Shown here: piece after piece, positions 1 through 64,000 of the stretch | How the letters are laid out: every line of letters starts with the position of its first letter | How positions within the stretch are numbered: the stretch's first letter is position 1 | Assembly (NCBI GenBank): GCA_964603505.1 | Contig: CAZRVT010000001.1 | Span: forward strand, 52,215-116,214 | Origin: an uncultured Holophagales bacterium | Lineage (GTDB): Bacteria > Acidobacteriota > Thermoanaerobaculia > UBA2201 | Length of the DNA: 64,000 bases | Reading direction: 5' to 3' | Notes under the pieces: model-generated | Databases searched by the model: none | What the model saw: only the letters and a program-made list of their open reading frames with translations | What the model was told of the DNA's origin: nothing | Translations under genes and position numbers: made by a program

Positions 1-75
1 GAGGACGACCGCACCGACCGCACCACCCTCAATCGCACCCTCTTCGTCAAGTTCTCCTACGCCTGGAGGCCGTAG
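1..75 (+). CDS. 3' end of a CDS entering from the left window edge (..LNRTLFVKFSYAWRP*), product unknown
   Basis: Open frame from position 1 to TAG at 73-75. No family recognised. Confidence 0.25.
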   Translation, partial: EDDRTDRTTLNRTLFVKFSYAWRP

Positions 76-188
76 AAGCGGTTCCAAGTCTCCGGTTCCA
101 AGTTTCAAGTTCTACCCCACCAACTTGCGGCATGCGGTTCGCGATCACGGCCGGGTCCGTCCGTGCGCTGCGGCCTCCGGGCCTCTGG

Positions 189-602
189 CTACTGCTCCAT
201 GACTTCCAGGACGAAATCCACCTCCGGATGGGTGGCCTGCAGGACGCGGAGGGTGCGGGCGAGGTCGCCGAGCGGCTTCATGTCGATGTGGTCGGCGTGA
301 AAGACCGCCGACACCGTCGTCCCCGCCCCGGGCGCGCTCTCCAGCGTCAGGCCGCCCCCCGTCTCCTGCGCCGCCTGGGCCAGCAGGGGCAGGCCGAGCC
401 CGAACCGCTTGTTCCCCTTGGAAGTGAAGAATGGACTCAAGGCTCGCTCCCGCTCGGCGGAATCCATTCCGCGGCCGTCGTCTCGAATGGTCAAGAGCAG
501 TCGCCCGTCCCCATGCTGGAGGAGCCGCACCTCCACCCGCCGCGCCCCCGCCCGCAGGGAGTTCTCGACGACGTCGAGGATGTGCAGGGAAAGGTCCTCC
601 AC
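189..602 (-). CDS. GHKL/HATPase_c-domain protein (anti-sigma-factor-type Ser kinase-like ATPase)
   Basis: Motifs LSLHILDVVENSLRAGA (N-box), DDGRGM (G1) and GLGLPL (G2). Start taken as GTG at 602, 2 nt after the PHP gene stop; the upstream part of the 249-aa ORF is Arg/Pro junk overlapping the PHP gene. Confidence 0.55.
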   Translation of the reverse strand: MEDLSLHILDVVENSLRAGARRVEVRLLQHGDGRLLLTIRDDGRGMDSAERERALSPFFTSKGNKRFGLGLPLLAQAAQETGGGLTLESAPGAGTTVSAVFHADHIDMKPLGDLARTLRVLQATHPEVDFVLEVMEQ

Positions 603-604
603 GG

Positions 605-1318
605 TCAGTACTCCAGCCCCCGCCCCCCCTCCCCCCGGAAGGCGAGGCGGATCTCCTCCAGGGTGGGCGATTCGAGGGTGAAGACGGTCACGCGGGTCCC
701 CACCTCGCCGGGGCGGTGGGCGTCGGAAGCGGTGTAAAGGGGCAGGGCGGTCCCTTCGATCCGGCGCACGGCGGGGTCGCGCACCTCCAGGGCGTCCAGG
801 GGGAGGCCCGGGGGGATGAACCCCAATTGTCCGAGGATGCCGAACCCCTCCCGGTCGGCGTGGGCGGCGGCGGCGAGGCCGCCCAGGGCGTGGGCCCGGG
901 CCGCCAGCTCCTCGAGGGAGAGGTCCACGGCGCCCCACAACAATTTATGACAGAAGCCATTCACGCCGTCGGCTTCGTCGGCCACCACCTGCTCGCGGGC
1001 GGTCTGTTCGTCCGCGGTGTCGGGCAGGCGCGCGTGGACGGCCTCCTGGAAGGCGAAGAGGGGGCCGTCGCCGGGGAAGAGGACGATCAGGTGCACCTCT
1101 TCGCGGCTCGTCACCTCCATCCCCCCGAGGACGGCGGGGCCGCCGGCGCACGCCCGCCGGACGGCGGGGACGTTGAGGGCGGCGTTGTGGTCGGTGACCG
1201 CGATCAGGTCGAGCCCCGCCGCCCGCGCGGCCGCGGCGAGGCGGCGCGGGGAATTGTCCAATTCCGCGCAGGGGGAGAGGCAGGTGTGCAGGTGGAGGTC
1301 GGCGCGGAAGGCGCGCAT
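605..1318 (-). CDS. PHP-domain metal-dependent phosphoesterase
   Basis: N-terminal DLHLHTCLSPCA..IAVTDHN PHP signature. 237 aa. Confidence 0.8.
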   Translation of the reverse strand: MRAFRADLHLHTCLSPCAELDNSPRRLAAAARAAGLDLIAVTDHNAALNVPAVRRACAGGPAVLGGMEVTSREEVHLIVLFPGDGPLFAFQEAVHARLPDTADEQTAREQVVADEADGVNGFCHKLLWGAVDLSLEELAARAHALGGLAAAAHADREGFGILGQLGFIPPGLPLDALEVRDPAVRRIEGTALPLYTASDAHRPGEVGTRVTVFTLESPTLEEIRLAFRGEGGRGLEY

Positions 1319-1322
1319 CGGC

Positions 1323-1667
1323 TCACGGCTTGAGGCCGAGTTCGTACAGCCGGCAGGCCGCGGCGTAGGCCCCCAGGGGCGTTCCCAGGACGGGCACGCC
1401 CTCCTCCTCGGCCTTCGTCAGCACCTCCGCGTCGGGGCGCCGGCCGTTGGGCAGGAGGATCCCCGCCAGCTCCTTCATCACCGCCACCGGGATGACGTTG
1501 AGATGGACCTGGATGGTGATCCACAGCTCTCCGGGGCGGGCGCGCGCCAGGACATCGGAGAGCATGTCCCCGGTGTAGACCATCGTCACGGGGCGGTCGA
1601 GCCGTCCCCCGCCCGCGAGCACCTCCAGCGGCATCCGTTCGACCAGGTCGGCCAGGGTCATAGGCAC
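1323..1667 (-). CDS. DRTGG-domain protein
   Basis: 114 aa with TMVYTGDMLSDVL..ITIQVHLNV pattern typical of stand-alone DRTGG proteins. 10-nt overlap with the upstream CBS gene. Confidence 0.7.
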   Translation of the reverse strand: MPMTLADLVERMPLEVLAGGGRLDRPVTMVYTGDMLSDVLARARPGELWITIQVHLNVIPVAVMKELAGILLPNGRRPDAEVLTKAEEEGVPVLGTPLGAYAAACRLYELGLKP

Positions 1668-2572
1668 ACTCCGAATTCCAGGTCGGTGAATTCACCGACT
1701 TTCGAGTCCAGCCGCATCTCGTCGGCCAGCTCCCGGATGTTGGGGAGCCCCATCCCGGCGCCGAAGCCCATGGCCCGCACCCAGTCCGGGGCCGTGGAGT
1801 ACCCGGGCGTGAGGGCCTTCTCGATGTCCGGGATCCCCGGGCCGCGGTCCCGCACCCGCACCGTGACCCGCTCTTTGTCCACCCGCGCCTCCAGGGTGCC
1901 GCCGGGGGTGTAGATGACGAGGTTCATCTCCGCCTCGTAGGTGGCGATGGCCACCCGCCGGACCGTCTCGGGGGGGACGCCCAGCCGGAGGAGGCTGGTC
2001 CGCAGCCGGCTGGAGCACGAGCCCGCCCGCTGGAAATCGCCGCCCGCCACCTGATAGCGAAAGGCAATGGCGACGTCGTCGGCGAGGATGTCCTCGAAGA
2101 TGTGGCTGGCGCGGTAGCGGTGGATCTCCTCCTCCCGGAAGTCCACCTCCATCTGCTTGAGCAGGCACCGCAGGATGTCCCCCTTGGTCAGGATCCCCAC
2201 CAGGCGCCCCGTGGAGGGATCCACCACGGGGAGCCGGCCGTACCCCAGGGCTTGGAACCGCTCCAGGGCCCGCGCCAGGGGGTCGTCGGCGGCAACGGCG
2301 CTCACCTCGCGGCTCATCACGGCCCCCACCGCGGCCTTCGCCTCCCCGTTCATCAGGCATTTGATCAGGTCTTCAACCGTGACGATGCCGGCGAGGCGCC
2401 CCCGCGACACCACCGGGACGCCCGAGATGCGGCGGTCGCGGAGCAGCGTCCGCAGGCGGGCCATGGGGGTCCGCGGGGTGACCGTGACGGGGTCGGGGGT
2501 CATCGCCTGCCCCACTTTCAGACGGTAGGTGAGCTCCTGGAGGATGGAGGCGTCCCGGGGGGGTTGTCTCAC
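1658..2572 (-). CDS. CBS-pair + GHKL ATPase-domain signalling protein
   Basis: Two CBS repeats (ISGVPVV..GIVTVEDL and LPVVD..GILTKGDI) followed by a HATPase-like C-terminus (RDRGPGIPD, GFGAGMGLPN). Confidence 0.8.
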   Translation of the reverse strand: MRQPPRDASILQELTYRLKVGQAMTPDPVTVTPRTPMARLRTLLRDRRISGVPVVSRGRLAGIVTVEDLIKCLMNGEAKAAVGAVMSREVSAVAADDPLARALERFQALGYGRLPVVDPSTGRLVGILTKGDILRCLLKQMEVDFREEEIHRYRASHIFEDILADDVAIAFRYQVAGGDFQRAGSCSSRLRTSLLRLGVPPETVRRVAIATYEAEMNLVIYTPGGTLEARVDKERVTVRVRDRGPGIPDIEKALTPGYSTAPDWVRAMGFGAGMGLPNIRELADEMRLDSKVGEFTDLEFGVCL

Positions 2573-2958
2573 GGCCGTCGGAGTTTCCCGGGCCGGGCCG
2601 TCCCCGGCGGCACCTCGGAACTCCCCCGGAGTCCCGCTTGGTAGAGGCGCCCGCAGCTCTCGAAGAGCGGCAGGTGGGTGGCCAGCAGGACGATGCCGCG
2701 GGCCCGCGCGAGCTCCACGATCTCGGGCGAGGGGCGCTTGCCGCGGACGAAGCAGATGGCCATGATGCCCGACATCTCGGCGGTGTAGACCACCTGGAGG
2801 GTGGTGAGCCCCGAGAGGAGGATGCTATTGGGCTCCATCAGGGCGAGGACGTCGCTCATGAGGTCCGCCCCGCCCCCGCACTGGATTTCCTGATCGATGG
2901 ACTCCGAGCCGCAGAGCACCGAGGCCTCCAGGATCTCGCGGATCTTGATCAGGTTCAT
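2569..2958 (-). CDS. DRTGG-domain protein (second copy)
   Basis: Similar to the 1323-1667 protein (LLSGLTTLQVVYTAEMSGI..). Start placed at the MNLIKIRE Met rather than the ORF's upstream Met. Confidence 0.6.
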   Translation of the reverse strand: MNLIKIREILEASVLCGSESIDQEIQCGGGADLMSDVLALMEPNSILLSGLTTLQVVYTAEMSGIMAICFVRGKRPSPEIVELARARGIVLLATHLPLFESCGRLYQAGLRGSSEVPPGTARPGKLRRP

Positions 2959-3029
2959 GCCGGACGCGCCCCCTTCTTCCCTCGATTCCCCCTTCATCAT
3001 AGCATACCGGCCCGGCGCTCCGCGCGGCA

Positions 3030-3058
3030 TTGACACCGGGGGCGGGAACGGCTACACT
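3030..3058 (+). promoter_or_regulatory. sigma70-type promoter for tRNA-Arg (TTGACA-N17-TACACT)
   Basis: TTGACA at 3030-3035, 17-nt spacer, TACACT at 3053-3058, 12 nt upstream of the mature tRNA 5' end. Confidence 0.45.
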
Positions 3059-3070
3059 GGGGCCTCTTTC

Positions 3071-3144
3071 GGGGTTGTAGCTCAGCAGGATAGAGCAACG
3101 GATTCCTAATCCGTAGGCCGCCGGTTCGACTCCGGCCAGCCCCA
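3071..3144 (+). tRNA. tRNA-Arg (anticodon CCT)
   Basis: Cloverleaf: acceptor GGGGTTG/CAGCCCC, D-arm AGCTCAGCAGGATAGAGC, anticodon loop TTCCTAA, T-arm GGTTCGACTCC, discriminator A. No encoded CCA. Confidence 0.9.
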
Positions 3145-3439
3145 TTCTTCCATCTATCAATGATTCAAAGGCCTTTCAAGCCGTTGCCGGCCTTCCGGCC
3201 CACGGCATGGATGAGCGTCCATAGGCCATGGATGGGCCTCCCAGTGTACCCAAAGTGTACCCGTCCGTTTTTGCTATTTTGAGGACCAGTCTGGCTGAAA
3301 AAGGGACGAGCCCAAAAACTAAAAGATTTCCACCGATGGACGGAATTTCGGAATGTATTGAGCCATCCTCAATTTTTTCACGTCCTGATCTCAAAATCCG
3401 AGGGCAACACTGTGGGGATCATTTCCCAAAGGGGTTGTT

Positions 3440-4080
3440 ATGGGAAATGCCCGATACAAGCATTTGAGTGCGGAAGAACGAGAAGAACTGACGATCGATT
3501 GGGCGTTGGGGATGAGGCTGCGGGCCATGGCCCGCAGCCTCCAGCGCCCCCCTCCGACGGGAGGTGGCTCGCCATGGGCCGTCCGGGCATGACGCCCGGG
3601 CCGCCGACGCCCCGCAGCGGGCCCAGGCCCGGAGCTGGCGTCCCCGGCGGAGGCGAACATGGCTGCATCCTCGGCGCCGGGAGGCCGTCGTGGGACATGG
3701 CCCGCGGATCGCCCGCGCCGATTGTGGCCCGGTTGAAACTGGACGAGGCCCGCCGGGCCTTCGAACGCTGCCTCCGCCCCGTTCCCGAACCCCTCCGCCC
3801 GTCCCTCACCGATAGCCAGGACAAGGCAATGGCCGACCATGAACGCTTGGCCCGGAACCTTCCTATCCGCATCTTCTTCGCCGCCCCCCCACAGCCCATG
3901 GCCGCGGGGCACCATCGAGAACATCAGCGGCCTGCTCCGCCGGTCCCTCCCGAAAGGGATCGACCTCCCCTGTTACTCCCAACGGGGACTCAACGCCATC
4001 GCCGCCAGTCCCCACACCCGCCCTGCCAAGGCTTGGGATGGCCTCCTTTCGACGAAGTCTTTGTGCGGCCCTAACCTAAT
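3440..4080 (+). mobile_element. Decayed IS30-family transposase (multiple frameshifts and internal deletion)
   Basis: Frame 1: MGNARYKHLSAEEREELTIDWALGMRLRAMARSLQRPPPT.. matches the IS30 N-terminal HTH (YxHLTxEER..G.S.R.IAR.L.R..ST). A different frame at 3839-4096 gives ENISGLLRRSLPKGIDLPCYSQRGLNAIAASPHTRPAKAWDGL, matching the IS30 C-terminus (NENTNGLLRQYFPKGTDLS..LD.IA..LN.RPRK.LG). About 640 bp versus about 1 kb for an intact gene. Confidence 0.6.
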
Positions 4081-4223
4081 CCAGTGTTGCACTTGAATCT
4101 TGAAAGCAGTGCGAAGCGACGATTATTGTTCGAGCAGGTTTTGGATGAGGTCATCCGCTCTCTTGATTTCAACCCGTGCCCCGGAATACAATGAAATTCG
4201 CCGTCATCCATAGAGGAGGACAC

Positions 4224-7200
4224 ATGGCCAAACCCCTGAACATTTCCGTAAAGAAAGCCCCCTGGGTGGCCAAGCAGGAGAAGATCAAGAATGTCTTTCC
4301 GGGCCCCCGGGGTGAATTGCTTTTGATCACCAATGCTTCAATCTATCAGGCCTTGCCGATGGGCGACTGGCGCCTCATCGGTCCTTTGCCAGACATAGAT
4401 GATTCGAAGATCCATGCCGGCATGGGAAGGGATATGATCCTTTTATACTACAGGGATCTCGGCCTCGTGCAGGGGTATTCAATGCGCGGGACACTCCTGT
4501 GGACCGAGGCATGGCCGGAGGATCATCGCTGTTTCATGGTCGATGGCGAGGATATATTTTCCTGCGGGCAACACGAATATCTCTTCGCGCACGGCCGCTT
4601 TTCCCCAAAAGGGATCGAACGCATTCGATTCTTCCCGGAGACGATAGTGGTGGATGGGAATCGCATTATTTCTTTCGATCTGGTTTTCCCTTCGGAGGAT
4701 TCCATCATCCTCGTGGATAAAGGCTATTTGCAGACGGTCGTGTCCCTGTCCAAATCCTTTCTGGCAGGCGGACCCGCCGGCGCGCGCCTGCTGGACCGGA
4801 CGGAACGAGACACGGTGTACCCCAACTGCCATGTGCTCGTCATCAAGGGCCAGGTGTTTCTCCTGAACGATCTGGACGACCCGGCGCTTTCCTTCGTTCC
4901 GGGCCCCAACCCGATCCGCCCCCTCCCCGTGCCGGCCAGATTAGCCCAGTTCGGACTTCTGGAACGGTTCCGCCGGGGGACCCCCAGGGACCTGGATGAG
5001 GTCGCGCTGGTGATTGCCCATTTGAGCGCCTTGGCAGCATCCGACCGTTCATCATCCTTCGACGACCAGGAGACCCTGATCTCCATCCGGCCGGATACAA
5101 CCGGTGTGACCGCCTACACCAGCCACCGGACCCACCACTATCCCCCCGGTGCGCGATGGCTTTCTTCCCTAAAGGAAGTGGACCGCCGGGAAATCCGGTC
5201 CGCGGACGATTATGCAGGCGCCATGGCCATGTTCACCCTGCTCCAGAAGGGCGACGCCGGCCTGGCGGCGGCCATGAAGTTTCTGGTAAGGGCCCCAAGT
5301 TCCGTGCAACGGATGATCTGTGGCTATCTCCTGGCGCGGGGCCCCGGCGCAGTGGATCGCATGCTCTCCCTGATCAATCCCACCCTCCTGTCCCTCCCTC
5401 CCCAGGTCCGGGACGAAGCCAACATCTCCGCCCTCATCGGGGCTTTCCCGGACCGCCTCCCCCGGCACGCCCCGCGTGCGCTGAGGGAACGGGCTCTACC
5501 CATCCAAGCCCGATGGGCCTGGCTGGAAGGCCTGGGCCAGTCTGGAGGGTGGCGGAGGGGAACGAATGGAATCGTCTTGTGCTCCACTTCCCATCGCCGG
5601 CCGCCCCTCCCCACCGGCCTGGTCCATCAGCTCCGCAAAGAACTCAAGGGGCCGGCGCCGGTCCAAGCGGCCATGGCCTTGGACCGGCTGGGATTACCGG
5701 ATCGGCTGAACGCGCTGCGCCGGAACTTCGACAAGGAGGACTCCTATGATGCCTCCTCGGCGCTCATGACATTGATCAGCCATGAGACGGACCCGGAGCG
5801 CCTCTCCCGATTGTTCGAGGAGCGCTTCCCCCCCAACGGTCCGGCCCCTCGGATCCGAATGCCCGACCTGGACGATCACCTTCCCGGAAATATGCGGGAG
5901 CTCGCGGCCGGCATCCTGAGCGGCCATCTCTTCGGGCGGGACCCCGCGGCCTATTTCGGTGACTTCATCGAAAGCCAATTGCAATGGCATCTATCCGCCT
6001 TCCTGAAGATCACCCAGGAGAAACAGCTCCCGCTCATTCTGCGATTCCTGCGGGCCGCCCTGGTCGCCCTGAGGGAAGATCAGGACGATCCCTTGGGACG
6101 CGCCCTGGGCGAAGAGACCATGCAGCGGGTCGTCCGGGACACGGTCTCATTTGGCTTCCATCTGCCCATCGCGGACGCCATCGCTTTAGGTGCCCTGATT
6201 CTCACCGGTATGCCCACGATGGCTGATTTCGTTCAGGGGGACAAACTCTCCCGCATTCTTGGCATTCTCCTGGGGCGCCGCGTTGCCGGCCAAGCATCCC
6301 CCTTCTCCGGGCCCAGTGCCCAGTGGACGCAAAGGCATTTTGAACTGGTGCAGCCGATGGTGGAATACCTCAATATCCACCGGCCGGAGGAGGCCTTTCG
6401 GATCCAGGCCATGTTCGCGTTCCGGGGCCTGCCGGTCCATGTCATGGGGCTCGTCTCCACGAAAGGACCGCGCACCCACGCCGACCGTCTGCAGGCCTTC
6501 GGGACCCAGACCGACGGGGCCACCCTGCCGTCGCCGGAGGCGCTGGAGGACCGGGTCCGAGCCGGGATGCGGCATGGAGACCTGCTCGACCGCTTCACCT
6601 GGGCCCAGATCTGGGCGTATCGGGGCTTGGAGGCGTGGGAAGAGGAGATGCCGGACCTGTTGCGCCGTCTGCACCCGCGGTCTCCCTGGACGACGGGCCT
6701 GGCGTTATCGGTCCTCTCCCCCGAGGATCGGCAGGAGGCCGTCCGGAAACATCTCCGGGCGCCCTGGCTCACCGACGCCCACCTTTCGCTCTGGCTCAAG
6801 GGGTGGGACGCCCTGTCGAGCATCGGCTTCATCCGGGACGCGGCGAAGGCCAGGCACTGGGAACCTTCAATGGTTTTGGGCCTGCTGGAGGCCAAGTTCC
6901 ACTCGGCCCGCCCCGAAGTGAGCCAGAACGCGATGGAGGCCTACATGGACCTGTGGTCGGCCTCCCAACCGGACGATGAATCCGGCTTGATGGGCGCCAT
7001 GTATTGCGTCGAGGAGGGTCGTCTGGGTCACTCTCCGGACAAGGCCCTGGACCTTCTGGAAAGAACCATCAAGCGGCTCACCGACTCGGATAGAATGGAC
7101 GCATCCCAGGCCGAGGCATACCGCAAACGGGTGGCGCGCGCGAGAAGGCGGCTGAAAAGCGGCCGCATCGAACCCCCCGAAGAAAGCGGCATCGGCGCCT

Positions 7201-7247
7201 TGAGCTTGCCCGAAAAGGATCCGTCCGGCCGCCCAAGCCAATCTTGA
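4224..7247 (+). CDS. Large (1007 aa) mostly alpha-helical hypothetical protein
   Basis: Long ORF; strong RBS AGAGGAGGA 5 nt before the ATG at 4224 (the track's 4176 start is upstream of the RBS). First ~700 nt are markedly AT-richer than the genome. No Walker A or other catalytic motif recognised. Confidence 0.7.
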   Translation: MAKPLNISVKKAPWVAKQEKIKNVFPGPRGELLLITNASIYQALPMGDWRLIGPLPDIDDSKIHAGMGRDMILLYYRDLGLVQGYSMRGTLLWTEAWPEDHRCFMVDGEDIFSCGQHEYLFAHGRFSPKGIERIRFFPETIVVDGNRIISFDLVFPSEDSIILVDKGYLQTVVSLSKSFLAGGPAGARLLDRTERDTVYPNCHVLVIKGQVFLLNDLDDPALSFVPGPNPIRPLPVPARLAQFGLLERFRRGTPRDLDEVALVIAHLSALAASDRSSSFDDQETLISIRPDTTGVTAYTSHRTHHYPPGARWLSSLKEVDRREIRSADDYAGAMAMFTLLQKGDAGLAAAMKFLVRAPSSVQRMICGYLLARGPGAVDRMLSLINPTLLSLPPQVRDEANISALIGAFPDRLPRHAPRALRERALPIQARWAWLEGLGQSGGWRRGTNGIVLCSTSHRRPPLPTGLVHQLRKELKGPAPVQAAMALDRLGLPDRLNALRRNFDKEDSYDASSALMTLISHETDPERLSRLFEERFPPNGPAPRIRMPDLDDHLPGNMRELAAGILSGHLFGRDPAAYFGDFIESQLQWHLSAFLKITQEKQLPLILRFLRAALVALREDQDDPLGRALGEETMQRVVRDTVSFGFHLPIADAIALGALILTGMPTMADFVQGDKLSRILGILLGRRVAGQASPFSGPSAQWTQRHFELVQPMVEYLNIHRPEEAFRIQAMFAFRGLPVHVMGLVSTKGPRTHADRLQAFGTQTDGATLPSPEALEDRVRAGMRHGDLLDRFTWAQIWAYRGLEAWEEEMPDLLRRLHPRSPWTTGLALSVLSPEDRQEAVRKHLRAPWLTDAHLSLWLKGWDALSSIGFIRDAAKARHWEPSMVLGLLEAKFHSARPEVSQNAMEAYMDLWSASQPDDESGLMGAMYCVEEGRLGHSPDKALDLLERTIKRLTDSDRMDASQAEAYRKRVARARRRLKSGRIEPPEESGIGALSLPEKDPSGRPSQS

Positions 7248-7329
7248 AATAGCCCGGCTTGCCGCGCCCGAAGAGTCATGGGCCGAACGCTTCCCTCGGC
7301 GGCACGGGGGTATCGGCCCTTTTGATATA

Positions 7330-9789
7330 ATGGCTTCAATGGACGAGGCCCGGTTCCACGAACTTGCCCGGCAAGTCAACCGCTATTGGGGGGCGCATCT
7401 CTTTCCTCGCGTTGTGGACCAGGGGCCCGCGCGGATGGATTGGTACTATGTCTCCGTGGCCCGGGACCAACTGCTCAAGGGCGACGACCGGGTTCTACAC
7501 CTTCTCTTGCACGAATGGGGCCACCGAACCATTTCACCCGCCAACATCGAGCAGGGGATCGCGTGGGGCGTTTTTCTTGAACAGGAGGGGATGGGGTCCG
7601 CGGAAGCGCAGGACCTTGTCAACATCGCCGCCGATGTCTGGGTGGACGACCGCTATCTCTCGCTCGATCCGTGGAAAGAGCTCTACGCGCGTTCCATCAC
7701 CCGCCAAGTCGGGGAGATCCGGGAACAGCTCGCCCAGGACCGGCGACGGGGGGATTTCCCTTACGCCGACAAGGTCCTGCGTTTTATGGGCGGAATCTAC
7801 GAAGCCATGCTCGTGGCCCATGGGTACCCTCCGCCGCCGGGGGGAGGCGGCAAGGGAGACGCGCCCGCCAAAGCCGGACGGCGGGCCTACGCGGCCCTGA
7901 CCGATCCCCTATCGCCGGTGGAGGAGCGGCTGAGGGCCCTGGTCCGCGAGGGGGGCCGCTATGTCGCCGACCTTAACCGCCTGAAGCGTCTGGTGGACCT
8001 GTTGGCCCGGTGGGGCCGCTCTTCCATCCTTCCCGAGGACGCCGACCTTCCCTTGGACCTCTCCCGCCTCGCCCGCCTTCTGCGCCAGATGAGGGTCAAG
8101 AGCGAAACGGCCGGCAACTCCAGCCTCGTCCCTGCCCGTCACCGGCGGGCCTTGGCGATGGAAGTGCGCAAATTGGAGCTCTACGAGCTCGTGGTCACCC
8201 CCATGGAGCGGTTGTTGCGGCGGCGCACCCCCCGCGAGCGCTGCGGGTTCCAGATTTGGAACGCCGGAATGCCCATGCGTTGGCTCTTGGTGGAGGAGAC
8301 GATCCAGCGGCACGGCGAGGTCCTGGCCAATGTGACCACCCTCCGACGGGCCCATCGGAACCGGGGTCCGGAATCGTCTGCCGGCTCGGCCGCCCATGTG
8401 TGCTGCGTCATCGACGACAGCGGTTCCACATCGGGGGCCGCCATTCAACGGGAGCAGGAGGCCTCGTTCGCCGTCATCCAGACGGCCCGGCGGAAGCGCG
8501 ACCTCTTTTCCGTCGTCGTTTTCGGGACGCGCGTCACCCATGCGATGGAGCCGGGATTCGATTACCTGGCGGGGGAAGACCTCATTTGTTCGCTCGGAGG
8601 GCTCAGCGGGGGAACCGCCCTTCTGCCCGCCCTGCAGCAGGCCCTGGCCTACTCCGAGCGCGGGACGAGCACCTCCACCCTGGTGTTCACCGACACGGGC
8701 GTGTATGACCTGGAAGATTGCCTGCCGGCCATGGAGGTCCTCGCGCGGCGGGGGCGCCTGGTCCTTTTCTGTTTCGCCTCCTCTGCGGAGGTGGCGGCAT
8801 TCCGACGCAAGATCCCCAGGCGCGCCAACCCGACCTTTTTCAACAGCGTCCTGCCCCTCCTCTCGGAGCGGCGGGTGACCTTCCGAGACAAGGTCTTCGA
8901 AAGCCCCGGCTACATCATGTTTCTGGACCGCAACCCCCATGACGAGGCGAGCAACGAGATCCCGCGCGCGTTCATGGACCGCATCGACTTCGGCTTCGAC
9001 CTTCCGGTCATGCATATCGACGAGACCCTGCGGCTATACGACCGGATCACGGTCCGACAGAAACTGCACTGGGGCTCCCTGGAGCACCTGGCGCCGGCGG
9101 TATTGCGCGTGGAAGAACTGGTCCGAATCTGGGCCGCGGTCCAGGAGGTCGCCATCGATATTCGGCAGCGGGTGTGGGCCTGCATGCTCTCGGACGCCTT
9201 CCGCCTCTGCATCAAGCAGGAGCGCTCGGAGCTCTCCCCGGATTTCGTTCTGAACTGCGCCGACTGCAAGTTCCAGGCGGAGATCTGCGCCCATCTCCAG
9301 CAGATCCCCGGCCACCGGTTCACCCACAGCACCCTGCGGCTGGCCCAGGCCCGGGCCTGGCTCAACGGGCAGGCGCGCGTGTCCGAAGAAGACATCACCT
9401 GGGCCCTCCCCTACACCCTCGCCCATCGCCTCGTCCTCAAGCCGGAGCTCATGCGGCAGACCCCCTCGACGGCCCAATGGCTCCACAAGACCGCTTGCGG
9501 AGAGATCCTGGCCAACAAGGAACCGGTGTGGCGGGCGGCCCTCGACGGGTTCATGGCCGGCGACGCCGCCGCCCTGGAGAGGACCTGGCAGCAGGATTTG
9601 GTCATCCAGACCATGTTCATGTTCATGCGCACCGAGGGTTACCGGGACTTCATCACCCCCTACATCGAGTCGGGTCCCAAGGCCAAGGTCGAGCGCCTCC
9701 GCGCCGCCCCCCCCCGTGGACGGCACCGGAAAGGCCCCGGCCCGGAAGGCCAAGCGCCACCGGTAGGGGCTACGCCATTTCGATCATGA
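7330..9789 (+). CDS. Putative metallopeptidase-like (HExxH) + VWA/MIDAS-domain protein (DUF2201-type), 819 aa
   Basis: N-terminal LLLHEWGHRT (HExxH). Mid-protein VCCVIDDSGSTSGA (DxSxS MIDAS) ..VVVFGT..GGTALLPAL..TSTLVFTDTG (VWA fold). Confidence 0.7.
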   Translation: MASMDEARFHELARQVNRYWGAHLFPRVVDQGPARMDWYYVSVARDQLLKGDDRVLHLLLHEWGHRTISPANIEQGIAWGVFLEQEGMGSAEAQDLVNIAADVWVDDRYLSLDPWKELYARSITRQVGEIREQLAQDRRRGDFPYADKVLRFMGGIYEAMLVAHGYPPPPGGGGKGDAPAKAGRRAYAALTDPLSPVEERLRALVREGGRYVADLNRLKRLVDLLARWGRSSILPEDADLPLDLSRLARLLRQMRVKSETAGNSSLVPARHRRALAMEVRKLELYELVVTPMERLLRRRTPRERCGFQIWNAGMPMRWLLVEETIQRHGEVLANVTTLRRAHRNRGPESSAGSAAHVCCVIDDSGSTSGAAIQREQEASFAVIQTARRKRDLFSVVVFGTRVTHAMEPGFDYLAGEDLICSLGGLSGGTALLPALQQALAYSERGTSTSTLVFTDTGVYDLEDCLPAMEVLARRGRLVLFCFASSAEVAAFRRKIPRRANPTFFNSVLPLLSERRVTFRDKVFESPGYIMFLDRNPHDEASNEIPRAFMDRIDFGFDLPVMHIDETLRLYDRITVRQKLHWGSLEHLAPAVLRVEELVRIWAAVQEVAIDIRQRVWACMLSDAFRLCIKQERSELSPDFVLNCADCKFQAEICAHLQQIPGHRFTHSTLRLAQARAWLNGQARVSEEDITWALPYTLAHRLVLKPELMRQTPSTAQWLHKTACGEILANKEPVWRAALDGFMAGDAAALERTWQQDLVIQTMFMFMRTEGYRDFITPYIESGPKAKVERLRAAPPRGRHRKGPGPEGQAPPVGATPFRS

Positions 9790-9861
9790 TCATGCGCCCC
9801 ATGGGCGCAGTCCCGGCGACGAGGAGGGCGATGATCCGCTCCCACAGGCCGCCGGCGCGCA

Positions 9862-10202
9862 TCACGGGCGCACCCGCTTGAGCCAGCCCCCCAGCATCTT
9901 CCCCACGGGGTCCAGTTCCGTACAGAGGTGGTGGTACTTCTTCCGCCGGAGGTACCCCATCCCCGCCGCCAGGCGCAGGGTGAGGCGGAAGCCGTCAGGG
10001 CGGCCGAGGCCTCGCGCACCGCCCGAGGCGGGTCGAGGCCGTTCAATGCCCGGACGCAGGCGTCGCGGACGGCGAATAATTCGTCCTCCAGCCGCTTCCC
10101 CAGCGTGAAGCGGTGGTCGCGGGGGAACCGGCCGATTGGCGGCAGGAGCCACTCCAGGATGGATTGCATTTTCATCACCACAGGATAGTCGGTGTCGGTC
10201 AT
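9862..10202 (-). pseudogene. avd: avd (DGR accessory variability determinant) homologue with a single-nucleotide frameshift near 9996
   Basis: Frame A gives MTDTDYPVVMKMQSILEWLLPPIGRFPRDHRFTLGKRLEDELFAVRDACVRA..REASAAL (Avd hallmark FPR[DS][HE][KR]F.LG.R[IL]E). Frame B continues DGFRLTLRLAAGMGYLRRKKYHHLCTELDPVGKMLGGWLKRVRP* (Avd C-terminal LRF..RLA......Y..L...L.EIGKMLGGW). The junction gccctg/acggcttc would read ..AALDGFR.. if one G were restored. RBS GGGGGA before the ATG at 10202. Confidence 0.65.
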
Positions 10203-10274
10203 CTTGTCCCCCACCCACCAGGCAGTGGGCAGATAGCCAATGGAAAGGAGCGGGAACAGCGTTCCCCCGGGTGG

Positions 10275-10751
10275 TCACTCCCCCTGTTCCAAGTATTCCT
10301 TTTTCCCGAGAAGAAAGAGAAGATCTTCCTGGTCGCGCGGCCGCACGCCCCGTTTGGTCTCGATCAGCGTGGAAAGGCCGCACAGCGGGATGGTCGAACC
10401 GTCCAGGACCAGTTCCTCCACATCGCCGACCGCGGTCTCGAATGTGACCTCCCCCACCCTACCGATGAGGTCAATGACGACCTCCCCGGATGCCGGAGCG
10501 AACCGGACGACCGCATATTGTGCTACCTCCCCGTCCCCCAGCCCCAGGATCTCCTCCGAGCCATACGCCCGGTGGAGCGCCTCCTTCATCCTCCGGATGT
10601 TTTCGGGATCGGGGTCCACGAGCAGGTCGATGTCCTGCGTCGTCCGGAAGTAACCGTGAAGGGCGATAGCGCAACCGCCGATCACCACATAGCGGACCCC
10701 GGCGCCGTTGAGGGCCCGGCATAGCTTAACGAGTTCGTCCTTGATTTCCAA
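10275..10751 (-). CDS. Nucleotidyltransferase-fold protein (minimal NTase, GG..DxD)
   Basis: LEIKDELVKLCRALNGAGVRYVVIGGCAIALHGYFRTTQDIDLLVD matches the [GS]G-x9-13-DxD NTase core. No in-frame ATG; start assumed TTG at 10751, so boundary uncertain. Overlaps the upstream small ORF by ~25 nt. Confidence 0.5.
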   Translation of the reverse strand: MEIKDELVKLCRALNGAGVRYVVIGGCAIALHGYFRTTQDIDLLVDPDPENIRRMKEALHRAYGSEEILGLGDGEVAQYAVVRFAPASGEVVIDLIGRVGEVTFETAVGDVEELVLDGSTIPLCGLSTLIETKRGVRPRDQEDLLFLLGKKEYLEQGE

Positions 10752-10956
10752 GGCGGATCCGCGCCCGCATGGCCTGCGCCTGGGCCTCGTGAAAGGTTTC
10801 GAAACGGTACAGTCCCGGGGGCATTTGGATCGTGGGGGTGAACGCCAGGGCACTCTCAATATGCGCCCGATCGGGCGTGAAACGCCGGCTGATCCCTTTT
10901 CCCCCGGCCTCGAAACGCTCCGCGTCCTCGAAGCTCTTAAATTTAAAAATGGACAT
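10726..10956 (-). CDS. Small hypothetical protein (76 aa)
   Basis: ATG with good RBS (AAAGGTGA-N4-ATG); MSIFKFKSFEDAERFE.. Local GC lower than genome. No family recognised. Confidence 0.45.
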   Translation of the reverse strand: MSIFKFKSFEDAERFEAGGKGISRRFTPDRAHIESALAFTPTIQMPPGLYRFETFHEAQAQAMRARIRLGNQGRTR

Positions 10957-11120
10957 GGATCACCTTTCTCTATGATGATACCACACGACCTTCCCGTCCA
11001 TTCTCCCGGCAGATGGCCAATGGGATAGGGGGCAACGCCGGCGGCCTGACGGCCGCGATGGGAAAAAACCCCAAGTCCATCCCCCGCCCCCAAACCCCAA
11101 AACCGAAACCAAAAGCAAGG

Positions 11121-12989
11121 TCACCTGTCCTGGGCGCAACGGAAGCCGAGGTAGCAGTCCCCGCGGCCGGGGTCGCCCCCGTTGCGGTTGGAGACGCGCA
11201 GGTCCCCGGGGTGGAAGTACCAGGAACCGCCGCGCAATATCCGAGATTCGCTACCGCCTGTAACCCAAGCCCGGCCATCCATTGGGGCGCCCTGGTAATT
11301 ACCGTTCCCCCGGTCTTCGCACCACTCCCACACATTCCCCGCCAGGTCCAGGTGCCCGAACGGACCCATCCCCTCCGGATACTCGCCCACCGCCGAGGGG
11401 TGGCCGAGAGCTTCATCATAATTGGCCCGGCCCGCGTTCGGCTCCCCGTTCCCCCACGGATATTTCCGCCCATCCTTCCCCTTTGCCGCATACTCCCACT
11501 CCGCCTCGCTCGGCAACCGCAGCCCCGCCCATTTAGCATATGCTTTTGCTTCTTCCCAATTCACGTTTACCACCGGGTGGTCGGGGTAGCCCTCCAGGTA
11601 ATTGCCTTCCAGCTCATCGAATGTGCCATCGTTGCGCTCCATGAATTCCTCCAGGTCCCCGGCCCGGGCGCTCTTAAGATAGGCCAGAAACTGCCGGTTC
11701 GTCACCGGATGCTTGTCAAGCCAGAAGCCCGTTCTGAAGGTCACCTTGTGGACGGGCTTCTCATCGCCATAGGCCTCTTCATCTTCGCTCCCCATCATAA
11801 ACTCCCCGGGCGGCACCCAGACCATGACATGTCCGTTCTTAAGCTCCTTCTCGTAATAGCCCTTTTCGTTCTTCCGGATCCCCTCCCGCTGGTGAGGCGG
11901 CGGCAGATTGGGGTCTTGGGCCGCCACGCGCTCCTCCTCCAGCCCTTCCAGCCGCTTCTTCGCCGCCCCGGCGTCCGGCCGCTTGGAGCCATCCTTGTTC
12001 AGCAGTGTTCCCAAGGCGCCCCACAGCGCATCGTCCGCTTCCTGGGGCCGGCGCGCCTCCACCGTGCAGTGCTGGGAGCGCACCAGCTCCGCGTCCGGAT
12101 CGGTGAACGGGGCCCGCCCCGCCAGCATCTCGTACAACATTATGCCCACCGCGTAGACGTCCACCTTCCCCGTGATCTCCTCCCCCCGGATCCGCTCCGG
12201 CGCCATGTACCACGGCGTCCCCATGAACTTCCGGGCCTCCGACGCCGCCGACACCTGGCTCCGCGTGATATCCACGCTGATGCCGAAGTCGATGATCTTG
12301 GCGTTGCCGGTCTTCTTTTCGATCAGGATGTTCTCCGGCTTGATGTCCAGGTGGTAGATGCCCTCGTGGTGGGCCTCGGCCAGCCCCTCCAGGATCTGGG
12401 CGCAGATCTTGACCGCCTCCGGCTCAGGAAGGGTCTTGCGCTCATTAAGGACCTCCCGCAAACTCTGTCCTTCAACATAGGCCACGACTAGATATTCGTA
12501 CTCCCCATCCCTGCCCAGGTCGAAGACCCTGTTAATGTGGCGGTGGCTGAGACTGCTGAGGCGCCGGTATTCTTTGCGGAGGTTGTCAAGGGAGACGGGA
12601 TCGTATTCCCGCCCGGCCTTCAGGACCTTGAGGACTTTCTTGTCTCCAGTGCGCTCGTCGTGGGCCAGGAGGACATCGCCCTGTCCCCCGCTGGAAAGGG
12701 GCCGCTCCACCTTGTACCGTCCTTCGAGAACAGTGCCGGGACCAAGCATGGGCATGAAGGTGCCAACGGGGGCCGGGGGGATGGGGGACCGGGCCGGAAC
12801 CCCGGCGGGGCGGGGGGGCGGAGGCGGCCCCGACGGCGTGGGCGTCATCCCCCCCAGCGCCGCCCGCTCCTCGGGGGCCAGATCGGCCAGGATCTCCGCC
12901 TTGAGCTCCCGGTACATCTCCTCGCCGATCTCCTTGGCCAGGAAGCGTTCTCTCAGCACCCTCAATTGGCGCCGGGCATCGTCGGTCAT
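11121..12989 (-). CDS. SHOCT-like N-terminus + Ser/Thr protein kinase + C-terminal FGE-sulfatase/C-type-lectin-fold domain; candidate DGR variable protein
   Basis: Kinase motifs: SSGGQGDV (Gly loop), VLKVLK (Lys), YHLDIKPENILI (non-RD catalytic loop), IIDFGIS (DFG), YMAPE. C-terminal domain WLDKHPVTNRQFLAYL..NVNWEEAKAYAKWAG..RLPSEAEWEYAA..GNVWEWCED..RILRGGSWY..LGFRCA is the FGE-sulfatase fold. No signal peptide or TM, so predicted cytoplasmic. Confidence 0.85.
   Translation of the reverse strand: MTDDARRQLRVLRERFLAKEIGEEMYRELKAEILADLAPEERAALGGMTPTPSGPPPPPRPAGVPARSPIPPAPVGTFMPMLGPGTVLEGRYKVERPLSSGGQGDVLLAHDERTGDKKVLKVLKAGREYDPVSLDNLRKEYRRLSSLSHRHINRVFDLGRDGEYEYLVVAYVEGQSLREVLNERKTLPEPEAVKICAQILEGLAEAHHEGIYHLDIKPENILIEKKTGNAKIIDFGISVDITRSQVSAASEARKFMGTPWYMAPERIRGEEITGKVDVYAVGIMLYEMLAGRAPFTDPDAELVRSQHCTVEARRPQEADDALWGALGTLLNKDGSKRPDAGAAKKRLEGLEEERVAAQDPNLPPPHQREGIRKNEKGYYEKELKNGHVMVWVPPGEFMMGSEDEEAYGDEKPVHKVTFRTGFWLDKHPVTNRQFLAYLKSARAGDLEEFMERNDGTFDELEGNYLEGYPDHPVVNVNWEEAKAYAKWAGLRLPSEAEWEYAAKGKDGRKYPWGNGEPNAGRANYDEALGHPSAVGEYPEGMGPFGHLDLAGNVWEWCEDRGNGNYQGAPMDGRAWVTGGSESRILRGGSWYFHPGDLRVSNRNGGDPGRGDCYLGFRCAQDR
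11124..11231 (-). repeat. Putative DGR variable region (VR) at the 3' end of the kinase-FGE gene
   Basis: Coding codons between GGSW and LGFRCA read TAC TTC CAC CCC GGG GAC .. AAC CGC AAC GGG GGC GAC CCC GGC CGC GGG GAC TGC TAC. Almost all are NNC codons reachable from AAC by changes at A positions only, and two AAC are retained. Invariant scaffold (GGSW, LRVS, R, LGFRCA) flanks them. Confidence 0.55.
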
Positions 12990-13246
12990 GCGGTTATTCT
13001 ACCGGGAGATGCCAACGCCTGCAACAATGGTTATAAACGGCCTTCGCCGACAGCGGGTGTGGCTTCCTATTTGCGGGCGGAACGCCACTCCAGGTAATCC
13101 TCCCAGCGGCACCGCCAGCCCACCCCTTCCTCCTGCGTGAAGACGGGGATGCGGCCAGTGAGCCAAGCGCGATTCGGGAGACGCGGGGACTGGCACCACC
13201 CCCTCACCCTGCCCTCCATTCCATTCCCCGTTTTTCTTCCCCACGG

Positions 13247-14707
13247 TCATGATTGATAGATCAGGATCCTCTCCTCCGTCATCTCGTGGATGGCCCACCG
13301 GACGCCCTCCTTGCCCGCGCCCGACTGCTTCACCCCGCCGTAGGGCTGGTGGTCCACCCGGAAACTGGAGGCGTCGTTGACCACCAGGCCGCCGACGTGG
13401 ATCTCCCGGAACGCCTCCTGGATCCAGTCGGCTCGGTTGGTGAAGAGCGCCGCCTGGAGGCCGAACCGGCTGGCGTTGACCAGCTCGATCGCCTCGCGGA
13501 AGTCGGCGAACGGCGTCAGGGTGACGAGCGGGGCGAAGGCCTCCTCGTCCCACACCTTCATCCCCGGCCGGGCCCCCTCGAGCACGACGGGGTGGAGCAC
13601 CTTCCCCTCCCGCCTCCGCGGCGTCAGGAGGTTGCACCCCTTCTCCACCGCCTCGTCCACCCACCCCTCGATCCGCTTGACGGCGCCGGTGTCGATCATG
13701 GGGCCGATGAAGGTCTCCTCGTCGCGGGGGTCGCCCACCTTCAGCTTGACCACGTCGGCCAGCAGCCTCTCGGTGAAGGGGGCATAGACCCGCTCGTGGA
13801 CGAGGATGCGCTGGACCGAGATGCACGACTGCCCGGCGTAGGCCAGGCCCCCGGTGGCGCACTTGACCGCGGCCACGTCCAGGGCGGCGTCGTCGCACAC
13901 GACGACGGCGGCGTTGCCCCCTAATTCCAGGGTGACGAACTTATCATAGGCGCGCCGCTTCACCTCCCAGCCCGTCTCGGCCGAGCCGGTGAAGGAGACG
14001 AAGGCGACCTCGGGGCGGGTGTAGAGTTTCTCGGCGCGGGAGGAGACCATGGGGAGGAACGACACCGCCTCCTCCGGGTAGCCGGCGTCCAGGACCATCT
14101 GCATCAGCTTCCAGGCCGAGAGGGGGGTCTTGGAGGAGGGCTTGAGGAGGAACGGGCACCCGGCCGCCATGGCAGGGGCGAGTTTGTGGGCCACGAGGTT
14201 GAGGGGGAAGTTGAAGGGGGTGATGCCCGCGACGATGCCGCGGGGGAACCGGGCGACGACCCCCACCTTCCCCTCCGCCCACGGGACCCGGTCGAGGGGG
14301 AGCACCTCGCCGCCAATGCGGCGGGCCTCCTCGGCGGCCGTCTCGACGGTGAAGGCGGCCCGCGCCACCTCGGCCCGGGCCTGCCCGAGGGGCTTGCCGG
14401 CCTCCAGGCAGATGGTGGCCGCCAGGTCCTCCTTGTTCTTCTCCACCAGCTCCTTCAGCCGCATCAGGATCTGGTGCTTCATGTAGCCGGAAAGGTTGCG
14501 CGTCTGGTAGAAGCCCCGCTCGGCCTTCTCGACCGCCTTCTGGATGTGCTCCTCCCCCGCCAGGGCGACGAGCCCCACCTCGGAGCCGTCGAAGGGAAAG
14601 GTCACCTTGAGGGGGTCGGGGGTCATGATCCACTCGCCGCCGACCAGCAGGGGGTATTCCGTCACGCGCCATTCCAACTTACCCATCGCCGCCTCCTTGA
14701 ACAACAC
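13247..14707 (-). CDS. NAD(P)-dependent aldehyde dehydrogenase family protein
   Basis: ALDH signatures FTGS.ETG, LELGGNA, catalytic Cys in AGQSCIS, EEAFAP..; 486 aa. Confidence 0.85.
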   Translation of the reverse strand: MLFKEAAMGKLEWRVTEYPLLVGGEWIMTPDPLKVTFPFDGSEVGLVALAGEEHIQKAVEKAERGFYQTRNLSGYMKHQILMRLKELVEKNKEDLAATICLEAGKPLGQARAEVARAAFTVETAAEEARRIGGEVLPLDRVPWAEGKVGVVARFPRGIVAGITPFNFPLNLVAHKLAPAMAAGCPFLLKPSSKTPLSAWKLMQMVLDAGYPEEAVSFLPMVSSRAEKLYTRPEVAFVSFTGSAETGWEVKRRAYDKFVTLELGGNAAVVVCDDAALDVAAVKCATGGLAYAGQSCISVQRILVHERVYAPFTERLLADVVKLKVGDPRDEETFIGPMIDTGAVKRIEGWVDEAVEKGCNLLTPRRREGKVLHPVVLEGARPGMKVWDEEAFAPLVTLTPFADFREAIELVNASRFGLQAALFTNRADWIQEAFREIHVGGLVVNDASSFRVDHQPYGGVKQSGAGKEGVRWAIHEMTEERILIYQS

Positions 14708-14765
14708 AGGGGCACGGCATGCCGTGCCCCTGCTGGATTGCCGATGCCCGAATCAGGGGATCATC

Positions 14766-15590
14766 CTATTTGATCGTGTACTCCGGCGCCTCGGGGATGC
14801 CCTCCCGGCGCCCGGTGGTGCGCTGGCCGTGGACGACGCCGCACGGCTTCTTCGCCTTGAGCAGCTTCAGGTAGTCGAAGACGAGGCGGCGCTTCATGAG
14901 CTGGATGGCCTTGGCCGGGTCCACCCCCTTGGGGCAGGCGGCGGAGCACTCGGAGCCGAAGTGGCACGAGAAGACGCCGCTCTTCCGGTCCACCGCACCG
15001 GCCCTTTCGGCGAAGCCGCCGTCGCGGCTGTCGGCCGAGTAGCGGTAGCCCTGGGCCAGCGGCATGGGGCCGGGATAGTCGCGGTCGGCGGCCATGGTGG
15101 GGCAGGCGGCCATGCAGGCCCCGCAGCGGATGCAGTAGGAGAACTGGAGGTAGGCCTCCAGCTCGTGCGGGGTCTGGTGGAACTCCCCGGAGGGCTTCTC
15201 CATCTCCGCCTTGTCGTCGCGGATGATGAAGGGCTTGACGGCCTGGTGCTTCTCGAACATCGGAGTGAGGTCGGGGACGAGGTCCCGCACGGTGTGGAAG
15301 TTGGGCAGGGCGGCCACGGCGACCGTGGAGCATTTCAGGGCCGCCACCTGGGTGTTGCAGGCCAGGGTGGGGCGGCCGTTGATGAGCATGGCGCAGGAGC
15401 CGCACACGCCCATCCGGCACGAGTAGCGCCACGCCAGGCCGGGGTCGGCGTGCATCTTGATCCAGTGGAGGCCGTCGAGCACCGTCATCCCCTTGGTGTT
15501 GGGAACCTCGAAGGACTTCCAGGCGGGGGCGGCGTCGGTCTCCGGGTTGTACTTGCGGACGCGGAAGGTGATGGTCTTGGATTCGCTCAT
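14766..15590 (-). CDS. sdhB: Succinate dehydrogenase/fumarate reductase iron-sulfur subunit
   Basis: 2Fe-2S (CRMGVCGSC), 4Fe-4S (CIRCGACMAACP) and 3Fe-4S (CHFGSECSAACP) cysteine clusters. Confidence 0.85.
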   Translation of the reverse strand: MSESKTITFRVRKYNPETDAAPAWKSFEVPNTKGMTVLDGLHWIKMHADPGLAWRYSCRMGVCGSCAMLINGRPTLACNTQVAALKCSTVAVAALPNFHTVRDLVPDLTPMFEKHQAVKPFIIRDDKAEMEKPSGEFHQTPHELEAYLQFSYCIRCGACMAACPTMAADRDYPGPMPLAQGYRYSADSRDGGFAERAGAVDRKSGVFSCHFGSECSAACPKGVDPAKAIQLMKRRLVFDYLKLLKAKKPCGVVHGQRTTGRREGIPEAPEYTIK

Positions 15591-15602
15591 GGGGTCCCCT
15601 TA

Positions 15603-15983
15603 TCAGCCCTTCGTCGCCATGGCCCGGGCGGCGATGGCGGCGTAGGTCCCGACGACGAAGAGGGCCACGCCGAGCGTGGCCAGGCATGCCGTGGCGCACC
15701 GCTTGAGGCCGGCCTGCAGGTTCGTCTCGCCGATGACGGTGTTGAGCCCGTAGAGGCCGTGGAAGAGGGCGGCCCCCAGCAGGACGACGTAGGAGACCAT
15801 GAAGAAGCCCATCTTCGCCCGGGCGACGACGTTGTCCCAGTGGATGCCTTCCCCGCCGGCGGGATTGAGGGCGGCGAAAGGCAGGTGGTCGTCCAGGTGC
15901 ATGATGACCATGTGGAGGCCGAGCAGGACCAGGATGACCAGCCCCGCGAGGATGTGCCAGGTCCAGAGGCGCGAATGTTTCAT
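15603..15983 (-). CDS. sdhD: Succinate dehydrogenase hydrophobic membrane anchor subunit
   Basis: 126 aa with three hydrophobic helices, positioned between the cytochrome b subunit and sdhB. Confidence 0.55.
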   Translation of the reverse strand: MKHSRLWTWHILAGLVILVLLGLHMVIMHLDDHLPFAALNPAGGEGIHWDNVVARAKMGFFMVSYVVLLGAALFHGLYGLNTVIGETNLQAGLKRCATACLATLGVALFVVGTYAAIAARAMATKG

Positions 15984-15993
15984 GGGTCCCTCC

Positions 15994-16434
15994 TCAGTGC
16001 TTCAGGAACTCGAGGCCGCCCGTGACGACGAAGGCGGCCGCGGCCAGCATCAGGATGACGGTGACGATCCGGCTGGCGTGCAGGCTGGTCTTGTAGGGGT
16101 AGACGGGCTCGATGGGCTTGCCCACGGCGAACCCCAGCTCCACCAGGACGAGCCGGAGGCCGTTGAAGGCGTGGAACCCGAAGGCCGCCAGGACCAGGAA
16201 CTCGCCGACCACGAAGACGGGGTGGCGGAGGAAGCCGCCGTCCCCCAGGAGGCGGTTCCACGGCCCGGGGCCGAACACCCGCGAGGTGGTGACGAGGATG
16301 TGGAGGAGGAAATAGGAGAGGATCCCCAGCCCGGTGACGCGGTGCAGGGTGTAGAGGTAGCGCTCCGGGCTCCAAGCCCCGCCGAACGCCCAGCCCTTGA
16401 TCCCCAGATGGTTGTCGTGGGTCTTTTGCGCCAT
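15994..16434 (-). CDS. sdhC: Succinate dehydrogenase cytochrome b subunit
   Basis: 146 aa membrane protein with heme-ligand His residues (HRVTG.., HILVT), adjacent to sdhA. Confidence 0.6.
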   Translation of the reverse strand: MAQKTHDNHLGIKGWAFGGAWSPERYLYTLHRVTGLGILSYFLLHILVTTSRVFGPGPWNRLLGDGGFLRHPVFVVGEFLVLAAFGFHAFNGLRLVLVELGFAVGKPIEPVYPYKTSLHASRIVTVILMLAAAAFVVTGGLEFLKH

Positions 16435-16511
16435 GACGGCCTCCTAAGCAGGTCGGCCTGCAGCCTTTTGGCTGCAGGCCGGAACAAAGGTTAGATTCCT
16501 GTCATCGTCAC

Positions 16512-16575
16512 GGCGGGAGAGGGCGATTCCCTCTCCCGCCGGGCGGAGTGAATCCGCCCGGTTCCACCCTCTCCC
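16512..16575. repeat. REP-like structured repeat, copy A (hairpin GGGAGAGGG..CCCTCTCCC + second hairpin + CCACCCTCTCCCC)
   Basis: cgggagagggcgattccctctcccg, then ccgggcggagtgaatccgcccgg, then ttccaccctctcccc. Paralogous to 28326-28389. Lies in the 176-bp sdhA-sdhC spacer, which also contains the hairpin cggcctgcagcc-tttt-ggctgcaggccg at 16462-16489. Confidence 0.55.
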
Positions 16576-16610
16576 CATGCGGAAACCATCCCGGCCACGC
16601 ATGGCCGGCC

Positions 16611-18335
16611 CTAGTATTTCCGCTCCACCGGCTTCCACCGCGTAATGGTCACCGGCTTGTAGTCCAGCTCGGGCCCCTTGGCCCCCTTCTTCACCAGGGT
16701 GTGTTTGAGGAACTTGGCGTCGTCGCGCGCCGGAAAGTCGCGGCGGGCGTGGCCGCCGCGGGACTCCTCCCGCGCCAGGGCCGCGGTGATCATCACCTCG
16801 GCCAGGTCGAGGAGGTTTTCCGTCTCCAGGACATTCACCAGGTTGCTGTTGTACACCTTCCCCTTGTCCGCCACGCCGATGTTGGAGAACCGCTTGCGCA
16901 GAACCGCCAGCTTCTCCAACCCTTCCCGCATCTTCTTCCCTTCGCGGTAGACCCCCATGTGCTGGTCCATCAGGGTCCGCAGCGCCTCGCGGATGGCGTA
17001 GGGGTTCTCGGGGCCGTTCTGGTTGAGCACGGCGCCGAAGACCCGCTTCTCCTCCGCCTCGGCCGCCGCCGTCGGCGCCGGCGGCAGGGCGGGGTTGGTC
17101 TTCATGAACTTCACGATCTCGGTTCCACAGATGTCGCCCCAGACGAGGCACTCGGCGGTGGAGTTGCAGCCCAGCCGGTTGGCCCCGTGCATCGAGACGC
17201 AGGCCACCTCGCCGGCGGCCCACACCCCCTTGGCCTTGCAGGCGCCCCGGAGGTCGCACTCCACACCGCCCATGCTGTAGTGCGCGACGGGACGGACCGG
17301 GATGGGCTCCTTGATGGGGTCCAGGTCGAGGAATTTGATGCACACCTCGCGGATGAGGGGCAGGGCATGGTTGATGCGGTCGGCCCCCAGGTGGCGCAGG
17401 TCCAGGTGGATGTAGTCGAGTCCGTTGGGGCCGGGGAAGCCGCGCCCCTCCAGGATCTCGGTCATCTCGGCGCGGGAGACGATGTCGCGCGGGGCCAGCT
17501 CCATGAACTTGGCGGCATACTTCTCCATGAACCGCTCGCCCTTGTGGTTGACGAGGTAGCCCCCCTCGCCGCGGCACCCCTCGGTCATCAGGATGCCCGA
17601 CGGGACCAGCCCGGTGGGGTGGAACTGCAGGAACTCGGGGTCCTCCAGGTTCAGCCCGGCGCGGTAGGCGTAGGCCTGCCCGTCGCCGGTGACCGTCTGG
17701 GAGTAGGTGGTGAAGCCGTAGAGGTTGCCCAGGCCGCCGCTGGCGATGAGGAGGGCCTTGCCGCGAAGGAGGACGAACTCCCCTTGGGCCAGGTCGTAGG
17801 CCGTGAGCCCCTTGAACTGGCCGTCCTCGATGAGGATGGAGGTGACGAAGACCTCGTCGTATCGCTCGTAATTGGCGTGCCGGAGCATCTCGTCGTAGAG
17901 CGACTGCATCTCGAAGAAGCCCGTCTTGTCGGCCGCCATGGTGGAACGGGGGTAGCTGTGGCCGCCGAAGGGGCGCTGGGCGATGCGGCCGTCCGGGTCG
18001 CGCGACCACGGGAGCCCCCAGTGGTCCAGGAGCAGGATCTCCTTGGGGCTCATCTCGACGAAGAGCTCCACGGCGTCTTGGTCGGCCAGGAAGTCGGAGC
18101 CCTTGACCGTGTCCCAGGCATGGAGCTGGAAGGAGTCCCCCTCCTCCGGCCGCAGGACCGCCCCGGTCCCCCCCTCGGCGCAGACCGAATGGGCGCGCAT
18201 GATCTGCACCTTGGAGACCAGGGCCATGCGGACGGCGTCGCCCAAAGTGCGGGCGATCTCCACGGCCGCCCGCAGGCCCGCCAGCCCCGTTCCGAAAATG
18301 ATCACATCGTGGGTTTTTTCGATCACCGGCGACAC
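16611..18335 (-). CDS. sdhA: Succinate dehydrogenase flavoprotein subunit
   Basis: [19 protein letters not shown] fold, [10 protein letters not shown] with the covalent-FAD His, HYSMGG; 574 aa. Confidence 0.9.
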
Positions 18336-18457
18336 GCTCCTTTATTCACAAAGTGGCGTACCAGGGATTATAAACCAAGTGGACGGCGGGAGCAACTTGG
18401 CGCACCGCGCTTCACCCATCGGACCGGCTCCCTGCCGCCGGGGGGCTCCCCGCCCCT

Positions 18458-18485
18458 TTGACCCCGCCCCCGCAAGCGGTATAAT
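18458..18485 (+). promoter_or_regulatory. sigma70-type promoter for dnaB (TTGACC-N16-TATAAT)
   Basis: TTGACC at 18458-18463 and TATAAT at 18480-18485, ~10 nt before the dnaB ATG at 18495 (near-leaderless). Confidence 0.4.
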
Positions 18486-18494
18486 GGACTTTCC

Positions 18495-19874
18495 ATGAGC
18501 GCCCCCCTTCCCGACGCCGAGCTTCCGAAGTCGCTGGAGGCCGAAACGGCCGTCCTCTCCAGCATCCTGGTCGAGCCCCTCTCCCTCGACCGGGTGACGG
18601 AGTTCCTGCGCCCCGACGACTTCTTCTCCCAGCGGAACCAATTCATCTTCGACGCCATGCTGACCCTCTCCGGGGACGGGCGGCCGGTGGACCTGGTGAC
18701 GCTGTCGGAGGCGCTGAAGGGGAAGGTGACCCCCGAGGAGCTGGGGGCCCTGGCCGACGGGGTCCCCGACTTCGCCCACGTGGAGGAGCACGCCCGCATC
18801 GTCAAGGACAAGGCCATCCTCCGCCGCCTCATCGAGATCGCCTCCATGGCGCAGAAGGAGGCCTTCGGCGTCCCCCCCAAGCCGAAGCGCAAGGGGGATC
18901 CCCCCCCGGCGCCGCTGACCCCGCGCGAGGTGCTGGAGGGGGTGGAGAAGCGCATCTTCGAGCTCGCGGAGTCGGGCCTCCGCACCTCCTTCGTCCCCCT
19001 GAAGACCATCGTGGAGGAGAACCTCAAGACCCTCGAGACGATGGGGATGAACCGCGCCCACATCACCGGCATCGCCTCGGACTTCACCAAACTGGACGAG
19101 TACACCTGCGGCTTCCACGGCGGCGAGCTGGTCTATCTGGCCGGCCGCCCGGGGTCGGGCAAGACCTCCTTCGCCCTCGCCATGGCGGTCAACATGGCCA
19201 AGGCGGGTCGGTCGGTGGGGTTCTTCAGCATCGAGATGGCCCGGGAGCAGCTGGGGATGCGCCTGGTGTGCGCCGAGGCCCAGATCGACATCCAGAAGTA
19301 TCGCCGGGGCTACCTCCGGAAGGACGACTACGGCCCCCTGGCCGAGGCGGTGGAGACCCTGGCGAAGATCCCCATCTATATCGACGACTCCCCCGCCCTC
19401 GACGTGCTGGAGATGCGGACCAAGTGCCGCCGCCTCAAGCGCGAGAAGGGGCTGGACATCGTCTTCGTGGACTACATCGGGCTGATCCGGCCCCACGGCC
19501 GGTTCGAGAACCGCAACCTGGAGCTGGGGGCCATCTCCCGGTCGCTGAAGGCCCTGGCCAAGGAGCTCTCCATCCCGGTCATCGCCCTCTCCCAGCTTTC
19601 CCGCAACCCCGAGCGGCGCCGGGAGCGGGACGCCAAGCCCCAGCTCTCCGATCTTCGCGAGTCGGGCAACCTCGAGCAGGACGCCGACCTGGTCATCCTC
19701 CTCCACCGGGAGAAGGAGGACCCCGCCAAGCCGGAGGCCCACAAGAACCAGGCGGAGATCATCATCGCCAAGCAGCGCAACGGCCCCACCGGCTCGTTCC
19801 ACCTGGCCTTCATCAAGGAGCTGGCCCTTTTCATGAACCGCGACAGCGACGCCTTCGTCGGCGAGGGGAGCTGA
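18495..19874 (+). CDS. dnaB: Replicative DNA helicase
   Basis: N-terminal LP.SLEAE.AVL..IL, Walker A GRPGSGKTSF, IVFVDYIGLI, SQLSR; 459 aa. Confidence 0.9.
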   Translation: MSAPLPDAELPKSLEAETAVLSSILVEPLSLDRVTEFLRPDDFFSQRNQFIFDAMLTLSGDGRPVDLVTLSEALKGKVTPEELGALADGVPDFAHVEEHARIVKDKAILRRLIEIASMAQKEAFGVPPKPKRKGDPPPAPLTPREVLEGVEKRIFELAESGLRTSFVPLKTIVEENLKTLETMGMNRAHITGIASDFTKLDEYTCGFHGGELVYLAGRPGSGKTSFALAMAVNMAKAGRSVGFFSIEMAREQLGMRLVCAEAQIDIQKYRRGYLRKDDYGPLAEAVETLAKIPIYIDDSPALDVLEMRTKCRRLKREKGLDIVFVDYIGLIRPHGRFENRNLELGAISRSLKALAKELSIPVIALSQLSRNPERRRERDAKPQLSDLRESGNLEQDADLVILLHREKEDPAKPEAHKNQAEIIIAKQRNGPTGSFHLAFIKELALFMNRDSDAFVGEGS

Positions 19875-20645
19875 GTGAAGGCGGTCCAGGCCCTCGACCG
19901 CGCCGTCCGCGGCCTCGTGGAGGAGACCGGCCGCTGGGTCACGATGCTCTGGAAGGCCCTCTACTGGACCTTCCGGGGGCCGTGGGACCTCCGCGAGTGG
20001 TTCCGGCAGATGGCCCGCGTGGGGGTGGACTCCGTCCCCGTGGTCTTCCTGGCCGCCTTCTTCACCGGCGCCGTCATCGCCCTCCAGACCTACGAGGGGT
20101 TCCAGCGCTTCCACGCCGAGGGCTACGTGGGCTCGGTGGTCTCCCTCTCGATGCTCCGGGAGCTCGCGCCCGTCCTCTCGGCGCTGATGGTGACGGGGCG
20201 CGTGGGCTCGGCCTACGCGGCCGAGATCGGCACCATGCGGGTGACCGAGCAGATCGACGCCCTCTACGCCCTGGCCGCCAACCCCATCCAGTACCTCGTG
20301 GTGCCCCGCCTGTGGGCCTCCGTCCTCATGATGCCCCTGCTGGTCGTGATGGCCGACGCCACCGGCATTCTGGGCGGCTACCTGGTGGCGGTGGGGCTGC
20401 TCAAGGCCAACGCGGTGGTCTACGAGCAGGCCACCTTCCAGTTCCTCGACCTCAACGACTTTTTCAGCGGCGTCGTGAAGGCGGCCGTCTTCGGCCTCAT
20501 CCTCGCCGTCACCGGCTGCATGAAGGGCTTCCACACCGAGGGCGGGGCGGAGGGGGTGGGAAAGGCCACCACCCGCTCGGTGGTGATGGCCTCCCTCATC
20601 ATCCTCCTCTCCGATTTCTTCCTGACGAAGGTCCTTTTCCGATGA
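19875..20645 (+). CDS. mlaE: Phospholipid ABC transporter permease MlaE
   Basis: GTG start abutting the dnaB stop. Multi-TM protein with the conserved MlaE core (VTEQIDAL, LVVPRL). Confidence 0.85.
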   Translation: MKAVQALDRAVRGLVEETGRWVTMLWKALYWTFRGPWDLREWFRQMARVGVDSVPVVFLAAFFTGAVIALQTYEGFQRFHAEGYVGSVVSLSMLRELAPVLSALMVTGRVGSAYAAEIGTMRVTEQIDALYALAANPIQYLVVPRLWASVLMMPLLVVMADATGILGGYLVAVGLLKANAVVYEQATFQFLDLNDFFSGVVKAAVFGLILAVTGCMKGFHTEGGAEGVGKATTRSVVMASLIILLSDFFLTKVLFR

Positions 20646-21409
20646 ACGGGCGCACGAAGATCTCCCTGCGCGGGCTCCACAAGGCCTTCGGACCCAAGAA
20701 GGTGCTCCAGGGCGTGGACCTGGAGGTGCCGGAGGGCTCCTCGACCGTCATTATGGGCGGGTCGGGGGTGGGGAAGTCGGTCCTCCTCAAGCACGTCATC
20801 GGCCTCCTCCGCCCCGACGCCGGGGAGGTGTGGGTGGACGGCGTGGAGATCGGGACCCTCTCCGAGTCGGCGCTCAACACCCTCCGGAGGCAGTTCGGCA
20901 TGGCGTTCCAGGAGGGGGCGCTGTTCGACTCCATGACGGTGTTCGACAACATCGCGTTCCCCCTGCGCCGGCACTCGGGGCTCGACCGCGACGGCGTGGC
21001 CGAGCGGGTGCGCGAATGCCTGCGCATCGTCAACCTCCACGGCGTGGAGGGGAAGATGCCCGCGGAACTCTCGGGCGGGATGCGGCGCCGCGTCGGGTTC
21101 GCCCGCGCCATCGCGCTGAAGCCCAAGATCCTCCTCTTCGACGAGCCCACCACCGGCCTCGACCCGGTGATGACGGCGCTCATCGCCGACACCATCCGCG
21201 CCCTGACGGCCGACGAAACCGTCACCGCCCTCACCATCACCCACGACCTGCAGGCGGCCTACGCCGTCGCCGACCGCATCGCCATGATCTTCCAGGGGCG
21301 CATCGTCTTCGAGGGCACCCCGGAGGAGTTCCAGGCCAGCGCCGAGCCGGTCGTGGCGCAGTTCCGCACCTCCAACCCCATCGGTCCCCTCACGGAGGCA
21401 GAGTTATGA
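20642..21409 (+). CDS. mlaF: Phospholipid ABC transporter ATP-binding protein MlaF
   Basis: Walker A GGSGVGKS, ABC signature LSGGMRRRV, Walker B ILLFDEPT; ATGA overlap with mlaE. Confidence 0.85.
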   Translation: MNGRTKISLRGLHKAFGPKKVLQGVDLEVPEGSSTVIMGGSGVGKSVLLKHVIGLLRPDAGEVWVDGVEIGTLSESALNTLRRQFGMAFQEGALFDSMTVFDNIAFPLRRHSGLDRDGVAERVRECLRIVNLHGVEGKMPAELSGGMRRRVGFARAIALKPKILLFDEPTTGLDPVMTALIADTIRALTADETVTALTITHDLQAAYAVADRIAMIFQGRIVFEGTPEEFQASAEPVVAQFRTSNPIGPLTEAEL

Positions 21410-22869
21410 GTTCTACTGCGAAGGTAGGCTTGTTCGCCCTCGTCGTCCTCTTCATCGCCGCCCTGTTCATCCTCCGGATCGAGGACATCCCCGTCGGTTC
21501 GGGCAAGGTCCAGCGCATCCGCGTCTCCTTCCCCGACGTCTCGGGCCTGGACGCCAAGGCGGCCGTGCGCGTCTACGGCGTCCGTGTGGGCAAGGTGGAG
21601 TCCATCCTCCTTCAGGAGGGCCACGCCGAGGCGGTGCTGGCCGTGGACGCCTCGCTGAAGCTGGGCAAGGGGGCCACCGCGGCGGTGCGCAACATGGGGC
21701 TCCTGGGCGACAAATACGTCGAGCTCATCCCCGGCGACCCCGCCGCCGGCCCGCCGGAGAACCCCGACCGGCTGGCGGGGACCAGCCCCGTCTCCTACGA
21801 CGAAATCCTGGCCAAACTCTCCTCCATCGGCACCGACGTCAAGGCCCTCACCGCCTCCTTCAGCGCCTCCCTGGCCGGGCCCGAGGCCGAGGCCAAGATG
21901 AAAGCCATCGTCGAGAACATCCGCGCCTTCACCGAGCAGGCCAACCTGCTCGTCGCGGAGAACCGGGGCACGGTGAGGGCGACGGCGGGCCACATCGAGG
22001 CGATCACCGCGCGCCTCCGGCAGGACCTGCCCGAGGTGCTGGCCTCCGCCCGCACCCTTCTCGAAAACCTCGACGGGGTGGTCGCGGACAACCGCGCCAC
22101 CCTGGCCGACACCGTCAAGAACCTCCGGGAATCCACCGCCCGGCTGGAGACCACCATGAAGTCGGTGGATTCCATCATGGTCAAGATCGACCGGGGCGAG
22201 GGGACCATCGGCAAGCTCATCAACTCCCCCGAGACCCACGACAAGCTGGTGGCCGCCATGGACTCGGTCAAGGGGGGGGTGGACACCTTCCAGAACTCCT
22301 TCGGCCGGGTCCAGCGGTGGGGCCTGACCATGGACATGAACAGCGACTACCTGGCGGACAGCGAGGACCTGCTCGCGAGTTTGACCGTCCGCGTCGCCCC
22401 GAGCCCGAGGCGCTTCTACCTCCTCGAAGCGGTGAACGACCCCGTCGGCAAGCGGAGCGAGGAGACGGAGACGATCACCGTCACTCTGCCCGACGGCTCC
22501 ACGACCACGACCACCCGGACGAGCGTCAAATACGAACAGCGGTTCACCTTCAGCGCCCAGCTGGGGTTCCGCTGGCGCGACCTCCTGCTGCGCGGCGGCA
22601 TCAAGGAGGGGACGGGCGGCGTGGGGATGGACGCCCTCCTCTTCCGCGAGCGGATCAAGCTCTCCCTCGACGCCTTCGATTTCGCCGACCCGGAGCGCGA
22701 CTTCCGCCTCCTCGTCCGCGGCAAGTTCTACCTCAACAAGAACCTCTACCTCTCCACCGGCGTCAACGACATCATGAACGACGAGACCCGCTCCTTCTTC
22801 CTTGGCGGGGGCGTCTCCTGGGAGGACGAGGACTTCAAGTACCTCCTCGGGGCGGCCCCGGGCTTCTGA
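21406..22869 (+). CDS. mlaD: MlaD-like MCE-domain protein with a ~330-aa C-terminal extension
   Basis: N-terminal TM plus MCE domain (GLDAKAAVRVYGVRVGKV), then coiled-coil and a Thr-rich beta region; ATGA overlap with mlaF. Confidence 0.8.
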   Translation: MSSTAKVGLFALVVLFIAALFILRIEDIPVGSGKVQRIRVSFPDVSGLDAKAAVRVYGVRVGKVESILLQEGHAEAVLAVDASLKLGKGATAAVRNMGLLGDKYVELIPGDPAAGPPENPDRLAGTSPVSYDEILAKLSSIGTDVKALTASFSASLAGPEAEAKMKAIVENIRAFTEQANLLVAENRGTVRATAGHIEAITARLRQDLPEVLASARTLLENLDGVVADNRATLADTVKNLRESTARLETTMKSVDSIMVKIDRGEGTIGKLINSPETHDKLVAAMDSVKGGVDTFQNSFGRVQRWGLTMDMNSDYLADSEDLLASLTVRVAPSPRRFYLLEAVNDPVGKRSEETETITVTLPDGSTTTTTRTSVKYEQRFTFSAQLGFRWRDLLLRGGIKEGTGGVGMDALLFRERIKLSLDAFDFADPERDFRLLVRGKFYLNKNLYLSTGVNDIMNDETRSFFLGGGVSWEDEDFKYLLGAAPGF

Positions 22870-23077
22870 CGCATCAGGAAGTGCACCGCTGGGAACCGCC
22901 GTCCAGGCCTCCGGGATGGCCGGAGGACCGGGGCGGCGGGGTCTCGGAAGCGGAAGCATCCTTCACCGAAACGGCGGTCGCCGGCCCGGCCGACCGAGCG
23001 GGCCAGGCGAGCGGGCGCCGTGCGGCGAACGGGCGGCCTCGAGCACGGGAACAGCCCGGCCATGAGCCAGCGCCATA

Positions 23078-23106
23078 TTGACAGCAAAAGCACTTTCTGG
23101 TAATAT
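23078..23106 (+). promoter_or_regulatory. sigma70-type promoter for tRNA-Asn (TTGACA-N17-TAATAT)
   Basis: TTGACA at 23078-23083, 17-nt spacer, TAATAT at 23101-23106, 10 nt upstream of the tRNA. Confidence 0.5.
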
Positions 23107-23116
23107 TTTCCCCTCT

Positions 23117-23191
23117 TCCGGCGTAGCTCAATGGTAGAGCAAGTGGCTGTTAACCACGAGGTTGGGGGTTCGAGCCCCTCCGCCGGAGCCA
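23117..23191 (+). tRNA. tRNA-Asn (anticodon GTT), CCA encoded
   Basis: Acceptor TCCGGCG/CGCCGGA (U1-A72 as in E. coli tRNA-Asn), anticodon loop CTGTTAA, T-arm GGTTCGAGCCC, 3' GCCA. Confidence 0.9.
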
Positions 23192-23335
23192 TTCGACCCC
23201 TCCCAATGCCTCCGTCCCCGATGGAGGCGTTTTTTCATTCCACTCCATCATCGCTGGAGGCGATAGCCCCGCGAAAAGGGCGGACGCAGGGGTCCGCCCC
23301 CATCGCCTACGGCGGTCGCCTTCGCTTCCCGGCGC

Positions 23336-24061
23336 TCACCGCACCCACCGGAAGGTGCGCTCCCACCGGGTCTTGGTGAAGAAGTTGGGGAAGACAGAGA
23401 TCATGTCCCAGGCCTTGCCGAGCATGGAGCGGTGGGGGTCGTAGCGGGGCGCCTCGTAGGACCAGTAGATGATCCACCCCCGGCCGGCGATGGAGGAGCG
23501 GGGGACGAACCCCCAGAACCGGCTGTCGTTGGAGCGGTCGCGGTTGTCGCCCATCACAAAGTAATGGCCCTCGGGCACCCGGATCTCCGCCTGGTTGTCC
23601 CGCAGGCGCAGGAGGTCGGGCAGGCCGGGGTCGGGGGGGAAGACGGTGTCGTCGGCAAAGACCGTGTAGGGCTCGTGAAGCTCCCGGCCGTTGACATAGA
23701 CCTTCTTGTTCACGATGGAGACGGTGTCGCCCGGAAGGCCGATGGCGCGCTTGACGAAGAAGAAGGTGGGGTCCTTGGGATACTTGAAGACCACCACGTC
23801 GCCCCGCTGGATGTCGCGGAACGGGAAGATCGCCTTGAACAGGGCGTTGCCGGGGTTCCGGAAGCCGAACTTGTCCACGATGAGGTGGTCCCCCACCAGA
23901 AGGGTGCCCACCATGGACTCGGTGGGGATCTTGTAGGTCTGGAAAATGAAGATTTTGACGAAGGAGGCGAAGATCACCGCCACGAGGATGGCCTCGTAGT
24001 ATTCGCGGAACTTGTCTTTCTTCGGCGGGGCCTGGCCGGCCGGAGGTTCCTTCTTTTTCAT
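23336..24061 (-). CDS. lepB: Signal peptidase I
   Basis: N-terminal TM, catalytic Ser in PTESMVGTL, Lys in VVFKYPKD..KRAIGLPGD, GDNRDRSNDSRFWGFV box. Confidence 0.85.
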   Translation of the reverse strand: MKKKEPPAGQAPPKKDKFREYYEAILVAVIFASFVKIFIFQTYKIPTESMVGTLLVGDHLIVDKFGFRNPGNALFKAIFPFRDIQRGDVVVFKYPKDPTFFFVKRAIGLPGDTVSIVNKKVYVNGRELHEPYTVFADDTVFPPDPGLPDLLRLRDNQAEIRVPEGHYFVMGDNRDRSNDSRFWGFVPRSSIAGRGWIIYWSYEAPRYDPHRSMLGKAWDMISVFPNFFTKTRWERTFRWVR

Positions 24062-24086
24062 GGACGGCTATGATACCATAAACTCA

Positions 24087-24794
24087 ATGATTTCCATCGT
24101 CATCCCCTTTTATAACGAAGAGGCCGCGGCCGGGGGGGTCCTGCAGGAAGTCCTGGACGCCGTCACCCCTCTGGGCCGGCCCTTCGAGGTGGTCGCGGTG
24201 GACGACGGTTCTACGGACGGCACCCCCGCCGTGTTGGCCGCCGTCCGGGCCACCCGCCCCGAGATCCGCGTCCTGCGGGCCAAGGGGCGCGGCGGGCAGT
24301 CGGCGGCGCTGTCGGCCGGCTTCCGGGCCGCCCGGGGGGAGGTGGTCGTCACCCTCGACGGCGACGGGCAGAACGACCCCGCCTCCATTCCGGCCCTGTT
24401 GAAGGCCCTCGAGGGGGCCGATCTGGCCGCCGGGGTGCGGGCCAGCCGGAAAGACACCGGTTGGAAGCGCCTCTCGTCGAAGGTCGCCAACGCCTACCGG
24501 CGGCGAGCCCTCGACGACCCCTTCCGCGACGTCGGCTGCGGCCTCAAGGCCTTCCGCCGCGAGGTCCTGGAGAGCATCCCCTACTTCCAGAACATGCACC
24601 GCTACTTCCCCCTCCTGGCGCTGTGGCAGGGGTTCCGGGTCGTCGAGGTGGAGGTGGGCCACCGCCCCCGGGCGGGGGGGGCCTCGAAATACGGCACCTG
24701 GGACCGCCTCGCCGCCGGCCTGGCCGACCTGCGCGGCGTGAAGTGGCTGAAAAAGCGGCTGATCCGCTACCCCGTGGAGGAGATCAACCCGTGA
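24087..24794 (+). CDS. GT2 polyprenyl-phosphate glycosyltransferase (DPM1/ArnC-like)
   Basis: SIVIPFYNE, VAVDDGSTDGT, TLDGDGQND motifs. Start moved to the MISIVIP Met. Confidence 0.8.
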   Translation: MISIVIPFYNEEAAAGGVLQEVLDAVTPLGRPFEVVAVDDGSTDGTPAVLAAVRATRPEIRVLRAKGRGGQSAALSAGFRAARGEVVVTLDGDGQNDPASIPALLKALEGADLAAGVRASRKDTGWKRLSSKVANAYRRRALDDPFRDVGCGLKAFRREVLESIPYFQNMHRYFPLLALWQGFRVVEVEVGHRPRAGGASKYGTWDRLAAGLADLRGVKWLKKRLIRYPVEEINP

Positions 24795-25075
24795 AGATCG
24801 AGATTCCGACCCTGTGGCTGGTCGTCGGCTTCGCCGGCCAAGCCCTCTTCAGCGCCCGCTTCATCATCCAGTGGATCGCCTCGGAGCGGAGGAAGAAGAG
24901 CGTCATCCCTCTGGCGTTCTGGTGGTTCTCCCTCGCCGGCGGCCTGGTCCTGCTCGTCTACGCCATCCACCGCAAGGACCCGGTCTTCATCCTCGGCCAG
25001 GCGGCCGGCGCGTTCATCTACCTGCGCAACCTGATGCTCATCCACAAGAAGCCGGCGGAGGCCGCCGAGGCCTGA
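24791..25075 (+). CDS. Lipid-A-disaccharide-synthase N-terminal-domain (LAB_N) small membrane protein
   Basis: GQALFSARFIIQWIASERRKKSVIPLAFWWFSLAGGLVLLVYAIHRKDPVFILGQ matches LAB_N. GTG start overlapping the GT2 stop. Confidence 0.6.
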   Translation: MKIEIPTLWLVVGFAGQALFSARFIIQWIASERRKKSVIPLAFWWFSLAGGLVLLVYAIHRKDPVFILGQAAGAFIYLRNLMLIHKKPAEAAEA

Positions 25076-25141
25076 TCCCGGTTTACCCAACGCCCTGGTT
25101 TTGTTATAATTCGCCATCTTTTTCCGTAAGGAGCGTTCCGC

Positions 25142-26758
25142 ATGGAAAGCATCGCCAAAGGGCTGTTTGCCGGTTGCGTCGAGACGGACAGTCTGGTTCC
25201 CTACCCCCAGCTCACGGATGAGGAGCGGGAAACGGTCGCCTTCCTGCTGGACGCGTTCCGCAAGTTCGCCAAGGAGAACATCAACGCCGAGAAGATCGAC
25301 CAGGAGCACCGGATCGACGAGTCCATCATCAAGGGTCTGGGCGAGATGGGGATCCTTGGGATGACCGTCCCGGAGGCCTACGGCGGCTTCGGCTTCACCC
25401 CCAGCCAATACGGCCGCGTCATGGAGGAGATGACCCGCGTCTGCGCCTCCACCGCCATCCTCGTCGGGGCCCACCAGAGCATCGGCTACAAGGGGATCGT
25501 CCTCGGCGGCACCGAGGAGCAGAAGCAGCAGTGGCTCCCTCCCCTGGCCACCGGCGAGCGGCTGGCCGCCTTCGCCCTCACCGAGCCCGAGGCCGGGAGC
25601 GACGCCTCCGGCGTCAAGACCGTGGCGAAATACGACCCGGAGCGCAAGGGCTACGTCCTCAACGGCACCAAGCAGTGGATCACCAACGGCGGCATCGCCC
25701 ACACCGTCACCACCCTGGCCAAGACGGGCGACGAGAGCGCGCTGACGGCCTTCATCGTGGACACCGCCACCCCCGGCTTCTCCGTCGGAAAGACGGAGCG
25801 GAAAATGGGGCTGAAGGGCTCCTCCACCACCCAGCTCATCTACGAGAACATGTTCGTCCCCGAGGCCAACCTGCTGGGGCGCAAGGGGCGCGGCTTCCTC
25901 CTCTTCATGGAGGTCCTCGACACCGGCCGCATGGGCCTCGCCGCCTCCTGCCTCGGCGGGTGCAAGGAGATGATCAAGCAGGCCTACGAGTTCGCCAGCC
26001 GCCGGAAGCAGTTCGACACCATCGTCGGCGAGTATGAGATGATCCGCCACAAGTTCGCCCGGATGGCCGCCTACACCTACGCCGCCGAGAGCATGGTCTA
26101 CTGCTCCACCGGCCTGATCCCCAAGGGGCTGAAGGACTACTCCACCGAGTCGTGCCTTTGCAAGTTCTACGTCACCGAGGTGCTCTGGAGCGTCATCAAC
26201 GACGCCCTGCAGTGCGCGGGCGGCAACGGCTACATGGAAGAGTATCCCTTCGAGCGGTTCCTGCGCGACGCGCGCATCAATCTGATCTTCGAGGGGACCA
26301 ACGAAATCACCCGCATGTTCGGCGCCAACCTGGGTCTGCGGCACGCCCAGAAGGCGGCCCGCGGCGGCGCCCCGCACGGCGACCTGGCTTGGGCCCCCGC
26401 GGAGTTGAAGGAGGAGTGCGACGATCTCCTCCGGCTCATCCGGAGGTTCGGCGAGTTCAACAAGGGGCTCCTGGAGAAGTACGGCACGGGGCTGAAGGAC
26501 CGCGAGTACCACCTGGAACGGGTGGCCGACATCGCCGCCGGCCTCTACGCCGCGGTGGCGACCCTGTCGCGCACCGTGGAAGAGGTCAAGCAGAAGCCCG
26601 AGGCCGTCACCTACTGCCGCGCGTTCCTGCACTTCGAGATGCCCCGCCTGCGGCAGCTCCTGGAGACCGATTTCACCGTTGTGGACAACCTCCGGACGGC
26701 GGTTTCGGATCACCTGTATTCCAAGGGCGGCTACCCGTTCGACCGCTGGGAACTCTAA
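25142..26758 (+). CDS. Acyl-CoA dehydrogenase family protein (long N-terminal type)
   Basis: GSDASGVKT, QWITNGG, catalytic region FEGTNEI; 538 aa. Confidence 0.85.
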   Translation: MESIAKGLFAGCVETDSLVPYPQLTDEERETVAFLLDAFRKFAKENINAEKIDQEHRIDESIIKGLGEMGILGMTVPEAYGGFGFTPSQYGRVMEEMTRVCASTAILVGAHQSIGYKGIVLGGTEEQKQQWLPPLATGERLAAFALTEPEAGSDASGVKTVAKYDPERKGYVLNGTKQWITNGGIAHTVTTLAKTGDESALTAFIVDTATPGFSVGKTERKMGLKGSSTTQLIYENMFVPEANLLGRKGRGFLLFMEVLDTGRMGLAASCLGGCKEMIKQAYEFASRRKQFDTIVGEYEMIRHKFARMAAYTYAAESMVYCSTGLIPKGLKDYSTESCLCKFYVTEVLWSVINDALQCAGGNGYMEEYPFERFLRDARINLIFEGTNEITRMFGANLGLRHAQKAARGGAPHGDLAWAPAELKEECDDLLRLIRRFGEFNKGLLEKYGTGLKDREYHLERVADIAAGLYAAVATLSRTVEEVKQKPEAVTYCRAFLHFEMPRLRQLLETDFTVVDNLRTAVSDHLYSKGGYPFDRWEL

Positions 26759-26887
26759 GGCGGAGCAGCCGCCCCCGATGAACCCGCAACCCGGCCCGGA
26801 CCGTTCCAGGCCGGGCTGTTCGCCTCGGGGAACCCCCTCAGCCCCGAGGGGAACCCTCCCGGCCCGCCGGTAACGCAGGCCGGCATC

Positions 26888-28282
26888 ATGCTTCCTGATC
26901 CCGGCGCATCCATGACCCGATCGCTGCTGAAATGGTTCCTCGTGCTCGCCGGCCTCGGCCTCCCGGCCGCCCTCCTCCCCCTCTCCGGGGACGAGGCCTA
27001 CTACTGGGAGTGCGGCCAGAACCTGGACTGGTCCTATTTCGACCAGCCCCCCCTGGTCATCTGGATGGCGCGGGGGTTCACGGAGATCCTGGGCAACACC
27101 GCCCTGGCGGTGCGGGCCCCCGCCCTCGTCTTCACGGGGCTCACGGGCCTGCTCCTGTGGGCCTGGCTGGGGGAGGCGGGCTTAGGGCTCTTCCTCGGCC
27201 TGCGGCTCCTGCCCATCGTGTTTTTCGGCTCGTTCTATCTCTCCACCGACGCGGGGCTGGTCTTCTTCTATCTCCTGTCCACCTACGCCTTCGTCCGCAT
27301 CCGCGAGGCCTCGCGGTGGCGGTGGTGGCTCCTCCTGGGGGCCGCCGGGGGACTGGGATTCCTGGCCAAGTTCCCCATCGTCCTGGCCGGGTTCCTCCTC
27401 CTCTTCATCCCCTGGAGGGGCGTGCGGCTGGCCCCGGTGCTGGCGGCCGCGGCCCTGGCGTCGGCGCTCACCGCCCCGGTGTGGGTCTACGCCCTCCGCC
27501 ACGACTGGGCCAACATCGTCTTCCAGCTCGTGGGGCGCCACCCGCGGTTGCACACCCTGGCCGGAGACCTCGCCGGCTACTGGCTCCCCCAGTTCGCCTT
27601 CGTCGGCCCCCTCCTGCTGCCGCTCGGGGCCGCGGCCGTATGGCGGGCCCGGCGCGACGACCGGCTCCTCCTCGCCGCCGGTCTCATCCCCGCGGCATTC
27701 TTCGGGCTTCTCGCCTTCCGGTCCCCCATGGCGCCCCATTGGGCGCTGCCCGGCCTCATCCCGCTGGCCGTCCTGGCCCGGCCCCGCCTCGACCGGCGGT
27801 GGCTGCGGGCCGCGCTGGCCGTCAACGCCCTCCTCATCGCGTTCCTGCTGACCCTCGTCGTCGTCCCCCACCCGTTCATCCCCCTCGCCCCCAAAGCGGC
27901 GGGGAACCTGCTGGGCCCCGACCGGCTGTGGGAGGTCCTGGTCCGCACCCGCCAGCCCGGGGAGACGCTTGCGACCGAAAGTTACAGCACGGCCGCCCTG
28001 ATGAACTTCCGCTCCGGCCGGACCGGGACGGTCCTCCTGGCGAACGCGGACCGAGGGGTGCACGGCCTCTCCTACCTGTACTGGCAGGAGGGGCTGGCCC
28101 TGGCCGGCCGCGATGTCCTCTTCGTCACCGCAAAGCCGGCGGTGCTCCGGACCCTGCCCCTGCGCTTCGAGCGGGTGGAGAGCGTGGTGGAACTGCCGGT
28201 GCGGGAGTGGGAGCGGACGATCCGAACCTATTACATCGCCCGATGCCGGGGGCTGCGGGACGAGGGGATGTTCAAGCCCTGA
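26888..28282 (+). CDS. ArnT/PMT-family (GT39/GT83) polyprenyl-phosphate-sugar-dependent glycosyltransferase
   Basis: Multi-TM protein with DEAYYWE motif in the first loop, typical of ArnT/dolichyl-P-mannose mannosyltransferase-like enzymes. Alternative start at 26912. Confidence 0.75.
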   Translation: MLPDPGASMTRSLLKWFLVLAGLGLPAALLPLSGDEAYYWECGQNLDWSYFDQPPLVIWMARGFTEILGNTALAVRAPALVFTGLTGLLLWAWLGEAGLGLFLGLRLLPIVFFGSFYLSTDAGLVFFYLLSTYAFVRIREASRWRWWLLLGAAGGLGFLAKFPIVLAGFLLLFIPWRGVRLAPVLAAAALASALTAPVWVYALRHDWANIVFQLVGRHPRLHTLAGDLAGYWLPQFAFVGPLLLPLGAAAVWRARRDDRLLLAAGLIPAAFFGLLAFRSPMAPHWALPGLIPLAVLARPRLDRRWLRAALAVNALLIAFLLTLVVVPHPFIPLAPKAAGNLLGPDRLWEVLVRTRQPGETLATESYSTAALMNFRSGRTGTVLLANADRGVHGLSYLYWQEGLALAGRDVLFVTAKPAVLRTLPLRFERVESVVELPVREWERTIRTYYIARCRGLRDEGMFKP

Positions 28283-28325
28283 CCGGCCCCCTCCCATTTC
28301 CCCCCTGCACGATCTCCCATTGAAA

Positions 28326-28389
28326 GCGGGAGAGGGGGGTTCCCATTCCCGCCCCGAGAGCGAAGCTCTCGGGGGTCCACCCTCTCCCC
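28326..28389. repeat. REP-like structured repeat, copy B
   Basis: gcgggagaggggggttcccattcccgcc, then cccgagagcgaagctctcggg, then gtccaccctctcccc. Same architecture as 16512-16575 but the middle hairpin has a different sequence with preserved pairing. Followed by hairpin ggcctgc-aatctgc-gcaggcc (28405-28425). Confidence 0.55.
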
Positions 28390-28600
28390 GCATGGAGCCC
28401 CCCTCGGCCTGCAATCTGCGCAGGCCGACCCGACAATCGGACCCCGGCCGGATAAGATCTCCAGCGGCAAAACCCGGCTTTCGGCTTCTTTCTTCCGGCT
28501 CCCGTCTACTTCTTGATCTCGATGCCGAGTTCCGTTGTCCGCCTTCCGCAGTTGACGGTTGGCGGTGAGCGGTGGACGGATTGCGGAGAGCGGCTTGCGG

Positions 28601-29998
28601 TCACTTCTTTACTTCGATCTTGAGCCGCTTGAGGATCTTGCGCAGGCCGAAGGGAGAGAGTCCCATCAGCTGGGCCGCCCGGGTGATGTTCCCGTCGGTC
28701 ATCCGCAAAACATGCTGGACCAGCCGTTCGGAGACGTCGTCCAGGATTTCGCGGTAGTTGAACCGCCCCTTGGAGATCCGGTGCGCGAGGGCTTCCTGGG
28801 CGTCGCCCGTCACCGGCGAGGCGAGCACCTTCTGCGGAAGGTGGCGCAGGTCCAGCACCTCGCCGGGATGGGCCAGGATGACGAGGGTCCGGAGAATGTT
28901 CTGCAGCTCCCGCAGGTTGCCGGGGTAGGCGTACTCCCGCAGATGGACAAGCGCCCGCCGCGCGATTCCCTCCACCGCCTTCTGCTCCTGGGCGCAGATC
29001 CGCTCGAGGAAGGCCAGGACGAACGGCTCGAGGTCGTCCCGCCGATCGCGCAGGGGGGGGATCCGCAGTTCGATGGCGGCGAGGCGGTGGTAGAGGTCCT
29101 CGCGCAGGGCCCCGGAGCGCACCAGCGCCTCCGGCTCCACCGAGGAGGCGGCCACGAGGCGGAAGTCGGTGGGGATGGAGGTGGCGGTCCCGACGGGGGT
29201 CACCGCCCGCTCCTCCAGGACCCGGAGGATCTTGGGTTGGAGGGCGGGGGAGAAGGCGTTGAGCTCGTCGAGGAACAGGGTCCCGCCGTCGGCCAGCGCC
29301 ATCTTGCCCGCCCGCTCGTCCACGCTGGTGGCCACCCGCTTCCCGATCCCGAACAGTTCCGACTCCAGGAGCTCCTGGGGCAGGGCGGCGCAGTTGACCG
29401 CCACGAGGGGGCCCGCGGAGCGCTTCCCCGAAAGGTGCAGGGTGCGGGCGAACATCTCCTTGCCGGTCCCCGTCTCCCCCACGAGCAGGACCGGGGCCGA
29501 CGACCGGGCGACGGCGTCCATCAGCTGGTACACCTCCAGGATCCGGGCCGAGCGGCCGAGGATCATCCCCTCGGGGAAGGTGAGGTTGGGAAAAAAGAAG
29601 AAGTCCTCGCGGGCCCCCACGGGCAGGGCGCCCACCGTTTCCGTGTCGATGGGGGCGACGGGCTTCAGGGGCGGCCGCCGGACGGAGACGAACTCCGCCT
29701 GGCCCTCGGGCGCCTCCCGCACCACCAGCTCCACCACCCCCACCCCCACGCGGTCGCCGGCCCGGAGGGGCGCCTCCGCCACCCGGTCCCCGTTCACGCG
29801 CGTCCCGTTGCGGCTTTCCAGGTCCTTGAGGACCCACGCGCCGTCCCGGCGGGCAAGGGTGAAGTGGTACCGGGAGACCCCCCGGAACGGGAGGACGATG
29901 TGGTTGTCGGGGTGGGCGCCCGCATGGAGGGGACGGGAACCGTCCCCAAAGGGGAAGGTCACGGTCCGCCCGGGGAGTTGCAGATCGAAAAACAGCAT
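28601..29998 (-). CDS. FHA-domain sigma54-dependent transcriptional activator
   Basis: N-terminal FHA (GR..HFTLARRDG..LKDLESRNGTRVNG), AAA+ sigma54 module (GETGTGKE, GAFTGA-like, ESELFG), C-terminal Fis-type HTH. Confidence 0.85.
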   Translation of the reverse strand: MLFFDLQLPGRTVTFPFGDGSRPLHAGAHPDNHIVLPFRGVSRYHFTLARRDGAWVLKDLESRNGTRVNGDRVAEAPLRAGDRVGVGVVELVVREAPEGQAEFVSVRRPPLKPVAPIDTETVGALPVGAREDFFFFPNLTFPEGMILGRSARILEVYQLMDAVARSSAPVLLVGETGTGKEMFARTLHLSGKRSAGPLVAVNCAALPQELLESELFGIGKRVATSVDERAGKMALADGGTLFLDELNAFSPALQPKILRVLEERAVTPVGTATSIPTDFRLVAASSVEPEALVRSGALREDLYHRLAAIELRIPPLRDRRDDLEPFVLAFLERICAQEQKAVEGIARRALVHLREYAYPGNLRELQNILRTLVILAHPGEVLDLRHLPQKVLASPVTGDAQEALAHRISKGRFNYREILDDVSERLVQHVLRMTDGNITRAAQLMGLSPFGLRKILKRLKIEVKK

Positions 29999-30007
29999 CG
30001 GGGCCGC

Positions 30008-31504
<1,497 letters not shown>

Positions 31505-31591
31505 TCAAGAATGAAGAAACGTAAATGGTCAAGAGTAAAGAATAAATGGGCAAAACGGATCAGGAGATTGGTACTGATATTGGCGATCGGA

Positions 31592-31619
31592 CATTTACTA
31601 TTTACCATTTACTATTTAC
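31592..31619. repeat. Perfect 14-nt tandem duplication (CATTTACTATTTAC x2; 4x GTAAATR heptamers on the minus strand) in an AT-rich spacer
   Basis: Read directly: acatttactatttaccatttactatttacg. Lies ~100 nt upstream of the guaB start and just past the secA stop. Additional GTAAATG copies occur at 31521-31550. Confidence 0.6.
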
Positions 31620-31624
31620 GCTTT

Positions 31625-34252
<2,628 letters not shown>

Positions 34253-34350
34253 AAGGATTGGCCGCTATTCTACTCTATTTTAGAGCGGGCGGCAACTTAA
34301 TTGCTGTTCGTCCCTCGGCCGGCTTGCGGTGTTCTCCCCCGGCTGCAGTT

Positions 34351-37300
34351 TCATTGCTTGACGAATCGCACCGCGTCGGCGATGACGACCTGAGAGCCCG
34401 AGCCGGGGGTGCCGATGCGGACGCGGGCGGAATCGGGATGCAGGTCGAAGGTCCCGAGGAGAAACCACTGGCGCCCGTTGGTCTGCTGGTTGACGGAAAC
34501 GACCGTGTCGCCGGCTGCGGTGGTGATCGTGTAGGGAACCGCCGTGGAGCGGTTGGTCCCCTCGCGGTACCAGGTGTAGATGGCGTAGGGGCCGGGAACC
34601 TCCAGGACCGGGCGATACTCGGCGCCGGCGGCGGCCGATTCGCTGATGTACAGGTAATCCTCCTCCCACCCCCCCGTGGAGCCGCCCCAGTTCCAGTTCC
34701 CCGTCCTCGCGCTCTGCTGTTCATCGAGGAGGAATTCCGTTTTCGGCACGGGCGCAAACCGGAAAGCGTCGGCGATGACCACGGTGCCGCCGGAGGCGGC
34801 GTCGGAGATCCGCGCCGACGCCGCCCCCGGGACGACGTCGAACTCCCCGCGCACCGTCCATTTCCCTCCGTCGGCCGTCTGATCCACGCTCAACGCGGAG
34901 GGCCCCGAGGCGGTCTGCACCGTCACCGGCACGGCGGGGGAACGGTCGGGCGCGGCCGGGTGCCAGGAATAGACCCGGTGGGGCCGGGCGCAGGTGAGGG
35001 CCGGCGTGAAGATGGCGGTCGTGGAGCCGCTGCCGTTGGAGGCGGCGGTGCGGTGGGAGGGGCCGTACTGGTCCGGTTGGGCGGAGGCGGCCGACCAGGA
35101 ACCGGTGAAGGCGGCCTGCGGATCGTCCACCACGGCGGAGCGACACGGTGCGGCGCCGTTCCCCCAAGCATCCACGGCCTGCACGCGATAGAACCAGTTC
35201 AGCCCGTCGGCCAGGACCGCATCCAGATGGGAGGTGTCGGGAATGGAGGCGATCGGGGGCAGGACGTCGGGCGTGGCGCCGCGCAGGATACGATAGTGGT
35301 CCGCGGCTTGGGGCTGGCCGGCGATGTCGCGGGCGACAGCCGACCAAGCCAGGAGGACGCTCCCGCCGCTCTTGGAAAGGCGCAGGTCGTCCACCGCTTC
35401 GGGCGGGAGGGTGTCCCCGGCGGCGAAGGCGAGGTTCAGCGTGTAGGTCCCGGCCGTTCCGGCGGTGTCCACCACGACGAAGTAGGTGCCGGGGGGGAGG
35501 TTGTCGCGGGTGAAACCGGTGTCGCCCCACGCCTCGCAGTCATAGGTTCCGCACGCCCGCAGGAGGAGGACGTCCAAATCCTCCCTACTGGAGAGGGAGG
35601 CCGAGAGGGTCCCCGGCTGGAGGGTAGTGAAGCGGTAGACCCGCTCCGGCCCCGTCAGCGAGCGGGTGGACCGGCAATTCGTGGCGGAGAGGACGGCCGC
35701 CCCGCCGACGGTGGTCCGGGTGTCGGTGTAGGGGAAAGCCCCCACGGGATAGGGGTCGGCGCAGGTCCCCCCGGAGGGGGCCGTGACGGTCACGGCGCCG
35801 GCATCGGTGCGGCTGGTCAGCATGAGGTCGGCCGCGGTGATGGCGCCATCCTCGTCGGTGTCCAGCCACAGCGCGGTGATGAGGTCGTAGCCGCCGGCGG
35901 AGGTCCCCGAAGGGACCATGAAGAGGCGTGAAACGGCGTTGCTCCCGGGATGGAGGGTCACCTTGGCGTCGTGGGCAGGGTCGGAGATGTAACCGGAGGA
36001 GGGCGAATAGAGCGAGGCGCCGATCATGGCATGGGCATGGTCGGTCTCGGCGTAGTTCAGCGCGGATAGGTTGATCGTGAAGGTCTCCCCGGCCGCGACG
36101 GTGGAGGGGGAGGGGGAGGCGGCCGCGAGGGCAAGGGGCGAGGTCATGGTGCCCGTCCGGTAGCCCGAACCCGCGCCGTTGTCATTATAGTAGTGGTTGA
36201 CGATCCAGTTCCATAACTTGCCCTGGGTGGAGGCCCACCGCTGGGTCCCCCACTGGCACATTCCCCGGCCGTGGCCGAAACAGCCGTGACCCGCGCAGAC
36301 CGGATCCGACAGGCAGGGCCAGGAGGTGGACGGCGAACCCGCCTCCCCGTCGCCGCAGGAGAGGTCGGCATTGGTGCAGGGGAACCCGTCGTCGGGGTCG
36401 TCCCAAGCGTTGTTCTCGGCGCTGTATTCGGAGCGCAGAATGGCGCCGCTCCGCTGCAGGAGGATCCCGGCGGTGCGGTCCACGGCGGTGTTGGTGGCGG
36501 TCGCGGTGTCGGCGTCGTTGACCTGACAGCAGGCGGTGGAGCAGATGTCGTAGTTGGCGTTGAGGGGATGGAGCACATAGTAGCTGCCATAGGAGCGGTA
36601 GGCCACGGCCCCCGAGCGGAGGGCGTGCTGGCCCCAGGAGGCGATCCACTCGTCGTTGAGGCCGCGCTTGACATAGGTCTCCAAGGAGACCACGTCCACC
36701 GACGAACAGGTGGTGCAGGAGCAGGACATGCCGACCTTCACGGTGTCAGGCGGGTCGATGACGGCGGCCAGCGGGACCGGCAGGCCCTCCAGCGTGCTCG
36801 GCACCAGGACGGCCGGCGCCCCATCGTCCCCTTCCAGGGCCTCCCCGTCCACCCCCTCCTGGGGCAGGAGGAATCGGTGGAGGTCTTGCGCCCGCCGTGT
36901 CCCCTCCCCGGGCTCCATCTCCAGCCGCAGGACCACCGTCCCCTCCCGAAGCAGGATCCCGTCCACGGAGAGGTCGGCGTAGCCGGGCTTCCGAAAAAGG
37001 ACGGAGGCGGTGGGCAGGGCCTCCTCGTCCCACGGCCTGGGGACGGGGAGGCAGAAGCGGAACCGGCCGTCGGGCCCGCTCGCCCCTGCCTCGGTATCCA
37101 CCCCTTCCAGCGGCCGCAGGGTGCCGGCGTCCACTACCCATCCGGCGATGCAGAGTTGGCCCGGGAGGGCGGGTTCCGGCGCGGGGGCGCCGATGGGGTC
37201 GAGCCAGAAGGTGACGGCGAGATCCTGCCCCTCCCCCGGGTCGAACGAGGCCGCCAGCGGCAGGCGGCCGGGGGCGGACACGGAGATCCGGACGGGCCCG

Positions 37301-37482
37301 CCGGGAGCGGGCAGGCGCCCTCGGCCGTCCACGGCAAGGTCGGACGGAGCGTCGCCGGCGGCCTTCAGGGCCACGGTGGCCTGGAGCCCGACCCCGGTCA
37401 CCGCGTCCCGGACGCTCAGAACGATGTCGGCGCCGGCCGGGAACGCCAGGGAAACGGTCAGAAGGACGAGGGCGGCCTTCAC
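34351..37482 (-). CDS. Large secreted multidomain protein: SpoIID/LytB domain + FN3 + PPC-like + two golvesin-C-like repeats
   Basis: Signal peptide. SpoIID/LytB core ETYVKRGLNDEWIASW..YDICSTACCQV..AVDRTAG. PPC-like block VYRFT..GTYFVVVDTAGTAGTYTLN. Two C-terminal ~130-aa repeats ending VVIADA[FV]RF. Confidence 0.8.
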   Translation of the reverse strand: MKAALVLLTVSLAFPAGADIVLSVRDAVTGVGLQATVALKAAGDAPSDLAVDGRGRLPAPGGPVRISVSAPGRLPLAASFDPGEGQDLAVTFWLDPIGAPAPEPALPGQLCIAGWVVDAGTLRPLEGVDTEAGASGPDGRFRFCLPVPRPWDEEALPTASVLFRKPGYADLSVDGILLREGTVVLRLEMEPGEGTRRAQDLHRFLLPQEGVDGEALEGDDGAPAVLVPSTLEGLPVPLAAVIDPPDTVKVGMSCSCTTCSSVDVVSLETYVKRGLNDEWIASWGQHALRSGAVAYRSYGSYYVLHPLNANYDICSTACCQVNDADTATATNTAVDRTAGILLQRSGAILRSEYSAENNAWDDPDDGFPCTNADLSCGDGEAGSPSTSWPCLSDPVCAGHGCFGHGRGMCQWGTQRWASTQGKLWNWIVNHYYNDNGAGSGYRTGTMTSPLALAAASPSPSTVAAGETFTINLSALNYAETDHAHAMIGASLYSPSSGYISDPAHDAKVTLHPGSNAVSRLFMVPSGTSAGGYDLITALWLDTDEDGAITAADLMLTSRTDAGAVTVTAPSGGTCADPYPVGAFPYTDTRTTVGGAAVLSATNCRSTRSLTGPERVYRFTTLQPGTLSASLSSREDLDVLLLRACGTYDCEAWGDTGFTRDNLPPGTYFVVVDTAGTAGTYTLNLAFAAGDTLPPEAVDDLRLSKSGGSVLLAWSAVARDIAGQPQAADHYRILRGATPDVLPPIASIPDTSHLDAVLADGLNWFYRVQAVDAWGNGAAPCRSAVVDDPQAAFTGSWSAASAQPDQYGPSHRTAASNGSGSTTAIFTPALTCARPHRVYSWHPAAPDRSPAVPVTVQTASGPSALSVDQTADGGKWTVRGEFDVVPGAASARISDAASGGTVVIADAFRFAPVPKTEFLLDEQQSARTGNWNWGGSTGGWEEDYLYISESAAAGAEYRPVLEVPGPYAIYTWYREGTNRSTAVPYTITTAAGDTVVSVNQQTNGRQWFLLGTFDLHPDSARVRIGTPGSGSQVVIADAVRFVKQ

Positions 37483-37548
37483 GGATCCATTGTATCATTG
37501 GCGGCCCCCGGAAACCGAAGCGCCCTTCGAAGCGTATAATTAAAGATC

Positions 37549-39306
37549 ATGCCCCGGAAATGGATTGCCCTCCTCCTGATGCCGGGCCTGTTGGGGGCCC
37601 AGGCGCCGCCCGAGAGTTCCAAAGAACTCAAGGAGAGCGTCACCTTTGTGGTGGAACTGGCGAAGCACTACGAAATCCTGGAGGACCACCCCGACCTGGA
37701 GCGGGTGACCCGCATCGGCTACACCCTGGTGAAGGCCATCGACCGCCCGAAGGGGACCTACAGCTTCCAGATCGTCAAGATGCCGGAGCCCAACGCCTTC
37801 GCCCTGCCGGCGGGGTTCATCTTCCTCACCACGGGCCTGCTGGAATTGGGGCTCTCCGACGACGCCGTCGCGGCCGTTCTCGGCCATGAGATCATCCACG
37901 CGCAGAACGAGCACTCGCGCGAAATGCAGCGCAAGCAGACTCTCCTGGGCATCCTGGGCAACGCCCTGGTGCTGGGGGCGCTCTTCGGGGCCTCCCGGAG
38001 CGGGCCCAGCCGGCCCGCCCCGGGCCAGCCCGACCCCTTCACCACCCCCGACAGCGTCTGGTCGCAGGGGCAGAACCGGCACCAGAGCGAGGCGGCCAGC
38101 ATCGTCCAGGCCTCCCTCGCCTTCTCGGTCGTCATGCAGGCCCTCCTGATGCAGGGCTACAGCCGGGACAACGAGATGGAGTCGGACCGCGAGGGCACCT
38201 ACCTGATGGCCCAGGCCGGGTTCGACCCGAAGGGGGTGCTGGAACTGCTGGAGGCCATGCGCAAGCGGACCTACGAGGCCCCGGGATACGGCTACTGGCG
38301 CAGCCATCCGTATTTGGAGGAGCGGGCCCGCACGGCGGAGGCGCGCGCCGGGCGGCTCAAGGCCGCCAGCGAGCGGCCCGACCCCTCGGGGACGCAACGG
38401 GCGGCCCAGGAGACCCTGTTCCGGCTGGCGCAGGCGGAAAAGGACCCCGCCCGGGCCGGCGCCCTGGAGCGGCTCGCGGTCAGCGCCTCCCCCACGGGGC
38501 TCACCAGCTTCCTCCTCCGGCGCAAGGCGCTCGACCAGATGGAGGATCGCCTGCGCGCCGCCCCCTTCCCGGAGCGGGACTACGGCGTCCTGCTCCAGGG
38601 CTACCGCCGCCTGCTCGACCGGTTCAGGGACGACCCCGAGACCGCGGCATCCCTGCAGCGGGCGCAGGCGGATTACGACCGGCTGCGGGAGGAGAACGAG
38701 GGGTGCCGCCCCGCCTTCGTCGGCATCCTCGATTTCGGGGTCCCCTCCGTCGCGTTCCTCAAGGCGTTCGCCTCCAACTACCCCGACGACCCCCGGGCCC
38801 CCTACGCCGCCCTGCTCCAGTCGCGCAACCAGTTCCAGCTCGGCGAGGAGGAGGAGGCCGTGGAAGCCCTGGAGCGGGCCTGGGCCTCCCCCGACCCGAT
38901 GGTCCGCGACTGGGCGGAGGCCTCCGTCCTGGCCCGCCTCCACCAGGTGCGCTCGCTGACCGCCTGCCAGCGCCTGGCCGACGCGGTGGCCGGCTCCGCC
39001 TTGGAGCCGTTGGTGCGCCAGCGGTTCGAGACCGTCCTTCCGCTGCTCGACTCGCTCAAGGCGGGCCGCGCGTTCCTGGACGCCTACCCCGCCTCCCCCA
39101 CGGCCGGCCGGGTGAGGGCCCGGATGGAGACGCTGGCCGAGGCGGAGTGGGTCAAGGCGCGGGTATACCAGAAAATGGGCGACGAGCAGCGGGCCCTCAA
39201 CGCCCTCAACGCGGTCCTGGAGAACGCCCCGGAAACCGCGGCCGCGGAGCGGATCCGCGCCGACATTCTGAAGCAAGCCAATCTCGAAGGAGGTTCCCCC
39301 TCATGA
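37549..39306 (+). CDS. M48-family zinc metallopeptidase with C-terminal TPR-like region (BepA-like)
   Basis: Signal peptide, HEIIHAQNEH (HExxH), downstream E ligand, long helical C-terminus. Confidence 0.8.
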   Translation: MPRKWIALLLMPGLLGAQAPPESSKELKESVTFVVELAKHYEILEDHPDLERVTRIGYTLVKAIDRPKGTYSFQIVKMPEPNAFALPAGFIFLTTGLLELGLSDDAVAAVLGHEIIHAQNEHSREMQRKQTLLGILGNALVLGALFGASRSGPSRPAPGQPDPFTTPDSVWSQGQNRHQSEAASIVQASLAFSVVMQALLMQGYSRDNEMESDREGTYLMAQAGFDPKGVLELLEAMRKRTYEAPGYGYWRSHPYLEERARTAEARAGRLKAASERPDPSGTQRAAQETLFRLAQAEKDPARAGALERLAVSASPTGLTSFLLRRKALDQMEDRLRAAPFPERDYGVLLQGYRRLLDRFRDDPETAASLQRAQADYDRLREENEGCRPAFVGILDFGVPSVAFLKAFASNYPDDPRAPYAALLQSRNQFQLGEEEEAVEALERAWASPDPMVRDWAEASVLARLHQVRSLTACQRLADAVAGSALEPLVRQRFETVLPLLDSLKAGRAFLDAYPASPTAGRVRARMETLAEAEWVKARVYQKMGDEQRALNALNAVLENAPETAAAERIRADILKQANLEGGSPS

Positions 39307-41333
39307 AGAAGTTCGCTTTCGCGTGCCTGCTGATCGCGGGCGCCCTCTGGGCCCAGGACTGGGACCAGACCCTCCAAAATCTCGCCGCCCCGACCGTCCA
39401 AGGCACCCTGGAGGCCAAAGACTGGAAGCAGGCATGGGGCAACGCCGCGTTCACCTTCAACGGCACCTGCGCCCGGGTGGCGGCCGGCCCCCACACCATC
39501 GGGTTCCTCTTCTCCGGCACGGGCACGATGGCCCTGGCCGTCCCCGACCGCATCGCCCTTTCGGCGGCCAAGGTCAACCTCAAGGAAGCGGGTTCCTACG
39601 CGCTGGACGCCTCCAACACCCTCCACGAAACCTTCACCGAGGGGTTCTTCATCGTCTTCCCGTTCCTCGATGGCGCCCTCTTCCAAGGCGACGGCGCCCC
39701 CGGGGCCGACCGGCTCAAGGAATACCAGGAAATCACCAAGTGGATGGGACAGCCCACCCTGGACTTCATCCTGGCCCCCGCCCTGTTCAACGGCTACAAG
39801 GGCCCCCAGGTGATGGCGTTCATCAAGGGGAGTCAGGAAAAGAACCTGCTGTATTACCTCGACGCCAACGAGGAGATGAAGGAGTACCTGTTCACCTACA
39901 AGAAGTCGCGCTACCAGCCCGAATTTTACCAGCTCAACCGGCTGGTGACCTCCCCTACCGGCTGGGACTGGAACAAGCGGAGGATCTGGCCCGTCTACCA
40001 GACCGGGGTGGACATGGAGTTCGTTTCCAAGGACAACGTGAGCGCCACCCAGAAGGCGGCCATCGAGTTCACCCCCACGGTGGACGGGGTGCGGGTCCTT
40101 TCGCTCTCCATGTCCAGCGGCCAGTCCAAGGAGTACAAGCTCTGGGACGACCGGGCCGACCCCATCGCCGTCAAGAGGATCACCGGCCCCAAGGGGGAAA
40201 ACATCCCCTTCGCCCACAAGTTCGACGCCATCATCCTCCTGCTCCCCGCCCCGACGAAAAAGGGCCAGCCCGTTGTCCTGACCTTCGAGTCGGAGGGGGC
40301 CTTCCTCAAGAACTACTATGGCGACTCCTACATGGTCCTGGGCAACTGGGACTGGTATCCCACCCTCGATTTCTACGCCCAGGCCAGCCGGTTCCACACC
40401 GTCGTCAAGGTCAAGGCCCCCTGGGTGCCCATTGCGTGCGGGAAGCTGGTCAAGGAGTGGAAGGAGGGGGACCTCAACTGCCTGGAGTCCGACGAGAAGG
40501 AGCCCATGAGCTTCCCCTTCGTCATCGTGGGGGAGTACACGAGCCAGGAGTTCAAAGAAGGGCCTTACCTGCTCCGGTTGCATTCGTATGTCAAATCCAA
40601 GGATAAAGGCGCCGCTAAAATGGCAAAGAACGGATTGGCGGCTCTTGATTTTTACAGCAATGGGATGGTTCCCTTCCCATACAACGAGCTGGATGCAGTT
40701 GAGATCCCCTACTACCGGCACGGCTTCTGGCAAGCCCCGGCTGGCATCGTGGAATTCACTTCTGAAGGAACGAATCCGTGGGGAAACAGCATCCCTGAGG
40801 AGGGAGAAATTCAATTTGAACGATTCGCGGCTTTAGGCCTCAATGCTCGCTTTGCCCACGAATTAGCCCACCAGTGGTGGGGCAACCTGGTTTCCTGGTC
40901 TTCCGACCTCGACAGCTGGCTCTCCGAGTCATGGGCCGAGTATACCTCCTTCCTGTTCATGTCGAAATTTGACAAGAAAAAAGCTAAGGAGCAATTCAGC
41001 GGGAAATACGGATGGATTAACAACACCGCATCGATCAAAGGACGAGGCACGGTAGTCAACAGTGCCTTGCTCGATTTTGACGAAGCCGATGAAGTTTCGA
41101 TGAACCTGCTTTACAGCAAGGGCCCTCTCGTCCTCCACGCCCTCCGCAAGGAGATGGGCGACCAGGCCTTCTTTACCCTCTACAAGAAGTTTCCCGAGGC
41201 GTGCCAGAAGATGAAGATAAAGGCCACCACCGAGGACCTGATCCAGTTCGTCAACGCCATCACCAAAAAGGACTACCGCCCCTTCTTCGACAAATACATC
41301 TACGGCACCGAGGTCCCCGAGGTCAAGGAATAG
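39303..41333 (+). CDS. M1-family (aminopeptidase N-like) zinc metallopeptidase, secreted
   Basis: Signal peptide MKKFAFACLLIAGALWA; HELAHQWWGN..E gluzincin motif. ATGA overlap with the M48 gene. Confidence 0.8.
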   Translation: MKKFAFACLLIAGALWAQDWDQTLQNLAAPTVQGTLEAKDWKQAWGNAAFTFNGTCARVAAGPHTIGFLFSGTGTMALAVPDRIALSAAKVNLKEAGSYALDASNTLHETFTEGFFIVFPFLDGALFQGDGAPGADRLKEYQEITKWMGQPTLDFILAPALFNGYKGPQVMAFIKGSQEKNLLYYLDANEEMKEYLFTYKKSRYQPEFYQLNRLVTSPTGWDWNKRRIWPVYQTGVDMEFVSKDNVSATQKAAIEFTPTVDGVRVLSLSMSSGQSKEYKLWDDRADPIAVKRITGPKGENIPFAHKFDAIILLLPAPTKKGQPVVLTFESEGAFLKNYYGDSYMVLGNWDWYPTLDFYAQASRFHTVVKVKAPWVPIACGKLVKEWKEGDLNCLESDEKEPMSFPFVIVGEYTSQEFKEGPYLLRLHSYVKSKDKGAAKMAKNGLAALDFYSNGMVPFPYNELDAVEIPYYRHGFWQAPAGIVEFTSEGTNPWGNSIPEEGEIQFERFAALGLNARFAHELAHQWWGNLVSWSSDLDSWLSESWAEYTSFLFMSKFDKKKAKEQFSGKYGWINNTASIKGRGTVVNSALLDFDEADEVSMNLLYSKGPLVLHALRKEMGDQAFFTLYKKFPEACQKMKIKATTEDLIQFVNAITKKDYRPFFDKYIYGTEVPEVKE

Positions 41334-41356
41334 CCCCCGGCGCCCCGTCCTCCCAC

Positions 41357-41389
41357 GCCCCGCGGCCCTCTTCGGGCCGCGGGGTTTTC
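41357..41389 (+). terminator. Rho-independent terminator after the M1 peptidase gene
   Basis: gccccgcggccc-tctt-cgggccgcgggg followed by TTTTC. Confidence 0.6.
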
Positions 41390-41466
41390 GGATCCGCCGG
41401 AAATCCACATATCACTCAATACGGATAGGCTTATGACCCCGCGCTTCCCCCCGCCATGGGGGCAAC

Positions 41467-41495
41467 TTGTCATAGGAGGGGAATTGTGTCATAAT
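41467..41495 (+). promoter_or_regulatory. sigma70-type promoter for zapA (TTGTCA-N17-CATAAT)
   Basis: TTGTCA at 41467-41472 and CATAAT at 41490-41495, ~25 nt upstream of the zapA ATG. Confidence 0.4.
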
Positions 41496-41520
41496 CGCCG
41501 TTGGAGTGAAAGGGACGACC

Positions 41521-41811
41521 ATGCACACCGTCGAAGTGACCATCCTGGGGCAGACCTATCGCTTAAAGAGCGATAAGGACCCCGCCTACATGGAGTCCCT
41601 GGCCTCCAAACTCAATTCCCGAATTTCCGAAGTGGCCTCCCACGCCCCCACCGTGGACGCCGTCAAGCTGTTGACGCTCACCGCGCTCAACCTGGTGGAC
41701 CGTCTGGAGGAGCTGGAGGCCCAACGGGGAGACGACCTCCGTCGGACGGAGGAACGGGCGAACAAGCTTTTGGACCGCCTCAACGACGTGTTGGAGGCGA
41801 AGGTTGAGTAG
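41521..41811 (+). CDS. zapA: Cell division protein ZapA
   Basis: MHTVEVTILGQTYRLKSD.. typical ZapA N-terminus with coiled-coil C-terminus. RBS AAAGGGA before the ATG at 41521; the track's 41506 start is GTG. Confidence 0.7.
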   Translation: MHTVEVTILGQTYRLKSDKDPAYMESLASKLNSRISEVASHAPTVDAVKLLTLTALNLVDRLEELEAQRGDDLRRTEERANKLLDRLNDVLEAKVE

Positions 41812-42077
41812 CATCCTGATCCCCCTGCTTCGCGCGCTTTTAGCCGTATTCCCCTGCTTGGTGCGTGTAGAGCTCCGTGCTCCTGAACCAACACTTCCGC
41901 CCCGGGATCGTTCGTGGACGACCGGGCCCGGTGATCCCCGCGGGGAACTGATGGGCCCGGCCCGAGGATCCCACCTGGCTCTGCCAGGTTCAGAGCCACC
42001 GCTCTTACGGCCGAAGCGGGGGATTTTGACCCTCTCGCCCGCTCCATAGACGGGGTCGCCTCCGCCAGGAGGTGACC

Positions 42078-43649
<1,572 letters not shown>

Positions 43650-43653
43650 GGTG

Positions 43654-43720
43654 GAAGGCAGAAGGCAGAAGGCTGAAGGCCGCCCCTCCCTGGCTGCCAG
43701 CTGCCGGCTACCGGCTACGG
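43654..43720. repeat. Two adjacent heptamer tandem arrays: (GAAGGCN)x4 then (GCTRCSG)x4
   Basis: ggaaggcagaaggcagaaggctgaaggcc ..11 nt.. gctgccagctgccggctaccggctacgg. Fills the rny-ymdB spacer. Confidence 0.55.
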
Positions 43721-43730
43721 GGGAGGGCGG

Positions 43731-44519
43731 GTGGTGAGCTTGCGCGTCCTGGGCATCGGCGACGTGGTGGGCAAGCCGGGCCGCAAGGCCCTGGCGGAGC
43801 ACCTCGGCCCGCTGATCCGGGAGCACGGGGTCCACCTGGTGGTGGCCAACATCGAGAACGCGGCCGGGGGGTTCGGGCCGGACCTCAAGACCATGCAGGA
43901 GCTGCTGGAGCTCCCCATCCATGTCTTCACCGCCGGCAGCCACGTGTGGGACAAGAAGGAGTTCGCCGCCGCCCTCGACCTCTACCCCATGGTCCTGCGC
44001 CCCGCCAACTACCCCCCCGGCAACCCCGGCCGGGGGCACATCGTCTGGCCCCTCCCCGACGGCCGGAAGGTGGCGGTGGTCCAGCTGGAGGGGCGCGTCT
44101 TCATGGACGCCCTCGACTGCCCCTTCCGCGCCCTCGACGCCCTCCTGGCCGAGCTCCCGCCGGAGGTCCCGCTCCTGGTGGACTTCCACGGCGAGGCCAC
44201 CTCGGAAAAGCAGGCCTTCGGCCACTACGCCGACGGCCGCGTCGCCGCCGTCTGGGGCACCCACACCCATGTCCCGACGGCCGATGCCCGCATCCTCCCC
44301 GGCGGCACCGCCTTCCTCACCGATGTCGGGATGTGCGGCGCCTACGACTCCGTCATCGGCTTCGACAAGGAGGTCATCGTCGGCAAGTTCCTGCGGCAGG
44401 CCCCCGTGCGGTTCGAGGTGGCCCGGGGAACGGGTCATCTCGCCGGCGTCCTCATCGACATCGACTACGCGACGAAAAAAGCCACCGCCATCCGTCCCCT
44501 GATGGTGCCGGCGCTGTAG
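43731..44519 (+). CDS. ymdB: YmdB-family metallophosphoesterase (2',3'-cNMP phosphodiesterase)
   Basis: LGIGDVVGKPGR, GHIVWPLPDG, DFHGEATSEK, GTHTHVPTAD calcineurin-like motifs. Conserved rny-ymdB linkage. Confidence 0.85.
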   Translation: MVSLRVLGIGDVVGKPGRKALAEHLGPLIREHGVHLVVANIENAAGGFGPDLKTMQELLELPIHVFTAGSHVWDKKEFAAALDLYPMVLRPANYPPGNPGRGHIVWPLPDGRKVAVVQLEGRVFMDALDCPFRALDALLAELPPEVPLLVDFHGEATSEKQAFGHYADGRVAAVWGTHTHVPTADARILPGGTAFLTDVGMCGAYDSVIGFDKEVIVGKFLRQAPVRFEVARGTGHLAGVLIDIDYATKKATAIRPLMVPAL

Positions 44520-44597
44520 CGGTGCCATGTCCCTCGGCGCTGCCGTTATCGTTTGCCGACTTCCCCCTTAAGGGCCGCCGAAACGCAGGGCCCCCTT

Positions 44598-44630
44598 TTC
44601 CTGATCCAAAGGCCGCCGGTTCGATGCCGG
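44598..44630 (+). other. tRNA-Arg 3'-end-like fragment (T-arm + acceptor 3' strand), not a complete tRNA
   Basis: aaaggccgccggttcgatgccggtcagcccccc versus the intact tRNA-Arg 3' part at 3114-3144 (aggccgccggttcgactccggccagcccca): about 25 of 28 identical, same orientation. No cloverleaf found upstream. Confidence 0.5.
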
Positions 44631-44734
44631 TCAGCCCCCCTCCCCTTCCTCCGCCCGGCCGCAAAAAAGCCCCCCGTGCGGAGGGCAAAGCATAGCAGGG
44701 TGTTCAACCCTGGCGTCGGGCCAGGAGGCGTTCG

Positions 44735-45976
44735 TCAGTTCACCGTCTGGCGGAGGGTCTTGCGGGCGACGCCGTAGAGCTCCTCGGGGGTGAAGGGCTT
44801 GGCCATGTAGTCGTCCGCGCCGCGCTTGATCGCGTCCACGGCCGTGTCCACGGAGGCGTAGCCGGTGACCATGACCACGGGGAGGTCGGGGTTGCCTTTC
44901 TTAATGGTGGACAGCAGATCCAGGCCGTTCTCGCTCCCCAGCTTCATGTCGAGAAGGACGAGATCGAAGGGTTCGGCGGCGAGCCGCTCCAGGGCCTCGC
45001 GGCCGTTGAAGGCCTCGGCGATGTCGTAGCCGCGGCGGGCGAGGGTCCGTCGGATGGAGTTGGCCACCACGGCCTCGTCGTCCACCACCAGGACCCGGGG
45101 GGCCTTCACCGAGGCCTTGGCCTCGCGGTAGTGGCTGACCACGGGGATGCCGGAGGGGCCGACGGAGGCGGCGTAGGCCTCGCCGGCGGCGGCGGAGAGC
45201 TCGGCGTAGGAGAAGGGCATGTCCACGTCCACCGGGTCCTCGATCTTGTCGTGCAGGGTCTGGTGCTGGGCGGCCTTCCGGCGCTCGGCGACCACCAGGG
45301 GGCACTCCTTCCCGGGGCAGACCCCCTTGCTGACGAACTTCTTGCACGAGCGCTGGCCGAGGGCGCAGAAGTCGGCGGCGACGGCGGGGCGCTTGGCCGG
45401 GGCCTGCACGACGGGGACGTCGGAGCGGGTGAGGTGTTCCACGTAGGCGGCGGAGGTGGCGTGGGCGACCTCGAGGGCGTCGAAGGGCAGATCGGCGTCG
45501 ATGGTCCCCCTCTCCGCGGGGACGGCGGGGACCTCGGCGAGGGCGCGCTTGACGGCGGCCTCCAGCTCCTCGGGGGTGAAGGGCTTGGGGAGAAAACCGG
45601 CGGCCCCGAGGCGGGTCGCCTCGACGGCGGTGGGGATGGTGGGGAACCCGGTGATCATCAGGAACGGCAGAGCCGGGGAGTTCTCCTTGACCATCTTGAG
45701 GAGTTCGAGGCCGCCCACCTGGGGCATCATCAGGTCGGCGATGATCATGTCCACCGACTCCTCGCGCTTGAGGACATCCAGGGCGTTGTGGACGCTCTGG
45801 GCCTGGGTGACGGCGAACCCGCGGCGCGTGAGGATCTTGTCGACGCTTTGGCAGATGCCGTTCTCGTCGTCCACGACGAGGATCCGGGTCTTCTTGGCGG
45901 TGGCGGCGCTTTCCATGTTCGGCTCCTTCGGTTCAGATTGGCTTCGGGCTTCCCCTCGGCGCTGAACCTTTTGCAT
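44735..45976 (-). CDS. Response regulator with two receiver (REC) domains joined by a Cys-rich linker
   Basis: REC1 (ILVVDDE..D..MP..GLELL..PFLMITGF..KP) and REC2 (VLVVDDE..DLVLLDMKLG..PVVMVTGY..KPF). Linker FCALGQRSCKKFVSKGVCPGKECP (C-x6-C-x8-C-x4-C). Possible alternative start at 45916. Confidence 0.8.
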   Translation of the reverse strand: MQKVQRRGEARSQSEPKEPNMESAATAKKTRILVVDDENGICQSVDKILTRRGFAVTQAQSVHNALDVLKREESVDMIIADLMMPQVGGLELLKMVKENSPALPFLMITGFPTIPTAVEATRLGAAGFLPKPFTPEELEAAVKRALAEVPAVPAERGTIDADLPFDALEVAHATSAAYVEHLTRSDVPVVQAPAKRPAVAADFCALGQRSCKKFVSKGVCPGKECPLVVAERRKAAQHQTLHDKIEDPVDVDMPFSYAELSAAAGEAYAASVGPSGIPVVSHYREAKASVKAPRVLVVDDEAVVANSIRRTLARRGYDIAEAFNGREALERLAAEPFDLVLLDMKLGSENGLDLLSTIKKGNPDLPVVMVTGYASVDTAVDAIKRGADDYMAKPFTPEELYGVARKTLRQTVN

Positions 45977-46223
45977 CGGTCATGCCAGATTTTCCCAGAG
46001 AGGGGATGAGCATGGCGCGCGATGGCCTGTATGCCTGATAATATTGATAGTTGCCTAATCTACGCCAAGGCGGCAGACACGACGATCCCACCCCGATGGT
46101 GCATGTTTTCACCATGCAGGGCTTGACGGCGACGGGAAGCCGATTGTTCGATTAGAGCTTATGGACCAGGCACTTACGATGGTGCATGCAGCCCCGATGC
46201 ACCCCCGGCCCGATTCTATGCAT

Positions 46224-47630
46224 TTACTCCGGGCGGTGCCCCTTGAGGCCGTGCTTGCGCATCAGCGCCTGGAAGTTCTGCCGCTGCATCCCCACGTCCC
46301 GGGCGGCGTGGCTGACGTTCCAGCCGTTCCGCTCCAGGGCCTCGTGCACGAAGATCCGCTCGAGGTCGTCCACCACCTGCTCCCGCTGCTTGCGCTTCAT
46401 CTCCAGGAACTCCTCGTTGGTGCGGGGGACGACGAAGGCGCCGGGCTGGCCTTGCGTGTAGACGGTGGTGGGGAGGTGGCGGGGCTCGAGGACGCCGCCG
46501 TCGAGGGTGATGAGGGCCCCCTCGAGGACGTGCTCGAGCTGGCGGACGTTGCCCGGCCAGTCGTAGTTCTCGAGCGTCAGGAGGGTGGCCTCGGAAAGGG
46601 TGGGGACGGGGCGCCCCGCCCGACCGGCGAGCTTCCGTATGAAATGATAGGCCAGGAGGGGGATGTCCTCCCTGCGCTCGCGCAGCGGGGGGAGGAGGAT
46701 CGGGAACACATGGAGGCGGTAGTAGAGGTCCTCCCGGAAGGTCCCCTCGCCCACCATCTTCGCGAGGTCGCGGTTGGTGGCGAAGACGAGGCGGGTGTCC
46801 ACCTTTCGCACCTGGGTGTCCCCCAGCGGGAGGAACTCCCGCTCCTGGATGAAGCGCAGGAGCTTCCCTTGCACCTCCAGGTCCACGTTGCAGATCTCGT
46901 CGAGGAAAACGGTCCCCCGATCGGCCGCCTCCATGATCCCCCGCTTGTGGGCCACGGCCCCCGTGAAGGCTCCCTTGACGTGCCCGAAGAGATCGCTCTG
47001 GAGCAGCTCCGCCGACAGGGTGCCGCAGTCAACGGCGAAGAAGGGTTTCTCCCGCCGCGGGCTGAGGGCGTGGACCGCCCGGGCGACCAGCTCCTTGCCC
47101 GTGCCGCTCTCCCCCACGATGAGGACGGTGGAGGGGGTGGGGGCCACCTGGCGGATCATCCGGTACACCTCCTGCATCCGGTGCGACCGGCCCACGAGCC
47201 CCTGGAACTCGACGGCGGGGGTCCCCTCGGCCAGGGCCCGCTGGTCGAGGATGCGCCGGCGCCGCTCCCACGCCTTGTCGGCCACGGCCAGGAGCTCCTC
47301 GGCGGTGAACGGCTTGGGGAGGTAGTCGAAGGCCCCCACCTTCATCGTCTCCACCACGGAGGCGATGGTGGCGTAGCCGGTGATGACCACGGCGACGATG
47401 TCGGGGTGCCGGGTGCGCAGGGCGTCCAGCAGCTCCATTCCCCCCATCTCCACCATCTTCAGGTCGGTGAACACGAGGTCGAAGGGCTCCTGCTCCAGCA
47501 ACGCCAGCGCCTGCTTCCCGGAGAGGGCGGTGCGCACGGCGAAGCCCCCCCGGACGAGGACCTTTTCGCAGCTCTTGCCGATGGTCATCTCGTCGTCGAC
47601 GACGAGGACGCGGGGGACGTTCGCCTCCAT
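46224..47630 (-). CDS. Sigma54-dependent response regulator (NtrC family)
   Basis: REC (VLVVDDE..DLVFTDLKM), AAA+ sigma54 module (GESGTGKE, GAFTGA, ESELFG-like QSDLFG), C-terminal HTH. Start ATG at 47630 shares one nt with the HK stop. Confidence 0.9.
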   Translation of the reverse strand: MEANVPRVLVVDDEMTIGKSCEKVLVRGGFAVRTALSGKQALALLEQEPFDLVFTDLKMVEMGGMELLDALRTRHPDIVAVVITGYATIASVVETMKVGAFDYLPKPFTAEELLAVADKAWERRRRILDQRALAEGTPAVEFQGLVGRSHRMQEVYRMIRQVAPTPSTVLIVGESGTGKELVARAVHALSPRREKPFFAVDCGTLSAELLQSDLFGHVKGAFTGAVAHKRGIMEAADRGTVFLDEICNVDLEVQGKLLRFIQEREFLPLGDTQVRKVDTRLVFATNRDLAKMVGEGTFREDLYYRLHVFPILLPPLRERREDIPLLAYHFIRKLAGRAGRPVPTLSEATLLTLENYDWPGNVRQLEHVLEGALITLDGGVLEPRHLPTTVYTQGQPGAFVVPRTNEEFLEMKRKQREQVVDDLERIFVHEALERNGWNVSHAARDVGMQRQNFQALMRKHGLKGHRPE

Positions 47631-49609
47631 CAGACCGGCCCCTCGGGCAGGGACAGGGTGATGGTGGTGCCATGCCCCACGCGGCTTTCCACCCGGATCT
47701 CGCCCCCGTGCCGCTCCAGGATGCCGTAGGCGATGGCCAGTCCCAGCCCCGTCCCGGTGGCCTTGGTGGTGAAGAAGGGCTCGAAGAGCTTGTCCTTGAT
47801 GTCGTCGGGGATGCCGGGCCCGGTGTCGCGGAAGGCCACCTCGATCCGGCCGCGGGCGGGGTCCCGCCGGGAGCCGATGTGGAGCGCCCCCCCCTGGGCC
47901 ATGGCCTCGGAGGCGTTGAGGACGATGTTCAGGACCACCTGCCGCATCTGGTCCTGGTCGGTCATCAGGGTCGGGAGGGCGGGGTCCAGGGCGGTGGTGA
48001 TCGCGATGTTCCGAAACGAGGCCTGGTTCCGCACCAGGGCCAGGACGTCCTCCACCACCCGGTTGAGCGAGGTGGCCGTCTTCTGCGGCGGGGTCTGCCG
48101 GGCGAAGTCGAGAAGCCCCTTGACGATCTTGCGGCACCGGAGGGTCTCGTCGACGATGGTCTGGAGGTCGGGGCGCCGGGGGTCGTCGGCCGGGAGGTCC
48201 TCGAGCATCAGGGAGGCGTTGGTGAGGATGCCGGTGAGGGGGTTGTTGATCTCGTGGGCCACGCCGGCGGCCAGCTTGCCGACGGCGGCCAGCTTCTCGG
48301 TCTGGAAGAGCTGGGCTTGCATGGCTTTCAGCTCGGCGGTGCGCTGCTCCACCTTCTGCTCCAGGGTCTCGGTCCACCCCTTGAGGGCCTGGTGGGTGTC
48401 CTGCAGTTCGGCCACCATCCGGTTGAACGCGTGGGCCAGGTGGGCGATCTCGTCGGTCCCCCGCACCGGCACCCGCTGGGCGTAGTCCCCCGTCGCCACC
48501 TCGTCGGCGGCCCGCGCCATCGCGGCGACGGGCCGGGCGATCTTCTGGGCCACGCGCGTAGCGACGATGATCAGGAGGACCACCCCCAGGGCGGCGATCC
48601 CCAGGAAGAGCGCCAGGGAGCGATGGAGGCCGTCCCGGTAGGGCTTCTCCAGGAGCCCGACGTAGAGCATCCCCACGGTCCGGTCCTCGAGGTTCTTGAG
48701 GGGGGCGTACGCGGAGAGGTACCAGTCGTTGACGACGAAGGCGCGCCCCCGCCAGGTCTCCCCCCGATCCAGGACCGCCTCCGCCACCTCCGCCGAGACG
48801 CGGGTGGCGATGGCCCGGGCCCCGTCGGCCCCCTTGACGTTGGTGCTGACGCGGACGTCCCCCTGGAAGATGGTGACGGTGCCGGTCTCGCGCCCCCGGT
48901 AGAGGGCGTCCTTAAAGACCACGGTGCGCACCTTGTCCACAAGGGTGTAGTTGCGGTTGAGGAGGTTCCCCCCGACGAGGGCCCCCAGAAACCGCTTGGA
49001 GGGGGTGAAAACGGGGGCGCCCCCCTTGAGCATCAGCCCCGCCGTGAGGCGCTTCTGGTCCGTGGGCCGGGCATGGGGGGTGGGGGCCAGGTCCATGGCG
49101 GCCTGCATCGCCAGGGCCTCCGAGGCGCGCCGCAACTCCTCCTCGCCGATGACCTCGGTGCTGGCCACGGGGCTCCGGCGCGCCAGGACCTCCTGGACCG
49201 TGGGGTCGGCCCGGACGTCGTCGCCGGAAAGCTCCGGGTTGGCCGCCCGGAAGACCACCGTCCCCTGGGCGTCCACCAGGGTGAGCACGTCCAAGCCCTC
49301 CTCGGCCCGGATGCGCTCCAGCTCCGGCCCCAGGTCCGCCCGATCCCCCTCGGAGAGGGCCCGGTAGAGGACCATGCGCGTGGCGTGGATCCGCAGGGTG
49401 TCCTTGAGCCGGTCGAGGGCGTTGGCGTAAATCTCCTTGGCCGATTCCAGATCGGAGTTGATCTTGGACTGGGCCTGGCCGTAGACGTGCTTCTTGATGG
49501 TCTGCACCCCCACGATGGTGGTGATGAGGGCGGGGACCAGGATGGCGACCGCGAAGGAGAGGATGAGGCGGGCCCGGAGGCTGCTCCGGATGAGCGACTG
49601 GAGGGTCAC
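47630..49609 (-). CDS. Sensor histidine kinase (periplasmic Cache-like sensor, HAMP, HisKA, HATPase_c)
   Basis: Two TM segments flanking a ~300-aa sensor domain. H-box AAGVAHEINNPL, N-box LNIVLNASEA, DTGPGIP, GTGLGLAI. ATGA overlap with the upstream hydrogenase maturation protease gene. Confidence 0.85.
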   Translation of the reverse strand: MTLQSLIRSSLRARLILSFAVAILVPALITTIVGVQTIKKHVYGQAQSKINSDLESAKEIYANALDRLKDTLRIHATRMVLYRALSEGDRADLGPELERIRAEEGLDVLTLVDAQGTVVFRAANPELSGDDVRADPTVQEVLARRSPVASTEVIGEEELRRASEALAMQAAMDLAPTPHARPTDQKRLTAGLMLKGGAPVFTPSKRFLGALVGGNLLNRNYTLVDKVRTVVFKDALYRGRETGTVTIFQGDVRVSTNVKGADGARAIATRVSAEVAEAVLDRGETWRGRAFVVNDWYLSAYAPLKNLEDRTVGMLYVGLLEKPYRDGLHRSLALFLGIAALGVVLLIIVATRVAQKIARPVAAMARAADEVATGDYAQRVPVRGTDEIAHLAHAFNRMVAELQDTHQALKGWTETLEQKVEQRTAELKAMQAQLFQTEKLAAVGKLAAGVAHEINNPLTGILTNASLMLEDLPADDPRRPDLQTIVDETLRCRKIVKGLLDFARQTPPQKTATSLNRVVEDVLALVRNQASFRNIAITTALDPALPTLMTDQDQMRQVVLNIVLNASEAMAQGGALHIGSRRDPARGRIEVAFRDTGPGIPDDIKDKLFEPFFTTKATGTGLGLAIAYGILERHGGEIRVESRVGHGTTITLSLPEGPV

Positions 49610-50097
49610 TCGCCCATCCCGGGGGCCCCGAGCCAGCGGTCGACGACGCGCCGGCCGCGGTCCACGTACGCCGGCAGGGCCCGGGCCACCTTTTCCGTCA
49701 ACCCTTCCTCGATGAGGAAGGGGTCCTCCACCTCCATGGCCAGAATCACCAGCTCGTCCGGAATGGGCAGGCCCATCCGCCGCGCGATCTCCATGGCCAT
49801 GGGGAGGCCGATGTAGTGGGGGGAGGGGGACGGGACCGGGGCCAGCGACGCGATGCCGAACTCCTTGATGGTGCCCGGCTCCTCCCCCTGCTGGATGGCG
49901 TCGAGGACGAGGACCCGGCGGTAGGGCACGAGGTGGTCGAGCAGGCCGAGGCTGGACTCCGGGGCCTCCACGACGTCCACCCGGCCGCGATAGTGCGCGT
50001 CCAGGGCGCGGCCGGCGTAGAGGCCGAGGCCGTCGTCCTTCAACTGCTCGTTGCCGAGGGCGAGAACCAATATATCCTTGCGGTCGTCGGTCGTCAT
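49606..50097 (-). CDS. Hydrogenase maturation endopeptidase (HyaD/HybD/FrhD family)
   Basis: VLALGNEQLKDDGLG motif with conserved Asp and His ligands; 163 aa. Confidence 0.85.
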   Translation of the reverse strand: MTTDDRKDILVLALGNEQLKDDGLGLYAGRALDAHYRGRVDVVEAPESSLGLLDHLVPYRRVLVLDAIQQGEEPGTIKEFGIASLAPVPSPSPHYIGLPMAMEIARRMGLPIPDELVILAMEVEDPFLIEEGLTEKVARALPAYVDRGRRVVDRWLGAPGMGE

Positions 50098-50152
50098 GAA
50101 AAGACCGTCTTGGGTCTTCTTCGGCCTTCCGCCTGCGGCCTTTAGCCCGTGC

Positions 50153-51613
50153 CTACGTGTTGAACTCCCGCACCTTTTCCCCGCGGTGGTCGTAGATCCG
50201 AACCGAGAGCGGATAGTGCCCCGGCAGGGTGTGGGTGCCGCAGCCGTGGCAGGGGTCGTAGGCGCGGTAGGTCATCTCCACCATGTTGAGGATCCCGTCG
50301 TCCGCCTTGCCCCCCTTGATGAAGGCCTTGGCGGAGCGCTGAAGCCCCAGGTTCATGGCGGCGGAGTTGTGCTGGGTGGCCACGATGATGTTGGCCTTCT
50401 CGATGATGCCGTTGGGGTCGGTTGTGTAGTGGTGGATGAGCAGGCCGCGCGGCGCCTCCACGATGCCGACGCCCTCCTCGGGGGTCCGGGACGGGATGGC
50501 GCGCACCTTGGGGTCCAGGATCTCGGGGTCGTGGGCCAGCTCTTTGATATGCTCGGCCGCGTAGAGGGCTTCGATGAGGCGAGCCCAATGGTAGGCCAGG
50601 GTGAAGTGGACCGGCCTGCCGCCCAGCGTCGCGTACATCTTCTCGTATTCGGCCTGGGCCAGCGGGGTGGCCATGCCGTCGGAGGCGTTGAGCCGGGCGA
50701 GGGGGGCGGTGCGGTAGACGCCGCTCTCCTCGCCGTCCTTCCACCCCTGCCAGCCGACCTTCTTGAGGAACGGGAACTTGATGTAGCTCCAGGGTTCCAC
50801 GTGCTCCCCGATGTGCTCGGTGTACTCGGGGCTGCGGAACTTGTTGAACTCCTTCCCCGCGGGGGTGACCGTGCGGATCATCCCGTCGTAGAAGTTGACC
50901 TTGTTGGCCCCGTCCACCATGCCGATGTAGTAGGTCTTGTTGATGTAGGCGTCGCCGGTGATCAAACCGACGTAGTCCTTGTTCTTGAGGACGATGTCGT
51001 TGAAGGCCTGGAGGGAGAAGAGGGCGAAGTCCACGCCGGCGGCGGCGACCGCCTGCAGGTTGGCCAGGTCGTCCTTCTTGAAGGGCTTGGTCACGCCGCC
51101 GGGAAGTCCGAGGACGGGATGCACCGCCTTGCCTCCCATCCGGGTCATGATGTCGCGCAGTTCGCGGCGGATCTTGATCACCTTGCCGCCGATCTCCAGC
51201 CCCACCTTCCCCAGCACCCCGACGATGTTGCGCTCGGCCCGGGGGGCCGCGGGGCCCACGATGAAGTCGGGGCCGCCGAGGTAGTAGAAGTGGAGGGTGT
51301 GGTCCTCGAGCATGAAGATGGAGTAGAAGAGGTCGCGGAGCTTCTGGGCGGCCGGGGGCGGGTCCACCTTGAAGAGGGCGTCGAGCGCCTTGGTGGAGGC
51401 CATGTGGTGGGCCGTGGGGCAGACGCCGCAGATGCGCTGGGTGATGCGCGGCATCTCTTCGGCGGCCCGCCCGACGCAGAACTGCTCGAATCCCCGCAGC
51501 TCGGGGATCTGCAGGTAGGCGTTTGCCACGTCGCCCTTATCGTCGAGGAAGATCTCGATCTTGCCGTGGCCCTCGAGGCGGGTGATGGGGTCGATGGTGA
51601 TGCGCTTTTCCAT
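50153..51613 (-). CDS. mvhA: [NiFe]-hydrogenase large subunit, group 3 (MvhA-like)
   Basis: N-terminal RxEGHG, L1 CGVC, C-terminal DPCHGCGTH followed by a short extension (protease substrate). Confidence 0.9.
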   Translation of the reverse strand: MEKRITIDPITRLEGHGKIEIFLDDKGDVANAYLQIPELRGFEQFCVGRAAEEMPRITQRICGVCPTAHHMASTKALDALFKVDPPPAAQKLRDLFYSIFMLEDHTLHFYYLGGPDFIVGPAAPRAERNIVGVLGKVGLEIGGKVIKIRRELRDIMTRMGGKAVHPVLGLPGGVTKPFKKDDLANLQAVAAAGVDFALFSLQAFNDIVLKNKDYVGLITGDAYINKTYYIGMVDGANKVNFYDGMIRTVTPAGKEFNKFRSPEYTEHIGEHVEPWSYIKFPFLKKVGWQGWKDGEESGVYRTAPLARLNASDGMATPLAQAEYEKMYATLGGRPVHFTLAYHWARLIEALYAAEHIKELAHDPEILDPKVRAIPSRTPEEGVGIVEAPRGLLIHHYTTDPNGIIEKANIIVATQHNSAAMNLGLQRSAKAFIKGGKADDGILNMVEMTYRAYDPCHGCGTHTLPGHYPLSVRIYDHRGEKVREFNT

Positions 51614-51628
51614 GGGCGTTCTCCTCGG

Positions 51629-52588
51629 TCAGACCTTGCGCTTGAGGTACGATTTGGACATCGAGTAGCGGTAGAAGGTGCCGGCGGGATCGGGGATGGA
51701 CTCGACGAGCTTGGCGATGGCCTCGTCCTCCTTGGCGTCGAACAGGGAGGCGAGGGCCGAGACGAACTTGGCCCCCTGGTCCGTGACGCCGTCGATGGGA
51801 CCCATGCAGCCCCGGCAGGGGCTGTTGCCGTGGATGCAACGCTCGTCGCATCCGCCCCGGGTGACGGGGCCCATGCAGATGACCCCTTGGGCCAGGAAGC
51901 ACTTCTCCTCGTCCAGCTCGATCTCGTGGGGCCGGTAGAACTTGGTGATGGAGAGCTTCTCCGGCTTGGTCTTGTTCCGCTCGCAGGTGTCGCAATTGGT
52001 GCGGTTGGGGGCCAGCACCGCCCCCTTGGGGGGGAGCTTGCCCTCCAGCAGGGCCTGGACGGCCGCCATGAAGAGGGCCGGCGGGACGGTGCAGCCGGGC
52101 AGGTAGTAGTCCACGTCGATGACCTGGTCGAGGGCGTACACCTGCTCCCACAGTTTCGGAAGGGTGAGCGTCCCCTCGGCGACCTTCGTCTCCTCCTGGG
52201 GGTACACCTTCGCGGGGTTGACGGAAGAGACGGTGTCCACGTAGGCGGTCTTCATGATCTCGGCCTTGGTGGTGAAGTTGGCCAGGGCCGGGATGCCGCC
52301 CAGGTGGGCGCAGGAGCCGAACGCCACCACGACCTGCGACTTCCTCCGGAGGAGGTGGACCATCTCCTCCTGCTCGGAGGAGCGGATGGCCCCGTTGATG
52401 AACGCCACGGTGATGGCCCCGTCGGCCATCGCCTCCAGGTCCTCCCGCTTGAAGTCCATGGCGCAAGGCCAGAAGACGATGTCCACGGCCGCGACGACCT
52501 TGAGGACCTCCTCGGCCAGGTCCACGACGGTCTCCTCGCACCCCCCGCAGGAGGCGCACCAGTAAAAGGCGACCTTCGGCTTAGCCAT
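51629..52588 (-). CDS. mvhG: [NiFe]-hydrogenase small subunit, group 3c (MvhG-like)
   Basis: CASCGGCEE proximal-cluster motif, further Cys clusters (CDTCERN, CMGPVTRGGCDERC, CRGCMGP). Confidence 0.85.
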   Translation of the reverse strand: MAKPKVAFYWCASCGGCEETVVDLAEEVLKVVAAVDIVFWPCAMDFKREDLEAMADGAITVAFINGAIRSSEQEEMVHLLRRKSQVVVAFGSCAHLGGIPALANFTTKAEIMKTAYVDTVSSVNPAKVYPQEETKVAEGTLTLPKLWEQVYALDQVIDVDYYLPGCTVPPALFMAAVQALLEGKLPPKGAVLAPNRTNCDTCERNKTKPEKLSITKFYRPHEIELDEEKCFLAQGVICMGPVTRGGCDERCIHGNSPCRGCMGPIDGVTDQGAKFVSALASLFDAKEDEAIAKLVESIPDPAGTFYRYSMSKSYLKRKV

Positions 52589-53030
52589 GCACGACCTCCT
52601 TCCGGACCTTCGAGGGCCCGAGGGCGCGGATCTGCTCGGTGAACTCGTTGACGACGTGCTGGAACTTGTCCCCCTCGGCCGCCGAGATCCACTCGAGGCG
52701 GAACCGCTCGGGCTCGATGCCGAACTGGGGGAGCATCCTCTTCAGGAGGTGGTAGCGCCGCAGGGCCTTGAAGTTCCCCTCCTGGTAGTGGCAGTCGGAG
52801 GGGGTGTGGCAGCCGGCCACCAGGACGGCGTCGGCCCCCTCGGCGAAGGCCTTCATGACGAACTGGCTGTCCACCCGCCCGGAGCACATGACGCGGATGG
52901 GCCGCACGTTGGGCAGGTATTTCATGCGGGCGGTCCCGGCCAGATCGGCGCCGGTGTACGAGCACCAGTTGCACAGGAACGCCACGATGCGGGGCTCGAA
53001 CGCATGGGCTTGGGATGTCGCGCTCATCAC
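52581..53030 (-). CDS. mvhD: MvhD/FlpD-type hydrogenase iron-sulfur subunit
   Basis: RIVAFLCNWCSY..VMCSGRVD..VLVAGCH MvhD signature; 149 aa. Confidence 0.85.
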   Translation of the reverse strand: MMSATSQAHAFEPRIVAFLCNWCSYTGADLAGTARMKYLPNVRPIRVMCSGRVDSQFVMKAFAEGADAVLVAGCHTPSDCHYQEGNFKALRRYHLLKRMLPQFGIEPERFRLEWISAAEGDKFQHVVNEFTEQIRALGPSKVRKEVVHG

Positions 53031-53039
53031 ATATCCCTC

Positions 53040-54791
53040 CTATACCGCCAGGATCCCTTCGATCTCGGCGAAGATCTGCTCGTCGCGGAAGTGCTTCTGG
53101 AAGGCCGCGGCCGAGGGGCAGGCGGCCACGCAGGTGCCGCACCCCTTGCAGAGGGCCTCGTTGATGACCGAGCGGTTCTTCTCCTTGTCGTAGGCGATCG
53201 CCGTGTAGGGACAGAGGCCGACGCAGATCTGGCAGCCGGAACAGAGCTCCTCGACGATCTCGGCCGTCACCGCCTCGGTCTCCACCTCGCCGCGCTGGAT
53301 CAGGGAGAGCGCCGCCGAGGCGGCCGCGCCGGCCTGGGCCACCGTGTCCGGGATGTCCTTGGGGCCCTGGCAGGCGCCGGCGATGAAGATGCCGTCGGCC
53401 GCCGTGGAGACGGGAGCCAGCTTGGGGTGCTTCTCGGTGAAGAAGCCGTCCTTGCCCGTGCTGCAGGTGAAGAGGTGGGAGAGTTCCCGCGCCTCGGGCT
53501 TGGCCTCGATGGCGAGGCAGAGGACCACCAGGTCCACGGGGATGCGGCGGACGACGCCGATCATCGTGTCCTCCGCCCGCATGACGAGGCGCCCCTCTTC
53601 CGAGGGGTCCAGGGCGGCGTCGTTGATCTCCGCCACCTTCCCCCGGACGAAGTTGACCCCCTCCTTCAGCAGGCGGTTGTAGAACTCTTCGTACCCCTTC
53701 CCGAAGCACCGCATGTCGATATAGAAGTTGTAGACCTCGCAGTCGTGGATCTTCTCCTTGATCAGATGGGCGAACTTCAGGGCGTACATGCAGCAGACGC
53801 GGGAGCAGTATTCGTGGTATTTCTGGTCGCGGCTCCCCACGCAGTGGACGATCCCGATGCTCTTGGGAACCTTTCCGTCGGCGGTCAGGATCTTGCCCCC
53901 CGTGGGGCCGCCGGCGTTGTTGAGGACCTCGAAATCGAGGCTGGTCATCACGTTCTTGTACTTGCCGTACCCGTATTCCTTCAGCCCGCGGGGGTCCTGC
54001 AGCTGGAACCCGGTGGTGAGGAGGATGGAGCCCACCTCCACCTCCTCCACCCGATCCTGCTGGGCGTGGTCGATGGCCCGGGCCTCGCAGACGTCGACGC
54101 ACACTTGGCACTTGCCCGTCTTGAAGTGGATGCAGGAGTCCCGGTCGATGACGGCCTTGCGGGGGACCGCCTGCATGAAGTCGATGTGGATGGAGGTCAG
54201 GGGCCCCATCGGCATGGCGGCGTAGATCCCCTCCTGGTCGTCCTTGATCTTGATGGCGCCGGTGGGGCAGACGGAGGCGCAGGCGCCGCAGGCGATGCAC
54301 TGCTCGCTGGTGCGGTCGTAGGCGGTGGAGACGGTGCGGTGCGGACCCCGGTCGAAGAAGCCGAGGACGTGGGCCCCCACCACGTCGCTGCAGACCTTGA
54401 CGCAAAGACCGCAGAGGATGCAGTCGTCGTCGCCGCGTCCGAAGCGGCCGGTGGCGCCGTACTCCTCCGCCAGCGCGTTGATCACGGGAACGTTGCCGCA
54501 CCGGGCGAGCATCCACTCCAGGATCATCCGGCGGCTGCGGAGGACCCGCTCGGATCGGGTGAACACCTCGATCCCGTTGCTGACGGGGTAGTTGCAGGCG
54601 GTCACCATCCGGACGCGGTTCCGCAAGTGCACCTCCACGGTGCAGATGCGGCAGACGCCGTAGGCCTCCACCAGCGGGTGGTGGCACAGCGTGGGGATTT
54701 TGACGCCCGCCTTCTCCGCCGCCTGGAGCAGGGGCGTCCGGTCCGCGACCTCAAGCTCGATGCCGTCGATCTTGATCTTGGCCATGTTCAT
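53040..54791 (-). CDS. hdrA: Fusion protein: NuoG/HndD-N-terminal-like Fe-S domain (2Fe-2S + 4Fe-4S clusters) joined to the C-terminal ~two-thirds of heterodisulfide reductase subunit A
   Basis: N-terminal: 2Fe-2S (CHHPLVEAYGVCRIC), CILCGLCVKVC, CIACGACASVCP, C..C..C...C. C-terminal: SILLTTGFQ..YGYGKY..SLDFE..GGPTGGKI..IVHCVGSRD..YCSRVCCMY, GIFIAGACQGPKDIPDTV and C-terminal ferredoxin CSGCQICVGLCPY../CKGCGTCVAACP, colinear with HdrA residues ~300-650. Confidence 0.75.
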   Translation of the reverse strand: MNMAKIKIDGIELEVADRTPLLQAAEKAGVKIPTLCHHPLVEAYGVCRICTVEVHLRNRVRMVTACNYPVSNGIEVFTRSERVLRSRRMILEWMLARCGNVPVINALAEEYGATGRFGRGDDDCILCGLCVKVCSDVVGAHVLGFFDRGPHRTVSTAYDRTSEQCIACGACASVCPTGAIKIKDDQEGIYAAMPMGPLTSIHIDFMQAVPRKAVIDRDSCIHFKTGKCQVCVDVCEARAIDHAQQDRVEEVEVGSILLTTGFQLQDPRGLKEYGYGKYKNVMTSLDFEVLNNAGGPTGGKILTADGKVPKSIGIVHCVGSRDQKYHEYCSRVCCMYALKFAHLIKEKIHDCEVYNFYIDMRCFGKGYEEFYNRLLKEGVNFVRGKVAEINDAALDPSEEGRLVMRAEDTMIGVVRRIPVDLVVLCLAIEAKPEARELSHLFTCSTGKDGFFTEKHPKLAPVSTAADGIFIAGACQGPKDIPDTVAQAGAAASAALSLIQRGEVETEAVTAEIVEELCSGCQICVGLCPYTAIAYDKEKNRSVINEALCKGCGTCVAACPSAAAFQKHFRDEQIFAEIEGILAV

Positions 54792-54809
54792 CGTCGTCCT
54801 CCTCCCGCC

Positions 54810-56708
54810 TTAGACCCGCCGGATGGCGTCGCGCTTGCACACTTCGATGCAGGCGCCGCACTTGATGCACTTGTGGATGTCGATGGAGTGGACCCGCTTC
54901 ACGTCGCCGTAGATAGCCGCCGCGGAGCAGGGCCGGACGCAGGCGTGGCAGCCGTCGCACTTGGCGGGGTCGATGGAGTAGGTGATGAGCTCTTTGCACA
55001 CCCCGCCGGGGCACTTGCGGTCCTTGATATGGGCTTCGTACTCGTGCTTGAAGTACTGCCGGGTGGAAAGGACCGGGTTCGGGGCCGAGGTGCCGAGGGC
55101 GCAGAGGCAGCAGTCCTGCATCACCGCCCCCATCTCGTCCAGGAGCGCCAGGTCGTCCATCGTCCCCTTCCCCTCGCTGATGCGGGTGAGGGTGTCGAGC
55201 ATCGTCTTGAGCCCCTCGCGGCAGGGGGTGCACTTGCCGCACGACTCCTCGGTGAGGAACGCGATGAAGTAGCGGGCCACGTCCACCATGCAGGTCTGCT
55301 CGTCCATGACGATCATCCCGCCGGAGCCCATCATGGAGCCGGCCTCGGTGAGGGAGTCAAAGTCCACCGGCATGTCGAGCTTGTCCTCGGGGAGGCATCC
55401 CCCCGAGGGGCCGCCGGTCTGGACGGCCTTGAACTTCTTCCCCCCGGGAATGCCGCCCCCGATGTCGAAGATGATCTCCCGCAGGGTGATCCCCATGGGG
55501 ACCTCGATGAGGCCGGTGTTGTTGATCTTGCCCACCAGGGAGAACACCTTGGTGCCGGAGGATCCGTTCCAGGGGTTCTCCTTCACGTCGCCGGTCCCCA
55601 TGGAGGCGAACCACTCGGCGCCCCGCTGGATGATGACGGGAACGTTGGCGTAGGTCTCCACGTTGTTGAGATTGCTGGGACGGTCCTGGTAGCCGTGCTC
55701 CACCGTGTGGATGTACTTGGCCCGCGGCTCCCCGACCTTCCCCTCGAGGGAGGCCATGAGCGCGGTGCTCTCGCCGCAGACGAAGGCGCCCGCCCCCTCG
55801 CGGATCTCGATGTCGAAGTCCATTCCGGTCCCCAGGATGTTCTTCCCGAGCAGGCCGAGTTCCCGCGCCTGGTCGAGGGCGCGCTGCAGGCGCTGGCGCG
55901 CCAGGGGATACTCGTGGCGGATGTAGACGAACCCCTCCCGGGCTCCGATGGCGCGGGCGGCGATGACCATCCCCTCGATGACCGAGTGGGGGTCGCTCTC
56001 GATGATGGAGCGGTCCATGAAGGCCCCGGGGTCGCCCTCGTCGGCGTTGCAGATGATGACGGGCTCGCGGGCGGGGAGCCGCGACGACGAGGCCCCCCGG
56101 TCCGCCCCCCTCGGGTCCATGGTCATCCGCTGGCCGGAGGTGTCGGCGGCGTGCAGAGCCGCCTTCCGGCAGGTCTCCCACTTGATTCCGGTCGGGAACC
56201 CCCCGCCGCCCCGCCCCCGGAGCCCGCTCTTCTTGATCTCGAGAATGATGCCCTCGGGGGTCATCTGGGTGAGGGCCTTCGCCAGGGCCTGATAGCCGTC
56301 CACGGCGATGTAGTCCTCGATGCGGTCGGGATCGATGAGCCCGCGGTTGCGCAGGACGACGAGCTTCTGCTTGGCGAAGAAGGGGATGTCCTTGAGGGCG
56401 GGAATGGGGTCTTTCTCTGTCGGCGGGGTGTAGAGGAGCTTCTTGACCGGGCGCCCTTTGAGGAGGTGCTCCTCCACGATCTGCGGCACCTCCCGCTCGC
56501 CCACGCGGCAGTAGAAGACGCCGTCGGGCTGGACGATCATGATGGGGCCCTCGGCGCAGAAGCCCTGGCAGCCGGTGGTGATCACCTGGACCTCGGCGGC
56601 CAGGTTGCGCTTCGCGATCTCCGCCTCGAGGGTCTTCCTCAGGTTGAAGGAGCCCCCGGCGACGCAGCCGGTGCCGGTGCAGATGAGGCAATGGGTGCGG
56701 TAGGCCAT
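54810..56708 (-). CDS. NuoF/HoxF/HndC-like NAD(P)H-binding flavoprotein subunit with N-terminal thioredoxin-like 2Fe-2S domain and C-terminal 2x[4Fe-4S]
   Basis: GRGGGGFPTG (FMN/NADH), ESCGKCTPCREG (N3 cluster), C-terminal CDGCHAC..C and CIKCGACIEVC. Confidence 0.9.
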   Translation of the reverse strand: MAYRTHCLICTGTGCVAGGSFNLRKTLEAEIAKRNLAAEVQVITTGCQGFCAEGPIMIVQPDGVFYCRVGEREVPQIVEEHLLKGRPVKKLLYTPPTEKDPIPALKDIPFFAKQKLVVLRNRGLIDPDRIEDYIAVDGYQALAKALTQMTPEGIILEIKKSGLRGRGGGGFPTGIKWETCRKAALHAADTSGQRMTMDPRGADRGASSSRLPAREPVIICNADEGDPGAFMDRSIIESDPHSVIEGMVIAARAIGAREGFVYIRHEYPLARQRLQRALDQARELGLLGKNILGTGMDFDIEIREGAGAFVCGESTALMASLEGKVGEPRAKYIHTVEHGYQDRPSNLNNVETYANVPVIIQRGAEWFASMGTGDVKENPWNGSSGTKVFSLVGKINNTGLIEVPMGITLREIIFDIGGGIPGGKKFKAVQTGGPSGGCLPEDKLDMPVDFDSLTEAGSMMGSGGMIVMDEQTCMVDVARYFIAFLTEESCGKCTPCREGLKTMLDTLTRISEGKGTMDDLALLDEMGAVMQDCCLCALGTSAPNPVLSTRQYFKHEYEAHIKDRKCPGGVCKELITYSIDPAKCDGCHACVRPCSAAAIYGDVKRVHSIDIHKCIKCGACIEVCKRDAIRRV

Positions 56709-56724
56709 CGTGCGCTCCCTTCCC

Positions 56725-57108
56725 TTAGCTCGCGGTCTCGCAGCCGGCGGCGAGGGCGTACTCCTTCACCACCGCGCCGCCCACGACGTGCTCGGCCAGG
56801 ACGCGCTGGGCCTTGGCCGGGTTGAGGTCCACGTATTTGACGGGGGGCCGGCCGGCGATCTCCACGGTGGCCATCGGCTCCCGGCTGCACAGCCCCGCGC
56901 ACGAGGAGGTGGCGATCAGGACGTCGGCGAGTTTTCTGGCCTCCACCTCCTTCAGAAACGCGTCCAGCACCTCCCGCGCCCCCGCGGCGATGCCGCAGGT
57001 GCTCATGTGCACCGTCACGCGGACCCGGGCCTCGCCGGCCCGCAGGACCATCCGGTGGCGGGCCTCTTCCTTGATCTTCTTCAGGTCGTCGATGGTGATC
57101 CGGGGCAT
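56725..57108 (-). CDS. Thioredoxin-like [2Fe-2S] ferredoxin (HndB-like)
   Basis: 127 aa with C..C pattern (STCGIAAG..SSCAGLC) typical of the small Fd subunit of NADH-dependent bifurcating enzymes. Confidence 0.65.
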   Translation of the reverse strand: MPRITIDDLKKIKEEARHRMVLRAGEARVRVTVHMSTCGIAAGAREVLDAFLKEVEARKLADVLIATSSCAGLCSREPMATVEIAGRPPVKYVDLNPAKAQRVLAEHVVGGAVVKEYALAAGCETAS

Positions 57109-57109
57109 C

Positions 57110-57580
57110 TCACGCCTCCTTGGGCCGGTACTTCTTCAGGATGCGGGGCACGTCGGCCTGCTTCAGCTTGCCGTGCACGTCCTTCCCGACGGTTACGGCC
57201 GGCGCGAGACCGCAGCAGCCGAGGCAGTTGACGGTGTTGACGGAGAACATCAGATCGTCGGTGGTCTGGCCCCGGAGCACGCCGAGCTCCCGCTCGAACG
57301 CCTCGAGCAGGCGCGGGGCCCCCTTCACGTGGCAGGCGGTCCCCATGCAGACGTGGATGGGGTACCGCCCCACCGGCTTGAGGCTGAAGGCCCGGAAGAA
57401 GGTGGCGATCCCGAGGACGCTGGGGAGCGGGACGTCCAGCTGCTCGGCGACCCGCTGGAGGACCGGCTCGGGGAGATGGGTGAACTCCTCCTGGCACTCC
57501 AGAAGCATCCCGATCAGGTGCTCCTTCTTCCGTCCGTGGCGTTGGATGATGGCGTCGGCTTTGGCGATGTCGATGGACAT
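57110..57580 (-). CDS. NuoE/HoxE-like [2Fe-2S] subunit
   Basis: CMGTACHVKG..CLGCCGLAP NuoE cluster motif; 156 aa. Confidence 0.85.
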   Translation of the reverse strand: MSIDIAKADAIIQRHGRKKEHLIGMLLECQEEFTHLPEPVLQRVAEQLDVPLPSVLGIATFFRAFSLKPVGRYPIHVCMGTACHVKGAPRLLEAFERELGVLRGQTTDDLMFSVNTVNCLGCCGLAPAVTVGKDVHGKLKQADVPRILKKYRPKEA

Positions 57581-57590
57581 GGCGGTCTCC

Positions 57591-58502
57591 CTAGTTCATC
57601 TTCTCGCCGGCGGGAGCGAGGGCGGCTGGCCGGGCCTCGGGGGCCGACTGGCCGCGGTTGTCCCCGATGACGAGCTGGCCCTTGACGATGGTGCGCGCCG
57701 CGGGGATGCGGCGGCCGGGGCACTTCTCCCAGCAGACGCCGCACCCGGTGCACTTGTCGGTGTCCACGTAGCGCGCCTTGCGCTGGATCTTGACCTTGAA
57801 GTTCCCCACGAACCCGCTCACCTCCTTGATCTCGGCAAGGGTCAGGAGGTCGATGTTCTTGTTCTGCGCCACGGAGACCGTCTTGGGCGTCAGGATGCAG
57901 GCGGCGCAGTCGAGGGTGGGAAAGGTCTTGTCGAACCGCGACATGTGGCCGCCGATGTAGGACTTCTGCTCCACGAGGGTGACCTTGTTGCCGGCGTGGG
58001 CGATATCGAGAGCGGCGTGGATACCCGCGATGCCGGCCCCGACCACGAGGACGCGGGGGTTGACCGGCACCGTCTTGGCCTCCAGCGGCTGGTGGTGCGC
58101 CACGCGGTGGATGGCCGCCAGCAGGAGCGCCTTGGCCTTGCCGGTGGCGTCGTCCGGGTCCTCCGTGACCCACGAGCAGTGCTCGCGGATGTTGGCCATC
58201 TGGAAAAAGTAAGGGTTGATCCCCCCCTCCTCCGCGGCCCGGCGGAAAGTGAGCTCGTGCATCAGCGGGGAGCACGAGGCGACGACGATGCGGTTGAGGT
58301 GGTGGTCCTGGATGTCCTTTTTAATCAGCTCCTGCCCGGGGTCCGAGCACATGTACTTGTACTCGCGGGCCACCGCCACGTGCGGGCCGTGGTCGCGGGC
58401 GAACCGCATCACCTCGTCCACCCGCACCTTTCCGGCGATGTTGGATCCGCAGTGGCAGACATAGACGCCGATGCGGAGGGTGCCGTTCGTTCCGTTCGTC
58501 AT
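57591..58502 (-). CDS. hdrA: Heterodisulfide reductase subunit A, N-terminal part only (Cys4 cluster + FAD fold + first ferredoxin Cys motif)
   Basis: IGVYVCHCGSNIAG..VASCSP (HdrA N-terminal cluster), VLVVGAGIAGIHAALD (FAD), KCTGCGVCWEKCP. Ends ~40 aa later, where canonical HdrA would continue. Start ATG at 58502 after the junk N-terminus of the track ORF. Confidence 0.7.
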   Translation of the reverse strand: MTNGTNGTLRIGVYVCHCGSNIAGKVRVDEVMRFARDHGPHVAVAREYKYMCSDPGQELIKKDIQDHHLNRIVVASCSPLMHELTFRRAAEEGGINPYFFQMANIREHCSWVTEDPDDATGKAKALLLAAIHRVAHHQPLEAKTVPVNPRVLVVGAGIAGIHAALDIAHAGNKVTLVEQKSYIGGHMSRFDKTFPTLDCAACILTPKTVSVAQNKNIDLLTLAEIKEVSGFVGNFKVKIQRKARYVDTDKCTGCGVCWEKCPGRRIPAARTIVKGQLVIGDNRGQSAPEARPAALAPAGEKMN

Positions 58503-58513
58503 GGAAGGCCTCC

Positions 58514-59407
58514 TTACGACGCCGCGACCAGCCGCGCGGGCGGCGGGGTCATCAGGTCCGCAAACCCCAGCTGCTTCGGCTCCACCCCCAGGGCGTAGCC
58601 GAGGATCTGCGTGAAGTGGAGGATGGGGAGGGGCCGCAGCGTCCGGCCCCGCGCCTGGTCGAACCCGGCGTCGAACCGGGCGATGACCTTGGCCTGGTAG
58701 GCGTCCAGGTTGAAGTGGCAGAGGGGGCAGGCGGTGGCGACGGCGTTGGCGCCGCGCTTCTCCATCTCGCTGAGGAGCATGTAGACCAGCCGCTGGCCCA
58801 CGTCTTCCACGGTCCCCGTGAGCGACCCGCCGCAGCAGCGCGTCTTGTACGGGTAGGGCACGGGCTCGGCGCCGGCCGCCGCCATCAGGCGGTCCATCCG
58901 CTGGGGGTCGTAGGGATCGTCCATGTCCGCGTAGGGGCGGACGAGCTGGCATCCGTAGTACGAGGCCACCTTCCATCCCTTCAGGGGTCGCTTCACCGCC
59001 GCGGCGACGGCCTTCACCCCCTCGTCGGTGGCGAGCAGCTCCAGGGGGTGCTGGACCTTGACCTTGCCCCCGTAGTGCAGGTCTACCCGGTCCATGGCCT
59101 TGTTGATGGGGTCGCCCGGGTGGCCCTGAAGGTACTCGTTGGCCTTCCGGAGCGTGAGGTAGCACCCCGCGCACGGGGCCACCAGTTCGTCGACCTTCTG
59201 CCGCTCGGCCAAGGCGAGATTGCGGCCCGAGACGGCCATGGCCATGTCCTTGTCCACGCCAAAGTAAGCCGTGGCGCCGCAGCAGTTCCAGTCGTCCAGC
59301 TCCTTGAGCTCCATCCCGAGGGCCTTGAAGACGCCCAGCAGCGACCGCTCGTAGGCCTTGGAGGTGGAGCGGACGGAGCACCCGGGGTAATAGCCGTAGG
59401 TCTTCAT
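58514..59407 (-). CDS. hdrB: Heterodisulfide reductase subunit B
   Basis: Two CCG domains (CCG..C..C, YYGCQ..; CCGGS..CPLCHFN). RBS AAGGAGAAGG. Confidence 0.85.
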   Translation of the reverse strand: MKTYGYYPGCSVRSTSKAYERSLLGVFKALGMELKELDDWNCCGATAYFGVDKDMAMAVSGRNLALAERQKVDELVAPCAGCYLTLRKANEYLQGHPGDPINKAMDRVDLHYGGKVKVQHPLELLATDEGVKAVAAAVKRPLKGWKVASYYGCQLVRPYADMDDPYDPQRMDRLMAAAGAEPVPYPYKTRCCGGSLTGTVEDVGQRLVYMLLSEMEKRGANAVATACPLCHFNLDAYQAKVIARFDAGFDQARGRTLRPLPILHFTQILGYALGVEPKQLGFADLMTPPPARLVAAS

Positions 59408-59994
59408 TGCGCCTTCTCCTTGACCGCCTTCACCAGGTTCGCCAGCTGCGCCCGGTTTTTAATCTTGTCGCGGTGATAGAAGTCCTTGACGGCCATCCGG
59501 CCCCTGCGCAGGAGGGCCAGCCCCATCGGGGCCATCTTCATCAGCCCCGCAGGGTTCGTCTTAAGGAGCATCTCCATCACCACCGCCATCTCGGAGTTGC
59601 GGCCGTTCTTCGCGATGATGTCGGCCATCGCCTGCGCCAGCGCCGGGGCGGGGGCGTTCTTGGGGTAGATCCCCTCCTCGATGGCCATCCGCTTGAGGGA
59701 GTACATCACCTCGGTGATCTTGATCTGGGCGGGGCACATTACCGTGCAGGAATAGCACGAGGAGCAGAGCCAGATGGTGTGGCTCCGCAGGGCCTCGTCT
59801 TTGAACCCCGCCTTGACCATGGCCATCAATTTGCGGGGGGTGAAATCCATGTAAAGGGAGACGGGGCAGGTGGAGGAGCAGGTGCCGCATTGAATGCACT
59901 CGGAGATTTTGGAGCACCCGGAGTGTTGCGCCACCCGTTGCGCGAAACCCTTGTCCAACTCCGATTCGTATTTCACGGTCCGTACACTTTCCAT
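59404..59994 (-). CDS. hdrC: Heterodisulfide reductase subunit C
   Basis: CIQCGTCSSTCP and CSSCYSCTVMCP ferredoxin motifs. Start moved to the ATG at 59994, preceded by AAGGAGGG. Confidence 0.8.
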   Translation of the reverse strand: MESVRTVKYESELDKGFAQRVAQHSGCSKISECIQCGTCSSTCPVSLYMDFTPRKLMAMVKAGFKDEALRSHTIWLCSSCYSCTVMCPAQIKITEVMYSLKRMAIEEGIYPKNAPAPALAQAMADIIAKNGRNSEMAVVMEMLLKTNPAGLMKMAPMGLALLRRGRMAVKDFYHRDKIKNRAQLANLVKAVKEKAQ

Positions 59995-60066
59995 GGTCCC
60001 TCCTTTACCATTCGGTCTCGCAGAACTCTTTGACAATCAAAGCATGTGAAATGTGTCACTTGGGCG

Positions 60067-60112
60067 CAAGGCATTGTGAAGATTATCACATGTATATTAT
60101 CTCGTTAAGCCC
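60067..60112. promoter_or_regulatory. Two CRP/FNR/Rex-type palindromic operators (TGTGA-N6-TCAC[TA]) in the hdr operon leader
   Basis: tgtgaaatgtgtcact (60067-60082) and tgtgaagattatcaca (60097-60112). A further inverted repeat CTTTGA-CAA-TCAAAG sits at ~60049-60063. Confidence 0.4.
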
Positions 60113-60206
60113 ACCGGCCATGGCTTGAATACGCCTCCCCCGCGACTTTACGGCCTCAAGCGCAAACTCCCTTCCCCTTGTTGGAGGTGCATATCAAAAC
60201 GATTCA

Positions 60207-60222
60207 TGCAAGTTTCGCGCCA
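60207..60222 (-). promoter_or_regulatory. Predicted sigma54 (-24/-12) promoter for the hdr-nuo-mvh-HK-RR operon
   Basis: Minus-strand reading TGGCGCG-aaac-TTGCAtg versus consensus TGGCACG-N4-TTGCW. Located ~210 nt upstream of hdrC ATG. Two sigma54 activators are encoded in the window. Confidence 0.5.
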
Positions 60223-60443
60223 TGCATCGAAGGCCTCTTCAGGGGGTATGGTGTTGGGAAATGCGATTTTAGTGTTGTATTTTCCTACAATCGAGGCCGC
60301 CGCCAAACGGGATAGCCCCATTGCTCTACAACAGCAAGTTCCACGCGACCGCTTTCTTTTCGGTTCGGTCCCGTCACATGTTCTCGCACAATTTAGTACA
60401 ATAGGGTGTCCATGACTCCCGTGCTCGAAACAAGGGGCGTCTC

Positions 60444-61643
60444 ATGTTGAGCAACATCCCCGTTGAAGAGGCCCTTCGCCTGGTCTTGGGTGCCGTTCGA
60501 CCGGTGGGGGTCGAAAATGTTTCCCTCTGCGAATCGCTGGGAAGGGTTCTGGCGGAATCTGTTCGGGCCAGCGAGGCCAACCCTCCCTACGACAATTCAG
60601 CCATGGACGGTTACGGGCTGGCAGGCTCCCGCCTGGCAGCGCTCCCGGCCCGGCTGAAGATCGTAGGCACGGTTTTCGCAGGCAGCGCTTTTCGCGCCGC
60701 GCTGGGGCCCGGCGAGGTCGTCAAGATCATGACGGGCGCCCCCATCCCCCGGGGCGTGGATCGGGTCATCCCGTTCGAGGAGGCCTCGGAACAGGATGGC
60801 TGCGTCGTCATCACCCGCCTGCCCCCCTCCGGGATACACATCCGCCGCAAGGGGGAGGATTTCCCAAAAGGCGCCGTTCTGATCCCCAAAGGGAGAACCA
60901 TCCGACCCGCCGAAACAGCCATTCTGGCCGCCGTGGGGCGGCTTCGCGTGAGGGTTTTCCGGCGGCCCCGCGTGGCCATCCTCGCCACCGGGAACGAACT
61001 GGTCCCCGTCGGAACGCCACGGAAGCGTGGAACCATCCATGACTCCAACTCCCCGGCCCTCGCCGCCGCGGTGCTGGCCAGCGGGGGCCGCCCCGTCCTG
61101 CTGGGGATTGGACGCGATGCGGTGGCAGATCTCCAAAAAAAGATGGCCCGCGGTTTGGCCTCCGATGTCTTGATCGTGGCCGGCGGGGTCTCGGCGGGCG
61201 AGGCCGATTATTGCCTGGAGGCCCTGCGTTCCCTCGGGGGCCGGCTGATTTTCTACAAGGTCCGCCAGCGGCCCGGTCATCCCCTGGCGTTCGGCCGGGC
61301 GAGACGGAAACCCGTGTTCGTCCTGCCGGGGAACCCCGTTTCCGCCCTAATGGCCTTCTATCTTTACGTCCGGCCGGCCCTTCGCATCATGGGCGGAGCG
61401 GCGGAGGGAGACAACCGACCGGTGGCGGCCGAATTGGGGGAGGCCGTGAAGGGCAAGGCGGGAAGGACCGAATTTTACCGCGTCCGGCTGGAGGACTGGG
61501 ACGGGCGGACCCTGGCATTCCTCACCGGACCGCAGGGTTCCGGCATCCTCACCTCCCTGGCCGACGCCCACGGCTATATCGCGGTGCCCGAGCGGCTCGA
61601 AGGCCTGCCCAAGGGGGCGCGCGTGGAGGTGTATCCGCTGTGA
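60444..61643 (+). CDS. moeA: Molybdopterin molybdotransferase
   Basis: 399 aa; MoeA N-terminal and MoCF-biosynthesis domains (GNELVPVG..IHDSN, GGVSAGEAD). Confidence 0.9.
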   Translation: MLSNIPVEEALRLVLGAVRPVGVENVSLCESLGRVLAESVRASEANPPYDNSAMDGYGLAGSRLAALPARLKIVGTVFAGSAFRAALGPGEVVKIMTGAPIPRGVDRVIPFEEASEQDGCVVITRLPPSGIHIRRKGEDFPKGAVLIPKGRTIRPAETAILAAVGRLRVRVFRRPRVAILATGNELVPVGTPRKRGTIHDSNSPALAAAVLASGGRPVLLGIGRDAVADLQKKMARGLASDVLIVAGGVSAGEADYCLEALRSLGGRLIFYKVRQRPGHPLAFGRARRKPVFVLPGNPVSALMAFYLYVRPALRIMGGAAEGDNRPVAAELGEAVKGKAGRTEFYRVRLEDWDGRTLAFLTGPQGSGILTSLADAHGYIAVPERLEGLPKGARVEVYPL

Positions 61644-62458
61644 TGCAGGACCCCTTCGGCCGTTCGATCACCTACCTTCGGATCTCCGTCACCGACCGGT
61701 GCAACCTGCGGTGCCACTACTGCGTCCCCCCGGGAGAGATCCGGTGGGTTCCCCGCAGGGATCGCCTCGATTTCGAAGAGATCCGGGATTTCACGGCGGA
61801 GGCCGCCGCCGCCGGCATCACGAAAGTGCGGATCACGGGCGGGGAGCCCCTGGTGCGGCGGGACATCGTCCGCCTGGTGGAGATGCTCGCCGCCATCCCG
61901 GGGCTGGTGGAGCGGGCGATGACCACCAACGGCACTCGGTTGGCCCCTCTCGCGCGGGCGTTGAAGCGGGCCGGGCTCGACCGGGTCAACATTAGTTTGG
62001 ACACCCTCGACCCCGACCGCTACGCCCGCATCACCGGAGGCGGCGCGCTGGACGAGGCGCTGGCCGGGATCGCGGCCGCGCAGGAGGCGGACCTCCACCC
62101 GGTCAAAATCAATTTCGTCGTCCTTCCCGGCATCAACACGGACGAGGTGGAGCCCATGGCCGTCTTCTGCCGCGAACGCGGCCTGACGCTCCAGATCATC
62201 GAAGCGATGGACCTGCACCGCCGGCGCAATCCGGCCGAGCGCTTTCGCATGGCCCACCGCCCCGGCCCGTGCGAGGAGTGCAACAAGCTGCGCCTGACCT
62301 GCGACGGACGGTTGATCCCGTGCCTCTTTTCGGACCGCTTCATCCCTATCAGGGATTATCGTGGTCGCTACCGGGAGGCCATCGCCGAATGCGTGGCGAT
62401 CAAGCCCCGGCAGGGCGGATCGTTTGCCCACGGCGCCATGTGCCGGATCGGAGGCTGA
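61642..62458 (+). CDS. moaA: GTP 3',8-cyclase (radical SAM)
   Basis: LRISVTDRCNLRCHYC radical-SAM motif; ATGA overlap with moeA. Confidence 0.9.
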
Positions 62459-62459
62459 G

Positions 62460-62933
62460 ATGAGCCGGTTGACGCACTTGGACGGCCAGGGGAGGGTTCG
62501 GATGGTGGACGTGGGCGGAAAGGCCCCCACCCTCCGCACGGCCACGGCCCGCGGAAGGGTGCGGATCGGAGCGCAGGTGATCGGCCTGCTCGCCACCACG
62601 GGCCTTTCCAAGGGAGACCTCTTCGCGACCGCCCAGATCGCGGGGATCCAGGCGGCCAAGCGGACGCCCGACCTCATTCCACTGTGCCACCCGCTGAAGA
62701 TCACCCATGTGGACGTGCAGGTCCGGGTCCGGGGCCGGGACGCCATTGAAGTCATCGCCGAAGTCCGGGCCGACGACAAGACCGGGGTCGAGATGGAGGC
62801 CCTGACCGCGGCCGCCGTCGCATGCCTGACCGTTTACGACATGTGCAAGGCCGTGGACAAGGGCATCACCATCGAGGAGATCTGCCTGCTCAACAAAACC
62901 GGAGGGAAGAGTGGAACCTATAGGCGTCGTTAA
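62460..62933 (+). CDS. moaC: Cyclic pyranopterin monophosphate synthase
   Basis: LTHLD..GRVRMVDV..KGD..AGI.AAKRTP.LIPLCHPL signature; 157 aa. Confidence 0.9.
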   Translation: MSRLTHLDGQGRVRMVDVGGKAPTLRTATARGRVRIGAQVIGLLATTGLSKGDLFATAQIAGIQAAKRTPDLIPLCHPLKITHVDVQVRVRGRDAIEVIAEVRADDKTGVEMEALTAAAVACLTVYDMCKAVDKGITIEEICLLNKTGGKSGTYRRR

Positions 62934-62993
62934 TCCGATCTGCCCCCGTTTGAGGGTGCAGGGTTCAAATGCCTTGGAGCCGGGAGGCGGGCG

Positions 62994-63431
62994 GTGAGCG
63001 GCACCGTGGCGGCGGTGTGCATCAGCCCGACCAAGCACGACAAGAAGACGAGCGTGGGGAGGGGCCGGTTGAAGGCCGATTGGGGGATCGAGGGGGACGC
63101 CCACGCCGGAGAACCCCTGCGGCAGGTGAGCCTGCTGGCCGTGGAATCGGTGCAAAAGATGGAAGGAAAAGGCATGGACCTGGGGCCCGGGATCTTCGCC
63201 GAAAACCTCACCACGAAGGGGATCGATCTGACGGCCTTGAGGGTCGGCGACCGCCTCCGGATCGGTCCGGAGGCCCTCTGCGAAGTCACCCAGAAGGGGA
63301 AGGAGTGCCTCCACCCCTGCGCCGTCTCGGCGCGGGTCGGCTTCTGCGTCATGCCCATCGAGGGGGTGTTCGTCCGCGTCCTGGTAGGAGGCGAGGTCCA
63401 AGAAGGAGACCCCATCGAGGTGGTGGAATGA
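62994..63431 (+). CDS. MOSC-domain protein
   Basis: 145 aa beta-barrel-like protein (GDRLRIGPEALCEVTQKGKEC) typical of YiiM/MOSC proteins in Moco clusters. Confidence 0.7.
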   Translation: MSGTVAAVCISPTKHDKKTSVGRGRLKADWGIEGDAHAGEPLRQVSLLAVESVQKMEGKGMDLGPGIFAENLTTKGIDLTALRVGDRLRIGPEALCEVTQKGKECLHPCAVSARVGFCVMPIEGVFVRVLVGGEVQEGDPIEVVE

Positions 63432-63931
63432 AGATCGGGATCCTGACGGTGAGCGACCGGTCCTCCCGCGGAGAACGGCGGGACGAGGGCGGCCCCGCCC
63501 TCGAACAGCGGGTGCGGGAGGCCTGGAGGGAGGCGGACGTGCTTCGCGCCGTCGTCCCGGACGAGATCGCGGTCATTGGACGGACCCTTTCGGACTGGGC
63601 GGACCGGGAAGAATGCCAGCTCATTCTCACCACCGGCGGCACGGGCCTCGCCGCCCGGGATGTGACCCCGGAGGCCACCCGGGCGGTCCTGGATCGGGAA
63701 CTGCCCGGGTTCGGCGAAGCCATGCGCCTGCGGACCCTGGCCAACACCCCCCTCTCGATCTTGTCCCGGGCCACGGCCGGGACGCGGGGCCGGACGCTGA
63801 TCATCAACCTGCCGGGCAGTCCGAAGGGGGCGGTGGAGTGCCTGGAGGCGGTCCTCCCCGCCGTCGGGCATGCCGTCGAGATCCTGCGCGGAACCCTCGC
63901 CGACTGTGCCGGTCATCACGCCGCCCGCTGA
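63428..63931 (+). CDS. mogA: Molybdenum cofactor biosynthesis protein MogA/MoaB family
   Basis: KIGILTVSDR..ILTTGGTGLAARDVTPEAT..GSPKGAVE MoCF-biosynthesis fold; ATGA overlap with the MOSC gene. Confidence 0.85.
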   Translation: MKIGILTVSDRSSRGERRDEGGPALEQRVREAWREADVLRAVVPDEIAVIGRTLSDWADREECQLILTTGGTGLAARDVTPEATRAVLDRELPGFGEAMRLRTLANTPLSILSRATAGTRGRTLIINLPGSPKGAVECLEAVLPAVGHAVEILRGTLADCAGHHAAR

Positions 63932-64000
63932 GGCCTTTCTCCTCGCCGGGGGAGGGGGGCGCCGTCTGGGGGAAGACAAGCGCTTCCTCCCCTTCCGCGG
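63906..64000 (+). CDS. mobA: 5' end of molybdenum cofactor guanylyltransferase-like gene (runs off the window)
   Basis: GTG start overlapping the mogA end; AFLLAGGGGRRLGEDKRFLPF matches the MobA N-terminal LAGG.S.RMG.DK motif. Confidence 0.4.
   Translation, partial: MPVITPPAEAFLLAGGGGRRLGEDKRFLPFR

Follow-up and report, generated by a model that had tools for sequence, protein, structure and literature searches.

Background

Where a genomic island or prophage resides in a tRNA gene, its distal end is marked by a displaced fragment from the 3' part of that gene, which is known as the Islander principle (PMC4383910, citing Williams 2002). The integrating element repairs the split tRNA gene by a copy of its own, and the native 3' part is moved to the distal end of the island (PMC4383910). 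Attachment (att) sites of class "A", i.e., those centred on the anticodon, were assigned to 2083 of 3919 islands (PMC4383910). Passages of PMC9897764 on prokaryotic annotation describe a related phenomenon, partial tRNA genes and pseudo-tRNAs which are mis-scored as tRNAs.

The window considered in this work is a continuous stretch of 64,000 nucleotides from an uncultured Holophagales bacterium. It contains a fragment of the 3' half of a tRNA-Arg gene, and the fragment belongs to the well-known class of displaced tDNA fragments. As in Islander-type islands, it is found downstream of the intact cognate tRNA gene in direct orientation and extends from the anticodon loop to the 3' end; foreign DNA starts exactly at the 3' end of the intact tRNA-Arg, and the same tRNA gene provides classic examples in relatives. 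Unlike in such islands, the 41.4 kb between gene and fragment yielded no integrase gene and are core, essential DNA to three quarters, and the integrase filter of Islander would reject the region. In addition, the fragment is 15% diverged, and both of its flanks are rearrangement junctions. The tandem island arrays, known as "tandems" in Islander and present in Holophagales bacterium UBA2201 (GCA_002424725.1), share target gene, att boundary and lineage with the window, and are likewise degenerate and devoid of integrase, but in the window a profile search detects a single fragment, located far off rather than within a few kb of the gene. Like the pseudo-tRNAs covered in those passages of PMC9897764, the fragment is a non-functional partial copy of a tRNA gene; unlike them, it is called by neither ARAGORN nor Rfam and thus carries no risk of mis-annotation.

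Results

The tRNA-Arg fragment and its specificity

Two features of the window are compared in this section:
3071-3144, + strand: intact tRNA-Arg(CCT) gene called by ARAGORN, putative integration target (attL side)
44598-44638, + strand: tRNA-Arg(CCT) 3'-half fragment covering tRNA positions 32-72 (anticodon loop through the last acceptor base); probable displaced 3' half and attR-type relic

A BLAST comparison within the window aligned the 41-nt fragment (TTCCTGATCCAAAGGCCGCCGGTTCGATGCCGGTCAGCCCC) to the tRNA-Arg(CCT) gene (TTCCTAATCCGTAGGCCGCCGGTTCGACTCCGGCCAGCCCC) without gaps, with 35 of 41 positions (85%) identical and an E value of 1.5e-7. The gene segment that is repeated at 44598 is the 3' half, 3103-3144; tRNA positions 32-72 are given in cloverleaf numbering and correspond to bases 33-73 of the 74-nt gene in the BLAST count. 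The six substitutions relative to the gene, A37G, G42A, T43A, C59T, T60G and C65T, comprise four transitions and two transversions. Identity begins at T32 in the anticodon loop (TTCCT), which is a recognised crossover sublocation of class A, and the fragment contains the anticodon loop with CCT kept, the 3' strand of the anticodon stem, the variable loop, the T arm and the 3' strand of the acceptor. It is on the same strand as the intact gene and downstream of it. The most similar part is the core at 44611-44638 (variable loop, T arm and acceptor), in which 25 of 28 positions are identical to the gene, leaving three mismatches; matches of this grade did not occur in any of 100 dinucleotide shuffles.

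The original prediction had described a 3' part of tRNA-Arg without a cloverleaf, which follows the gene at a distance of 41 kb and has its orientation, and this agrees with the present assignment of 44598-44638 (+), at which ARAGORN and Rfam make no call. Its context was also given correctly, i.e., a convergent spacer between ymdB at 43731-44519 (+) and the dual-REC regulator gene at 44735-45976 (-), with dnaB, guaB and secA in the interval. From the proposed limits of 44598-44630 the start was retained, while the end had to be moved, being 8 nt short of 44638 and omitting the acceptor 3' strand which the same description included. Similarly, an identity of about 90% holds for the core but not for those 33 nt, where it is 28/33 (85%).

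The fragment is specific to the tRNA-Arg(CCT) of this lineage. Apart from tRNA-Arg(CCT) at 3071-3144 (+), ARAGORN found only one tRNA gene in the window, tRNA-Asn(GTT) at 23117-23191 (+), which agrees with the fragment at 11 of 41 positions in register and reaches 66% in a gapped alignment. A profile made from the tRNA and its fragments in relatives, with the window fragment left out, matched the window at 3103-3154 (E 1e-16) and at 44598-44638 (E 2e-7), followed by a next best match at E 0.28. The degenerate 25-base pattern GGCCGCCGGTTCGANNCCGGNCAGCCCC, in which the three T-arm positions differing between fragment and gene were left free, was present in one of 185,579 species genomes, that of Holophagales bacterium UBA2201 (L013), and this lone match is itself a displaced tRNA-Arg(CCT) fragment. 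A generic T-arm consensus, which had been named in advance as the finding that would overturn the original prediction, is ruled out by the low agreement with tRNA-Asn, the specificity of the independent profile and the single genome with the pattern. The exact 28-mer of the fragment was absent from the 185,579 species genomes and from the viral contig collection, the 28-mer of the intact gene was absent from the latter collection, and the 44-mer from the 5' part of tRNA-Arg gave 0 matches in metagenome contigs. An independent Logan contig (L001) was identical to the window throughout the spacer holding the fragment.

No cloverleaf was found at the fragment by ARAGORN, no Rfam match at E<=10 was obtained in 44300-44900, and there is no 5' acceptor strand upstream of the fragment. 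The spacer folds no better than its shuffles (z = +1.13), and its centroid fold consists solely of a residual T-arm hairpin, GCCGG-TTCGATG-CCGGT, in which a G-T wobble takes the place of G-C. A terminator scan found no T-run after this hairpin on the + strand, and the fragment is not conserved in the ymdB or regulator spacers of relatives. The fragment thus has neither the paired acceptor stem and cloverleaf nor the conservation expected from a functional tRNA or tRNA-like RNA. A structured RNA was rejected on the grounds of the fold scores and the empty Rfam search. The relic is apparently non-functional, and no sign of function was seen; in practice, its annotation as a gene or regulatory RNA should be avoided.

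The intact tRNA-Arg gene and the island remnant beside it

The following features adjoin the intact gene on its downstream side:
3145-~13000 (right edge approximate), directly downstream of tRNA-Arg: foreign-looking island remnant, recognised by GC3, GC and absence from the relative L100
~3389-4094, + strand: IS30-family transposase pseudogene, pieces of HTH_38 and NF033563 in different frames
4176-12989, island cargo: an ORF of 1023 aa, unmatched in Pfam, NCBIfam and PADLOC
4176-12989, island cargo: an 819-aa protein with VWA and AAA-lid domains
4176-12989, island cargo: an AbiEii-like nucleotidyltransferase
4176-12989, island cargo: a Ser/Thr kinase fused to an FGE-sulfatase domain

The tRNA-Arg gene together with its promoter region is collinear with three relatives (L100, L096 and L101), and the homology with L100 stops about 10 nt beyond the window gene, at 3154. 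Open reading frames at 4176-12989 have GC3 values of 0.70-0.84, as compared with 0.93-0.97 for native genes elsewhere, and GC falls to 0.565 at 4-5 kb. The IS30 pieces consist of an HTH_38 match at 26.4 bits and of NF033563 positions 172-227 and 220-267 in two frames, with the middle absent; there is no intact DDE gene, and the transposase is a pseudogene. PADLOC returned only generic kinase-domain matches for the cargo, and a defence system is therefore not claimed. A search for a tyrosine integrase (PF00589), which covered 26 ORFs within 3145-44597 and the longer six-frame segments from 3145-4200, gave no match, although a badly decayed pseudogene could have escaped it.

Two further candidates at the far side of the foreign region were discarded. 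A possible second scar at its right edge, ~13.09-13.14 kb (CCAGCCCACCCCTTCCTCC), looked alike by eye and was absent from the profile matches listed at E<=100. A 13-nt inverted match between 3152-3164 and 13249-13261 had an E value of 25 and fell inside a coding region, and was considered to be due to chance.

The tRNA-Arg locus in relatives

In UBA2201 (L013) the orthologous tRNA-Arg(CCT) has its first 44 nt identical to those in the window, a conserved promoter and the same divergent p132 gene upstream. The two loci share 82.6% nucleotide identity over 574 nt, and the similarity stops exactly at the tRNA 3' end. In genomes of the UBA2201 type the gene is followed by three 3'-half fragments in direct orientation, located in L013 as follows:
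1641-1683, - strand: tandem tRNA-Arg 3'-half fragment, within 6 kb downstream of the gene
3125-3159, - strand: tandem tRNA-Arg 3'-half fragment, within 6 kb downstream of the gene
3378-3429, - strand: tandem tRNA-Arg 3'-half fragment, within 6 kb downstream of the gene

Fragment A (TTCCTAATCCGTAGGCCGCCGGTTCGACTCCGGCCAGCCCCA) lies about 4 kb downstream of the gene in the same orientation, is preceded by AT-rich DNA, and is identical to the 3' half of the intact tRNA-Arg in the window. Fragments A and B, both full-length, start at TTCCT, position 32, as the window fragment does; the third is shorter and decayed. The same array of three fragments occurs in four more contigs of the UBA2201 species group (L094-L097). 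The expressed tRNA-Arg of UBA2201 differs in its variable loop and T arm, which read TTGTC GGGGG TTCGACT CCCCC. Judging by these features, the UBA2201 locus represents a textbook attL/attR arrangement.

Some side observations were made on the same contigs. The tRNA-Arg(CCT) genes in L013 (7427-7500), L096 (7913-7986) and L101 (165-238) are natural chimeras with a 5' part from the host; in their T stem the integrated element has apparently replaced GCCGG/CCGGC by GGGGG/CCCCC, and the pairing is fully kept. The L013 fragments are interleaved with TIG/TPR genes and a gene for an AAA_14/DUF4143 ATPase, with no integrase among them, and in L095 an rve_3 transposase is found further along from the fragment array.

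The contig L100 is collinear with the window over 1-3154, including the DUF5916 gene, the regulatory cluster and the tRNA. Its tRNA-Arg is uninterrupted, and since the flank which follows is homologous to that after UBA2201 fragment A, the L100-type flank was regarded as the native one. A BrnT/BrnA toxin-antitoxin pair is encoded directly downstream of this uninterrupted gene (L100 1481-1992), and the "empty" site of L100 may itself hold old mobile cargo. The closest relative, L101 (88%), agrees with UBA2201 both in its T arm, which is of the element type, and in its element flank. Three independent Logan contigs of relatives end in the anticodon arm of tRNA-Arg, two at about position 33 (L098, L099) and one at position 43 (L103); contig ends at the start of the att duplication suggest population-level variation at the crossover. 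Another contig, L104, ends at or before tRNA-Arg and has no downstream context. Four lineages have four different insertions at tRNA-Arg(CCT), and the gene, located beside the hydrogenase regulatory cluster, is thus a recurrent integration hot spot in this poorly sampled lineage of Holophagae.

The spacer between ymdB and the regulator gene

The surroundings of the fragment are composed as follows:
43731-44519, + strand: ymdB
44522-44597, + strand: private spacer after ymdB, with the CCCTTAAGGG hairpin region followed by ~21 nt of unassigned origin
44639-44662, + strand: pyrimidine-rich flank of 24 nt, CCTCCCCTTCCTCCGCCCGGCCGC, resembling the native downstream flank of tRNA-Arg in relatives
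44663-44734, - strand: 3' flank of the dual-REC regulator gene with an intrinsic terminator, a hairpin at 44669-44686 followed by a T-run (- strand)
44735-45976, - strand: dual-REC regulator gene

The fragment sits at a double synteny breakpoint, with edges at 44521 and 44663. On the left side, relatives L002-L004 (YmdB 89% identical) are collinear with window 38900-44521, and blastn homology ends 2 nt past the ymdB stop codon. In these relatives ymdB is followed by recN and other genes, all of which are missing from the window. On the right side, relatives L006-L009 (regulator 83% identical) align through the terminator hairpin, homology beginning at window position 44663; past this breakpoint the regulator-side relatives differ from lineage to lineage. 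The stretch 44522-44662, with the fragment in its middle, is private to the window genome and had no match in the other fetched loci except for the identical L001. The CCCTTAAGGG hairpin region is weakly similar to the hairpin found after ymdB in relatives, and the ~21 nt before the fragment may be a right-end remnant of an element.

The ymdB and regulator spacers of relatives contained no tRNA or tRNA remnant. None of the relatives shared this fragment, and none had the predicted empty site next to the gene that is now its right-hand neighbour. DNA downstream of their regulator gene showed no similarity to DNA downstream of tRNA-Arg. As a minor difference on the ymdB side, a 157-aa ORF with no Pfam match lies between rny and ymdB in L003 (4685-5158) and L004 (4656-5129), and is missing at window 43696-43722.

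Discussion

Origin of the fragment

The fragment is closer to the native-type 3' half, as found in the window gene and in UBA2201 fragment A (35/41), than to element-type halves (28-29/41). The 24 nt that follow it align to the flanks in L100 and after UBA2201 fragments A and B with a local-alignment score above that of 99.5% of random 24-mers from the window, corresponding to p ~0.005 for the summed scores and 0.0066 for L100 alone; as the sequence is of low complexity, this likeness to the native flank is suggestive only. The native flank is kept for only ~24 nt, and its lost continuation is GGCATGG..GCGGACGC. The change A37G is unusual for a tRNA that reads a codon starting with A. Together with A37G, the substitutions G42A and T43A mark the fragment as a decayed copy rather than an alternative functional half. 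The latter two would unpair the anticodon stem if combined with the present 5' half, so that the relic cannot be a pristine displaced half and decay has to be assumed. Six substitutions in 41 nt support an old integration event, in line with the ancient date suggested originally.

Since the flank is native-like and the locus at 3071 is collinear with the flank-bearing relatives, the fragment would most likely be the displaced original 3' end of that very gene, the two having been parted by a later rearrangement. On this point we depart from the original prediction, which had judged a link between the scar and the tRNA at 3071 to be improbable and had suggested another tRNA-Arg isoacceptor as its source. 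The CCT anticodon is kept, and the closest sequence is the native-type half of the CCT gene. The central idea of that prediction, an att-type scar of a tRNA-targeting integrative element, is upheld by the boundary at position 32, shared with UBA2201 fragments A and B, and by the native type of both sequence and flank.

We therefore consider it quite probable that the fragment is an attR-type relic, decayed and non-functional, which comprises the original 3' half of tRNA-Arg(CCT) and ~24 nt of its original flank and which was left by an integration and stranded by rearrangement. An element with a tyrosine integrase would have recombined with tRNA-Arg(CCT) at the anticodon loop. The replacement 3' half brought by the element would have kept the gene at 3071-3144 intact, while the native half, as a displaced fragment of attR type, would have ended up at the distal side of the insert. 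The integrase would since have been lost, with ~10 kb of foreign DNA and the IS30 pseudogene staying beside the gene, and the relic would have drifted by six substitutions. A later rearrangement would then have stranded it between the terminators of ymdB and the regulator gene, and ~31 kb of core genes would now intervene.

A truncated tRNA gene might also arise with no integration at all, if a second complete tRNA-Arg(CCT) had once stood between ymdB and the regulator gene and had lost its 5' half by deletion during rearrangement. The location of the fragment exactly at a synteny breakpoint, the private DNA of unassigned origin on its left, and the lack of integrase or element DNA adjoining it are all compatible with such a history. 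However, the fragment is truncated at precisely the nucleotide, position 32, that forms the att boundary of fragments A and B in UBA2201, and a random deletion would end within 1 nt of this boundary in only ~3/74 of cases. Moreover, the sequence after the fragment is similar to the native flank at the one conserved tRNA-Arg locus, that by the p132 cluster, and this spacer holds no tRNA in any relative; the loss of half of a second gene is in our opinion quite unlikely. Elements targeting the gene carry a 3' half of their own, as seen from the element-type T arm in UBA2201 and L101, and the fragment might be such an attP/attL-type copy, left by an element that had entered a secondary site between ymdB and the regulator gene and was then almost wholly deleted. 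With this origin the attP-side sequence expected would be CCGCCGAAACGCAGGGCCCCCTT followed by TTCCTGATCCAAAGG. The ~86 private nucleotides around the fragment and the junctions on both sides would fit, but the greater similarity to the native-type than to the element-type half does not, and the flank resembles the bacterial (B') flank and not the left ends of elements found after intact genes. Considering also that the 28-mer has no match in the viral contig collection, we find an element's own copy improbable.

A functional RNA in the ymdB 3' UTR, either a mimic of T arm and acceptor or a hairpin serving in processing, stability or termination, would draw on the fact that the T-arm hairpin can still be folded and is the sole structure in the centroid fold. 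It is extremely unlikely in view of the lack of conservation in the ymdB and regulator spacers of all relatives, the missing 5' acceptor strand and T-run, a fold which does not exceed the shuffles and the absence of an Rfam match. The displaced original 3' half remains our preferred explanation.

The 41-kb interval and the split hydrogenase cluster

The interval is a composite of the island remnant and ~31 kb of core genes. From 13.2 to 44.5 kb it consists of core genes with native codon usage (GC3 0.93-0.97), among them those for an aldehyde dehydrogenase, sdhBA, dnaB, mlaED, tRNA-Asn, lepB, guaB, secA, a SpoIID-like protein, an M1 peptidase, zapA, rny and ymdB. The part with foreign composition, 3145-~13000, is absent from L100, window 38900-44521 is syntenic in L002-L004, and in no relative is the tRNA joined directly to the regulator side. 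The original prediction had held that the interval is not one giant island, and the core genes with native codon usage and the synteny breakpoints on both sides bear this out. Because the interval is mostly core and the block from M1 peptidase to ymdB is syntenic in relatives, a simple picture of tRNA, island and fragment needs extra steps of rearrangement.

On the left, the interval is bordered by one more conserved feature:
204-2958, - strand: regulatory cluster of p132, CBS/HATPase, DRTGG, PHP and HATPase genes (Pfam), conserved left flank of tRNA-Arg

This cluster adjoins tRNA-Arg in every relative of at least 80% identity whose contig extends to the gene, and it is 54-60% identical at the amino acid level to the cluster of a more distant relative, L010 (tblastn). 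Of 50 metagenome loci with a length of at least 6 kb, 44 have the cluster inside an operon for a NuoF-type hydrogenase. To the right of the fragment the window has the dual-REC regulator, a sigma-54 regulator, a histidine kinase and the operon for a NuoF-type [NiFe] hydrogenase, so that the cluster (204-2958) is 41 kb away from the hydrogenase operon region (44735-57108), while in L010 the cluster and the hydrogenase-side set abut. The usual proximity of the two fits an interposition of everything between the tRNA and its displaced half. This reading is weakened by the L010 cluster, which is in the opposite orientation and has no tRNA, by L100 and UBA2201, which have no hydrogenase genes in the 2-8 kb available downstream of the tRNA, and by the retention of only 24 nt of native flank. 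The fragment dates and locates a chromosomal reshuffle by which the hydrogenase operon was parted from regulatory genes that are usually embedded in it.

The L002 arrangement, in which recN follows ymdB, was not reconciled with the window by one inversion; this would place recN to the left of the HATPase gene, whereas window 1-75 belongs to the 3' end of a DUF5916 gene, in agreement with L100, and a single inversion was rejected. The core DNA is best described as having been brought in by at least one three-breakpoint event, one breakpoint of which coincides with the left edge of the relic. Mobile elements can capture flanking chromosome by aberrant excision, as in the specialised transducing genomes of lambda gal/bio and in F-prime formation. 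By analogy only, such a process would account for core genes between the two attachment scars of one element. It is conceivable, although unlikely, that an element left a second chromosomal position by aberrant excision, captured ~31 kb of adjacent core DNA and re-integrated at tRNA-Arg as one unit. With the same low probability, core genes including the single-copy essential dnaB, secA, guaB and rny would then have undergone an integrase-driven intragenomic translocation, with attL and attR as its sole footprints. Support in the form of a circular intermediate, a second att scar or a donor site was not found. If recombination at att sites did move core genes here, the locus would be a useful case of mobile-element scars driving rearrangement of the core genome.

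Two observations were made on the composition of the interval. The cumulative GC skew has a minimum at ~28000-29000, but the skew mostly tracks gene orientation, the coding strand being C-rich, and the minimum may not mark an origin. The gene for the M1-family peptidase, 39303-41333, has a GC3 of 0.76, much below that of its neighbours, and is 76% identical in nucleotides to the copy in relatives as compared with 87% for zapA-rny-ymdB, yet it is syntenic.

Follow-up and report, generated by a model that had tools for sequence, protein, structure and literature searches.

We analyzed a window of 64 kb of DNA from a Holophagales bacterium (Acidobacteriota), whose minus strand carries an operon of ~15 kb encoding HdrCB, an NADH module and a [NiFe] hydrogenase (Table 1). 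Its genes, the identities of which were backed by Pfam and NCBIfam, follow the order hdrCB, split hdrA with nuoE-fdx-nuoF inserted, mvhDGA, maturation protease, histidine kinase (HK) and sigma-54-dependent response regulator (RR), and its control region is the intergenic region at 60.0–60.3 kb. No rex, crp or rpoN gene was found within the 64-kb window.

Table 1. Positions of genes and regulatory features in the window, all on the minus strand
Feature	Position	Remarks
TGT-N11-ACA upstream element TGTAGGAAAATACAACA	60273..60290	Conserved; centre ~-85 from P1 start
Degenerate TGCAT-N9-ATGCA-type site TGAAGAGGCCTTCGATGCA	60223..60241	2 mismatches; abuts P1 -24
P1, sigma-54-type -24/-12 element TGGCGCGAAACTTGCA	60207..60222	Predicted start near 60196
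Degenerate TGCAT-N9-ATGCA-type site TGAATCGTTTTGATATGCA	60188..60206	1 mismatch; directly past -12, over predicted P1 start
P2, sigma-70-type promoter	60080..60108	-35 TTAACG (60108..60103), 17-nt spacer, -10 TAATCT (60085..60080)
Candidate operator O1 ATGTGATAATCTTCACAA	60074..60091	12/14 specified positions of Rex consensus TTGTGAANNNNTTCACAA; overlaps P2 -10
Candidate operator O2 AAGTGACACATTTCACAT	60044..60061	30 bp downstream of O1
CTTTGA-N3-TCAAAG repeat CTTTGACAATCAAAG	60028..60042	
Structural genes (hdrC to maturation protease)	49606..59994	
hdrC	59404-59994	ATG at 59994
hdrB	58514-59407	
hdrA N-terminal part	57591-58502	
nuoE-like	57110-57580	
2Fe-2S ferredoxin-like	56725-57108	
nuoF-like	54810-56708	
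NuoG-N-terminus + HdrA C-terminal part	53040-54791	
mvhD	52581-53030	
mvhG	51629-52588	
mvhA	50153-51613	
Maturation protease	49606-50097	
HK	47630..49609	GTG start overlaps protease stop codon (GTGA)
RR	46224..47630	REC - AAA+ with GAFTGA - HTH_8
Two exact TGCAT-N9-ATGCA palindromes	46100-46118, 46183-46201	83 bp apart; ~-150 and ~-230 from P3 start
P3, sigma-54-type promoter TGGCATGACCGATGCA	45972..45987	55 nt upstream of 2xREC gene
2xREC protein	44735..45916	393 aa; conserved four-cysteine linker; downstream of RR
Intrinsic terminator	44669..44686	GC-rich hairpin, then TTTTTT

Histidine kinase and response regulator genes

The HK and RR genes had been predicted to overlap their upstream neighbors, and they do, except that the protease–HK overlap is GTGA and not ATGA as first described. 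The RR ATG in turn shares 1 nt with the HK stop codon (TGATG). A 717-aa ORF listed at 46224-48377 as the RR was discarded as an over-extension, the RR start being at 47630. Because start and stop codons overlap in this way, and because the first convincing minus-strand terminator past the hdrC promoter region is the one at 44686..44669, both genes very probably share a transcript with the rest of the operon.

The HK is composed of a TM segment, an extracytoplasmic dCache domain (~residues 36-334), a second TM segment and HAMP, HisKA and HATPase domains, in this order. It fell below every NCBIfam equivalog cut-off, AtoS and ZraS being closest. The RR was the sole protein with a GAFTGA motif, and thus the sole recognizable sigma-54 activator, encoded in the window. 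A precedent for a sigma-54 RR controlling an hdr/NADH-dehydrogenase operon (DVU2394) has been reported (PMC3333781). We found that HK, RR and the 2xREC gene were linked to hdr/nuoEF operons at six loci representing five lineages, and the 2xREC gene always accompanied the HK-RR pair. In the window, L099, L111 (which shares its lineage with L102) and L003, the trio closes the operon at its 3' end; in L100 and L101 it lies upstream of the hdr operon, in divergent orientation. The same HK-RR pair (~90% identity) was also found behind a version of the operon in which synteny is kept but formate dehydrogenase replaces the hydrogenase at the end. A probable role of the 2xREC/Cys4 protein is to tune phosphotransfer, either as a sink or as a connector.

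Predicted promoters and operators upstream of hdrC

The control region most likely holds tandem promoters, P1 of the sigma-54 type and, ~120 bp downstream, P2 of the sigma-70 type. The original prediction placed a near-consensus -24/-12 element ~210 nt upstream of hdrC, and this part was confirmed: the P1 element lies 213 nt 5' of the hdrC ATG and is the single 11/12 match, the best in the window. The pattern TGGCRY-N5-TTGCW had 2 matches in the 64-kb window versus 0.14 expected, P1 being the sole intergenic, correctly oriented one. Matches of at least 10/12 arose ~5 times per shuffled window, and in such GC-rich DNA single-sequence sigma-54 statistics are weak. The element has counterparts in the relatives L112 (TGGCGCAAGGATTGCA) and L001 (TGGCTTGACGCTTGCA), with TGGC and TTGCA invariant, exact GG-N10-GC spacing and variable spacer letters. 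When ~75 hdrC upstream regions were screened at ≥10/12, a sigma-54 match was found only in the window and L001; L112, fetched after this screen, carries the element as well. Among the closest (Holophagales-type) relatives, P1 was seen in the window, L112 and L001 only, that is, in the moeA-linked lineages. The HK-RR pair was seen after the operon in the window and in the L001 lineage (where both proteins are ~90% identical to those of the window), and the L112 contig ends before that point. Weaker candidates for the element occurred in two of three more distant HK-RR-bearing Acidobacteriota loci, L101 (10/12) and L003 (9/12).

P2 was absent from the original prediction, and it also escaped a generic promoter scan, its -10 being weak (TAATCT; TGATCT in L112); GATAAT (60087..60082) is an alternative -10. 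Its -35, which is TTGACG in L112 and L001, was at a fixed distance from the first TGTGA-N6-TCACA box in five lineages with unrelated spacers, among them L013 (TTGACG-17-TAGACT) and L108 (TTGACA-17-TAGCAT). In L106 and L109 a P2-type promoter is shifted, with the box just 3' of the -10. P2 and its operators were present in all close relatives; in L013, L108 and L109, which have no sigma-54 element, this promoter-plus-box unit was the only control region. A sigma70 start elsewhere had been named as a result that would speak against the original prediction, and the conserved P2 points in part to such a start, at the sequence level.

The two TGTGA-N6-TCACA palindromes, assigned to the Rex/CRP class from the outset, proved to be TGTGATAATCTTCACA (60090..60075, exact) and AGTGACACATTTCACA (60060..60045, 1 mismatch), the sole matches at ≤1 mismatch in 64 kb. 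The GTG...CACAA positions of O1 were invariant across 7 related upstream regions, and both boxes were kept in L112 and L001 (O2 as TAGTGATGTATTTCACAT and AAGTGATGCTTTTCACAT, respectively). We counted 20 box-type sites in a total of 38.5 kb of DNA from upstream of hdrC genes, versus 0.65–0.93 expected (~20-fold enrichment), and L108 carries two perfect TTGTGA-N6-TCACAA 18-mers. Published work describes both the Rex consensus and the regulation by Rex of a bifurcating hydrogenase that depends on NAD (PMC5317091). The boxes had been placed in the plain leader of a sigma-54 transcript. Since box 1 covers the conserved sigma-70-type -10 region, they appear instead to be promoter operators, and they sit on P2 in the way expected of sites for a repressor. 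The CTTTGA-N3-TCAAAG inverted repeat exists as predicted but was absent in L112 and L001; it is thus not conserved even at an HdrC identity of at least 90%, and is probably without function.

The predicted TTGTA-N6-TACAA palindrome (TTGTAGGAAAATACAA, 60290..60275) is contained in the upstream element and was kept in relatives only as a shifted TGT-N11-ACA element (L112, TGTTTGAAAATGCAACA; L001, TGTTGCAAAAAGCAACA). This element is possibly an enhancer or bending site, perhaps one that also serves the divergent moeA promoter.

P3 and candidate response regulator sites

P3, a second sigma-54-type promoter that was also missed originally, was kept in L111, L099, L101 and L100 as TGGCAC/T-N5-(T/A)TGC(A/T) and, judged from sequence, is better supported than P1 as a sigma-54 promoter. 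The two exact TGCAT-N9-ATGCA palindromes upstream of it compare with 0.61 expected for all matches at ≤1 mismatch. Their geometry relative to P3 is the same in L111, L099 and L100, and L101 has TGTAT-N9-ATACA twice. This pair is a candidate RR enhancer.

The best candidate RR motif, perfect at the 2xREC gene, is only degenerate around the hdrC sigma-54 element. The copy that abuts the P1 -24 has a counterpart with 1 mismatch in L112 (TGAATAGGCCTTCTATGCA) and is absent in L001; the copy past the -12 was likewise kept in L112 and absent in L001, and could be a weak RR site or simply have arisen by chance. No perfect TGCAT-N9-ATGCA was found at enhancer distance 5' of P1. All copies near P1 flank or overlap the core promoter, a placement that suits damping better than activation. 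Because the spacings differ, it is doubtful that one RR binds both the TGT-N11-ACA element and the P3 enhancer sites.

Proposed dual-promoter control and alternative explanations

We consider it moderately probable that the operon is under two-promoter control by a sigma-54-dependent P1 and a P2 repressed by a Rex-type regulator, with HK-RR on the same transcript and P3 as the best target of the RR. What we observed are motifs, their conservation, synteny and domains; the assignment of proteins to sites, the signals and the direction in which each regulator acts are inferred from these. P2 would be the ancestral promoter common to all close relatives, held off by a dimeric Rex-type repressor via O1 (over the -10) and O2. 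Rex leaves DNA when the NADH/NAD+ ratio rises, and such a release would suit an enzyme that carries a NuoEF-like NADH module and would be made when reducing equivalents need disposal or exchange. P1 would be activated by phosphorylated RR, or by a different sigma-54 activator, once the kinase detects an extracytoplasmic ligand, and P1 transcripts would have to pass O1 and O2, so that two inputs would be integrated. With HK and RR on the transcript of their own operon, activation would be self-reinforcing. The best-supported direct target of the RR would be P3, driving the 2xREC/Cys4 protein. The kinds of regulation seen here are already known, and the hdr-hydrogenase operon is a new example.

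It is rather unlikely that only P2 works for hdr-mvh and that the P1 element is a conserved non-promoter sequence, for example with TGGC-N7-TTGCA as part of a regulatory site that also serves the divergent moeA promoter. HK-RR would then directly control only the 2xREC gene via P3 and possibly unlinked genes, and Hdr would be affected indirectly or not at all. Such a scheme would agree with the presence of P2 and operators in every close relative versus P1 in three lineages, with perfect RR-type enhancer sites at P3 and not at P1, with the frequency of chance 10/12 matches in window DNA, and with L100, where HK-RR is present in divergent orientation but no -24/-12 element could be detected ahead of hdrC. 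However, exact GG-N10-GC, invariant TGGC/TTGCA and a free spacer in three lineages are the pattern of a working sigma-54 promoter, and the element is oriented toward hdrC. Where the operon 3' end is visible in close relatives, P1 accompanies the in-operon HK-RR (window and L001 lineage); L013 has neither P1 nor a kinase within 260 nt past the protease. The lasting linkage of HK-RR to hdr operons in two arrangements also argues for a functional tie.

Binding of the boxes by a CRP/FNR-family regulator (CRP-, HcpR- or CooA-like) instead of Rex, with cAMP, a gas or a redox-active ligand as the signal in place of the NADH/NAD+ ratio, appears improbable. The core TGTGA-N6-TCACA is the CRP consensus too, the left half-sites are TGTGAT and not the Rex-typical TGTGAA, and a CRP homologue is encoded near hdr genes in the distant locus L091. 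The right half-sites, however, are TTCACAA, distant hdrC upstream regions bear full Rex-type sites (e.g., TGTGAAATATTTCACG and TGTGAATAAATTCACA), rex is immediately 5' of hdrC in L044, and the enzyme to be controlled includes an NADH module. CRP-type activation requires sites centred near -41.5 or -61.5, whereas sites covering or directly past the -10 imply repression. The window encodes no rex gene, but no CRP homologue either.

The original prediction of a single, H2/redox-responsive sigma-54 promoter for the whole operon, with boxes and CTTTGA repeat acting as roadblock operators or RNA structure in a long untranslated leader, is highly improbable: the -24/-12 element does exist, is conserved and has the boxes downstream of it, but a conserved -35/-10 sits exactly at box 1, three relatives rely on the promoter-plus-box unit alone, the repeat is not conserved, the hdrC leader RNA folded no better than shuffled sequence (z = -0.18) with no match in an Rfam search, no regulatory hydrogenase is present, and the H2-responsive reading is unsupported because the kinase senses through a periplasmic dCache domain and the same HK-RR pair also serves the formate-dehydrogenase version of the operon.

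Gene organization and terminal modules

The operon is divergent to moeA, which is transcribed from 60444, and was compared with related loci from genomes and metagenomes (L-numbers). A genome scan with the NuoG-HdrA fusion protein gave L001, from the closest genome (Holophagales bacterium UBA2201; fusion protein 88% identical in amino-acid sequence), and L003, an Acidobacteriota MAG in which the same operon is accompanied by HK (a dCache histidine kinase) and RR (a sigma-54 response regulator). HdrC homologues and their contigs yielded L013, L106, L108, L109, L112 and L102–L105, and RR homologues yielded L099, L100, L101 and L111. Besides, a metagenome scan with an HdrC alignment produced at least 80 hdrC loci, mostly distant (mostly 45–57% relatives); those among the matches listed were used solely as a negative/enrichment set.

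We found that HdrA is split at about residue 260 in the window and in L017, L083, L099, L102 and L108. The two halves cover positions 1–255 and 265–641 of the NCBIfam HdrA2 profile, genes for NuoE-like, 2Fe-2S and NuoF-like proteins lie between them, and the C-terminal half carries a fused NuoG-type 2Fe-2S/4Fe-4S N-terminus. In contrast, HdrA is intact in close relatives without NuoEF (for example, 661 aa in L013), and this difference suggests that split HdrA with NuoEF marks a form of the Hdr-Mvh bifurcating complex that is linked to NADH. In anoxic soils and sediments, the likely role of such Hdr-NuoEF complexes is to keep NADH, ferredoxin and H2 or formate in balance. HK and RR are likely co-transcribed with the structural genes, judging from the overlaps at the protease/HK junction (GTGA, not ATGA as originally predicted) and the HK/RR junction (TGATG) and from the lack of a terminator until 44686..44669. 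Public calls for HdrC of the window are too short (148 and 140 aa, JGI P0012 and P0246); the 196-aa form is preceded by a strong ribosome-binding site (AGGAGG), and its alignment with all homologues begins at residue 1.

Features of the operon and its control regions (gene identities from Pfam and NCBIfam, extents from ORF coordinates; window positions unless a locus is named)
Feature	Position	Strand	Remark
moeA promoter candidate GTCACA-18-TACAAT	60373-60402	plus	found by generic sigma-70 scan
Upstream palindrome TTGTAGGAAAATACAA	60290..60275		
P1, sigma-54-type element TGGCGCGAAACTTGCA	60222..60207	minus	213 nt 5' of hdrC ATG
Degenerate TGCAT-N9-ATGCA copies	60241..60223, 60206..60188		directly flanking P1
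P2, sigma-70-type promoter	60108-60080		5' of hdrC
O1, box TGTGATAATCTTCACA	60090..60075		over P2 -10
O2, box AGTGACACATTTCACA	60060..60045		
Inverted repeat CTTTGACAATCAAAG	60028-60042		CTTTGA-N3-TCAAAG
hdrC	59404-59994	minus	Pfam/NCBIfam
hdrB	58514-59407	minus	Pfam/NCBIfam
HdrA N-terminal 303 aa	57591-58502	minus	Pfam/NCBIfam
NuoE-like	57110-57580	minus	Pfam/NCBIfam
Small 2Fe-2S protein	56725-57108	minus	Pfam/NCBIfam
NuoF-like	54810-56708	minus	Pfam/NCBIfam
NuoG N-terminus fused to HdrA C-terminal two thirds	53040-54791	minus	Pfam/NCBIfam
MvhD	52581-53030	minus	Pfam/NCBIfam
MvhG	51629-52588	minus	Pfam/NCBIfam
MvhA	50153-51613	minus	Pfam/NCBIfam
Maturation protease	49606-50097	minus	Pfam/NCBIfam
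HK, TM-dCache-TM-HAMP histidine kinase	47630-49609	minus	Pfam/NCBIfam
RR, REC-AAA+(GAFTGA)-HTH_8	46224-47630	minus	Pfam/NCBIfam
Exact TGCAT-N9-ATGCA palindromes	46100-46118 and 46183-46201		~-150 and ~-230 from P3 start
P3, sigma-54-type element TGGCATGACCGATGCA	45987..45972	minus	between RR and 2xREC genes, correct spacing, conserved
2xREC, two-receiver-domain protein	44735-45916	minus	3' of RR
Strong intrinsic terminator	44686..44669	minus	generic sigma-70/terminator scan
Fe_hyd_lg_C variant	L100 1453-5303, L101 1036-4825, L003 ~3341-7402		

The terminal module is exchanged in L102 and L111, both of the UBA2201 lineage, where fdhB and fdhA replace mvhG-mvhA-protease (49606-52588 in the window). 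Their FdhA has an in-frame TGA at the catalytic position (…HCARL*H…), which probably encodes selenocysteine. Between the two versions the Hdr/NuoEF core proteins are 79–91% identical, MvhD, located where the swap begins, reaches only 55% identity, and the neighbouring moeA-moaA-moaC genes are unchanged. Because this neighbourhood consists of molybdopterin-synthesis genes, there is a hint that the Fdh version is ancestral. In another variant, Fe_hyd_lg_C ([FeFe]-hydrogenase-like), DRTGG, PHP and HATPase_c proteins, a group that looks like a sensory-hydrogenase-type set within the operon, are encoded between hdrA-N and nuoE. Many metagenome loci (L020, L021, L024, L026 and others) have a gap of ~3.8 kb at the same place.

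The operon had been predicted to respond to H2, a view that the comparison did not sustain. H2 itself is unlikely to be the signal, because L102 and L111 share the highly similar core yet end in formate dehydrogenase, not hydrogenase, and an orthologous kinase follows the Fdh operon in both. In the H2-sensing control of [NiFe]-hydrogenase genes by HoxJ/HoxA-HoxBC of Cupriavidus necator and HupT/HupR-HupUV of Rhodobacter capsulatus, H2 is perceived by a regulatory hydrogenase in complex with a soluble PAS kinase, the C. necator route acting via sigma-54. The present cluster resembles these systems in combining a histidine kinase and an NtrC-family RR with a [NiFe]-hydrogenase operon. However, its only hydrogenase is of the MvhAGD type, neither a regulatory [NiFe]-hydrogenase (HoxBC/HupUV) nor a soluble PAS kinase is present in it, the kinase is a membrane dCache protein, and the orthologous pair also serves the formate dehydrogenase version. 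The HoxJ/HoxA family is therefore excluded by the absence of a sensor hydrogenase and by the different kinase architecture.

Sigma-54-type elements and the HK-RR-2xREC module

The predicted -24/-12 element upstream of hdrC, P1, was confirmed, with GG at -24 and GC at -12 exactly 10 nt apart. It agrees with TGGCACG-N4-TTGCW at 11 of 12 specified positions, the best and only 11/12 match in the window, and is the sole intergenic one of two matches to TGGCRY-N5-TTGCW (0.14 expected). These single-sequence statistics are modest, since 10/12 matches were as frequent in the window as in shuffles; the count of GG-N10-GC was uninformative (1485 vs 1538 expected). Equivalents were found in L112 (TGGCGCAAGGATTGCA) and L001 (TGGCTTGACGCTTGCA), and in the three-way alignment TGGC and TTGCA are invariant while the bases between them vary (GCGAAAC, GCAAGGA, TTGACGC), which in an alignment is the pattern expected for a functional -24/-12 element. 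Among the matches listed, ~75 hdrC upstream regions were screened and only the window and L001 reached at least 10/12; L112, fetched later, was also positive. The element is absent from L013, whose protease has no kinase within 260 nt 3'. In the L001 lineage the operon is followed by HK, 89% identical across the portion present in L102, and by RR, which falls in the same 90% cluster. Weaker candidates occur in distant Acidobacteriota loci with HK-RR (L101, TGGCAGGGTACGTGCT; L003, TGGCCGGTTAAGTGCA), and L100 has none upstream of hdrC although HK-RR is present. RR, with REC, Sigma54_activat and HTH_8 domains, provides a candidate GAFTGA activator for P1; no RpoN box was found within the 64-kb window.

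A few unrelated lineages contain 9/12 candidates, such as TGGAATATTATTTGC(A/T) in L054 (-116) and L067 (-77), both AT-rich and distant, and L079 has a different sigma-54 activator (35% identical) directly 3' of the protease. The hdr-mvh operons may have come under sigma-54 control repeatedly. Because its GG-GC spacing is wrong, the P1-like repeat GCG(C/T)G(A/G)AACTTGC (60346..60334) was rejected as a promoter. The sequence GGGAAGGGAGTTTGCG (60176..60161), a weak -24/-12-like block, scores only 8/12 and is indel-shifted in L001. A 9/12 element of L106 (CGGCAGCATCCTTGCA), 3' of two TGCAT-N9-ATGCA sites, was not found in the related L109 and serves as a lead. About 85 nt 5' of the predicted P1 start, a block (TGTnnnAAAAnnCAACA, then TCGCAT) is conserved in the window, L112 and L001. 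Its TGT-N11-ACA element differs from the RR-type TGCAT-N9-ATGCA sites, and IHF- or ModE-like sites sought in it by eye gave no convincing match. The block may also serve moeA. The -10 of the moeA promoter candidate is conserved, being TATAAT in L001 and also kept in L112. The palindrome originally noted upstream of P1 is present as well.

Wherever the HK-RR pair occurs among these loci, it adjoins an hdrCB/split-hdrA/nuoEF operon. In the window, L099 (Mvh version, RR 70% identical), L111 and L003 the pair follows the operon's 3' end, and in L100 and L101 it is divergent, upstream of hdrC. The sensor of HK is an extracytoplasmic dCache domain of ~300 residues; RR has 2,705 relatives at E ≤ 1e-100, with 64–70% identity among the top matches listed. 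Since both proteins fall below every NCBIfam equivalog cut-off (HK: AtoS 249 bits, cut-off 646, ZraS 204, cut-off 479; RR: NtrC 381, cut-off 559, AtoC 376, cut-off 714), the profile scores place them in an unnamed family outside the NtrBC, AtoSC and ZraSR equivalogs.

The 2xREC gene has its own sigma-54-type element, P3, with equivalents 5' of this gene at four other loci (L111, L099, L101 and L100). P3 sits 55 nt 5' of the start at ATG 45916, which has a good ribosome-binding site (GAAGGAG) and is probably to be preferred to the mechanical ORF start at 45976. Upstream of P3 lie two exact TGCAT-N9-ATGCA palindromes (0.61 expected per window at ≤1 mismatch). The pair has the same geometry in L111, comparable paired sites occur in L099 and L100, and L101 contains TGTAT-N9-ATACA twice, a symmetric change in both arms. 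The pair is thus the best candidate for the enhancer of RR itself. Upstream of hdrC, the motif is also present in L106 and L109, with two sites separated by 32 bp, and in L108, over the -35. At P1 only degenerate copies are present, in the window and likewise in L112, and not even a degenerate one was found around P1 in L001; direct action of RR on P1 is therefore no more than plausible. P1 may instead be inactive and RR confined to P3, a reading that fits the quality of the P3 sites and has against it the invariant TGGC and TTGCA of P1. We keep P1 as a putative sigma-54 promoter. Conserved in five lineages are a duplicated D(V/A)DMPF…E(V/L)…A(T/A) motif of 2xREC and four cysteines in its linker (C-x7-C-x9-C-x4-C), and the protein may be a metal- or Fe-S-binding, redox-sensing connector.

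P2 and the Rex-type boxes

The two TGTGA-N6-TCACA-type boxes of the original prediction, O1 and O2, were the sole two matches at ≤1 mismatch in 64 kb, and the CTTTGA-N3-TCAAAG repeat was also present. A putative sigma-70-type promoter, P2, which the original prediction did not include, overlaps O1. The promoter at this position reads TTAACG-17-TAATCT in the window, TTGACG-17-TGATCT in L112, TTGACG-17-TAAGCT in L001, TTGACA-17-TAGCAT in L108 and TTGACG-17-TAGACT in L013, where it and a box over the -10 region (TGTGATAGACTTCACA) are the only recognizable control element. The spacers are unrelated between loci, and the distance from the -35 hexamer to the box is fixed. In L109, and twice in L108 (the 18-mers TTGTGATAGCATTCACAA and TTGTGATTCCATTCACAA), there are perfect TTGTGA-N6-TCACAA sites; in L106 and L109 a promoter (TTGACA-18-TAGACT or TAAACT) lies ~20 nt further upstream with a perfect box after the -10 region. 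On sequence grounds, P2 and its box have repressor-operator geometry on a sigma-70-type promoter. The generic sigma-70/terminator scan, which detected the terminator at 44686 and the moeA promoter candidate, missed P2 on account of its weak -10. In L106 (~2620-2660) and L109 (~395-435), a hairpin-like inverted repeat, AAATGCC-CTGTTTGCA-GGC(A/G)TTT, lies ~25 nt 5' of the -35 of the hdrC promoter; it is absent from the window.

We compared the boxes with the generalized Rex operator TTGTGAANNNNTTCACAA, an 18-bp palindrome, of Ravcheev et al. 2012, as quoted in PMC5317091, and found that O1 matches 12 and O2 10 of its 14 specified positions. As in Rex regulons, the putative operators lie over or just 3' of the predicted -10, as a repressor would need, and the target is an NADH-linked hydrogen/formate-metabolising complex, the operon coding for NuoE/NuoF-like NADH-module proteins. 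Rex control has been proposed for a rex-linked operon of an NAD-dependent electron-bifurcating hydrogenase in Caldithrix abyssi (PMC5317091). Among the loci listed, 38.5 kb of hdrC upstream DNA contained 20 box sites at ≤1 mismatch, in 15 of 91 regions, where the remainder of the loci would predict 0.65 and shuffled sequence 0.93. Many of them are full Rex-type sites, for example TGTGAAATATTTCACG, and such boxes occur in many lineages. In tblastn, Rex queries detected rex in L011 and beside hdrC in L044, an unrelated metagenome contig (HdrC 52% identical). There, at 9-440 and 424-978, the end of the rex homologue and the beginning of hdrC, on one strand, are no more than a few bases apart. The queries had no match in the 64-kb window.

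Unlike in Rex regulons, no rex gene was found in the 64-kb window, the left half-sites read TGTGAT owing to their second role as the -10 region, and Acidobacteriota lie outside the published Rex studies searched. The boxes may instead be bound by a CRP/FNR-family protein; the Rex-type full sites and the hdrC-linked rex gene favour a Rex-like one. Since the 64-kb window contains no crp homologue either, we infer the protein at O1 and O2 from the boxes, and retain a Rex-like repressor. The originally predicted single sigma-54 promoter with a long leader is the least likely reading, for the promoter-plus-box unit stands alone in relatives without a sigma-54 element, and the 205-nt P1 leader has no Rfam match and folds unremarkably (z = -0.18). 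An RNA element in the control region was likewise rejected, a permissive Rfam scan giving a meaningless miRNA match (E = 1.5).

Regulatory model and known systems

In the model, in which we infer every protein-DNA assignment, sign of regulation and signal, P2 would be the ancestral promoter, blocked by a Rex-like repressor on O1 and O2 until NADH/NAD+ rises. P1 would add a sigma-54- and activator-dependent input in the moeA-linked lineages, for two of which HK-RR is present at the operon end. Read-through from P1 or P2 into HK-RR would give positive feedback, and P3 would drive the 2xREC/Cys4 protein, probably a modulator of phosphotransfer. The sequence elements, their conservation, the synteny and the domains are directly supported. 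Under this corrected reading, a 5' end is expected near 60073 besides one near 60196, and H2 should not be assumed as the signal.

Tentatively, and as a proposal that may well prove wrong, HK, RR and 2xREC/Cys4 could be an uncharacterised three-component module that occurs widely in Acidobacteriota and is devoted to electron-bifurcating Hdr-NuoEF complexes. It would travel with the hdrCB/split-hdrA/nuoEF core whatever the terminal enzyme ([NiFe]-hydrogenase, selenocysteine formate dehydrogenase or [FeFe]-hydrogenase-like unit), use a new enhancer motif, TGCAT-N9-ATGCA, and in Holophagales be layered on a Rex-type NADH switch via tandem sigma-54/sigma-70 promoters. If so, an external chemical cue and the internal redox state would jointly time synthesis of the bifurcating complex. 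How Acidobacteriota regulate their energy metabolism has hardly been studied, and the literature searched on their Hdr/hydrogenase genes describes the genes with no mention of regulators. If the model holds, it offers three directly testable promoters and, for the large Hdr-NuoEF family, a defined enhancer motif as well as a Rex-type operator.

Taken singly, the mechanisms are well known and no surprise to a specialist: sigma-54 acting with a two-component system, repression by a Rex-like protein, and promoters in tandem. What is added is the tandem-promoter layout and the conserved HK-RR-2xREC module with its enhancer motif. In the enteric glnAp1/glnAp2 pair, a sigma-70 and a sigma-54 promoter stand in tandem, with NtrC sites of high and low affinity ('governor' sites). 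Similarly, a sigma-70-type and a sigma-54-type promoter here precede one operon, and degenerate copies of an activator-type site are found near the core of the sigma-54-type one. However, the order is reversed here (sigma-54 upstream, sigma-70 downstream), repression of the sigma-70 promoter would fall to a separate, Rex-like protein and not to the sigma-54 activator itself, and the function is unrelated. In Proteobacteria, [NiFe]-hydrogenase genes are known to be under sigma-54 control (PMC12316311). In Desulfovibrio vulgaris, DVU2394, a sigma-54-dependent RR with an adjacent kinase, controls the adh-hdr/flx operon DVU2405-2397 (PMC3333781). Both cases involve an NtrC-type two-component regulator encoded beside an hdr/NADH-dehydrogenase-like operon, on which it acts in D. 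vulgaris, and sigma-54-dependent transcription, here a predicted one. In contrast, phylum and sensor differ, DVU2394 is encoded outside its target operon and its site is a direct repeat, whereas the sites here are TGCAT-N9-ATGCA palindromes, accompanied by a hydrogenase module, a sigma-70/Rex-like promoter and a 2xREC partner.

Follow-up and report, generated by a model that had tools for sequence, protein, structure and literature searches.

How can HdrA, the flavoprotein of heterodisulfide reductase-type complexes, function when its gene lies in two pieces with three other genes between them, and what enzyme would such an operon encode? The question is raised by a close-packed operon on the minus strand (50153–59994) of the 64-kb stretch of DNA analyzed here (the window), in which hdrC, hdrB, and the 5′ portion of hdrA (hdrA-N) are followed by genes for a NuoE-like protein, a small 2Fe-2S protein, a NuoF-like protein, and a 583-residue fusion protein, and then by mvhD, mvhG, and mvhA. 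An initial annotation had assigned these genes, their positions and strand, the tight packing, and the Mvh genes 3′ of the fusion gene, and our analysis agrees for all genes: gaps between neighboring genes range from –8 to +18 nt, and a GGAGG-type ribosome-binding site precedes every gene. With moderate confidence, we favor a model in which the operon encodes one soluble MvhAGD-HdrABC-type complex that has a HydABC/Bfu-type NAD(H)/ferredoxin module wired permanently into HdrA and operates in the direction of H2 oxidation.

Two polypeptides contain complementary parts of HdrA

The hdrA-N gene (57591–58502) encodes 303 residues, comprising an N-terminal Cys cluster, the first half of the FAD domain (GAGIAG at residues 155–160 and DCAAC at 198–202), motif 1 of the inserted ferredoxin domain (C251–P262, with cysteines C251–C261; nt 57717–57752), and a 41-residue tail. 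The fusion gene (53040–54791) begins with a BfuA/HydA-N-type domain (residues 1–180; 54252–54791) and continues with an HdrA-C part (residues 181–583; 53040–54251), which was defined by the HdrA2 profile, by 5ODC_A, and by alignment with unsplit bacterial HdrA. This part contains the second Cys motif (motif 2; C220x7C228xxC231xxxC235) of the inserted ferredoxin domain, the HCVGSRD, CSRVCC, and DGIFIAG (466–472) sequences that constitute the second half of the FAD domain, and a C-terminal 2×[4Fe-4S] ferredoxin domain with invariant C517–527 and C548–558; mvhD lies directly downstream.

Two comparisons support complementarity of the pieces, as the initial annotation had proposed. First, hdrA-N corresponds to positions 1–255 of the NCBIfam HdrA2 profile (E 4e-105), residues 195–581 of the fusion correspond to positions 265–641 (E 2e-129), and MvhD corresponds to positions 638–775. 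Second, when aligned with a solved HdrA, hdrA-N residues 10–262 match 5ODC_A 5–257 (E 3e-91) and fusion residues 161–580 match 5ODC_A 242–649 (E 5e-111). The apparent 16-residue overlap (242–257) is a CxxCxxCxxxCP motif, and because alignment with WorA (9mqx_A) assigns the fusion's copy of this motif to the BfuA-type domain, the pieces complement rather than overlap. The break was placed correctly inside the inserted-ferredoxin region; alignment with unsplit bacterial HdrA puts it between the two Cys motifs of that domain. The expected NuoG/HndD-type N-terminus is indeed present on the C-terminal half but spans residues ~1–180 rather than ~230, and the HdrA-like sequence resumes near HdrA residue 258 rather than ~300, so the fusion still carries motif 2.

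The window thus has no single HdrA polypeptide of ~650 residues but two genes, separated by 2.8 kb and three other genes, and no second hdrA-like gene was found in its 64 kb, where an intact copy would have spoken against the initial annotation. The N-terminal Cys cluster and thioredoxin-reductase-like FAD domain are complete only when both chains are taken together. HdrA would accordingly be assembled from two polypeptides that share three features. The FAD domain would take its GxGxxG from HdrA-N and its GD motif from the fusion, the thioredoxin-reductase-like domain would have its [4Fe-4S]-binding motifs distributed over both chains, and in the inserted ferredoxin domain, motif 1 (HdrA-N) and motif 2 (fusion) would jointly ligate both [4Fe-4S] clusters.

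The insert is a complete HydABC/Bfu-type module

The NuoE-Fd-NuoF insert noted by the initial annotation proved to be a full HydABC/Bfu-type module, and its BfuC and BfuB proteins hold all cluster ligands of bifurcating family members. BfuC (NuoE/HydC-like; 57110–57580) is a thioredoxin-like [2Fe-2S] protein (Pfam 2Fe-2S_thioredx, E 1.5e-46; best NCBIfam matches HoxE and NuoE) with cluster cysteines 78, 83, 119, and 123. The small thioredoxin-like 2Fe-2S protein (56725–57108) occupies the HndB/HydD position of tetrameric HydABCD operons, matches Pfam 2Fe-2S_thioredx weakly and the N-terminal [2Fe-2S] domain of NfnB more clearly (9n5u_B, E 8e-13), and has only four cysteines (38, 70, 74, and 123). 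As several orthologous operons lack it, we regard this protein as accessory.

BfuB (NuoF/HydB-like; 54810–56708, 632 residues) can be aligned over its entire length with bifurcating HydB (7t2r_B, E 3e-235; also 7q4v_B), and the alignment with 7t2r_B spans the N-terminal [2Fe-2S] domain, the His/Cys site (HIKDxxCPxxxC), and the C-terminal 2×[4Fe-4S] domain. These three elements set bifurcating BfuB apart from non-bifurcating NuoF, which lacks the extra clusters B2–B5 (PMC9304861). The window protein has an FMN/NADH site, a [4Fe-4S] site, and the ligands for B2–B5: C10, C15, C47, and C51 at the N-terminus; GRGGGGFPTG; C490xxCxxC; H560x5Cx4C; and two C-terminal CxxCxxCxxxC motifs. A 32-residue insert in BfuB (residues 185–216; nt 56061–56156) is a feature of the window lineage.

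The BfuA-N domain of the fusion (Pfam Fer2_4 and Fer4_Nqo3) aligns over residues 6–185 with WorA (9mqx_A 7–188, E 5e-41), which it resembles most, and also matches HydA1 (8a6t_A). Its cysteines, which are invariant across 76 homologs, form the ligand sets of one [2Fe-2S] (C36, 47, 50, and 66) and 2×[4Fe-4S] (C124–134 and C165–175), and predict clusters A1, A2, and A4. The His-ligated cluster A3, which is optional in the family, is not predicted in this domain, which has no HxxxCxxC motif and only a lone, non-conserved Cys98. AF2 modeled the BfuA-N domain with pLDDT ~90; for the fusion alone, pTM was 0.44 and the linker was disordered, making the inter-domain geometry uninformative.

These features bear on a simpler interpretation, offered by the initial annotation, in which NuoEF serves only as an NAD(H) diaphorase. 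The link to NAD(H) stands, but a plain diaphorase seems improbable, as the NuoF-like protein has all of the ligand sets by which bifurcating BfuB is told apart from plain NuoF, and an electron at about –500 mV passed to NAD+ alone would forfeit the energy conserved by bifurcation. Some precedent does exist for the simpler enzyme: there are non-bifurcating NuoEFG relatives (PMC9304861), ANME-1 archaea carry grafted NAD(P)H-binding domains at the corresponding position in HdrA (PMC9012536), and a GltD-like NAD(P)H/FAD domain replaces the C-terminal ferredoxin domain of NuoF in some orthologs of the window operon. Given the bifurcating features of the window's NuoF-like protein, ferredoxin is expected as a partner alongside NAD(H).

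The split operon recurs across bacterial phyla

A database search for the split architecture described by the initial annotation found it at 36 of the 80 genome loci retrieved, the 36 representing ~10 phyla, with the order hdrCB-hdrAN-nuoE-(fd)-nuoF-fusion-mvhDGA maintained (loci L001–L035 and L050). Hosts include Acidobacteriota, Aminicenantes, Zixibacteria, Ignavibacteria, Chloroflexota, Planctomycetota, Verrucomicrobiota, Myxococcota, and Calditrichota. Fusion proteins with full-length coverage form more than 240 distinct clusters at 90% identity, and hundreds of uncultured bacteria have the split design. The same bacterial phyla also have unsplit hdrCBA-mvhDGA operons (L037–L080).

Could the split nevertheless be non-functional, reflecting an assembly join, an hdrA pseudogene interrupted by a mobile hyd-type cassette, or two independent enzymes in one operon? 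Both pieces contain a segment of ~25 residues (motif plus linker), as recombination between ferredoxin motifs predicts, and split and unsplit HdrA-C sequences interleave in a rough neighbor-joining tree. Multiple observations nonetheless make a non-functional split very improbable. First, the same junctions are found throughout the 36 loci and >240 protein clusters, and conservation across so many phyla rules out an assembly join or a pseudogene; the contig itself is 179 kb long and was seen in two samples. Second, cluster ligands are invariant, including all 16 cysteines of the four motifs that flank the junctions. Every complete ortholog retains both four-Cys motifs of the inserted ferredoxin domain; of 29 split HdrA-N orthologs, 28 have motif 1, and the lone exception is cut by a contig end. 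Third, six split loci encode an in-frame HdrA-N::NuoE fusion, and one representative is a BfuA-N::HdrA-C::MvhD triple fusion. Finally, the FAD site is incomplete in each HdrA piece taken alone.

Hydrogenase and HdrBC partners

The operon encodes a group 3c-type [NiFe]-hydrogenase, for which the best NCBIfam matches are VhuD for mvhD (52581–53027; Pfam FlpD, E 7e-54), VhuG for the small-subunit gene mvhG (51629–52588; E 1e-57), and VhuA for the large-subunit gene mvhA (50153–51613; E 1e-122), whose product contains RICGVC and DPCHGCGTH motifs. A HycI-type maturation protease gene follows on the same strand (49606–50097; precomputed Pfam HycI).

HdrB (58514–59407, 297 residues) has two CCG domains (two Pfam CCG stretches, E 1e-31), the first with the motif CX31CCX35CXXC, and HdrC (59404–59994, 196 residues; Pfam Fer4_8, NCBIfam CoB_CoM_SS_C) has two CxxCxxCxxxC motifs for 2×[4Fe-4S]. 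The hdrC start codon is the ATG at 59994, just after AAAGGAGGG; in IMG the gene is called as 148 residues, which loses the first Cys motif. Scores fall below the equivalog cut-offs for CoB-CoM heterodisulfide reductase: 174.7 bits for HdrB on TIGR03288 (cut-off 345), 83.1 bits for HdrC on CoB_CoM_SS_C (cut-off 160), and 353 and 433 for the HdrA pieces (cut-off 1100). The host is an Acidobacteriota-like bacterium. Because HdrB and HdrC score below these cut-offs, we do not assign CoB-CoM as the high-potential substrate of HdrBC.

A proposed path for electrons

Low-potential electrons leave through the inserted ferredoxin domain in those Hdr complexes whose structures have been solved (PMC9012536; preprint 10.64898/2026.04.10.717634). 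In the window, a BfuA-type cluster chain (A4-A2-A1) is fused directly before the second half of this domain, and because this chain abuts the exit, low-potential electrons from the HdrA flavin would be delivered to the BfuBC core rather than to free ferredoxin. From these sequence relationships, we infer a single complex in which Mvh would oxidize H2 and the FAD of HdrA would bifurcate the electrons. The high-potential electron would pass through HdrC and HdrB to a disulfide, and the low-potential electron would enter Bfu, where a second bifurcation, at the FMN/Fe-S site, would reduce NAD+ and ferredoxin. Overall, the reaction would be approximately 4 H2 + 2 RSSR + NAD+ + Fd(ox) → 4 RSH + NADH + Fd(red, 2–). 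If this model is correct, then H2 oxidation, disulfide reduction, and the reduction of NAD+ plus ferredoxin are coupled through two bifurcation sites in series. To our knowledge, there is no biochemical precedent for an electron lowered in potential by HdrA feeding a second bifurcation.

The Mvh-Hdr-Bfu complex may also run in reverse, and the sequence does not fix direction. If reversal were its physiological job, then Bfu would be the input, confurcating NADH and reduced ferredoxin as fermentative HydABC and BamGHI do, electrons would enter HdrA via the inserted ferredoxin arm and be joined by electrons from thiol oxidation at HdrBC, and H2 would be evolved at Mvh. Such a complex would in effect be a [NiFe] counterpart of the confurcating hydrogenases with an extra thiol/disulfide branch. 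We consider this role possible but rather unlikely. Many split-operon hosts are fermenters, and many split operons in other loci carry a DRTGG/HATPase/HydS-like Fe_hyd_lg_C/PHP cassette, of a kind that usually accompanies the H2-evolving HydABC operons of fermenters; the window operon has no HydS-like cassette and has a two-component sigma-54 system at its flank instead. Bfu enzymes can work in both directions, and the homologous module of class II benzoyl-CoA reductase, BamGHI, serves as a confurcating input. Studies of metagenome-assembled genomes also give such group 3c clusters a role in re-oxidizing NADH and ferredoxin (PMC7509429). Evolution of H2 would, however, require complete reversal of HdrA with a thiol co-donor, and no source for re-reducing the disulfide is evident in the window.

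Relation to known enzymes

A literature search found no description of a split-HdrA/Bfu design. Class II benzoyl-CoA reductase (BCRII) of Geobacter metallireducens, Bam[(BC)2DEFGHI]2 (cryo-EM preprint 10.64898/2026.04.10.717634; named Bam-Bfu in PMC9304861), is the sole described enzyme that unites Hdr-type and HydBC/Bfu modules and is thus the closest known system. Like the window operon, BCRII joins an HdrA-type protein (BamE), an HdrBC-like protein (BamD), and an MvhD-like protein (BamF) to a HydBC/Bfu module (BamGH plus NuoG-like BamI), and it has two bifurcation modules in series. The coupling differs. In BCRII, Bfu feeds the mid-potential input of HdrA via BamI, the C-terminal ferredoxin domain, and BamF, and the path out to the tungsten subunits runs through the inserted ferredoxin domain. 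In the window, by contrast, the BfuA domain lies upstream of motif 2, at the inserted ferredoxin domain that would form the low-potential output arm of HdrA, and the input side keeps MvhD, whose gene adjoins the hydrogenase genes, together with a [NiFe]-hydrogenase. Moreover, BamE is a fused double unit whereas the window HdrA is split, and the window has no BamBC.

MvhAGD-HdrABC complexes of methanogens (PDB 5ODC, 8RVU, and 7BKB families) and bacterial group 3c clusters match the window operon in six gene families and their order, and all of the domains and cluster ligands of their HdrA are present in the window. Their HdrA is one polypeptide rather than two, and their low-potential electron passes to free ferredoxin or polyferredoxin, whereas we propose covalently attached Bfu as the acceptor.

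Members of the Bfu family (NiFe-HydABCSL, 7T2R; FeFe-HydABC, 7Q4V/8A6T; WorABCSL, 9MQX; NfnABC) share a complete BfuB with the window, and the hndABCD gene order, BfuC-(small Fd)-BfuB-BfuA, is also the same. WorA and other "Type 2" members have A1, A2, and A4 but no A3, as does the window BfuA-N domain, and WorA passes electrons in via A4. In the window, the domain that follows BfuA-N is the C-terminal two-thirds of HdrA rather than an H-cluster, pterin, or NfnB-like domain, and a BfuA-N::HdrA-C type is absent from those listed in a 2022 survey of the Bfu family (PMC9304861).

NADH-linked Hdr complexes with an MvhD-like subunit are also found in non-methanogenic bacteria as FlxABCD-HdrABC. FlxA is not known to be a NuoF/HydB homolog, however, and that system has an intact HdrA and is not known to have a hydrogenase or a Bfu core. 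The Desulfovibrio FlxABCD-HdrABC complex is cited in PMC6037941. Finally, ANME-1 HdrA9–11 have an in-frame NfnB-like insertion of ~500 residues at the same site within a single polypeptide, for which two bifurcation sites were proposed (PMC9012536). These proteins establish the inserted ferredoxin domain as a known grafting point for a second flavin/NAD(P)H module; the graft in ANME-1 is one NfnB-family domain, whereas the window has hdrA split by a four-gene Bfu module.

Promoter and flanking regulatory genes

A sigma-54-type –24/–12 promoter-like site, TGGCGCGAAACTTGCA (60207..60222, minus strand), lies ~213 nt upstream of hdrC in an AT-richer intergenic region of 450 bp. It is the single match to TGGCNC-N5-TTGCW in the 64-kb window, where 0.26 matches are expected by chance and at least one match occurred in 22 of 100 shuffles; taken alone, the site is only suggestive. 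Genes for a dCache/HAMP sensor histidine kinase (47630–49609) and a sigma-54-dependent response regulator (46224–47630), both identified from precomputed Pfam families, lie at the 3′ end of the operon on the same strand, and the start of the kinase gene overlaps the stop of the HycI-type protease gene by 4 nt.

A ten-gene operon with a divided hdrA

Translation of minus-strand reading frames revealed ten consecutive genes, whose identities were assigned by Pfam and NCBIfam scans. In order, these are hdrC (59404-59994; two ferredoxin motifs), hdrB (58514-59407; two CCG domains), hdrA-N (57591-58502; 303 residues, the N-terminal part of HdrA), a nuoE-like gene (57110-57580; thioredoxin-like [2Fe-2S] protein), a small ferredoxin gene (56725-57108; thioredoxin-like 2Fe-2S protein), a nuoF-like gene (54810-56708; 632 residues), a gene for a 583-residue fusion protein (53040-54791), mvhD (52581-53027), mvhG (51629-52588), and mvhA (50153-51613). 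Spacing between genes is –8 to +18 nt as far as mvhA, and a GGAGG-like ribosome-binding site precedes every gene. The region has ~67% GC, with an AT-richer intergenic gap at 59995-60443, and the window forms part of a 179-kb contig (JGI metagenome, sample 3300037501) that was seen in two samples. The SecA encoded in the window has its nearest relatives in Acidobacteriota MAGs named Thermoanaerobaculia (62-72% identity). IMG lists hdrC as 148 residues, a public call that is probably too short; the ATG at 59994, which has a strong AAAGGAGGG site, gives a 196-residue protein that gains the first CxxCxxCxxxC motif.

HdrA was initially annotated as two pieces with a NuoE/ferredoxin/NuoF module between them, and two alignments agree that these pieces are complementary. 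First, on the 777-position NCBIfam HdrA2 profile, HdrA-N covers positions 1-255, residues 195-581 of the fusion cover 265-641, and MvhD covers 638-775. Second, residues 10-262 of HdrA-N align with residues 5-257 of the solved HdrA of M. thermolithotrophicus (5ODC_A; E 3e-91), and residues 161-580 of the fusion align with residues 242-649 (E 5e-111). The pieces overlap on 5ODC_A by 16 residues, which correspond to the CxxCxxCxxxCP motif; in the fusion, this stretch (C165-C175) belongs to a 2x[4Fe-4S] domain of the BfuA/HydA type (Bfu being the HydABC-type bifurcating family), of which it forms the second motif, and the pieces are therefore complementary in spite of the overlap. Alignment with unsplit HdrA proteins from related bacteria showed that motif 1 (C251-P262) of the inserted ferredoxin domain and, after it, a 41-residue tail form the end of HdrA-N. 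GAGIAG and DCAAC lie on HdrA-N and CSRVCC and DGIFIAG lie on the fusion, and because the motifs are divided in this way the FAD site requires both chains. No further hdrA-like sequence was found in the 64-kb window, and a second hdrA there was rejected. A read-through fusion of hdrA-N with nuoE in the window was also rejected, as the 10-nt gap shifts nuoE to another frame.

The N-terminal 185 residues of the fusion align with WorA (9mqx_A; E 5e-41) and the HydA1 N-terminus, and the sequence changes from BfuA-like to HdrA-like directly after CPTGAI. The NuoG/HndD-type identity assigned to this domain at the outset therefore holds, but its proposed boundary at ~230 residues was ~40 residues off; the rest of that description was borne out. 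In an AF2 model of the fusion alone, computed with a 76-sequence alignment (pLDDT 74.5; pTM 0.44), confidence is high for the N-domain, but disorder is seen in the linker and in parts of the FAD domain.

The inserted genes encode a bifurcating-type Bfu module

The NuoF-like protein aligns end-to-end with HydB of the bifurcating NiFe-HydABCSL enzyme (7t2r_B; E 3e-235) and of FeFe-HydABC (7q4v_B). The alignment spans the N-terminal thioredoxin-like [2Fe-2S] domain, the FMN loop, the CxxCxxC...C cluster, the HIKDxxCPxxxC site, and the C-terminal 2x[4Fe-4S] domain. Extra cofactor sites of this kind distinguish bifurcating BfuB from non-bifurcating NuoF homologues in the survey that defined the Bfu family (PMC9304861). 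Thus, the initially proposed NuoEF unit linked to split HdrA was confirmed, but on the strength of the HydB alignment and ligand sites it is a bifurcating-type Bfu rather than a bare diaphorase. The N-domain of the fusion contains the A1 [2Fe-2S] site and two [4Fe-4S] sites but lacks the His-ligated A3 site, as do WorA and other "Type 2" BfuA proteins, which take electrons in via A4. The gene order of the insert (NuoE-like, small ferredoxin, NuoF-like, HydA-N-like) is that of tetrameric Hnd/HydABCD operons. In the simplest history, a hyd-type operon would have recombined into hdrA between its ferredoxin-type motifs, with the rest of HdrA replacing the H-cluster domain.

Two proteins of the module have unusual features. 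Between its FMN loop and the conserved ICNADEGDPGAF segment, the NuoF-like protein has an insert of 32 low-complexity residues (LHAADTSGQRMTMDPRGADRGASSSRLPAREP; residues 185-216; 56061-56156, minus strand) that the HydB structures lack, and the NuoF-like orthologue at locus L002 (607 residues) is 25 residues shorter than the window protein. The cysteines of the small ferredoxin number only four (38, 70, 74, 123), the usual CX4C pair is not among them, and His34 may stand in for the missing cysteine. Its gene is absent from about one-third of split operons, and the protein therefore may bind no cluster or be dispensable.

The split operon is widespread in uncultured anaerobes

The same architecture was readily found in databases. 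Protein searches with the fusion returned at least 120 distinct clusters (formed at 90% identity) that match over the full length with 56-81% identity, a search seeded with a Calditrichota orthologue listed at least 120 further clusters, and about 15 members of a 50%-identity representative library aligned across the junction. We looked for a cultured host in the Calditrichota-seeded search, but the matches listed carried MAG-derived names only. A scan of species-representative genomes gave 592 confirmed relatives, and tblastn of the 80 loci fetched from these detected the split operon in L001-L035 and L050, which come from Acidobacteriota, Aminicenantes, Zixibacteria, Ignavibacteria, Dehalococcoidia, Anaerolineae, Planctomycetota, Phycisphaerae, Verrucomicrobiota, Myxococcota, and Calditrichota. 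The split Hdr-Bfu operon is thus widespread in uncultured anaerobes. In the same phyla, the remaining loci from L037 to L080 carry an ordinary unsplit hdrCBA-mvhDGA operon. Of 29 HdrA-N orthologues from split operons, 28 retain motif 1 (the exception is cut by a contig end), and the HdrA-N tail has a recurrent R-(I/V)-P-x-x-R-x-I-x-x-G pattern. Split and unsplit forms are interleaved in a neighbor-joining tree of HdrA-C, which carries no support values and in which some "unsplit" labels are contig-truncated loci, and the tree therefore permits no conclusion about single versus multiple origins.

Natural gene fusions, which are classic evidence that parts act in one complex, join several of these proteins. 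In-frame HdrA-N::NuoE fusions of 426-454 residues occur at six loci (L014, L018, L019, L020, L021, L024) from Planctomycetota, Phycisphaerae, Verrucomicrobiota, Myxococcota, and one MAG labelled "archaeon", and they put the N-terminus of BfuC, the NuoE-like subunit, beside the first motif of the inserted ferredoxin domain. One representative of the fusion protein (P0262; 706 residues) is a single BfuA-N::HdrA-C::MvhD chain, and two others (P0252 and P0256; 1087 and 1101 residues) contain an additional HdrA-like unit and in this recall BamE of class II benzoyl-CoA reductase (BCRII), where HdrA is doubled. By showing which subunits touch, such fusions offer a direct design for co-expression and cryo-EM, and a flavoprotein whose FAD site, and probably two Fe-S clusters, are put together from two chains makes a test case for HdrA folding and electron gating.

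Other variants alter cofactors or add genes. Long NuoF-like forms (~1020-1040 residues) occur at L005 (4915-7980), L020, L025, L026, and L033; in the L005 protein, the one scanned, the C-terminal addition is GltD/NfnB-like (Fer4_20 and Pyr_redox_2), and the scan gave no match to the 2x[4Fe-4S] ferredoxin domain. Judged by these domains, the long form may represent an NADP(H)-linked or other flavin-linked version of the complex. In the HdrA-N genes of five loci of a Chloroflexota group (L027, L028, L030, L031, L033; Anaerolineae, Chloroflexia, and related MAGs), the position of the second cysteine of DCxxC is occupied by an in-frame TGA (FPTLDCSTUILGPK, residues ~196-202), with homology continuing past it; the TGA probably encodes selenocysteine at the redox-active pair adjoining the FAD. 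In many loci, the insertion also holds a cassette, upstream of nuoE or of the fusion gene, that encodes DRTGG, anti-sigma-like HATPase, HydS-like (Fe_hyd_lg_C plus "Putative Fe-S cluster"), and PHP plus HATPase proteins (L002:1400-5283, L005:220-4044, L019:4939-8023); this regulatory cassette is absent from the window.

Three further loci depart from the common layout. At L036 (8001-9488), on a Fidelibacterota chromosome, the BfuA-like N-domain of an HdrA-C homologue is incomplete, covering query residues 91-197 and lacking the 2Fe-2S portion, and hdrA-N, nuoE, and nuoF were not detected within 8 kb upstream; this form could be intermediate or decayed. In two Dehalococcoidia MAGs (L012:9911-12767 and L013:8897-11910), a second BfuA-N-like, NuoE-like, and NuoF-like gene set directly follows the split operon in place of mvhDGA.

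Proposed electron flow and relation to known systems

In HdrA, the thioredoxin-reductase-domain cluster passes electrons to HdrC/HdrB, and the inserted ferredoxin domain passes the low-potential electron out to ferredoxin or polyferredoxin (PMC9012536; preprint 10.64898/2026.04.10.717634). The input side (MvhD and Mvh) and the high-potential side (HdrBC, with both CCG motifs) are unchanged in the window operon; the part that is cut and joined to the BfuA cluster chain is the HdrA output domain. We therefore infer that the low-potential electron passes through A4, A2, and A1 to the BfuBC core, which would reduce NAD+ and ferredoxin. The early interpretation of an NAD(H)-linked, bifurcating Hdr/Mvh complex is supported with two refinements, namely that the module is a bifurcating-type Bfu and that it is grafted onto the low-potential arm. 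We tentatively propose a serial "bifurcation-then-bifurcation" scheme, to which we give somewhat less than an even chance. The low-potential electron from the HdrA flavin would be kept from release to ferredoxin and passed through two [4Fe-4S] clusters common to two chains to the Bfu core, where the energy would be divided again, between NAD+ and ferredoxin.

Standard potentials are –414 mV for H2, about –140 mV for the disulfide, –320 mV for NAD+, and about –450 mV for ferredoxin. Calculated from these values, the summed reaction yields about –29 kJ per mol H2 versus about –23 kJ for the classical reaction, and the complex could therefore function at lower H2. The main rival has the same components working in reverse, with NADH and reduced ferredoxin entering and H2 leaving. 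If the serial scheme is correct, both NADH and reduced ferredoxin would be obtained from H2 even where its partial pressure is insufficient for HydABC-type enzymes, at the price of reducing a disulfide; the beneficiaries would be widespread uncultured anaerobes (Acidobacteriota, Aminicenantes, Zixibacteria, Ignavibacteria, Chloroflexota, Planctomycetota, and others).

The closest described system is BCRII, in which a HydBC-type module (BamGH, with NuoG-like BamI) acts in series with HdrA-type BamE. In its cryo-EM structure, the Bfu module feeds MvhD-like BamF and then the HdrA input, and electrons leave for the tungsten enzyme through the inserted ferredoxin domain (preprint 10.64898/2026.04.10.717634). 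By contrast, the Bfu module of the window operon, as known from its genes, sits on the inserted-ferredoxin exit, and the order of the two energy-coupling steps would therefore differ. Bifurcating enzymes fix the energetic limits of anaerobic life, and serial chaining of such modules was not shown structurally until 2026, for benzoyl-CoA reductase. The window operon is a second, differently wired pairing of the same two modules and is far more widespread than benzoyl-CoA reductase; under the serial scheme, it would bring the cases of bifurcation modules coupled in series to two and be the first of them to have Bfu on the HdrA output arm.

What is new is the joining, as the parts themselves are already known. 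In ANME-1, HdrA9-11 carry an NfnB-like graft at the same HdrA site (PMC9012536). The Bfu survey types are hydrogenase, Fdh, Nfn, F420, Wor, Bam, Codh, Por, Mbh, Nuo, and Rub; an Hdr-Mvh type is not among them (PMC9304861). Our full-text literature search, outside which lay the 2021 HdrA(BC)-module review (PubMed 33460586), found no description of a split HdrA with Bfu; the candidate papers all concern other Hdr arrangements, and a name such as Hdr-Bfu appears in no paper searched. In databases, the pieces go by no other names than "heterodisulfide reductase subunit A" or "4Fe-4S dicluster domain-containing protein". Many MAG-based metabolic reconstructions consequently take the operons for plain MvhADG/HdrABC, as MAG papers do (PMC7509429), and the balance of hydrogen, NADH, and ferredoxin that they derive is probably wrong. 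The architecture also bears on the long-standing question of the role of bacterial Mvh-Hdr complexes without CoM/CoB; the Caldithrix genome paper, for example, states the function of its hdr-mvh cluster as unknown. Among isolates, Thermoanaerobaculum aquaticum and Caldithrix abyssi are mentioned as carriers of hdr-mvh clusters (PMC5317091).

Regulation and genomic neighborhood

Downstream of mvhA is the gene for HycI protease, directly followed by genes for a dCache sensor kinase and a sigma-54-dependent response regulator (46224-49609, minus strand). The only sigma-54-type –24/–12 match in the window (TGGCGCGAAACTTGCA; 60207-60222, minus strand) lies ~213 nt upstream of hdrC; as at least one match occurred in 22 of 100 shuffles, the match alone is weak evidence. 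The operon may be under the control of its own two-component system. Its neighbors include the housekeeping genes for SecA, IMPDH, and RNase Y, and none of the neighboring genes in the window points to a disulfide substrate. There is no pterin enzyme within the operon. Divergent from the hdr promoter region is a Mo/W-cofactor biosynthesis cluster (60444-64000, plus strand) encoding MoeA, MoaA, MoaC, MOSC, MogA-like, MobA-like, and MobB proteins.
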